A DNA stretch of 32,001 nt from Rhizaria sp. SCN 62-66 (Eukaryota), in NCBI GenBank assembly GCA_001724265.1, contig MEDY01000347.1:1-32001 (forward strand), written 5' to 3'. Of the stretch, positions 1 to 32,001 are shown one piece after another. The position numbers were made by a program, and so were the translations under genes. The notes beneath the pieces are model-generated. The model was not told where the DNA came from. It was given only the letters and a program-made list of their open reading frames with translations, and made no database searches. Positions within the stretch are counted from its first letter, which is position 1; each line of letters opens with the position of its first letter.

Positions 1-2
1 CG

Positions 3-128
3 ACCGAGTTCTCCCGCACCCGCAAGGGCATCACCACCACCATCGACCAGCTCAAGGGCAAGCTCAACGAGCTTAAGGGTGTCAAGGCCCCCGCCAAGCC
101 CGCCGCTGCTCCCGCCAAGAAGTTCTAA
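3..128 (+). CDS. 3' end of an unidentified protein-coding gene (partial; ...TEFSRTRKGITTTIDQLKGKLNELKGVKAPAKPAAAPAKKF*)
   Basis: Open frame from the window edge with strong C/G-ending codon bias (acc, gag, ttc, cgc, aag, ggc), ending at TAA 126-128 and followed by lower-GC UTR-like sequence. Product not recognised. Confidence 0.7.
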   Translation, partial: TEFSRTRKGITTTIDQLKGKLNELKGVKAPAKPAAAPAKKF

Positions 129-679
129 ATTGGCTGTCACGTCGTTGCCGTCGTTGATGCTGGTGTGTAGTAGTCGATATGAGTCTTGTTCCCGCTCTAG
201 CAGCGAGACAAGCAGTAGTGGAGCGCTGCTCCTCATCCTAAGTGTGGTTATGACATACGTTGTCCCGTCTTCCTTTGCCAGGCGGCGCGTGCGAGATGCA
301 TAACTAGCGCCCAAATACAGAACCATAGTTCTCTTCATTCCTCATCATGTCATCTATTTTACTCCGCCGTCCTATCTTGAACTATTTTTTCTCGTCAAGA
401 GTGCTGTTGCTATACTAGCTGGAGGGCTGACGCTTTATGGACCTCAAAACGGCCTTCATTTTTGACTTGTTTCTTCCCATATACACCACATATGCTTATT
501 TCGAGTCATATTATTTTGAATTATTATACAATCTCACACTGTAATTACTACTCTATATTTTTAGTTTCGCTGACGGTTATACCGCTTCTCTAGCGCCCTC
601 CGACGCACCTTGGCAGCTCGAAATCTCGTTTAGTGGCCCTTCCTTTCCCCCCGCTTCCCGCGGCTCCAGCGGTGCCCCC

Positions 680-3600
680 ATGCAGCGCGGACTCGGCAGT
701 CCTTCCGACGCACCCGCGCCGGGCCTGGAAAAATCCGCCGCGCCGCGTTCCGCGGCCGCCCCGGTCTCCGCCGCCGGTCCCAGCGGCCCCGTCCCCGCGA
801 CCGTGAGCTCGACCGTGAGCGCCGCCGCGCCGCTTCCCGCCCCCACGGCGGCCGTGGCGCACGCCTCGCCGGCACTGCTGAAGCTGGCCTCGACCGCGTC
901 GTCTGTGGGCGCCGGCTCGGCCCCGCAGTCGACGCGCAGCCCGCAGGCCTCGCCGACGCAGAGCAGTGTCAGCCGACACAGCAACTCGAACACCCACGTT
1001 GCTGTGTCAGTTCCTGGTCCTGCTGCTGCTTCAACAGTTGCGAGCGCGAGTGCCGGTGCTGCCGGTGTGGGCCCGACTGCGTTTTCGTTTGCGAATCGCG
1101 GCTCAACACCGGCCCTCACGCCGTCATCGTCGTCCGTGCAACAGCCGCAACAGCCGCAATAGCCGCAACATCACAGTGCCATTGCATTCGCGCCTATGCT
1201 CAACGCCAACACCGCGTATAATAGCGGTAGCGCGCACGCCAGTGCGAGTGCGAACGCTCCCGTGTCTGTTACCGGCAGCCACAGTAGCGCGAGCAGTCGC
1301 CTTGCAGCGCCTCCGAGCCAGAGTCCGAGTCCGAGCTTGAGCGCACACAACGCCCACTCCAAGACTCAGTCTCAGTCGCAGGCACAGGCACCGAGTGCAC
1401 AGCAGCAGGGCCAGGGGCGGACACAGAGGCCGAAGCAAGCGCGTCCTGTGTCTGCTGCCCACGGTCACCCTTCTACATTTGCGGCTGCTGCGTCTGCGTA
1501 CGGCAACGGGTCTTACTAGCACTCGGGGTATCACCCGAGCTATGCGCAGAGCAGTGGCGGCAACGGCGGCGACTACGCGGCCGACATGTACAGCCAGCTG
1601 ACGCCTCTGTACGCGGACGCCGATGCTGACGCGGCACACACGGGCGCCGCCAGCGCAACCGCGTACGGCAGCGGCGACTACGGCGGCTACACCGCTGGCT
1701 ACGGCCATAGTGCTTTGGGCGGGTTTTACGGCAACAGCAGCAGTGCCATGGACAGCAATGCGATGCATAACATGAGTCTCGGCTACGGCGGAGGGTATCC
1801 GTATGCTCACAGTCAGACTGCGACAGGAGTGCCGAGTGCGTACAACGCCCACGGCGGCGGTTATGCGATGAACATGCACGATATGAGCATGGGCGCGTAC
1901 CCGGGCTACGCTAACGGCTACTACGCCCACGGTCACTCCGCTGCCCACGGCCACTACGGACCGATGCCGGGCGCCAGTGCCGCCGGCCCCGTCCCCGCCG
2001 CATCGGCCGGCCATGGCCCCGGCCCCGGCCTCAGCAGCCTCGGCAGCCTGGGCAGCTTGGGCGGCCTCTCCGGTCTCGAGAGCGCCCCGACCGGGGTCTC
2101 GGCGCCGCCGGAGCCGCTCGCGGTGGTGTTCATTCCGGGGCTGGGCCACGTCAGCACTGCTGCCCTCACGGACGCCAGCGCGGCCTCGAGCACCGGCCCC
2201 CGCAGCGCCGCCACCGCGACGAACCTGGCCGCGGGCGGTTTCGCGCGGGACGCCGCGGCGAGCCGGGCCGACGGCAGCCCCGCCAGCGTGGGCGACTCGG
2301 CCGTGGCCGTGGGCGTGTCCGAGAGCGTGTCTGAGAGCGACAGTGGCGCCAGCAGTGGCCCGAGCCTGCCTGCGCCGCTAGCGCAGCCGCAGACGAGGGC
2401 CGGGGCGGGTGCGGCGAGTCGCGGCGCCGCGGCCAACACGGGCGCCTACGGTCACTCGCTGCGCGGACCTCTTCTCGCCCACAGCCACGCACATAGCCAC
2501 AGCTTCGACTACGACAGCGGGGTTGGCTTCGACCACGGGTCTCCGCACTCGACCACCCGTTCTGTGGCTCAATCTGCCTCCCAGTCTCTGACTCAGCAAC
2601 AGCAACAGCAACAACAACAGCAACGCGGACTGGGTCAGTTCTCGCAGGGCTACGCGCAATACCCCGTGCACCCCGGTATGTACCCAGGTCACTATGCACA
2701 CGCCGCGAACAGCAGCAGCAACGGCGGCAATTGGGGCCCGTACTATCAGCAGAGGCCGCCGCACGCCCCGCTGCCTCACTCTGTTGCGCACTCGGTCGCG
2801 CACTCGATAGCTCAGTCTCAGTCTCAGTCTCAGTCAGTGGCCAACTCGGCGACTCCGTCTCGATCACAGTCGCGGGCGCCGTCAGCTGCGCCCTCTCGCG
2901 GGCCGTCTCGCGCACCTTCGCCGGCCCCCAATGCAACCGCTACAGGGGCGAATGCCAACATTGCCGCGAATGCGAGTTCAGCTGCGACCGCTCCCAACAA
3001 GCCAGTCTCCAACAGCACCAACAACGCTAATGCTGGTAATACAGGCGCTGGTCTTGGCCTTTCCCTGTCACTGTCCCGGGCCGCGTCGATGGCCCACTCT
3101 GCGGCGCACAGCCAGACCGGCGGCCTCCCGCTGAGCGCCGGGGCCAGCAACAGCGCGGGCGACGGCAGGGCCCCGTATCCCCACCCGCATCCGCTGGCGC
3201 TGGCGTATACGCGCGCCCAGTCCCAATCGCACATGCAGCTCGCGCAGCAGGGCGGCGGCTACGCCTCCACTGCGACCCTGCAACAGCAACATCAACAGCA
3301 GCATCAACGGCAATATCAGTTGCAACAGCAACAACAACAGCAGCAGCAACAGCAACAGAGGGTGCTTGGTGGCTACCCCAACAGTGGCAGCTTCACTGGC
3401 TACGCGCCTCAGCCCTATCCCAACAATGGCACGATGTACACCACCAATGGTGGCTTTGTCGGCACTGGGTACGGCTACGCCTACGCCAGCGGCTACGCAG
3501 GCGGGCCCCTCACTCCGGTCACTGCGAGCCTCTTCAACTACGCGAACCCCGCGTACTCCGCGGCGCACTCCGCGGCGCACTCCGCCACGCACTCTGTCGC

Positions 3601-6600
3601 GCACACGCCGCGGCACACGCCTGGCGTCACGCCGGCGCCGTCACCGGGCCCCGGCGCCGCCGCTGCTGGCGTCCTCCCGCCGCCGCTGCCGTTGCCTCAG
3701 CCGCAAGCGCAAGCGCAGGCGCTGCCGCCGCGGCCGCCTCAGACCAACCCTAACAACACCGGAGGCGTTGCGCCCGCCTCCGCGTCGCAGTCGATGCCGC
3801 TGTTACAGTCGCAGGCGCTTGCGCAGGCACTGGCTAATGGTGGAGGCAACAACATCTCCAGGGGCCCGCAAATGGCTTCTCTGCAGTCGTCCGTGTCTGC
3901 AGCGTCCTTGTCGTCATACGTGCTGCCGGCCCCCGGTGGCCTCACGGCGAGTGCTAGCGCGGGCCACAGTCACCCGGCCGGCGCTCCAGACGCAGGGAAC
4001 GACGGCTTCACTGCCCTCGCGGCCGCCGGCGGCGCCGTTAGCACGGGCGCCGCTGGCAGCGGAGTTGTGGCGCCCGACAGTGACCCCGCGACGCAGTACC
4101 GGCCGCGGTCTCGGTCGCGCTCGTGGTCGGGCGAGCCTGCTGTATGGATTGACCCTCAGGCTAGCAACAACAACAACAATAGCAATGCTAGAGCGCACAA
4201 TGCGAACGCGAATTTCGTCAGCGCGACCGCGAATGCGCCTGCCGCGACTTGCACCGTTGCTCCTGCTGCTGCTGTTGGTGCTGGTAACGATTCCGCTCGC
4301 GGTGGTTTACTGTCGTCGCTGCTGTCGTCTGTACAGTCGCGTGTTTCCGCCATTCTCGACACCAACAACGCCGGCAGTAATGCGACAAGCGGCGCCGCGA
4401 ACAACACATCTGACAACGCAGCTGCAACTTCATCTGCTGCTGCTGCTGCTGCTGTCGTAAAGGAGGGTGCCGCGACTGTTGCCGCATCGGCGACGACAGA
4501 GGACGCCGCCCTGCGCGGCGTTGTCCGTTCCCTCGCGCGGCCCCGCGCGGACTCTCTTTCCGACGGCGAGGGCGCCGCGGCCGCCGCCATCGCGGCCGCC
4601 GCGGCCTCTGCGCATCCTTTCGCCGCAAGCCCCGGCGGCGCGACGGCCGGCGGCGGCGGCGGCGCGACGGGCTCCTCCCGGCTGTGGCAGAAGCTGCTCC
4701 CGCTCGGCGGCCGCATCAAGGCCGCGGCGCGCCGCGCTGTGGGCTCCGCGGCGACGTCCTCGGCCGCCGCAGCGCTCGCCGCCGCGGCGCCCGTGTTTGC
4801 GCCGACCATCGCCGCGGCCGCGGCCGCGGCGGCAAGTCCGCCGACCGAGAGGGGCTCTCAGATCGCGGGCTCCGGCGCGAAAAACAACGCGGGCGACTCA
4901 AGTAGTGCTGCCGGAGTTACTGGCGCTGGCTCCGGCGACAGCGATCAGCAGACCGCAGACGCGCTCGTGGTCGGCATGGGGCAGGTGTTGCCGCTTGCGG
5001 GCACGCGTACCCTACCTCCCGGGCTGCTCGGCGCGCTGGGTTTAGACCGGGACTCGGCCTTCGCGAACCCTGACAGCCACGGCAGCCGCAGCCGGAGCTT
5101 CGGCGGCGGCGGCGATGACGAGAGCTACAGTCTGCGGGCCGCGTTCGCCGGTGCCGGCGTCGGGGTAGGCGGCAGGGGCCGGCGCAGGGGCCGCGGGCAC
5201 AGGCACAGGGGGCACTCCGCAGCCGCCGGTTCTAATGCGACGGGTGCTGGGGCCGCTGCGGATGCGAACGGGTCGCAGTCGCCGCTGAACTTGCAGTCAC
5301 ACTCACACTCTCACTCTCAGGCTCAGGCTCAGTCGCAACAGCCCCAGTCGCGTCCGCGGTCGCAGTCGCGCGCCAGCAGGGGCGGCAGCCGCAGCCGCGA
5401 GCGCAACAGCCACGGCGACACCGATTACTCGGACCACTCGTCCGACTACAGCGACTACAGCGACGACTACGACGACGAGGACGAAGAGGAGGACAGCTAT
5501 TACTACGACGACGACAGCAACGCCGGCGGCGCCAACGGCGAGGCCGCTCGCGTCGGCCGCCGGCGCCGCAGCAGCAGCAGCAGCACCAGCAGCAGCAGCC
5601 ACGGCACCAGCGGGCTCTACAGCATCGTCCGCGGCGGCGGGCCCGGCGGCGCGAACGCGCGCGGCCGCGCCCGCAACGGCGCCAGCGGCGGCCGCGGCGG
5701 GGGCCAACGCCCCGGCGCTGCTGCTAGCGGCAAGCGCGGTGGCGGCGGCGGCGGCGGTGGTGGGATTCGCAATGGCGGCGCGGGCAGCGAGCGCGCACGG
5801 CGCAGCTCGTCGTTCGACGATGAGGACTACTACGGCGACGGCGACAACTCGAGCGCGCTGTTGCGCGCATGCCAGTCGCTGCTGGTGCTGCTACCGCCGT
5901 GCTGCGCGTGGTGCATCCCGCACGCGGCCTGGCGGCGCCGCTCCTGGGGCCACACCCTGGCCGGAGTGGCCGTGCTGCTCCTGACGCTGGCATCTCTCCT
6001 GCTCTTCATCAAGTCCGTCGCGCGCATCGAGGGCGTGTCACTGGGCCCGCTCGCCGTCGACAACGCGCTCGCATGGTCACACCCGGAGTTCCAGGCCGTG
6101 CTGGCCGCCGAGGCGGTTGCTTTGGGTGCCAAACCCGCGCCCGTCGTTGCGCTTCCCCTCGCTCCGCCGCTGCTCGACGAGGGCGCGACCATCCCGCCCA
6201 ACACAGACGCTGACGCTCGCACGCGTGCTTCGATGATTGACTCAGGCGCTGTTGCTGGTGATGCCGCATCCGGCGTCGTGAGCGCGGTCAGCAAGCGCGT
6301 TTCGCCAGTGGCGTCGTTCATCTCGAGCTTTCTCACCGCTTCCGCTCCGGCCCGTCGCCTGCTGCCCCCGCCTGCCTCGGCCATCCTGCCGCCCGCGGCC
6401 CCCGTGCGGCGCCGCATGGTGCACCTGGACGTCACCGCGCTGGCCCCGACGCCGCGCCTGCTGCTGCAGCTTATCCCGCAGATCGCGCGCTGGGGCGCGA
6501 CGCACCTGCTCATCGACTGGGGCCCGCTGCTGCCATGGTACGGCGCCCTCGCGCCGGCCGCCGCGGCCGCCGGCGGGTTCTCGCGGGCCGACGTGCTCGC

Positions 6601-9600
6601 GGTGGCCACGGCGACCAAGCGCGCCGGGCTACGCCTGGGCATCGTACTGCCCGTGCTGACCGACGCAGGGTACTTGCTCAAAGCAGTGCCGGAGGCGCGC
6701 GAGCTAGCGAACGCCACGTTCGGCTTTACTGCAAACAATGACTACAGCAGGCGCCGCCGCCGGTCTAAGCGTCGCAACGGCAAGCAAGACTCAACACCTG
6801 GCTCTGGTCTTAGCGCTGGCTCTGCTGGCTCGACTGCGAGCAGTGCGACGGCGGCGACCGACGGCAGCGGCCTCGCGTGGCTGCACCGGCACCCCGGCAT
6901 GGCCGCCACACCCGCTCTGATCCCCGGGGGGCCGGGCCAGGCGCTCGTGGCCGAGGCGCTGAACCAGGCCCTGTCTCTGCACGGCGCGATCTACGTCGCC
7001 GAGGAGCACGCCAAGGCCGGCTGGGGCCGCAAGGACGAGGACGATTATTACAACACTGACGCTACGACCAGCGCCGCGTCGCCGTTGACTCACACGCAGG
7101 GCCAGACTGACGACACCGCCGCGCTCGCGCCCGACGCTGCGATTGCGGGCGCGCACAGCGAGTTCTCGTCCGCCGCCCGCACCGCCGCCGCGGCCGCTGC
7201 GGCCGGGGCGGGCGAGCTCTCCTCGGCGCCGCCGCGCGTTTGGAACGGGACACTGCTGCCGTGGGCACGGACGCGCGCCGAGCGCGAGGACCCCACGTCG
7301 CCGGCGCTGACCGTGCGGTCCCCGGCCGACGGCACGCTGCTGGTGCTGGTTCCCGCGGTGGACTTCGTGCACGTCGGCTCCTCGCGGCTGCCCGCTGTGC
7401 TCGCGCGCCCTGGCGCGTGCGTGTCCTGCTCCGCCCGCGGGCTCCCGGCCACCGAGATGGCCCTCGCGCGGTTCGCGGCCGTGGCGGCGCATCTGCGCAC
7501 CGAACACTCGCCGCGCGTGACGCCGCTGGTGTCGGACGACGGCGCGAGACTGTGGGAGACGGGCAGCCTCGAGGCATTGGCCGACGCCGGGTACAACCTC
7601 CACATCGCGAACCCGGACCCGCTGCTGCGCGGCCCGCCCTACGTGCTGCGCAACTACCTCTGGAACGGCTACCGCGCGCACTTCGCGCCGCACACGCTGT
7701 GGGGAGGCGCGGTCTACCGCGGCGCCGCCGGCGACGCCGAGCCGCTGGCGGACGCGGCGGCCGCAGCGGGCGCGGCGGCGGGCGCGGACCCCGCGGCGGC
7801 GGACGACAGAGAGGTTGAGCGTGTGCGCAGCGAGATCGCCAATCTCGCCAACAGCTACGCCGGGGTCAGCAGCGCGAGTGCCCAGAGCAGTGACATGCTC
7901 AACACTGCGGGCGCTGCTGGCGCTGGTGCTCATGCTGACGCTGTTTCCAATGGCTTCCCCGGTGCTGGTGGCTTTGTAAGAGACAACGTCGGAATCGACC
8001 CTATTGCTGCGTTGATGGCTGCAGCAGCTGTTGCCACTGACTCAGCAACGGCCGCCGCAGCCGCAGCCGCAATCAACAGCTACAGTCCCAACGATCAAAG
8101 CGACGATGCTGGCTTTTGTACCATCGAGCGCGAGCGCGCCTGCGACAACGACGGGGGTGCCAGCAAGAGCCCCGACTGGTGGCAGCGCTATGTGTTTGCC
8201 ACTGAGAGCTCGTGTCTCAATGCGAGCACGCGGAGCAGCCAGAGCTACAGCATTAGCTACAACTTCAACTACAGCTACAGCCGCACCCACGTCAGCTCAA
8301 ACAACGACGAGTACGAGACCGACACTATGACGACTACATCAGCGACGACCACGACGACGACGGTCACGTCGGCGACTCTTGTCCGCGGCGCGAGCCACGG
8401 GTTCCCGCTGTCCGACTGGCGGTCCGTCGCGACCGCGGCCGCCGCAGCCCCCGCCGCGCCCCGCGGCAGCGCCCCAACGCCCTTTGGCCCGCTCAAGGCG
8501 GTGGCGGCCGCACTGCGCCACACGGCGACCGACACGGACATCAGTATTGCTAACAGCAACTCCAACGCTGCCAGAACCAGCGTTAACGCCAACACGCGCT
8601 CAAAGTTGAAGAATGTTGCTCACCCCAGTTCTGTGTTATCCCAACAGCAACAACAGCAGGAACACGCGTTGGAATTGCCCCCGATCTATAGCGACGACTC
8701 GTCGGTCACTGCCCTTTTGGGCGACGTCCTCTCGCTGCCGCGCGCAATGGCGCCTTTCACGCTCTCGCTCACGGTCACCCTCGCACTCGGCGCCGACGCG
8801 GCCGCCATCGCGCGCGCCTCCGCATCGGCCGCCTCCGCTCCACCCGCGGGGTCTGCGGCGGGCGGCGGCAGCGGCAGCGGTGGCGGCGGCGGCGCGAGTG
8901 CGGCGGCACTGAACGGTGGCGCGCTGCCGCTGCTACCCGACATCGCCAAGCGCGTGTCGAACGCGCTCGCGTGGGCCCGCGTCGTGACGCGCGTCGGACT
9001 GGGCGGGATCGTGCTTATGGGGCCCGCGCGCGCCCCGCTGGCGCCGCTCGACGACGCGTACGAGTACCAGTACGAGCAGAGCAGCGAGTTCTTGCCTGAG
9101 AGCGTTCGCAGCAGCCTTGGCAACAACGACGTGTCCTCCAGTGCGGACGGTGATGACGGCTACTCCGCTGACAGCTACGATGATGACGACGACAATGAAA
9201 CGGAGGGTGACGACTCCATCGACTCTCATGCCGACAACAGTGCCGACAATAAATACGCTACCTCTCCCAGTCGCAGCCGTGGTCGCCCGACGCTCGTCCT
9301 CCCCCTTGCGCCCCCGCGCCCGCTGTCGGAGCCGCTGGCGGCCGCGCTGCCCGCGCTGGCGGCGTCGCTCGCGGCCCTGCGCGCGGGCCGCCTCCACGCG
9401 GAGACCCGCGACGGCGTCCTGCGCTCGCTGGGCTTCGCGCCGCTGAACCCCACCGCCGACGAGCTCGCGCTGTACAGCCGGACTGGCCGTCGCAGCGACC
9501 GTGCAGTCGCCACCGAAGCGTCGCCCGCGCTGCTGTCGGTCGAGGAGGCGACGACGGCGCCCGCGTTGTCGCTGCCGCCGCCGCTGCCGCTGCACTCGGA

Positions 9601-12600
9601 CCTGGCCGTGCTGCGGCCGCCGACGGACGCGCGCTGGCTGTCGGGCGTGCCCGCGCTGCGCTTCCCCGGCGCGCTGGTGCTGCGCGTGGCCGAGCAGCTC
9701 GAGGCGATCCGGCAGCACATCGCGGCCGTCGACGCCAAGCGCGCGATGCTGGCGCAGGCGCTCGTCATGACCATGGCCAAGGCGGCCACTGCGGCCGCGA
9801 CCGACTTTAACGTCGGACAAGACAGCAGTGCTGTGGGCGAGCTTGACAGCCGTGTCGAAGAGAATGAGGTCATCGTCGTCAACACAGTGAAGCCGAACCC
9901 GACTGCGCCTGCCAGTGGCACTAAGACTCCGCCGCGCCAACCGCCGTCGTCGCAGTCGCCCGCGGGCGTGTCCCCGGGCTCTCTGGCGACCACCGTGGCC
10001 ACGGTGGTTGCCATGACCGTCGCGGACCCCAGCCGCGCGGGCGGCGCGGTGCGGCGGCGCAGCCGGCCGCCGCCTGGCGCCAACGCGGGCCACTGGCTGA
10101 GCAAGATCTGGGACAAGCTGGCGGGGTCGGCGCAGTCGCTGCCGGGCTTCCCGGGCCTCTCATCTCTGGACGCCAGCGCTGCCGCGAGCAGCAACGCCAA
10201 CGCCGCTAACACGATTACTGCAGCGGGCAGTGCTGGCGGCGTTGGTAGCAGCGCAAACCCTGGCGTTACTCGGGAGTCAGCTGGGTCGGCGTCTGCACAA
10301 GATGTAAAGTCGGGGTCATCTGCCGATGCATCCGTCACGAACTCTGCTACAAAGCCGAGTGTTGATGGCTCGACTGCAACAGATAGTAGCAGTAGCGACG
10401 CAAATGCTGTTGCAACCGGTGCTAAGAAGTCGGAGTCTGCCACTGCGACGCAAGCCACTCCCTCAGCCTCTGGCGCTTCCACTGCATTGACTGCGACTGT
10501 CTCATCTGTTGACGTCGATGCGCTGCCCCCCGCCCTGGCCCCTCTGGGCCCGCTGGCGCCGCTGATCCGCCGCGAAGTCGCCGCCCTGGTCGCGCGCGCC
10601 ACTGCGCTGCGCCGCGCTCTGCAGACGCTGGCAGCATTCTCTACCGCGCGGCTGGCGCCGCTGCACTCGGTCACCGCCGTGGACGAGCTGTTCAAGGGCG
10701 TCGTGGGAGTGACTGCGAGCGAGATCGTCGCTCGGTCCCGCGTACAGTCGCATTCGCGGCCGCAGTCGCCTAAGTCACCAGTTGATGCCTTAACATCTAT
10801 CACCAAGGATGGAAATGGCAAGGGTGGCTCACCGGCGACTACTATTGACAAGGGTAAGAAGAAAAGCAGGAACAAGAGCAATAATAGCAAGACCAAGGAC
10901 AATGCTTTAATCGAAACTACGATGAAGGACATTGATGTAAGTTCAAGCTCCGCTTTGCCTGATGGTGCAGCTGACACACTGACTCAGACGAGGATCAAGA
11001 CAATGACGCCCTCAAAGACTACGCCTGAGTCCCAAGCCAAGTCTGACACGGACACTGACGCTGCATCTGACGCTGACAACGAGAGTGCTGCTGAGAGAGA
11101 CTCTGCCGTTGCTAACGACGCAACGCCTATCAATGCCGCAGAGTCATCATCTGATGCGACCACCAGCTCTGCTGCCACCGCCCAGCCGAACGCCACTGCT
11201 GCCGCCGCGACGAGCCCTGTCATCAGCGCGAACCTCGTCGCCCTCGGCACCGCCAAGCGCATCGCGGCCTCGCTCGCCACCGCCGCCGCCGAGGCCGCCT
11301 CCGCCTCCGCCTCCGCGTCGCCCTCGTTCTTCCCCGGCGTCTCCGGCGCCAGCGGCGGCACTGCGGCCGCCGCCACGGGCGCCGCGGAGCCCGACGTGGA
11401 GGCGGACGCGGGGGCCGGGCTGGGCTCGGTCTGTGACTGGCTGCCCGAGTGGGTCCCCGGCTGCCACAGCGACGAGGATGTTAACGCCGACGAGGGGAGC
11501 ATCGACGCGACGCCTGGCGAGGCTTCTAATCCCGCGGATGCCAATGCGGTCAGCGCTGCCAACGCCGTTGCGGCCGCGGCTGCGGAATCGATGCTGCTTG
11601 AGTCATTCGCAAAGAGCATGGACGCCGCTGCGGGCTCTAACTCCCGCACTCGCCCCGGCTCAAGTTCTAGCTCGAGTGGCCGCACTGGCGTCAGCTCCAC
11701 CGGTGTCCCCGTTCCTGTTCCTGTCCCGACTTCCCCCGTGCCCAGCAGCGTCTCTAGCGCCGCCAAGTCGCCCCGCGTCGGCAGCGGCGGCAACGGCATC
11801 TCGCTGCACACCGTGATCCTCATCTCGGGCGCGCTCTTCGCGCTCATCGTCGGCATCCCGCTCGCGCGCCTCGCGATGGCCTCACGCTGCGCGCACGCGC
11901 TCGCGCGCCGCGGGCTTCTGCCGCGCTGCTGCGTGCTCGCACCGAGCTCGGACGCGCGCTTCCCGCTCAACGCCAGCGGCGGCGGCAACGGCGACGACGA
12001 CGGCGACGACGACGACGGCGACGAGACCGGCGACGGCGATGGCGGCGCTGGCGGCGATGGCGCGAGCGCGGTTGCGCCGGTGCGGTTGCTCGCTTTACGC
12101 GAGCGCGAGCGCGATGGGCACCGCCAGCTCAGCACGCGCAACAGCAGCAACGCGAGCGCGCGCGCAAACGGGTTCGAGCTTGACCTCAGTGACAGCGACA
12201 CGCAGAAACATCAGCAGAAGCAGCACCAGGGCGGCGCACAGTACACCGTCGACGGCTCTGATGCCGGCGCTGCTATCAGCGTGGGTGGCAACCGCGAGTC
12301 GCCTGTCAGCGCTGAAGAAGAGGCCGCTGCGGTCGCAGTTGGCAAGCTTCTGACCGACTCGACACCGTCGATGTACAACAATAGCGTCAATGCCGGCGAC
12401 ACAGTGTTTGTTACTGGCAGCGCGGGCGCTCACATCGCAGCCATTTCTGCACCGTCTCTCACAAACTCAGGCTCTGGCTCCGGCTCCGCTTTCGGCACCG
12501 GCGCCGGCTCAGGCTCTGGCTCCGGTTCGGGTCCCATTGCCGCCGCGGCGGGCGGGCGCACCGCCACGAGCAGCAACTTTACTATGACCTACGGCGGCAA

Positions 12601-14107
12601 TACTGCCGAGTCGTCGCGGACGATGCCGCAGCGCGTCATGTCCGCCGGCGCTGCGCGTCCGTCGCGCGGAGTCGCGGCCGGGCTCGGCGGCGGCATTGCG
12701 CCCTTGCTCGCAGCCGCGACCAGCAACGCCAGTGGCGGCGCCGGCGGGCATGCGATCTCGGGCGGAAAGAGCAGCTCTAGCGCGAGCAGCCTTGCCACTG
12801 CGCTCAACGGAAACGCACCTGCAAGTCTTGGTAGTATCGCCATCCCGGCCGCCCCTGCCCCGCACGGTAACAGCAGCTCCAGCACCTCCGTCGGTGCATC
12901 GCCCCACAGCGCGGCGATGCCTGGCTACGCCCCCCGCGCGTACGCCACCACGCCTAACGGCTTCGCCCCCGGCTTCGCTTACCCCGCCGGCGGCAGCTTC
13001 ACCGGCTCGCACCCCGGATTCGCCCCCATTCCCGCCGGCTTCGCCTCCGGTCCCGGTGTGTTTAGCCATCATACCGCCCCGGGCTTCGCCGGGTTCGCCC
13101 CCGGCGCGCACGGCGGCTTCCCCCAACCCACACCCGGGCTCGGTCCTGTCTACGGCTACCCTCAGACCCATGGTCACGTACAGGGCCACGGTCGCGGCGT
13201 GACGCCCAGCGCGTCCCCCGGGCTCGGCCTGCCCCCGTCGGGCTACAACTACGCAGTGGGCAGCCCCGGCTCGAGCTCGCTACCGGGAGGCTTGAGCTCT
13301 GCCAACAACGCCGCTGCATCTAACGCGGTTGCGGGCGCCGCTATTGCCGGGTCTGCAGCGGGCACCGACACGGAATTAAATCACGCCCAGTCACAGACAC
13401 TTCCGCAGTCGTAGTCACACGGACTGGAGAGGACGACGACGCCGAGTCTGGCCGCCGCCCCGTCTCCCGGTCAAGCAATCCGCAGCACGCAGTTCCCACA
13501 ACAGCAACAACAGCAAAGTGTGTTTTCGTATCCAACTCCGTCACCGCCTCTCTCGTCGCAACAGCAACAGCAGCAACAGCAACAACAGCATCAACAGCAC
13601 ATGATGATGACGATGGGCATGATTCCTCACTCAACCCCGCTGTCGCAGGCTCTGCCAGCGAACGGCGGCTACCCTGCTCACAATATGTACCCTGCTGCTC
13701 AGCAGCATCAGCAGCATCAACCGTACGGTTTTTCCCAGTCTTCGTCGGCATTCTCGATGTCAAACGCTGCCCACGGCCATTCCCCTGCCCACGGCGGTCT
13801 GTCGGTGTCTGTCACCGGGCTCAGGTCCACGGCAGGCACTCCGGCTCCCATTGCGGCGACGTCCTACAGCGTCACGAACGCTATCGCGAACGCGAATGTG
13901 AACGGCAGCACACTCACGAACTCTTCCTCGAACGCGAACTTGAAGTCGAGCAACGTGAGCGCGAACGACAACATCAACGCTGGCACTAATGCGGGTGCAG
14001 CTGCGGACGCGACTAACGGTTTAAACAATGCTAATGCTTCCAATGGCAACACTGGGTCGAGTTCGATGCTGAAGCGTTCGCTCACTGACCGTGGCATCAG
14101 CCGGTAA
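680..14107 (+). CDS. Giant (~4,475 aa) membrane protein with a degenerate hexosaminidase D-like (GH20) domain, two TM helices and long low-complexity tails; contains 3 in-frame TAG codons
   Basis: ORFs 680-1162, 1196-1519, 1586-13414 and 13520-14107 are all in one frame and are separated only by single TAGs (1160, 1517, 13412). The first TAA is at 14105-14107, followed by AT-rich DNA. HEXD-like blocks: RMVHLDV..GATHLLIDW..LPW (~6413-6540), FVHVG (~7364), PLVSDD, LWGGAVYRGA, GIVLMG, EPLAAALPALAASL, FPGA (~9662). TM segments at ~5954-6010 and ~11810-11866. The frame is open back to 545 with a possible acceptor at 563-564, so the true start may be further upstream. Confidence 0.8.
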
Positions 14108-14352
14108 CAGTTACACGTGCCATTTTTCATTTTTACATCGCAGTGTGTCTTTCGTACGATCTCGAGTATTCCATTTCCAAACTCGTTATTTAGTCTTAAA
14201 ACGTATTTTATTCAAACATGTGTGGTATCATGTGGCCATTTGCTTGGCACTAAGCGGAAAAAATCAGCAAGATATCACCAATACACATTATTGTTACTTA
14301 TCATGGCGATCCATCGACTCTTAAATAATTCGGTGTTTCACCTATTTCCAGC

Positions 14353-16170
14353 TCACTTCTTGACCCCGCGGACGGCCCGCGCGGCGGCCTCGTGCAGCGC
14401 GCGCGTCATGCGCTCCTCCTCCTCGGCAAGCAGCTCCATCTCGCGCGTGTGCGCGTCGCCGGCAGCCCCGCTCTGTTGCTGCCGCTTCGTCATCTGCGCG
14501 ACCTTGGCCTCGACCGTGGCCTGCGGCAGCCCCGCGCGCGGGGTCGCGATCGCGTCCGTCTCGACCTCCTCCTCGCCGCGCCACGCGTCCTCCTCCGTTT
14601 CCGCGCCGTCGACCTCGTTTTCATCGGCCGCGGTGCTGGTCGCGCCGCCGTCGCCGAGGGACATGCAGACGGTGTTGACGTCTTGCGCGAGCGCGCGCGC
14701 GGCCTCGGCCAGCTCGGGCGCGAGCTCGCCGCGGCCCGCCGCGTCGGCCGCCTTGTCCGCGACGCTCTGGATCTCGCCCGACACGCGCGCGGCGAGCTGC
14801 TCCGTCTGCCCCGACAGCACAGCGGCCACGTCCGCGCGCACCTGCTCCTCGCTCATCTCGGCCGGCTTGCGCGCAAGCATGAAGGCCAGCAGCGAGGGCC
14901 CGTGGAAGCTGCCGTCGGGCAGGATCACGCCCGCCGCGCGCAGCGACTCGGGGGTCGGGATGTCGGCCAGATCGACCAGCTCCGGCACCGCCGCGGCCTC
15001 GTACACCGTCTCGACGTACTCTGCGCCGGGCCCCTCTCCATTCCCAGTCTGCTCGCCGAGGGACTCTGCGGTCTCCTGGCTCAGCGCGGGCTCGGCCGAG
15101 AGCTGGCGGCGGCGGCGCATCTCGCGCGCCTCGGCGCTCAGCTCCTCGGGCGCCTCCTCCAGCTCGTAGCCCGCGGCGACCGAGTGCTGCCGCTTGGTGA
15201 TGGCGCCTTGCGCAAGCAAAGCGTCCAGCACCAGGTCCGTCGCGCCCTGCATGCGGTCGCGTGCCGCGCGGTGGTCGTGGTCAAAGCCGCAGAGGTGCAG
15301 GATGCCGTGGACGAGGATCACGGGCAGCTCGTCCGCGCCCGCCTTGGCCGCCAGGCCGCGCGCCGCAGCTTTGGACGCCGGCTTCGCGCTGCCACTCGCG
15401 GTGTTGCCCGCGCCCCCGCGGTTGAGAGCCTGGCGCTCGATGTAGGGCACGCAGAGGTAGATCTCGCCCAGGTCTGCGACGTCGCCGAACTCGACCAGCT
15501 GCATTTCCCCTTTGGGCTCCATCATGGGGAACGACAAGACGTCCGTCGCGGCGTCGACGCCGAGCGAGCTCTTGTTGAGCGCGTGCACCTCGGGCTCCAT
15601 CGACAGCATCACAGCAAGGTCAAAACGCGCCAGCCCCAGCACGTCGAGGATCTTGCGCGCGAGCGGCTGCACGTCGCGGTAGTCTGCGCTGTAGCTCGCG
15701 TCGAGACGGCGCACGACCACCACGGAGCCCTTGAAGTTGTCCGCGCGCCGCTGCTTTGTGTGGTCGTCGGCGCCGCCGCCCATGCCCGTCGTCGTGTAAG
15801 ACGCGTCCTCAAGCGGGGAAGGCGCCGTGGTCGACAGGGCGCGGACGGGGGCCGCGAGCGACAGCAGGGGGTCGGCCCGCTTAGAGTTCGCGAGGATGTC
15901 GTTGCGAGTGCGAGCGAGGGTGCGGGGGACGGTGGTGAAGGCGCGCTGGTGCGACAGACTGGCCAGGCTCTTGTTGACAGGGAAACTGAGTGACGCGTTG
16001 CGAGCAGCGGCCACGGCATCGCTCCTGCTGTGACTGCTGCTGTTGCTGTTACGAGGGCTGAAGGCGGAGCTGAGACGAGCAGTCACGGTGGCGGCGCTGC
16101 TGAGGTTGCAGACAGCTCCACTTGTAAGCGCGGTTGTGCTGAGGGCGCCCAGGGCACGGCGCATGCTCAT
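14353..16170 (-). CDS. YBEY: YbeY-family endoribonuclease/rRNA maturation factor with N-terminal mitochondrial-type presequence and long C-terminal extension (605 aa)
   Basis: Signature motifs LN..TDVLSFP, LGEIYLC and the metal-binding HGILHLCGFDH (H-x3-H-x5-H). The N-terminus is rich in R/S/A/L and poor in acidic residues (MSMRRALGALSTT...). Ends at TGA. Confidence 0.88.
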   Translation of the reverse strand: MSMRRALGALSTTALTSGAVCNLSSAATVTARLSSAFSPRNSNSSSHSRSDAVAAARNASLSFPVNKSLASLSHQRAFTTVPRTLARTRNDILANSKRADPLLSLAAPVRALSTTAPSPLEDASYTTTGMGGGADDHTKQRRADNFKGSVVVVRRLDASYSADYRDVQPLARKILDVLGLARFDLAVMLSMEPEVHALNKSSLGVDAATDVLSFPMMEPKGEMQLVEFGDVADLGEIYLCVPYIERQALNRGGAGNTASGSAKPASKAAARGLAAKAGADELPVILVHGILHLCGFDHDHRAARDRMQGATDLVLDALLAQGAITKRQHSVAAGYELEEAPEELSAEAREMRRRRQLSAEPALSQETAESLGEQTGNGEGPGAEYVETVYEAAAVPELVDLADIPTPESLRAAGVILPDGSFHGPSLLAFMLARKPAEMSEEQVRADVAAVLSGQTEQLAARVSGEIQSVADKAADAAGRGELAPELAEAARALAQDVNTVCMSLGDGGATSTAADENEVDGAETEEDAWRGEEEVETDAIATPRAGLPQATVEAKVAQMTKRQQQSGAAGDAHTREMELLAEEEERMTRALHEAAARAVRGVKK

Positions 16171-16704
16171 GGAGTAGCCTCGACTGGTGGGTAGAACGTA
16201 TCCATAGATGGTTGTGCGGAGCGAGAGCGTAATGGGGCGGGGTTGCGGTCAAGGGAGAGTGCGACGACAGGAAAGTAAGGAGTACGTGAGGTCAATGTCC
16301 GTCAACAGCGATTTATAACACGTATAATACAGGAGCGCCAAAATGATATACGGCCTCTTAATAAAAACTGTACTAATGCTTTTCTGGACCTTGTTTGACG
16401 TGATATGCGATGAAATGGCAGCTTGGCTGTGGGTAGGACCGAGAAAATGGGGATGTTCCCAACGGCTCCAAGCCTCGATGTTTCCTGTGAAAACCTGACC
16501 GTGTTATTCGGAGTGTGATTATAATATAGCAGGTTCAGATATTGATCCAGTTAATAGAATATGAAATATATTTTGCTTTTGTGATACACGAATGTCTTCA
16601 CCCAGAGCTCACTCATCTTCCATCCTCTCTCTGCCCACCGTTTTGCCGTTGGCTGACGCGCGCCCCATTCCTCATCTCTGCGATGCATACAGCAGTCTCT
16701 GCTC

Positions 16705-17316
16705 ATGGGCAAGAAACCCAGGGGCGGCAAGGGCGGTGGATCTAACCCTCCCCAGCCCAAATCTGCGACTACCAATAACAACAACAACAGCACCAAGCCT
16801 GGCTCGCAGGCCGCCGCCGCCGCACTCACCGCCGCGACCGCCCCGGTTACGGTGACCGTCGCAGCCCCCGCCGACAACGATAACGACACCGGCAATAGCA
16901 CCGGCGTCCGCGCAGGCGCCCCTGAGGTAGGCGAGCTGCCTTTCACGGTCGCCGACATCCATCCCAGACTCGCGTCTTCCGCTTCCGTGAGTGCCGTGGC
17001 GTCACCGTCCGGCGGCCGCGGGTCGTTCGTCGCCCAGCGCATCGACACGCTCGCCGCGGCCGCCGAGGCCAGCGCCCGCCCGCGAGCGTCGCTGTCCAAC
17101 GGGCAGATCCGCTTTGACATCACCACCACGCACTCGGCCCCCAGCGTCGGCGCCGCCCCCGCCTTGGGCGACGCGTTCCAGGAAGACGACTAGGACGGCG
17201 CGTTCGCAAAGAAGGCCCTCGGCAGCAGCATCATGGGGCCCGCCAAGGCGTCTGCCGAGGCCGAGCTGGCCCGCTCGCTCGTTGCCGAGGGCACGGTGCA
17301 CACGCGCGCTGACTTG

Positions 17317-17347
<31 letters not shown>

Positions 17348-20300
17348 CCGTGGCCAGCAACCCCCTCGCGACGCCGACCCGCCTGCCCCGCACGCCCAAC
17401 AACGGCAACGGCCACGGCAGCACTCCGCGTAACGGCGCCACCTCTGGTGCGGGTGTGCTTGGCGCCAGCGACGGGTTCGTCATCCGCCGCGCGGCCGAGA
17501 TCACCGAGCTCGGCAAGGTCCCCTTCGACAGCAGCAACGTCGCTCCGCTCCGCGCGCGCGCCCGCGCCCTCGCCGTCGCGCGCCTCTCCGCCAAGACTAA
17601 GACCCAGGACGACTGCGCTGGCGCTGAGGCTGACTCGGCGATGGCCGCCGCTGCCGCCGCCGCGGCCGCCGCGCTGGTCGTCCCGCCCGTCCCAGGCGCG
17701 GCGGCCGTCCGCGACTCGACCGTGACGGCGGCCATGAAGACGCTGCGCAGCAAGCAGAGCATTGTCAAGCGCTCGCGCGCGCTCTATGATCTCTCGGCCG
17801 TGTACCGCCTGCTCACTGTCTCGCGCACTGAGGCCGTCGTTGCGGCGCCCGAGCCCGCGCTGGCGCTTTGGGCGCGGCACCCCGCCAACCCGCACTGCAC
17901 CGCGCCGGCCCCCGGGCTTGATGTAAGTACCCCTTACCCCGTGCCGAGCGCCGCGGTCTCCGCGAATGGCAGTTTCAGCGCGCACACGCCGAGCCGCAGC
18001 AGCCGCGCCGCGTCCCCCTTCGCCTCCCCCGCCGCTACCGGCCGCAGCAACGGAGACTCGGCAGACGCGGACGCGAGCGCCGGCGAGGGCCCTATGACGC
18101 CCTCGCGCGGCCGCAACCGCCGTCACCCCAGCCGCAACACTCCGCGCGGCACGCCGAACGCCGCGGCGACGACGGACGACGACGCCACGACCAGCAATAG
18201 TGCCAGCGTCAGTGCGAGCGCCACGCCGTCCCGCTCCCCCAGCGCCCGCACCCACAACAACGGCGCCGGCGCCGGCAACGGCAGCGGCAGCGTCAGCAAC
18301 ACGCCCAACACGCTCGCACCGCCTGCGGCGCTGTTGGGCGTGGCGCCGCACGGGATTAAGATTAGCGCCTTCGCGGCCTCCCCGTCCCCCGCCCCCACCC
18401 CGCGTCGCGGCCGCAGCGGTCACGGCCAAGGTAACACGACTGCGTCCGAGGCCGCCGCCACGGCTATCACGGCCGACGCGCCCCAGAAGCTCCGATGCGC
18501 GCTCTTCGCGCGGCCGCAGCCCGGCGCCCAACCGGGGGCCGCGGGTGGGGAGGTCTGCGCGCGCCCCTCGGAGGTGGAGGCGCTGATCGACGCGGCCGGG
18601 GGGCCCACGGGCGCTCTCGTGCACCTCCAGCGGCTCATGGCGGCCGCGCGCGGCGCCTTCACGTCCTTTGCCGAGCTCACTGCGGCCGTTGAGGTCCTCG
18701 CGCGGCCTTACAAGGAGATGGAGAAATCGGCGGCGAGTGATGAGGTCGAGTTCCAGGCCGCGCACGCCGCGGCATCCGCCTTGTCTTCGTCGGCTGAGAG
18801 CAAGGCTGACGAGGACGACGAGTCCCCCATGGCGCTTCAGGTACGTTCTGGAGGATACATCTCACTCTAACAATATGTTTCTAAAACTCCACATCGATAT
18901 TTACTGACAAGGACTTTCTAATCTTACCAACTATTGTCGTAATTCACTTGAAGTCGTTTTATTTTTCTCATATCATCGAATACCATTTCGTTTGACTCTT
19001 TCACATCTTTGCTTCCCTTTTCTCAGGCTCGCTTGTCCCGCCAGGCATTCTCCCGCGCCGCGCACCCCGCCCGCCGCTCCGTGGGCGCGCTGCTTAATGA
19101 CGGGACCGTGTCCTTCGACGTGGCCGAAGTGCTGGAGGAGCTGGTCGAGGAGGACGTCAACTTCCACTGGGAGCTCTTCGTCGCCGACAAGCAGGACCTC
19201 GAGTCCCCCGCCTTCTGGCTCGGCGCCGAACGGAACCCCGAGTCCGCGCCCGCCAAGGCGCTCGCGCTGCTGGCCGCGAACCGCTCGCTGCCGGTGTCGG
19301 CGCTCGCGTCCCCGCGAAGGCCCGTCGTGCCGCTCACCCCCAGCGCCACATCCAGCACCAACTCCGTTGCCGACGGCATCATGCTTACCCCGCCCTCGAG
19401 CGCTAGCAAGGCCAGCAGCAGCGGCGGGCTGACGGTGCACCCGCCCGCGACGCCCCGCACCCCACGCACGCTGCCCTTCGCCACGCCCAGCGGCTCGCTC
19501 AGCGGCTCTCATGGCGGAGTGACTCCGATCCTTCCGCCGTTGACGCCTTCGCAATCACAATCGCACGCCGACGCCCGCACCCGCCGCGCGCGCTCGCAGC
19601 TGTCGCTGGCGCGGCTCATGCAGCAGCAGGCGCGCAATGAGGCCGCGCGCAAGTTCGTCACCTTCCAGCTCACGATGGCGGCGGCACAGTGCAACGCCGC
19701 CGCGATGGAGCGCTACACGGCTTACCTCGTCACGAACGGCATCGCGTCCGACTCCGAGTCCAGCGCGACCGTCCAGGCGCAGGTGGGCGCGCAGAGCCAG
19801 AGCGCGGTGCACTGCGCGAAGTTCGCTGACGTGTTCCCCGCCGCCGACGCAGAGGCCACCGCGGCCGCCGCGGGCGCGCTGTTCCCAGCGTACCCCCTCG
19901 TTCTGACGCACGCGCACGTGTCGGAGCTGCTGGTCGCCGCGCTGGGCGCCGTGCCCGCGCAGGCGCACCTGGCGACGCTCAAGCACGAGGCCGCGCGCGC
20001 GAGCAGCGACCGCCGGCCCGCCCGTCCTCAGCCCCTGCTGCTGGCGACTTGTGACCGCGAGCGCGGCTACGGCGCCCTGCTGTCCCTGCGCTCCCTCGGC
20101 AGCGCGCTCGCGTTGCTGTCGCTGCCGATCATCGTCCACGCGGACCTGATGCACGAGACGCTCATCGCGCTGCGCCCTGCGGCCGCCCCCACCGCTGCCG
20201 CCGACGCCGCCGAGGGCATCAACACGAGCGCGCAGGACCGCGGCGAGATCCTCAACGACTTGACCGCGCACTACGCGGTGCCCACGGTCTCGGCCGAGCT

Positions 20301-22710
20301 GGCGACGGTCGGCATCCGGGCCGGCGACGCGCTGCTGGGTGTGGCCGATGCGTTCGCGCAGGTCGGCCAGGAGGCCGCGTTGCCGCCGCTGCTCGCCGCC
20401 GCGCGCCGCCACGCCGCCAACGCCGACGTCGAGAACGACGAGGAGGAGTTTAGCGCCGCGGAGAGTGCGCTGCCGGAGCGTCCCCACGCGTTGCAGATTG
20501 TCGCCGCAGCGGCCGACTATGCCGCGACGGTCACGGGGCTGCCCGCGGCGACGCAGCGCCTGTTCTACCGCCTGCTGCTCAAGCAGCACGGTCTGGCCCC
20601 GGTTGTGAACCCTGCCAACCGGACCGAGGCCGTAGCGCTATGCCCCGCCGGCTCGCTCGAGGCCGTCACCGCCGCCACCGCCGCGGCCGCGGCCGCCGTC
20701 GCCGCCAGCCGGGCCGCAACCGGCGACGCCGCGGCCGCTGCTCAAACCGAGGAGCAGGTCACTGCAGTGAGCGGTGTCGCCGCTGACAGCGCTGTGCACA
20801 CCGCCGTTACGTACGACGACGAGGAGGAGGACGCGGTCGAGCCCGAACCGCTGCTTATCTCGTACTCCTGTGGTAATCCGCCCGAGGTGGTCATCGAGAC
20901 CGTGTCCGCCGCCATTACTGACGCGGCCGACGTCGACTCCGCTGCCGCTGACGCCGACACCGACGCGGACAGCGGCGAGAGCGCAGACGCTGTGGCCGCG
21001 TTTGCCGACGCGTGCTCCGCCGAGGCCGCCGAGGCCTGGGGCGCGCGCGCGGGCGCGATGCGCGCCGAGGAGGAGGGCGACGAAGAGGAGCTCGCGGCTC
21101 GCCAGCAGCAGCTCGCGTTCCGCCAGTTCGCGCGCCAGACCCGCGCCTCGGCGCTCGCGACCGCGGCCGAGAAGCGCGCGGCGGGCGCCGAGCTGGATGA
21201 GGACGAGGCGGCGCTGCTGGCCGAGACGGCGGGCGAGCGGCGCGTGCGCGAGCGGCTTGAGGCAGACGAGGACCGCGAGGTCGAGTCGTTCGAGCGTGAG
21301 GCGGCGGCTCGCAAGCAGCAGCACCGCGAGGCCGTCGAGGCTCACGCGCTGCAGCAGGCGCAGCTCGCGCGCCGGGCCAAGCGCAGCGCCGTGCGCGCGA
21401 TGCTCGCGCGGTCCTACCAGGCTTTCTTCGTGGCCCCCGTGGCGCCCGAGCTGCCGGTGATCGTGCCCGAGCCGCTGCCGGAGCCGGTCGTGGTGGCCGC
21501 GGTGGCCGTTGTCGCGCATACGGTTGCGCCTGAGCACGCCGTGACCATCCTGCCCGCGGTTGCCCAGGCCGCCGCGGCTGGCGCCAACACCGAGACGGCT
21601 CCTGTGCCTGCTCTTGCTCCTGCGAAGGGCGAGGCTGGGCTCACCGTGAGAGTCGTGGCCGAGGACGCTGACGCCGAGGCGAAGGCTGAGGCTGAGGCCG
21701 AGGCTGCTGCGAAGGCCAAGGCTGCTGCTGCTGCTGAGGCCGCCGCAGCAGCTGCTGCTGCTGCCAAGGCTGAGGTTCAGGCAAAGGCAAAGGCTGCTGC
21801 TGACGCGAAGGCCAAGGCTGACGCTGAGGCTGCTGTCGCTGCTAAGGCGAAGGCTGACGCTGATGCCAAAGCTGCTGCCGATGCCGATAACGAGGCTGAG
21901 GCTAAGTCAAAGGCTGCCGAGGCTGAGAAGGCAGTGTCGAGCGAGACGACTGCTGCCCCCGCTGCTGTCGCTATCGTTGCTCCCGGCACGCCGTCGAACA
22001 AACTGGGCCGCTACACTTTCACCGCGACCCCCACCGCGTCGGCCGCGGCCACGCCCGCGATGACGCCCGCGCCCTTCGGCTTCGGCCGCAACGGCGGCGC
22101 GGCGGGGCACAACGACTCGGTCGCCATGAGCAGCTTCAAGACTCCCGGCAACAACAACGCGACTGCGGCCGCGACGCCTGCGACCGGCACCTCCATCCGG
22201 GGCACTCCGTTTACCCCTGGCTCCGGCCGGTACTCGTTCGGCCCAGTCAACCTCGCATCAGCTCTCAACTCTACTAAACCTACCCCCAGCGCCGACAAGA
22301 CTGCTGTTGAGGATGATGATGATGATGCGGACGCGACTGTTGGCGGTGGCAAGGGCCGCGCGCCGCGGCGGTACTCCTACGCGCCGTCGCAGCACGAGCT
22401 CGACGCGGCGCGCGCGGACCAGGACCTCGACGACATCGGCGACGCGCTGGCCAGCCGCGGCAATGCCGACGGCAAGCAGGGCGGCGACAACGACCGCCCC
22501 GATGACCTGGACGACCTCGACACCGATGACGCTGCTGACGTCAGCAAGATCGGCGCCGGCAAGCCCCGGAGCAAGGCGGCCGCGGCCGGCGAGGCGCTGG
22601 GCGAGCGCCCCGCACGCTGCAATTCTCCTGGCACAGGCATCTTCAGCAAGAGCGTGTCGCTGCTGAGCTTCGTCGGTATTAATACCGAGCACCTCGCTGT
22701 CGAGTGGTAA
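16705..22710 (+). CDS. Large uncharacterised protein (~1,939 aa), Ala/Pro/Ser-rich with charged coiled-coil segments; 2 exons (16705-18840, 19027-22710); one in-frame TAG at 17191
   Basis: ORFs 16705-17193 and 17233-18870 share a frame across a single TAG (GAC TAG GAC GGC...). Phase-0 intron CAG|GTACGT...TTTTCTCAG|GCT joins to ORF 19009-22710, which ends at TAA before T-rich UTR. GC3-rich codon usage throughout. Confidence 0.8.
18841..19026 (+). other. Spliceosomal intron (186 nt, phase 0)
   Basis: GTACGT donor, AT-rich body with an in-frame stop, pyrimidine tract and CAG acceptor; removal restores the frame. Confidence 0.88.
21661..21932 (+). repeat. Degenerate Ala/Lys/Glu/Asp coding repeat (AEAKAEAEAEAAAKAKAAAA...AKAKADA), predicted helical stalk
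   Basis: Recurrent gct/gag/aag/gac codon units (aaggctgag, gctgctgct, aaggctgac) visible in the sequence. Confidence 0.7.
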
Positions 22711-23379
22711 AGTGCACTTGTTGTCGATTTTTCTTTTCGTTTTCTTTTCGTTAAAAGTTGTAGTTTCTTTATCACGGTCGGACACGTTTGCCATGTCTTT
22801 GTCTCTTTTTAGTTATGTTTACGTTTCGTGGGTCGTTGTGACATTTCTCTTTTTAGTTTTCATTTTGTTTATAAGTACTCACATCATTGAGTGTGAGCAC
22901 GCATTGTGGCTCGTTTGCGGGGGAGTGTGTCCCCCGTGCCGGCCACTTGCATGAGTGTTCGCAGTTTCTCTTTTGTATCAACACCTACTTCACACTTGGT
23001 TACTTGGTTCATGCACTGACTGCTGTCTTGCTGTCACGCAGTCATAACATGCAATCAATAGTAGTAAGCTTACCAATAATACATTTAAATCCAGAATATA
23101 AAAACGATGACAAAGCTTAACACATAGAGAAGTGCAAAGTCCACTGTTACAGAACTTTGAGGCGCACAGATTGAATTGTCGCTAGCTTGCACGGGTTGCT
23201 CAAAGTAATTTGTATTTCTTTCTTAAACGTATAAGTTATGGTGTTTCCAGAAACATGTCTAGGAATACACTGTATAAACAATGCTCCTTCTCAGTCACCT
23301 CTGCATTTCTTAAATGTAATTTCTGGAACGGACAGGTCCTGCATTCGTCATCGTGTTGGCATCCAATTCGCAATTTGCT

Positions 23380-25023
23380 TTACCACCCATGCCCGCGGCC
23401 TTTACCGGCCTCCTTGCCCTTGCCCGCGGCGTCCGCCTGGTCCTCGCCCTCGCGCACCTTGGCCCGCGCCTCCTCGCCCTCCTTGCGCACGTCGCGCCAC
23501 TTGCGGCCGCGCTTGCCCTCGCGCACGACGAGCACGTCACAGTCGCAACCTCGCGCCACGGCGTCGCTGAAGGTGCCCAGCAGCAGCCGCGAGAGCGCGC
23601 CCTTGTGGCCCGATCCCACGACGACGAGGTCGGGGTCCACCGTTTTGATCAGCTGCCGCGCCGCCGCAATCGGTGTCACCGTTGGGCTCGAGTGGAATAC
23701 GATGAACGGTCCCTTGCAAGCGCCCGCCGCTGGCTCACTCCCCGCCGAGACCGTGATTGCGTTGGGGCACAGGATCGCGAGCCGTTGCTTCATCACGCCG
23801 ATGACAGGGTCGGCGGCGACTGCAGCTTCCAGCGCGGCGGCGTCGGCCTCGGCCTCGGCGCGCTGCAGCTTCTGCCGCTGCTCGTGCAGAGTCAGCGGAC
23901 GGCCCTTCTTCGCAGCAGCAGCGGCGGCAGTGGCGGCGCTGTTACTACCACTGGTTGAGCTGGGTGAAGGAGACTCCGTGGCGCTAGTACTGTGGGCCAC
24001 AGAGTCGCGAGCAGCCTTCTCCTTGGCGGCAAGGGCGTCGCCGGTGAAGTCGACAGTGAAACCCACTCCAGGGGTGATCGAGTCAAACGTGCCTTGATAA
24101 CTACTCTCGTAGCCACTTGAGCTCACACTCGCCGCCGCATCAGCGCCGTTGGCTTGAGACTTGTTTCCGGTCTTGACGCTGATGAATTGAACACCGTCCT
24201 TGTTGCTGCTCTCCTTGCTCTCATTCAGGTTGATGCTGATGATTCTGTTCCCAAGCGTATTACCGCCGCCACCACTCAGTGGCGCCGAACTCGACTGCTG
24301 CTGCTGATGCTGCTGTTGGCCGTAGGCAGTGTTGGACCAGTGCACGGCGTGGACCGTGTCGCCGTCGCGCGCGGACGCCACGGCGGCGTCGAACGCGCCC
24401 TGCGCCGCCTCGCTGCCGTCACAGAAGACGACGATGACGCGCGGGAACGCGCGCAGCGCGCCAGGCGGCGGCGGCGGCAGCGGCGGCGCGGGGGCCAGCG
24501 AAGCCAGCGACGGCAGATGCGGGAGGGACGGCAGGGAAGGACCGCCGCTGCCGGGGGCGGGCGCGGTCGGGGAGGGGGCGAAACGCTCCAGGAGCGACTC
24601 GGCGACGGCGGAGACGGAGGCGGACTCGGAGTCGGCGGCCGGCGACGCGACGTTGGCATGGGCGTTGCCGTCGCTATTACTGTCCTCGAAGGAAGCGATG
24701 GCGACGAGAGCGCCGCTACCGAGCAAGGCTGCAACAGAGGAAGCGGTGCGGCGACCCTCAGAGCTGTTGTAACCACCATGGCTATTGTTGCTGGAGCTGT
24801 GGCCCCTGCCGTGACCGTTGTTGTGCGTCTTATTAACTGAGAGCGTGGTACGACTGTCAATCGGATTCGCGCCACGGATAGCACTGACGCGGCGGCTACC
24901 TGTCTGGAGTGATGTGGGAATCATGGGACGTGCCAACGTGGTACTTGCCAGAGTTTTAGCTCTACTGAACAGAGGACGCGCCGAGCGAACGAGAGCAGAT
25001 CGCATGGCTAAAGACGAAAACAT
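23380..25023 (-). CDS. Universal stress protein (UspA-domain) with mitochondrial-type presequence and possible TM anchor (547 aa)
   Basis: UspA N-terminal motif VIVVFCDGSEAAQGAFDAA..TVHAVH and C-terminal motif DLVVVGS...SRLLLGTFSDAVARGCDCDVLVVR. N-terminus MFSSLAMRSALVRSARPLFSR resembles a presequence. Ends at TAA. Confidence 0.85.
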   Translation of the reverse strand: MFSSLAMRSALVRSARPLFSRAKTLASTTLARPMIPTSLQTGSRRVSAIRGANPIDSRTTLSVNKTHNNGHGRGHSSSNNSHGGYNSSEGRRTASSVAALLGSGALVAIASFEDSNSDGNAHANVASPAADSESASVSAVAESLLERFAPSPTAPAPGSGGPSLPSLPHLPSLASLAPAPPLPPPPPGALRAFPRVIVVFCDGSEAAQGAFDAAVASARDGDTVHAVHWSNTAYGQQQHQQQQSSSAPLSGGGGNTLGNRIISINLNESKESSNKDGVQFISVKTGNKSQANGADAAASVSSSGYESSYQGTFDSITPGVGFTVDFTGDALAAKEKAARDSVAHSTSATESPSPSSTSGSNSAATAAAAAAKKGRPLTLHEQRQKLQRAEAEADAAALEAAVAADPVIGVMKQRLAILCPNAITVSAGSEPAAGACKGPFIVFHSSPTVTPIAAARQLIKTVDPDLVVVGSGHKGALSRLLLGTFSDAVARGCDCDVLVVREGKRGRKWRDVRKEGEEARAKVREGEDQADAAGKGKEAGKGRGHGW

Positions 25024-25538
25024 CGGATATCGTCACAAGAAAGTCGCCGAGATTCGCAGAACAACGTGATATTCAATTTATAACGCGTGAAGTTCTACTG
25101 GCAAAGTACAACATGAGAAGGCACAGCGTACATGCGAGTTGTGTTGTGCATTTTGGGAAGTGAGCACGTGGAAGGAAGCGCTGCAATGTGCCAGACAATC
25201 ACATAAAGATATGGCGGGGTTTCCACCATCCACACGACGTATTAAAAGAGGAAGATAATATACACATACAGGGCAGTTACATACAGTTCATAGTTAGGAG
25301 ATTGACGATCCGGATGCGTTGAATTGTCCAAGATTCTTCTGGGCCACAAGCACATCTCGTCCAAGCCAAGTCCCACACCCCAGGCAAGTTTCATTCACAG
25401 ATCCATATATCGCCCACTATGACGAATTATTTTAGTAACTATCGGTTTCTATACTAATATAGATTATTTCCTTGGTCTTATATCTCTTAGACTTCAAAGC
25501 TAGGTGCGCTACAGCTACTTTTGGCTCCACGCATCGAG

Positions 25539-27668
25539 ATGTCTGAGTCCGGCGTTCCGCCCGCACCCGCGGCGTCTACTACGCTCCCCCTCTCGATTGA
25601 CGAGCGTGCGGAGCTCGCTCGCCTCCGACGTGAGAACGCTTTTCTGCGCGCTCGTCTTGACGCCCTTGAGCACTCCACTGTCAGTCCAAACACTGACGAT
25701 TTGCGCAAGGAGACCAACTACGCCACTGCGGCAACTTCTACCACATATTCATCCAACTCAGCCGCTGTATCCGAGCTCGAGCGCGCGGCGAGCGTCTACA
25801 CGCGCGGCCACTCGCTGACCCGGCGCGAGATCAGCCGTTACGGCCGCCAGCTCATCATGCCCGAGCTTGGCGTCGCCGCGCAGTAGCGCTGGCGTAATGG
25901 CTCCGTGCTCGTCATCGGCGCGGGCGGTCTGGGCGCGCCGGTCTGCCTCTACCTCGCGGCTGCCGGGGTGGGCCGGCTCACGGTCGTGGACGACGATGCG
26001 GTGGAGGAGAGCAATCTGCACCGACAGGTGATCCACCGCGAAAGCACGGTGGGCCAGCCCAAAGCGGAGTCGGCCCGCGACGCCTGCGTGGCTTTGAACA
26101 GCACCATCACAGTCACTGCGGTCGTCGCGCGCCTGACCACCGCGAACGCGCTTGCCCTTACTAACGCGCATGACGTGATTATTGACGCGTCTGACAACGT
26201 GGCGACTCGGTATCTGGCTTCGGACGCGGCTGTCCTGGCCGGAAAGCCGCTTGTCTCGGCATCGGCACTGAGGTGCGAAGGGCAGATCACGGTCTACAAC
26301 GCGTTCGCCGACACACCGTGCTACCGTTGCCTCTTCCCCGCGCCGCCGCCCGCGGCCACGGTGCTGAGCTGCGGCGACGGAGGCGTTATGGGGCCCGTCC
26401 CGGGTCTGTTGGGAATCTGGCAGGCGACCGAGGCGCTAAAGGTGCTTGCCAAGGCTCCGGCGAACGAAGTGCTTTCAAGGTACATAACTCGGCCATCATT
26501 TCGCATACTCAACAACTAGAATCGCGATACATGGCGAAACAACCTGTGTCTGCATTATTTACTCTTCGTTTTATTCCTTCTTATTTTATGTTGATGTAAA
26601 ATTCTCACATTGGTTACTTTGCAATCTACACATCTACCTGTGCACTCATCGTATAGGCGTCTCATGTTAATCGACGCTGGTGCAGCCAAGGTGCGCACCG
26701 TCGCCCTCCGGGCCAAGGTCCCCGGCTGCGCTGCATGCGGGTCTCCTTACATCCCCGCTAACGTGCACAAAAACACTCCTGACAATGCGGGCACGGTTAA
26801 CTCTAGCACAGATGTGAACACGGATGGCAAAGTGTGGCTCAGTGAAGAGACTCTGCTGGCAGGTGCTCTGCCGGGGCTTTTGGGCGCTGTATGCCCTGTC
26901 ACAGCCGCGGCTGCTGCTGACGCTGCCGCTGCCGCCGCTGAGGCTGCAGCTCCTGCTGCTGCGACTAGATCCAAGCCCGCGACTGTCGCCGCTGACAATA
27001 CAGAGGCGGCAGCGGCAGCGAAGGCTGAAGCTTTGGCTCTTGGTTGCGAGGGCTACGTTGCCGTCACTGACACTGACAACGACATTAGCAGTTTCAGCAC
27101 CGCCACTGCAGGGATGCGCAATTCTAATAGTGAAAGCAACACTGGGAGTTGTTTGTTTTTCTCAGAGACACCTAAGGACGCGTGGGCACGTGTTACCAGC
27201 AGTGCGGCTTTACTTCTCGACGTCCGCGACGCACCGCAGCGCGCGATATGCTCGCTTCCCCCCGCGTCCGCATTGCAGCACAAGGCGGACGTGCATATCC
27301 CGCTCGCAGCGCTGTCCACCGAGCAGGGCCAGGAGGCGCTGGCGCGCGCTGTCATTGAGTTTCGCGACGCGCGGAGAGAGGCGCGGGCTAAGGGAGCACT
27401 GGCACCGTCTAAGGGTGGCGCTGCGGAGGAGAGCGTGGTGATCGTGGTTGTGTGCAGGAGGGGCGTGTTTTCACGCACAGCTGCCGAGCTCATCGCTAAG
27501 AGCGCACTGGGCACGTGCACGAATAACAATAACGCTCACACGACAGCTTGCCACACTGTCAACGATGGCCGTGCCAGTCGCGCAGTCGCTGTAAGTCTTG
27601 TTGTGAACATGCGGGGCGGACTCGAAGCGTTTGCGAAGCAGATTGACCCCGCGTTTCCACTGTACTGA
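25539..27668 (+). CDS. MOCS3: Adenylyltransferase/sulfurtransferase MOCS3/UBA4 (ThiF/MoeB + rhodanese), ~650 aa; exons 25539-26479 and 26657-27668; in-frame TAG at 25884
   Basis: RYGRQLIMPELGVAAQ*RWRNGSVLVIGAGGLG, VDDDAVEESNLHRQ, DASDNVATRY, CYRC, SCGDGGVMGPVPG, CAACG, LLDVR, rhodanese loop CRRG and the C-terminal GGLEAFAKQIDPAFPLY. Splicing gives LSR-RLMLIDA. Ends at TGA. Confidence 0.93.
26480..26656 (+). other. Spliceosomal intron in MOCS3 (177 nt, phase 2)
   Basis: AG|GTACAT...GTATAG|G boundaries, AT-rich body with in-frame stops; splicing yields the expected LSxRLxLxD segment. Confidence 0.85.
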
Positions 27669-28268
27669 AAGGGGCTGCTCATTGCACTTCATTTTACGAA
27701 CATTAGACGGCGTTGCACATTTGTGAACGCAACTAAGTGATACATAGAACGGCTTATTTATTTCATAGAAAGCGTTATTAAAGCACGTTTACAAGACGAC
27801 AATATGAGATGATTGTATTTGCATTTGCAGGATTTGTGAAATGATGAGTGCCAACATTACAACGTCGTACGTGTGATGGTTTAAGCACTATAGCATATTT
27901 CTCGGGGAATCGTGGATTTGTAAGAATCATCGTCATCAATTGAGACCTCCAACCAGCAGCAACGACAACAGAACATAATTAGAGCCAAAGGAAATAACCA
28001 CACGAGTCTGAAACGCACCGTTCAGGAACGACTTTTCGGTCCGGGTACGCACGGCACGACCAAGCAAGTGTTGTTAATAGTAAATTATCGCCGCGGAAAA
28101 AACGTGAAAAGAAATAAAAGAAACAAAAACAAATGAAATAAAAGAGAGAAACACGATACGGTTCCTCCAACAAAACTCAACACTACATAACACTAACGCA
28201 TGCAGCACGCACGACTACTGCGCGTGACAGCAGCATCTAAAGAAGGGAATTGCACTAACTATTAAGCG

Positions 28269-28284
28269 ACACACACACACACAC
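28269..28284. repeat. Short (AC)n microsatellite
   Basis: acacacacacacacac seen directly in intergenic DNA; a similar imperfect (GT)n tract lies at ~29104-29122. Confidence 0.7.
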
Positions 28285-29193
28285 GCGATACTGGCAGGAT
28301 AACAGCTTTGAAACGGGTGTTGGTTGGTGGAGTGACATGCTTTGCTTTAATATCACGTATCGCTCACAAACGCCAGCATGAGAAACAAAGCGCGACCAAC
28401 AAAGTCGTTGCCGCGTAGCATTTCATGCTGTACGCAAGGTGATGACGTGAATACTGGTGTTTTCATTAAGCAAAACAAAATAATCACTTTACCAGCAATA
28501 CAACAGTCGTTTTCGTCGAACATATACATAGTAGCAAGTCGTAGCGCTACTGAGTATATAGAGACGATACACATGTTATTCAGTCACAGTATGTGCGGTT
28601 GTGATATCAAATGAAACAATAACAGCGAACAAAAAATACGTTTTGCACGCATGCAAAAACACACGACAGAACACAGTGTTATCGACACCGCACAAGATAG
28701 TTGCAAGCAAGTAAAGTGTGGGTGTTGGCTTTGACGTGTGGTGATTTCAAAGCCATGAAACAACGATAAGAAAACAACACTGTCCAAAATTAAGAAATAC
28801 ACCTCTTCGCCTTTGTTATCGCTCGTGAGTTTGACTGTTTTCGACAACAACAGCGAATAGAGTAGATAAAAGACTATTAGAGCGAAAGAAAAAAATTACA
28901 CGTGGCAAGCTTCGAGAATCCACATATGAGAAGCGCTAAGCAAAGCCTCAACACAGGTCATGCGTGCGTAAATAATCCGACTCGGACAGCGACGGCGACA
29001 GCGACGTCACTGCCACCGACACCAACAAGCCCAAGCGCGGCGCTGCCGACGCCTACTCCGGTGGGTTCGCTAAGAGTGGGCATACGCGTGAGGATGGATG
29101 GATGTGTGTGAGTGTGTGTGTGACTAAACGTCGCATTGCCAGTCGACACACACATACACATACATTATCACGGAGGTGTGTACGCCAACATAT

Positions 29194-31334
29194 TTACGCA
29201 GCCTTGGCCTTGCTGCGCGTCACAGCCCCGTGGGTCACACTGACACTAGCACTCAGACTCGCACTCGCGACGCCCATGTTGCTCGCAGGCGTAGTCGTGG
29301 CCGCGGTAGAGCTAGTGCTGGCGTTGGCGCTATGAGAGCTGAAGCTAGGCGTGTTGCTGCTAGAGTTCGTGTTGTTGAGCTTGGCCTCAGCGGCAGCGGC
29401 CTCGGCAAGAGCCTTGCGCTGGTTGTCCTCGTGCTTGCTCCACGCCTGCGTCCGGACAGTTTAAAAGCATCAAATAGAACAAAAGGAGAGACGATGAGCA
29501 AGTTATAGAGATATTTCACGTCAATTCGAAAAATATCCCAATAAATTTGATGAGAGAACACTTTTCACTAAAACACGCTTGCTACAGTCATCTTTGGCTT
29601 TGCAACAAAGCGGTAGATGGCGTACCTGGTTGGTGCCGCACCAGTCGTCCCAGAAGTGCCAGAGCGCACCGAAGTTGTCGACGTTGTGGCTGTGGTGAAA
29701 GTTGTGGTGCGCGCCCTGGTCCGCGAACGGGATCAGCATGAACGGGTTGAACGGGAAGTCGTATCCGCTGTGCACGTACTGTATGTGTGCGAGAACGAGC
29801 AAGCGAGAGTCGATGAGGTGATGATGATTCAAACATACAGTCGTGACTATTTCGTAAATTATACAGAGCAATAACGTGATAGGCTATCATATTTCGACAC
29901 TAAATGTGAGAGATTGACGTACGGCCGAGTGGAAGATCTGCATAGTGGACCAGCACCAGAAGGTGTAGATGTGGAAGTCATCCCAAAACAGGAAAAACGG
30001 CGAGATGCCGGGCAGCGTGGAGGAGAAGAAGGTGTCGATGGGGTGGAAGAACTTGCTGTTGACGACGACGGGGGTGTAGAACGAGTGGTGGTCCTTGTGG
30101 ACCGAATAAAGCTTGGGGTGGTGCAACAGGCGGTGGCCCCAGTAGAAGATGGTCTCGAACAGGAAGCAGCCGATGAGCATCTGGACGCAGCGCACGGGGA
30201 CGCCCGGGATGGAGTCGATGTAGGCCTTGAGCGCCGTCTCGGAGACGTTACGCAGGATGTAGTGCATGCCGAGCGTGGTGACACACGACTGGTACACGTG
30301 CTCGGTGAAGACCCACTGGAAGCCGTGCTTAATCTGCGCGTAGAAGGCCGACGCGGGCTTGCGCGCCTGCGTGATGGCGCGCACGCCGAGCGCGGACGGC
30401 ACGGGGACAGAGGGCGGCACAGGGGGGTCGCCGCGGCGCGCGGCAGCCTCGGCCTCGGCGTTCTCCCACGGCCACACCTGCAGCGAATACTGCTCGAAGA
30501 ACGGGTGCTGGATGTGGTAGATGATGCCGTACACAATGTGAGGGAGCACCCAGGCGCCGTTGAGGATGATGATAGTAAGGGAAACGAGCATGGACTTGTA
30601 GGAGGAGAAGTAGGCCTCGCGCAGCCAGTGCAGGAACGAGACGGGGTCGAAACCGGGCTGTGAAACGTGAGCACAAGCACAGAAATAGTGCGAGCGTGGT
30701 ATGGCGCGGTGCGGCAGTGTGAGTAGGTGTGTAGTCAAGGAACAAAAGAGCGAGGCGGAGACGGGGAAGAGCGAGAGCGCGAAACGGCGAGTCCAGCAAC
30801 AAATTGCGAAGGTCGTGAAGGGGGGCGGCAAAAGAGGGGCAAAAGAGGTATAGATGACAGTGGGAAAGTGAAAAAACAATGCGGGTGTGTTGATGATGAT
30901 ATGGGAAGCACCAAGGTTTGGCGAAAAATAGAAATACAGCGAGAAATATGTGTGCCGATGCGTCGCACGCGAAAGCGGCAAAACGCGCAGAGAGGGTTCA
31001 AAGTGAAGCGAACGCAATTGCCGTACCTGAGCGTGAAAAAGATACATCGCGATCCACGACGCGGCCACCGCCGGCCACTTGCGCACGACGGTCATGTGGC
31101 GGCGATATGAGAGCTACGGTGAACGGGGGAAAGAGAACGAGATGCCGGGGAGGTGAGCCGAGGTGTGGCGGGACAGGCTAAGCAAAGGTCGTGACAGCAA
31201 AAAAACAGTGCCACCAGAGCAGAAATTCGCAAAATACGGAACTATAAATTTCGCAGCACCTATAAAACACCATTGCCGATATCACAGTATTATTAATAAC
31301 TCACTCGCACGGTAGTCCGACGCACTACAACCAT
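29194..31334 (-). CDS. Sterol C4-methyl oxidase (ERG25/MSMO1)-like fatty-acid-hydroxylase superfamily protein, ~418 aa; exons 31334-31305, 31113-31027, 30657-29923, 29778-29626, 29445-29194
   Basis: Three His boxes (YWGHRLLHH, HKDHH, HHNFHH) plus HSGYDFPFNP and NFG...WD..CGT, typical of the MSMO1/ERG25/CH25H group. Four phase-0 GT-AG introns (191, 369, 144, 180 nt). TAA at 29196-29194. Exon 1 is less certain; ATG 31095 is an alternative start. Confidence 0.85.
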
Positions 31335-31560
31335 TCGCCCGATCCAGTCACGCCGCTTTGGAGGTCCAGTAAGAACCGGCGACGACCGAGCTGACCGGCT
31401 GAACCGGACCGAGACAGAGACGGAGTGACCGTGATCAAAGGTAGGTCGTCCTTTTTCAAACGGTTGGAGCTCGGTCGGTTCGGTTGGGCTGGGAGTGAGG
31501 AACAGATGGCGATCTGGAATCGGTGCGAATTGCCTCTTTTCGGACGTGAATAGCTTTAAT
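31335..31560. promoter_or_regulatory. Putative compact bidirectional promoter between the sterol oxidase (-) and CCT5 (+)
   Basis: Head-to-head ATGs ~226 nt apart if exon 1 of the oxidase is correct. Inferred from position only. Confidence 0.5.
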
Positions 31561-32001
31561 ATGGCCGTGAACCCCGATTTCGCCAACCCTCAGGTTGCCT
31601 ACGATGGTACGTCTGCTTCACATAGCCGGGAACAATGATATATTCCCTTCCAATTGCGGCCGTCGTGTGCCTCAACAACGTCTCTTCTTCGTGTCACTTG
31701 CGCACCCCACCAGAGAACTAACCCACGCACCGACACTGATTTGAATCGTGTTAATGTATTCTACACTGTTTTTAATTTTGAAATATGCCGCTTATTCCAC
31801 TATACATCGTTGTCTCCCCCTTCTGATCACATTTCTTTGGGAACCAACCAACTCACACACTCACTCACCTTGACTCGGGCGTTAACAACTAAAATCGTTC
31901 CACAGAGAATGGCCAGCCCTTTATCATCCTCCGTGATCAGGGCAAGCAGCAGCGCCTGCGCGGCATGGAGGCGCACAAGTCTAACATCCTTGCCGCCAAG
32001 A
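31561..32001 (+). CDS. CCT5: T-complex protein 1 subunit epsilon, 5' partial; exons 31561-31606 and 31906->32001
   Basis: Spliced translation MAVNPDFANPQVAYD-ENGQPFIILRDQGKQQRLRGMEAHKSNILAAK matches the CCT5 N-terminal pattern (DEyGrPFlIikDQ...RLxGlEA.KS.I.AAK). Intron 31607-31905 has GTACGT...CACAG boundaries, phase 1. Confidence 0.93.

What the first reader, a model, noticed from the sequence alone, without database searches (positions are those of the whole stretch)
1160..27668. Non-standard nuclear genetic code: UAG appears to be a sense codon (probably Gln) while UAA and UGA remain stops
Seen: five isolated in-frame TAGs (1160, 1517, 13412, 17191, 25884) in three genes. In each case the same frame and the same GC-rich codon usage continue afterwards, with no splice signals or frameshift. 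No internal TAA or TGA occurs in any exon. All seven visible gene ends use TAA (126, 14105, 22708, 23380, 29194) or TGA (14353, 27666), and none uses TAG. The 3' contexts of the TAGs differ (CCG, CAC, TCA, GAC, CGC), so there is no shared readthrough signal. Known: in nuclear codes UAA and UAG are nearly always reassigned together. Uncoupled cases are rare, for example UAG=Gln in the fornicate Iotanema spirale and some phyllopharyngean ciliates, and UAG=Leu in an uncultured rhizarian. Inference: this organism uses a UAG=Gln code (the pattern of NCBI table 15), which needs a tRNA-Gln(CUA) and an eRF1 that no longer reads UAG efficiently.
Basis: partly seen in the sequence, partly recalled or inferred. 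Interest (0 to 1): 0.95.

Follow-up and report, generated by a model that had tools for sequence, protein, structure and literature searches.

The report
UAG read as sense codon
An uncultured, GC-rich microbial eukaryote from wastewater reactors appears to translate the stop codon UAG as an amino acid (probably glutamine) while still stopping at UAA and UGA, a rare kind of genetic-code change.

Summary
All five TAGs are at the stated coordinates and in frame, in three intron-bearing eukaryotic genes: a 4,475-codon low-complexity protein, a 1,939-codon orphan protein and MOCS3/Uba4. Codon usage favours the same frame on both sides of every TAG (9 of 9 flanking segments). In MOCS3 a single ThiF domain match runs across the TAG. 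In 8,614 modelled codons there are 5 in-frame TAG, 0 TAA and 0 TGA. All 7 gene ends use TAA (5) or TGA (2).

The TAGs are not a one-off assembly error. An independent study's DNA contig matches across TAG 13412 without a difference. The ORF pieces that end at TAG 17191 and TAG 25884 occur on 6 and 7 public contigs. No uninterrupted version was found.

Reading UAG as a sense codon is well supported (about 0.8). Glutamine is less secure. TAG 1160 replaces CAG in a 9-base tandem repeat, but the only conserved column (MOCS3) is variable and rarely Gln (2 of 119).

No whole genome, tRNA or eRF1 could be reached, so the tRNA/eRF1 mechanism is inferred. The lineage is unplaced and has no close relative in the databases searched. 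This is a new member of a known, rare kind (UAG-only reassignment).

The parts
1160..1162 (+). In-frame TAG no. 1, codon 161 of the giant gene. It sits at the CAG position of copy 3 of a 9-base tandem repeat.
1138..1170 (+). Tandem repeat, period 9, 3.7 copies, unit GCAACAGCC (reads Gln-Gln-Pro in frame)
1517..1519 (+). In-frame TAG no. 2 of the giant gene, in a Gly/Ser/Tyr/His-rich stretch
13412..13414 (+). In-frame TAG no. 3 of the giant gene, followed by 230 open codons up to the TAA. Confirmed in a contig of run X3.
680..14107 (+). Giant low-complexity gene, 4,475 codons plus TAA, no Pfam family
17191..17193 (+). In-frame TAG no. 4, codon 163 of the orphan gene. GC3 is 0.89-0.91 on both sides.
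16705..18840 (+). Orphan gene, exon 1
18841..19026 (+). Intron of the orphan gene: 186 nt, GTACGT...CAG, 35% GC. It holds the TAA at 18868.
19027..22710 (+). Orphan gene, exon 2, ending in TAA at 22708
25884..25886 (+). In-frame TAG no. 5, inside the ThiF domain of MOCS3/Uba4
25539..26479 (+). MOCS3/Uba4 exon 1 (ThiF domain)
26480..26656 (+). MOCS3 intron: 177 nt, GTACAT...TAG, 37% GC
26657..27668 (+). MOCS3 exon 2 (rhodanese region), ending in TGA at 27666 at the conserved C-terminus
126..128 (+). TAA end of a partial upstream gene with strongly biased codons
14353..16170 (-). YbeY-domain gene with no in-frame stop, ending in TGA (14353-14355)
23380..25023 (-). Usp-domain gene with no in-frame stop, ending in TAA (23380-23382)
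29194..30591 (-). Fatty-acid hydroxylase family gene. Three exons (30591-29923, 29778-29626, 29445-29197) and introns of 144 and 180 nt. It ends in TAA (29194-29196).

Best explanation
The window is nuclear DNA of an uncultured, GC-rich, intron-bearing microbial eukaryote found in bioreactor and wastewater metagenomes. In this organism UAG is decoded as an amino acid, most likely glutamine, at a low rate of about 0.6 per 1,000 codons. UAA (preferred) and UGA remain the terminators. This is the pattern of NCBI table 15.

Shown here: the five TAGs lie inside coding frames, one of them inside a conserved domain; the same interrupted ORFs recur in other assemblies; no gene in the window ends in TAG.

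Inferred, not shown: a tRNA with anticodon CUA, one base change away from tRNA-Gln(CUG), reads UAG; and eRF1 has lost most of its UAG recognition.

My odds are about 0.8 that UAG is a sense codon, and about 0.65 that it is Gln if it is one. The confidence given is for the whole statement, Gln included.
For: (1) MOCS3: Pfam ThiF matches residues 102-309 as a single stretch (E 1.5e-70), and the TAG is residue 117 of that translation. The conserved motif just before the TAG and the glycine-rich nucleotide-binding motif just after it both align with 119 homologues. At the TAG column the ten commonest states are all residues.

(2) Codon usage is best in the TAG frame in 9 of 9 flanking segments. 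GC3 periodicity continues across the TAGs.

(3) The frames stay open for 118 to 3,964 codons after each TAG. The out-of-frame stop density in the same genes is 367 per 17,228 codons.

(4) In 8,614 codons there are 0 in-frame TAA or TGA, and 7 of 7 gene ends are TAA or TGA.

(5) Recurrence: a contig of run X3 from another study is identical over 12055-13474. P0123 (ends at TAG 17191) is on 6 contigs, P0124 (ends at TAG 25884) on 7, P0122 on 4 and P0002 on 6. No uninterrupted form appeared in three searches.

(6) For Gln: TAG 1160 is the CAG position of the third copy of a 9-base repeat. TAG 13412 follows three CAG-Ser/Thr pairs.

(7) Precedent: UAG-only reassignment with UAA kept as stop is known (passages of PMC5304391; abstract of PMC11687900).
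Against: Only five TAGs and seven gene ends could be examined.

Five of five nonsense codons being TAG is expected 13-16% of the time from codon usage alone.

The one conserved column does not favour Gln: Leu 35, Ser 15, Ala 13, Glu 10, Lys 9, Arg 9, Val 8, Met 7, Ile 6, Gln 2 of 119.

A repeat context shows that the ancestral codon was CAG. It does not show how TAG is read now.

TRF calls no repeat at 13412. A tripeptide-context model did not favour Gln.

TAG 1160 and TAG 1517 have no confirmation outside the window. Their flanking segments have the weakest coding scores, +0.07 to +0.08.

No tRNA, no Rfam match and no eRF1 lie in the window. RNA contigs bridging the TAGs were not shown.
Confidence: 0.55

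Rival explanations
1. UAG is a sense codon but stands for another amino acid. Leu or Glu are the other meanings known for UAG-only changes.
For: The only conserved column has Leu as the commonest residue (35 of 119), Glu in 10 and Gln in 2. The three best unnamed homologues have Glu, Glu and Ser there. TAG 17191 sits in an acidic run..Glu-Asp-Asp-TAG-Asp... UAG=Leu is known in the rhizarian exLh and in uncultivated phyllopharyngeans.
Against: TAG 1160 replaces CAG in a perfect 9-base repeat, and TAG 13412 continues a Gln-Ser pattern. The MOCS3 column is variable, so it excludes nothing.
Confidence: 0.25
2. UAG has two meanings: sense inside genes and stop at some gene ends, depending on context. 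This would resemble the ambiguous codes of some ciliates and Blastocrithidia.
For: In-frame TAG is rare, 5 against 299 CAG+CAA. Four of the 5 sense TAGs are followed by a pyrimidine, while 6 of the 7 true stops are followed by a purine. Only 7 gene ends were seen, so a minority of TAG ends cannot be excluded.
Against: 0 of 7 gene ends use TAG. The +4 difference is not significant at these numbers.
Confidence: 0.1
3. The code is standard. The TAGs are real nonsense alleles or decaying genes, tolerated through near-cognate readthrough by tRNA-Gln in Gln-rich contexts.
For: In yeast, premature stops flanked by Gln codons in Gln-rich mRNAs are read through with Gln inserted (abstract of PMC13192750). 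TAG 1160 and TAG 25884 follow a Gln codon. Random nonsense substitutions would mostly give TAG here.
Against: Three of seven genes would be hit, among them MOCS3, yet codon bias is intact after each TAG. TAG 1517, 13412 and 17191 are not preceded by a Gln codon. The same interrupted ORFs are found on 4-7 contigs, and the stretch is held by runs of 7 studies dated 2015-2025. No uninterrupted allele was found.
Confidence: 0.07
4. Assembly or sequencing artefact: the true base is C, giving CAG.
For: The window comes from a metagenome assembly. TAG 1160 and TAG 1517 have no independent check.
Against: A contig of run X3 from another study is identical across 13412. The exact ORF pieces bounded by TAG 17191 and TAG 25884 occur on 6 and 7 contigs in Logan and ENA. 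No other letters were listed at the three covered TAGs in four runs, though bridging pieces were shown only for 13412.
Confidence: 0.03
5. U-to-C editing of the mRNA restores CAG.
For: None directly. It would explain the CAG-like contexts.
Against: No difference was listed at the three TAGs laid in the polyA RNA run X5, but cover of those exact bases by RNA contigs was not shown. From my own knowledge, site-specific nuclear U-to-C editing of this kind is not established in eukaryotes.
Confidence: 0.03

Closest known systems
Iotanema spirale (Fornicata): UAG=Gln, with UAA and UGA as stops (PMC5304391, passages seen)
   Same: Only UAG is reassigned and UAA is kept as the dominant stop. It is a non-ciliate. 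A tRNA-Gln(CUA) is predicted.
   Different: Iotanema is described there as an anaerobic flagellate. This window encodes an enzyme of the fatty-acid hydroxylase superfamily; from my own knowledge such enzymes need oxygen. The MOCS3 tree gives no placement. TAG is much rarer here, and no relationship was tested.
Hartmannula sinica and Trochilia petrani (phyllopharyngean ciliates): UAG=Gln (abstract of PMC11687900)
   Same: UAG alone becomes Gln, and UAA is fixed as the preferred stop. Here 5 of 7 ends are TAA.
   Different: This window has 65-72% GC coding DNA and introns of 144-186 nt. From my own knowledge that is unlike ciliate macronuclear DNA. No ciliate affinity was seen, but it was not formally tested.
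Rhizarian exLh and uncultivated TARA phyllopharyngeans: UAG=Leu
   Same: Only UAG changes meaning, and the terminators are UAA and UGA. In exLh all 71 gene ends examined were UAA (56) or UGA (15).
   Different: In those organisms UAG sits at conserved Leu columns. Here the repeat context points to a CAG origin, and Leu is not excluded by the single conserved column.
NCBI translation table 15 (TAG=Gln; TAA and TGA stop)
   Same: The same formal code, if Gln is right.
   Different: The table is a formal description. Its use in this organism rests on five codons.
Ambiguous stop/sense codes (Condylostoma, Parduczia, Blastocrithidia; search listings only)
   Same: A stop codon is used inside genes.
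   Different: In those codes two or three stop codons are also sense. Here there are 0 in-frame TAA or TGA in 8,614 codons.

Membership tests
UAG-only reassignment to Gln (table 15 pattern) | In-frame UAG inside genes whose homology or coding signal continues on both sides | tested here: met
   The ThiF match runs across TAG 25884. Codon usage is best in frame in 9 of 9 flanks.
UAG-only reassignment to Gln (table 15 pattern) | UAG aligns with Gln in conserved columns | tested here: inconclusive
   Only one conserved column is available. It is variable, with Gln in 2 of 119. One tandem repeat puts TAG at a CAG position.
UAG-only reassignment to Gln (table 15 pattern) | UAG is not used as a terminator | tested here: met
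   0 of 7 gene ends. The sample is small.
UAG-only reassignment to Gln (table 15 pattern) | UAA and UGA still terminate and are absent inside genes | tested here: met
   Gene ends are 5 TAA and 2 TGA. There are 0 in-frame TAA or TGA in 8,614 codons. The MOCS3 TGA lies at the conserved C-terminus.
UAG-only reassignment to Gln (table 15 pattern) | tRNA with anticodon CUA and Gln identity | not testable with these tools
   No tRNA in the window, no Rfam match and no whole genome held.
UAG-only reassignment to Gln (table 15 pattern) | eRF1 N-domain changed so that UAG is no longer read | not testable with these tools
   eRF1 is not in the window, and no other contig of the organism could be reached.
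UAG=Leu codes (exLh, TARA phyllopharyngeans) | UAG at conserved Leu columns | tested here: inconclusive
   Leu is the commonest residue in the one column (35 of 119), but the column is variable.
Ambiguous codes with all stops also sense | In-frame UAA and/or UGA as well as UAG | tested here: not met
   0 TAA and 0 TGA in 8,614 codons.
Programmed stop-codon readthrough | A single leaky stop with a shared 3' signal, giving a C-terminal extension | tested here: not met
   There are five sites in three genes, four of them in the first sixth of their gene (codons 161 and 280 of 4,475, 163 of 1,939, 116 of 650; only TAG 13412, codon 4,245 of 4,475, lies near a gene end). The 3' triplets are CCG, CAC, TCA, GAC and CGC.

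The most novel reading that the evidence does not exclude
The organism belongs to a deep eukaryotic lineage not yet sampled by genomes. UAG changed meaning there independently, and in a genome under strong GC pressure, which is not the AT-rich setting usually invoked for loss of a stop codon. UAG may still be in transition: rare, kept to weak termination contexts (a pyrimidine after it), possibly with two meanings, or coding for something other than Gln.
Probability: 0.15. Interest if true: 0.85.

Novelty: new member of a known kind. Interest (0 to 1): 0.7.

Why it matters
Nuclear codes in which UAG and UAA have different meanings are few. The papers I saw list a rhizarian, a fornicate and some phyllopharyngean and oligohymenophorean ciliates.

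A further case outside the ciliates would add an independent origin. This one sits in a genome with about 80-90% GC at third codon positions, from a common engineered habitat, and still prefers TAA as its stop. That bears on how UAG can be freed from eRF1 without touching UAA.

There is also a practical side. Standard gene callers cut this organism's genes at every TAG: the public protein collections hold its MOCS3 and its orphan gene only as fragments. Eukaryotic bins from wastewater metagenomes will therefore be mis-annotated unless the code is set.

Tried and rejected

- More DNA of the organism or of a close relative. A scan of JGI metagenome contigs with MOCS3 gave at best 62% identity. 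A scan of prokaryote genome contigs gave at best 56%, in bacterial or archaeal records by their titles. Neither brought a same-organism contig.

- Orthologues of the orphan gene, to read the residue at TAG 17191.

- Exact look-ups of four guessed ORF pieces of the giant gene were not in the collection. The gene caller probably chose other starts. This says nothing about TAG 1160 or TAG 1517.

- Read laying at 85% likeness was swamped by low-complexity matches. Bridging pieces were displayed only for TAG 13412. For 17191 and 25884 there is only 'no other letter listed'. The splice joints 18840/19027 and 26479/26657 were not among the joints shown. Parts without cover in the RNA run are not used as evidence.

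- A tripeptide-context likelihood for the TAG residue was dominated by Ala and Ser and was uninformative. TRF found no repeat at 13412.

- The MOCS3 tree (52 rows, the quick method, because the careful search did not finish) left the query on a long branch with no supported set. The lineage stays unknown.

- Pfam on the giant protein, whole and on 6380-7900 at E up to 10, found no family. A resemblance to hexosaminidase-D-like domains that I recalled is therefore unsupported.

- Literature: five searches found no report of a GC-rich wastewater eukaryote with UAG as a sense codon. Tables of further taxa in PMC5304391 and PMC11687900 were not seen.


Full report
**What the window is.**
Coding stretches are 65-72% GC. 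Stretches between genes and the introns are 35-50% GC. No whole genome is held for the window.

The stretch 16600-26500 is held by public runs of 7 studies. These are labelled bioreactor, wastewater, activated-sludge and microbial-fuel-cell metagenomes, dated 2015-2025. One run may be the source, and one is a polyA metatranscriptome. So this is an uncultured eukaryote of engineered water systems.

**Gene models:**

| Gene | Coordinates | Strand | End |
|---|---|---|---|
| Partial gene with highly biased codons | to 128 | + | TAA 126 |
| Giant low-complexity gene, 4,475 codons, no Pfam family | 680-14107 | + | TAA 14105 |
| YbeY-domain gene | 14353-16170 | - | TGA 14353 |
| Orphan gene, 1,939 codons, 186-nt intron (GTACGT...CAG) | 16705-18840 + 19027-22710 | + | TAA 22708 |
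| Usp-domain gene | 23380-25023 | - | TAA 23380 |
| MOCS3/Uba4, 177-nt GT-AG intron, ThiF E 1.5e-70, weak rhodanese match | 25539-26479 + 26657-27668 | + | TGA 27666 |
| Fatty-acid-hydroxylase family gene, three exons | 29194-30591 | - | TAA 29194 |

The exon joins of the hydroxylase gene are confirmed by P0125, a contiguous homologue that is 63% identical.

**The observation.**
When TAG is read through, one frame runs from 545 to 14107.

With the models above there are 8,614 in-frame codons: 5 TAG, 0 TAA, 0 TGA. The other two sense frames of the same sequences hold 367 stop triplets, so the open frames are a coding property and not a matter of composition. The zero for TAA/TGA is partly circular, because TAA and TGA helped to delimit the exons.

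A codon-usage score trained on the other genes is highest in the TAG-bearing frame in 9 of 9 segments flanking the TAGs. In 4 of 4 non-coding controls all six frames score below -0.6. The weakest coding scores, +0.07 to +0.08, belong to the two segments before TAG 1517. The segment after TAG 13412 scores -0.02 but is still the best frame, and 230 codons stay open behind it.

TAG 25884 is the best anchored. One ThiF match spans residues 102-309 with the TAG at residue 117. In an alignment with 119 homologues the conserved motifs on both sides are in register, and the TAG column is filled by residues.

**Is it an artefact?**
- Run X3, from a different study, has a contig covering 12055-13474 with no difference, which includes TAG 13412.
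- The exact 162-residue ORF from the ATG at 16705 to the codon before TAG 17191 is in the public protein collection on 6 contigs. The exact 115-residue ORF ending before TAG 25884 is on 7. The pieces that follow them are on 4 and 6.
- No uninterrupted version turned up in three searches.
- These contigs may include re-assemblies of the same samples, so they are not all independent.
- TAG 1160 and TAG 1517 have no check outside the window.
- The RNA run X5 has contigs that are 99-100% identical on all three TAG-bearing genes. No piece bridging a TAG or a splice joint was displayed.

**What chance would give.**
If the TAGs were random nonsense substitutions, this codon usage (CAG 233, GAG 298, TCG 211 and so on) would make 67-69% of them TAG. 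Five of five then has p = 0.13-0.16. Zero TAG among seven ends is likewise weak alone.

Three things carry it:
- three of seven genes have in-frame TAGs followed by long, correctly biased, and in one case homologous, coding sequence;
- at least three of the sites recur in other assemblies;
- no intact allele was found.

**Which amino acid.**
Tandem Repeats Finder reports a 9-base repeat at 1138-1170 (3.7 copies, unit GCAACAGCC). TAG 1160 occupies the CAG position of the third copy. TAG 13412 follows three CAG-Ser/Thr pairs, although TRF calls no repeat there.

These contexts show that the ancestral codon was CAG. That change is neutral only if TAG is Gln, but low-complexity sequence would tolerate other residues.

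The only conserved column, in MOCS3, is variable: Leu 35, Ser 15, Ala 13, Glu 10, Lys 9, Arg 9, Val 8, Met 7, Ile 6, Gln 2 of 119. A tripeptide-context model was uninformative.

I put Gln at about 0.65 given that UAG is sense. Leu and Glu, the other meanings known for UAG-only changes, are the main alternatives.

**Mechanism.**
This part is inferred from what is established for such codes (passages of PMC5304391). A tRNA with anticodon CUA would pair with UAG but not UAA. It is one base away from tRNA-Gln(CUG). eRF1 would no longer read UAG efficiently.

Neither molecule could be examined. There is no tRNA gene, no Rfam family and no eRF1 in the window. No other contig of the organism could be reached.

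Two small observations fit a codon that still competes with termination:
- TAG is rare, 5 against 299 CAG+CAA.
- Four of five sense TAGs are followed by a pyrimidine, while six of seven true stops are followed by a purine.

The numbers are too small to test this.

**Rivals.**
- Near-cognate readthrough of nonsense alleles in Gln-rich contexts, as shown in yeast (abstract of PMC13192750), could cover TAG 1160. It does not cover TAG 1517, 13412 or 17191, and it would leave three of seven genes defective.
- Assembly error is contradicted for three sites.
- U-to-C editing has no support, but it was not directly excluded.
- An ambiguous code with all stops also sense is not met: there is no in-frame TAA or TGA.

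**Lineage and novelty.**
The best MOCS3 matches outside the organism are 51-62% identical. A 52-row tree leaves the query on a long unplaced branch (quick method only). The orphan gene has no homologue among 1.84 billion representatives.

The GC-rich coding DNA and the introns of 144-186 nt are unlike ciliates (my own knowledge, not tested).

UAG-only reassignment is already known:
- UAG=Leu in the rhizarian exLh and in uncultivated phyllopharyngeans;
- UAG=Gln in Iotanema, Hartmannula and Trochilia;
- UAG with a meaning different from UAA in an oligohymenophorean (search listing).

Five literature searches found no report matching this organism. Supplements were closed.

**Verdict.**
The sense-codon reading is well supported. 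The Gln assignment and the tRNA/eRF1 mechanism are still to be shown. I class this as a new member of a known, rare kind, probably a further independent origin outside the ciliates.

Noticed in passing
window 18841-19026, 26480-26656, 29779-29922, 29446-29625: All four introns have lengths divisible by 3 (186, 177, 144, 180 nt). All start with GTAC, end in AG and are 35-40% GC. Each holds stop triplets in some frame; frame-specific counts were not made. Four of four in phase is about 1 in 81 by chance.
   Followed up: partly
window 126, 14105, 14353, 22708, 23380, 27666, 29194 against the five TAGs: True stops are followed by A, C, G, A, A, A, A. Sense TAGs are followed by C, C, T, G, C. This may mean that UAG is kept in weak termination contexts. 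The numbers are too small to test.
   Followed up: partly
L025 (metagenome contig, 1,330 bases): An unrelated MOCS3 gene (41% GC) has TAA at two positions where 109 of 119 (the Gln before the TAG column) and nearly all aligned homologues have Gln, and a TAG nearby. This is the pattern of a code in which TAA and TAG both mean Gln, as in many ciliates.
   Followed up: no
P0125 (JGI protein, contig of 12,754 bases): Its fatty-acid hydroxylase is 63% identical to the window's over the whole of exon 1 and is contiguous across both intron positions. It is the nearest relative seen for any gene of the window.
   Followed up: partly
window 16705-22710: The 1,939-codon gene has no detectable homologue in 5.8 billion or in 1.84 billion-representative protein sets, apart from its own fragments and one weak hit at E 8e-6. 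It has no Pfam family.
   Followed up: yes
window 680-14107: This is a 4,475-codon gene made largely of Ala/Ser/Gln/Gly/His-rich low-complexity sequence, with predicted hydrophobic stretches and no Pfam family. Its function is unknown.
   Followed up: partly
window 25873-25935: Contigs of runs X4 and X5 break between 25873 and 25934, and a G>T variant at 25935 is seen in all four runs laid. This suggests strain variation close to TAG 25884. It may be why no bridging piece was listed there.
   Followed up: no

What the first reader, a model, noticed from the sequence alone, without database searches (positions are those of the whole stretch)
25833..25935. TAG inside the conserved ThiF/MoeB domain of the housekeeping gene MOCS3/UBA4
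Seen: RYGRQLIMPELGVAAQ*RWRNGSVLVIGAGGLG. The spacing between RYxRQ and the GxGGLG nucleotide-binding loop matches the family without any gap (human [33 protein letters not shown], from memory), so the TAG must supply exactly one residue. The downstream catalytic, Zn-binding and rhodanese motifs are retained, which argues against a pseudogene. The column is variable in the family (L, Q, E, V), so it supports sense decoding but does not identify the residue.
Basis: partly seen in the sequence, partly recalled or inferred. Interest (0 to 1): 0.8.

Follow-up and report, generated by a model that had tools for sequence, protein, structure and literature searches.

The report
Sense TAG codon in a eukaryote's MOCS3
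An uncultured, GC-rich microbial eukaryote from wastewater reactors appears to read the stop codon TAG as an amino acid, which is why its essential MOCS3/UBA4 gene carries a TAG in the middle of a conserved domain.

Summary
TAG at 25884-25886 is codon 116 of a two-exon, 651-codon MOCS3/UBA4 gene. It fills exactly one alignment column between RYxRQ and GxGGxG: spacing is 22 in 114 of 117 sequences, the query included.

It is not an isolated defect. Over 8,323 in-frame codons of seven coding stretches there are 5 TAG, 0 TAA and 0 TGA. The TAGs lie in three genes. Codon-usage signal continues in frame across each TAG and collapses after TAA/TGA terminators. Seven gene ends use TAA (4) or TGA (3), never TAG.

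The exact ORF pieces that end at two of these TAGs occur on 7 and 6 public contigs, so an assembly error is unlikely.

Best reading (0.8): a nuclear code with UAG as a sense codon and UAA/UGA as stops, as in Rhizaria exLh, Iotanema and some phyllopharyngean ciliates. The lineage here is unplaced.

The residue is unresolved. Glu is favoured by the only conserved site (four nearest relatives; site probability 0.40, against 0.075 for Gln and 0.013 for Leu). Gln is favoured by a 9-nt repeat with TAG in place of CAG.

No tRNA(CUA), eRF1 or read-level RNA proof could be obtained.

The parts
25539..26479 (+). MOCS3/UBA4 exon 1: N-terminal coiled-coil extension and most of the ThiF adenylation domain
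   Evidence: Translation. Pfam ThiF E 4.3e-70, residues 101-310. 65% BLASTP identity (69% over 279 tree-alignment columns) to the closest relative P0129.
25884..25886 (+). In-frame TAG, codon 116, one column between RYGRQ and GAGGLG
   Evidence: The exact 115-aa ORF ending here is on 7 contigs.
26480..26656 (+). Intron, 177 nt, GTACAT...TATAG, AT-rich, phase 2
   Evidence: Sequence. GC 0.36-0.39 per codon position against 0.53-0.80 in the flanking exons. The junction peptide EVLSRRLMLIDAG matches P0129 EVFSRRMLLIDAG.
26657..27668 (+). MOCS3/UBA4 exon 2: second CxxC, Ala-rich insert, rhodanese domain, stop TGA at 27666-27668
   Evidence: Pfam Rhodanese is sub-threshold, E 0.0088.
545..14107 (+). 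Giant low-complexity gene, up to 4,520 codons, ends at TAA 14105-14107. Start not fixed; the first ATG in the open frame is at 680.
   Evidence: Translation. Codon-usage score is positive in frame in every segment and negative after the TAA. No Pfam family.
1160..1162 (+). In-frame TAG 1 of the giant gene, third unit of the 9-nt repeat caacagccg / caacagccg / caaTAGccg (1139-1165)
1517..1519 (+). In-frame TAG 2 of the giant gene
13412..13414 (+). In-frame TAG 3 of the giant gene. 230 further open, coding-like codons follow, up to the TAA.
16705..18870 (+). Orphan gene b, 721 codons, ATG 16705, stop TAA 18868-18870
   Evidence: Among 1.84 billion representatives, the only matches at E up to 1e-10 are its own two pieces.
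17191..17193 (+). In-frame TAG of gene b (context FQEDD_DGAF)
   Evidence: The exact 162-aa piece ending here is on 6 contigs.

Best explanation
The window comes from the nuclear genome of an uncultured, GC-rich, intron-bearing eukaryote found in wastewater and bioreactor metagenomes. Its genetic code reads UAG as an amino acid, while UAA and UGA remain the stops. The TAG in MOCS3/UBA4 is therefore an ordinary, rare sense codon: about 0.6 per 1000 codons in this window.

The inferred mechanism, by analogy with described UAG-only codes, is a tRNA with anticodon CUA that pairs with UAG but not UAA, together with an eRF1 that no longer efficiently recognises UAG.

Shown here: the TAG is real. It takes one residue column. 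The gene is otherwise intact. In-frame TAGs recur in neighbouring genes, while TAA and TGA never do. No gene in the window ends in TAG.

Inferred: genome-wide reassignment, the tRNA and eRF1 basis, and the residue. The residue is Glu or Gln at roughly equal odds; Leu is disfavoured.
For: 1. Homology runs through the TAG without a gap. The conserved RYGRQ lies before it and GAGGLG after it. The first in-frame ATG after the TAG lies beyond the nucleotide loop, so both motifs can only be in one protein if the TAG is decoded.

2. In 8,323 in-frame codons of seven coding stretches there are TAG 5, TAA 0, TGA 0. Off-frame in the same DNA the counts are TGA 227, TAA 77, TAG 54. If in-frame stops were random errors, five of five being TAG has probability about 0.15^5 = 8e-5 (my arithmetic).

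3. A codon-usage log-odds score was trained on the middle of the giant ORF. It is +0.24 to +0.48 per codon in frame on both sides of all five TAGs and negative in the other two frames. It is -0.17, -0.67 and -0.23 after the TAA/TGA terminators and -0.11 in the intron.

4. Terminators of seven genes are TAA x4 (giant gene, gene b, gene c at 18952-22710, Usp) and TGA x3 (MOCS3, YbeY, the putative last exon of the FA-hydroxylase gene). TAG is used by 0 of 7.

5. The exact 115-aa and 162-aa ORF pieces that end at two of the TAGs are on 7 and 6 contigs from Logan and ENA assemblies. The post-TAG piece P0003 is on 6 contigs.

6. MOCS3 is intact for 535 codons after the TAG and aligns to its C-terminus with the closest relative.

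7. UAG-only reassignment with UAA kept as a stop has precedents (PMC5304391, passages read; PMC11687900, abstract read).
Against: - Only one of the five TAGs sits in a gene with homologues. The other four are in low-complexity or orphan genes, where coding continuity rests on composition and open frames.
- No tRNA gene of any kind is in the window, and no genome is held. The decoder and eRF1 are therefore unseen.
- The listed pieces of the laid runs do not show a contig bridging 25884-25886 or an RNA contig spliced across the intron. UAG in the mRNA is not demonstrated.
- Seven terminators are too few to exclude UAG also acting as a stop.
- The giant gene has a self-consistent standard-code model, ORF 1520-13414 ending at TAG, if the coding-like flanks are dismissed.
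- The two best clues to the residue disagree: Glu from relatives, Gln from the repeat.
Confidence: 0.8

Rival explanations
1. UAG is ambiguous or only partly read through. It is still a stop at gene ends, but is decoded at internal sites by near-cognate or suppressor tRNA, either context-dependent as in Condylostoma and karyorelict ciliates or as programmed readthrough.
For: In-frame TAG is rare, 5 in 8,323 codons. No dedicated tRNA has been seen. Only seven terminators were examined, so use of TAG as a stop elsewhere is not excluded.
Against: 0 of 7 genes end in TAG. Internal TAGs occur as early as codon 116 of an essential enzyme and near the start of a 4,520-codon gene, where inefficient readthrough would be costly. 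Coding signal is undiminished after each TAG.
Confidence: 0.1
2. Nonsense mutations: MOCS3, and the neighbours independently, are pseudogenes or carry null alleles.
For: CAG>TAG and GAG>TAG are single-step nonsense mutations. No paralogue check on a whole genome was possible.
Against: All five in-frame stops are TAG, with no TAA, TGA or frameshift in 8,323 codons. All catalytic motifs and the intron phase are kept. No second MOCS3 above 65% identity is in the collection that holds this organism's contigs. The same stop is on 7 contigs.
Confidence: 0.04
3. RNA editing restores a sense codon in the transcript, for example U>C giving CAG or A>I giving UGG.
For: RNA contigs bridging the TAG were not shown, so this is not excluded.
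Against: No other letter is listed at 13412-14, 17191-93 or 25884-86 in the two RNA-labelled runs, though cover there is unproven. W is absent from the column in 119 homologues. Site-specific nuclear stop-codon editing at five sites in three genes has no precedent known to me (recalled).
Confidence: 0.04
4. Sequencing or assembly error at 25884.
For: Low depth, about 4-10x, in the laid runs.
Against: The exact ORF pieces bounded by this stop are on 7 (upstream piece) and 6 (downstream piece) contigs of separate assemblies. Four more in-frame TAGs follow the same pattern.
Confidence: 0.02

Closest known systems
Nuclear code of Rhizaria sp. exLh (UAG = Leu; UAA and UGA stops), Panek et al. 2017, PMC5304391 (passages read)
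   Same: Only UAG is reassigned. The real gene ends there were reported not to use UAG. A non-ciliate eukaryote recognised from in-frame UAG in conserved genes.
   Different: In exLh, UAG is frequent (384 in 71 genes) and means Leu. Here it is rare (5 in 8,323 codons), and Leu has a site probability of 0.013 at the one conserved site. The lineage here is unplaced; no named rhizarian was among the rows of the MOCS3 tree.
Nuclear code of Iotanema spirale (UAG = Gln; UAA and UGA stops), same paper. This corresponds to NCBI table 15 as I recall it.
   Same: UAG-only reassignment. Gln is one of the two best candidates here, because the 9-nt repeat has TAG in place of CAG.
   Different: Iotanema is an anaerobic fornicate. 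This organism is GC-rich (0.43-0.74 per kb), and its MOCS3 groups with unnamed sequences near Amoebozoa and Heterolobosea. The conserved site favours Glu over Gln 5:1.
[quoted passage not shown] 2024, PMC11687900 (abstract read)
   Same: Independent UAG-only reassignments, with UAA fixed as the preferred stop. Some were found by mining metagenome data.
   Different: Those are ciliates. This window has none of the features I recall for ciliates (low GC, tiny introns). TGA is also a terminator here, in 3 of 7 genes.
Oligohymenophorea sp. PL0344 (UAA and UAG code for different amino acids), McGowan et al. 2023, PMC10553269 (title and start of abstract seen in a search listing; UAG = Glu and UAA = Lys are recalled)
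   Same: A precedent for UAG meaning Glu, if the Glu reading here is right.
   Different: There UAA is also reassigned. Here TAA ends 4 of 7 genes and is never in frame.
MOCS3 / Uba4 adenylyltransferase-sulfurtransferase (solved: 6yub, 6yuc; bacterial MoeB 1jw9)
   Same: ThiF domain, both CxxC pairs, the Cys loop, and a rhodanese domain with the CRRG loop and the conserved C-terminus.
   Different: An in-frame TAG at codon 116. An N-terminal coiled-coil extension and a long Ala-rich insert, shared only with a clade of six unnamed relatives: P0129, P0130, P0131, P0004, P0005, P0007.

Membership tests
MOCS3/UBA4 (ThiF-rhodanese E1-like enzyme) | ThiF/MoeB adenylation domain | tested here: met
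   PF00899 E 4.3e-70, 236 bits against a cut-off of 28.1, residues 101-310. Uba4 6yub E 2.6e-57.
MOCS3/UBA4 (ThiF-rhodanese E1-like enzyme) | RYxRQ and GxGGxG nucleotide-binding motifs at family spacing | tested here: met
   Spacing is 22 with the TAG counted as one residue, as in 114 of 117 motif-bearing sequences.
MOCS3/UBA4 (ThiF-rhodanese E1-like enzyme) | Two CxxC zinc motifs and the Cys-bearing crossover loop | tested here: met
   PCYRC, SCGDGG and CAACG align with the same motifs in P0129, P0130, P0004 and others. That these are the zinc and catalytic residues is recalled from the family literature.
MOCS3/UBA4 (ThiF-rhodanese E1-like enzyme) | C-terminal rhodanese domain with active-site Cys | tested here: met
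   Pfam Rhodanese is only 16.9 bits against a cut-off of 22.2. However, LLLDVRD, VVVCRRGVFS and RGGLEAF..DPAFPLY align with P0129, and with P0004, which carries PF00581.
MOCS3/UBA4 (ThiF-rhodanese E1-like enzyme) | Uninterrupted reading frame under the standard code | tested here: not met
   TAG at codon 116 of 651. It is the only defect.
Nuclear genetic code with UAG-only stop-to-sense reassignment | In-frame UAG at residue-bearing columns of conserved genes | tested here: met
   One conserved gene, MOCS3. Four further in-frame TAGs in two genes without homologues.
Nuclear genetic code with UAG-only stop-to-sense reassignment | UAA and UGA never in frame, and used as terminators | tested here: met
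   0 TAA and 0 TGA in 8,323 in-frame codons. Terminators are TAA x4 and TGA x3. Coding score drops after them.
Nuclear genetic code with UAG-only stop-to-sense reassignment | UAG not used as a terminator | tested here: inconclusive
   0 of 7 gene ends, which is too few to be significant.
Nuclear genetic code with UAG-only stop-to-sense reassignment | Cognate tRNA with anticodon CUA | not testable with these tools
   ARAGORN finds 0 tRNA genes in the window and Rfam finds 0 matches. No genome is held.
Nuclear genetic code with UAG-only stop-to-sense reassignment | Altered eRF1 stop recognition | not testable with these tools
   eRF1 is not in the window and no genome is held.
Nuclear genetic code with UAG-only stop-to-sense reassignment | One consistent amino acid at UAG positions | tested here: inconclusive
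   Single conserved site: E 0.40, D 0.15, Q 0.075, K 0.07, L 0.013. Four of the six nearest relatives have E. The 9-nt repeat points to CAG/Gln.
Nuclear genetic code with UAG-only stop-to-sense reassignment | UAG present in the mature mRNA (no editing) | tested here: inconclusive
   PolyA RNA-Seq contigs lie on both exons. No difference is listed at the TAG, but no bridging contig is shown.

The most novel reading that the evidence does not exclude
UAG encodes glutamate while UAA and UGA both remain stops, in a deep, so far unnamed eukaryotic lineage common in wastewater reactors. That combination is not among the UAG-only codes I found in print, which are Leu or Gln (PMC5304391; PMC11687900). 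It would be an independent origin of UAG reassignment outside ciliates, rhizarians and fornicates.
Probability: 0.3. Interest if true: 0.85.

Novelty: new member of a known kind. Interest (0 to 1): 0.7.

Why it matters
Nuclear codes in which UAG and UAA have different meanings are rare. The papers I read list one rhizarian, one fornicate and a few ciliate lineages. They bear on how eRF1 and suppressor tRNAs co-evolve.

A further case matters for three reasons.

- It occurs in a GC-rich, intron-bearing, uncultured eukaryote that recurs in wastewater and bioreactor samples. That adds an independent data point, and possibly a new codon meaning (Glu).
- It shows that eukaryotic contigs in such metagenomes are mis-annotated. 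Gene callers cut this organism's proteins at every TAG, as seen in the public protein collection.
- Public DNA and polyA-RNA runs that hold the organism already exist, so the code, tRNA and eRF1 could be worked out.

Tried and rejected
- Whole genome: none is held. No genome-wide codon inference, tRNA(CUA) or eRF1 search, or paralogue scan was possible.

- Metagenome-contig scan with the post-TAG part of exon 1: 32 loci, best 53% over the full match. L025 reaches 66% over a partial match, but it is a multi-intron gene that does not cover the TAG column. No close relative was found, so no TAG-to-sense-codon comparison between strains was possible.

- Read laying at likeness 90 on 12100-32001 was noisy, because low-complexity GC-rich contigs of other organisms were laid too (hundreds of spurious joints).
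  - The listed pieces do not bridge 25884-25886. The X4 piece ends at 25873 and the X5 piece starts at 25934. No RNA joint across the intron was listed.
  - The RNA run X5 has zero depth in three bins that are intergenic by my gene models (16084-16747, 22724-23387, 28036-28699). This absence of cover is only a hint that X5 reflects transcripts.

- dN/dS: only 7 coding variants among strains, 4 synonymous and 3 not. In MOCS3 there is 1 of each (26183 ATT>ATC; 27253 TCG>TTG in one RNA contig). Too few to use.

- GC3 periodicity: too weak to decide coding continuity. Replaced by the codon-usage score.

- Neighbour-residue context model for the TAG residue: dominated by composition (A and S on top), so uninformative.

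- Orthologues of gene b, sought to read its TAG column. Of the 3 hits with E up to 0.001, two are its own pieces. The third, P0249 (E 1.3e-5, 30%), matches residues 328-507, away from the TAG.

- Pfam on the giant gene and gene b: no family.

- Taxonomy from the MOCS3 tree. The window groups with six unnamed sequences. The nearest named rows (Dictyostelium, Planoprotostelium, Willaertia) share only a 15-row set with SH-aLRT 96. Placement is unresolved. The tree used 46 rows that I picked from about 240 hits, favouring named and nearest ones.

- Hidden mini-intron around the TAG: rejected because the spacing is exact.

- Translation restart after the TAG: rejected because RYGRQ would be lost and the next in-frame ATG lies after the nucleotide loop.

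- Pyrrolysine or selenocysteine: not considered applicable to a eukaryotic UAG (recalled knowledge).

Full report
**What is there**

The window is GC-rich, 0.43-0.74 per kb. It carries eukaryote-type genes with AT-rich GT..AG introns.

On the + strand a gene starts at ATG 25539. It has two exons, 25539-26479 and 26657-27668, separated by a 177-nt intron (GTACAT...TATAG), and it ends at TGA 27666-27668. The joined CDS has 651 codons and exactly two stop triplets: TAG at codon 116 (25884-25886) and the terminal TGA.

Exon 1 matches Pfam ThiF at E 4.3e-70 in one stretch, residues 101-310, that runs through the TAG. It aligns without a gap to solved Uba4 (6yub), with L opposite the TAG.

I tested the spacing on the query plus the 119 listed hits P0004-P0122. 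The RYxRQ...GxGGxG pair is found in 117 of these 120 sequences. The spacing is 22 in 114 (the query included, with the TAG counted as one residue), 23 in 2 and 24 in 1.

Exon 2 aligns to the C-terminus of the nearest relative P0129. The alignment includes the second CxxC, the LLLDVRD segment, the CRRG rhodanese loop and the GGLEAF..DP.FP.Y end. The Pfam Rhodanese score itself is below threshold.

**The TAG is not alone**

Listing frames with only TAA and TGA as stops shows two neighbouring genes with the same feature.

- A giant low-complexity gene, 545-14107, has TAGs at 1160, 1517 and 13412 and ends at TAA.
- An orphan gene b, 16705-18870, has a TAG at 17191 and ends at TAA.

I trained a codon-usage log-odds score on the middle of the giant ORF.

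- It is +0.24 to +0.48 per codon in frame on both sides of all five TAGs.
- It is negative in the other two frames.
- After the TAA/TGA terminators it is -0.17, -0.67 and -0.23, and in the MOCS3 intron it is -0.11.

Over seven coding stretches (8,323 codons) the in-frame counts are TAG 5, TAA 0 and TGA 0. Off-frame in the same DNA they are TGA 227, TAA 77 and TAG 54. Seven gene ends use TAA (4) or TGA (3), and none uses TAG.

A standard-code model exists for the giant gene alone: ORF 1520-13414 ending at TAG. It would require about 325 upstream and 230 downstream codons to be open and coding-like in the very same frame by chance.

**Is it an artefact?**

The public protein collection holds this organism's ORFs as cut by a bacterial-style gene caller.

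- The 115-aa piece ending at the MOCS3 TAG is on 7 contigs.
- The 204-aa piece starting after it is on 6 contigs.
- The 162-aa piece of gene b ending at its TAG is on 6 contigs.

All are from Logan and ENA assemblies.

Runs holding the stretch are bioreactor, wastewater and activated-sludge metagenomes. Four runs were laid: X3 and X4 (DNA?), X5 (polyA RNA-Seq) and X6 (RNA?, probably DNA). They give long pieces with 0-2 other letters, and no other letter is listed at any of the three TAGs in the laid range.

The listed pieces do not bridge 25884-25886, so read-level confirmation, and UAG in the mRNA, remain open. RNA-library contigs lie on both MOCS3 exons, which is compatible with expression but does not prove it.

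**Second copy and selection**

In two searches of the 5.8-billion-protein collection, the only hit above 65% identity is the window's own post-TAG ORF. P0129 (65%) is recorded from one JGI contig only, not from the Logan/ENA assemblies that hold this organism. I therefore read it as an orthologue in a related organism, not a paralogue.

Strain variants are too few for dN/dS: 4 synonymous and 3 non-synonymous in all coding sequence, and 1 of each in MOCS3.

**Which residue?**

Across 119 homologues the column is variable: L35 S15 A13 E9 K9 V9 R8 M7 I7 Q2 C2 T2 D1.

In the clade that holds the window (window+P0129 SH-aLRT 99, +P0130 97), the column is E in four of the six relatives (P0129, P0130, P0004, P0005), S in P0007 and A in P0131. 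The following W is shared with P0129 and P0130.

How well do those four relatives predict the window elsewhere?

- Where all four agree, the window agrees in 106 of 109 columns.
- Where all four are E, it agrees in 5 of 5.
- Where all four agree but P0007 and P0131 both differ, it agrees in 5 of 5.

A site likelihood on the 46-row tree gives E 0.40, D 0.15, Q 0.075, K 0.07 and L 0.013.

Against this, the first TAG of the giant gene is the third unit of caacagccg / caacagccg / caaTAGccg, so TAG stands where CAG stands in the other two units. That is what a synonymous C>T change would give if TAG = Gln. The context of the gene b TAG is acidic (FQEDD_DGAF).

I weigh Glu and Gln about equally and Leu as unlikely. 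With one conserved site this cannot be settled.

**Comparison with what is known**

UAG-only reassignment with UAA kept as a stop is described for:

- Rhizaria sp. exLh (Leu) and Iotanema spirale (Gln) (PMC5304391, passages read). The authors predict a tRNA(CUA) and note eRF1 changes.
- Phyllopharyngean ciliates (Leu, and Gln twice) (PMC11687900, abstract read).

UAG = Glu is known to me only together with a reassigned UAA. The PL0344 paper (PMC10553269) was seen only as a title and abstract start, and the residues are recalled. For Blastocrithidia, the abstract start of PMC12153298 states UAR = Glu.

Four full-text searches returned no paper describing such a code in a wastewater eukaryote or in a GC-rich non-ciliate beyond these. 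Supplements were not consulted.

The organism cannot be placed. Its MOCS3 groups with six unnamed sequences. The nearest named rows are amoebozoans and a heterolobosean, at weak resolution.

**Verdict**

The best explanation (0.8) is a variant nuclear code with UAG as a sense codon. This is a new, unplaced member of a known kind of code change, with a fair chance (about 0.3) that the meaning is Glu, which would be a new variant.

The decoder tRNA, eRF1, mRNA-level proof and the residue are inferred or open.

Noticed in passing
window 545-14107 (+): A gene of up to 4,520 codons made largely of Ala/Ser/Gly/Gln-rich low-complexity sequence, with no Pfam family. A central part of its product (around residues 1,900-2,700 of P0002) looks globular and reminded me of a hexosaminidase-D/GH20-like TIM barrel. 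That resemblance is recalled, not tested.
   Followed up: partly
window 16705-18870 (+): Gene b (721 codons) is an orphan. A HMMER scan of 1.84 billion representatives found only its own two TAG-separated pieces and one weak hit, P0249 at E 1.3e-5.
   Followed up: yes
window 14353-16248 (-): A 631-codon open frame with a YbeY endoribonuclease domain (E 3.1e-20, residues 208-277) and long extensions on both sides. It converges on the 3' end of the giant gene.
   Followed up: no
window 29521-31113 (-): A fatty-acid hydroxylase/sterol desaturase-type gene split into at least two exons (Pfam positions 2-83 and 61-132 in separate frames), ending at TGA. The TAG in the extended upstream frame (P0123 residue 56) lies in sequence that looks non-coding.
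   Followed up: partly
window 25539-25700 and relatives P0129, P0130, P0131, P0004, P0005, P0007: MOCS3 here and in six unnamed relatives carries an N-terminal coiled-coil-like extension (..ENA.L..R...LE..) before the ThiF domain. The window and P0129 also share a long Ala-rich insert before the rhodanese domain. Its function is unknown.
   Followed up: partly
public protein collection, P0003, P0126, P0127, P0248: This organism's proteins are stored in public collections as fragments cut at TAG and read into introns. For example, P0003 ends in intron-encoded YITRPSFRILNN.
   Followed up: yes
window 27669-29500: A long AT-richer gene-poor stretch (GC 0.43-0.53) downstream of MOCS3, with a (CA)n microsatellite near 28270.
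   Followed up: no
window 27253: One polyA RNA-Seq contig (X5, depth 4.5) reads T instead of C. This changes Ser to Leu in the conserved ICSLP motif of the rhodanese domain. DNA runs X3 and X4, and X6, read C. It could be a strain allele or an error.
   Followed up: partly
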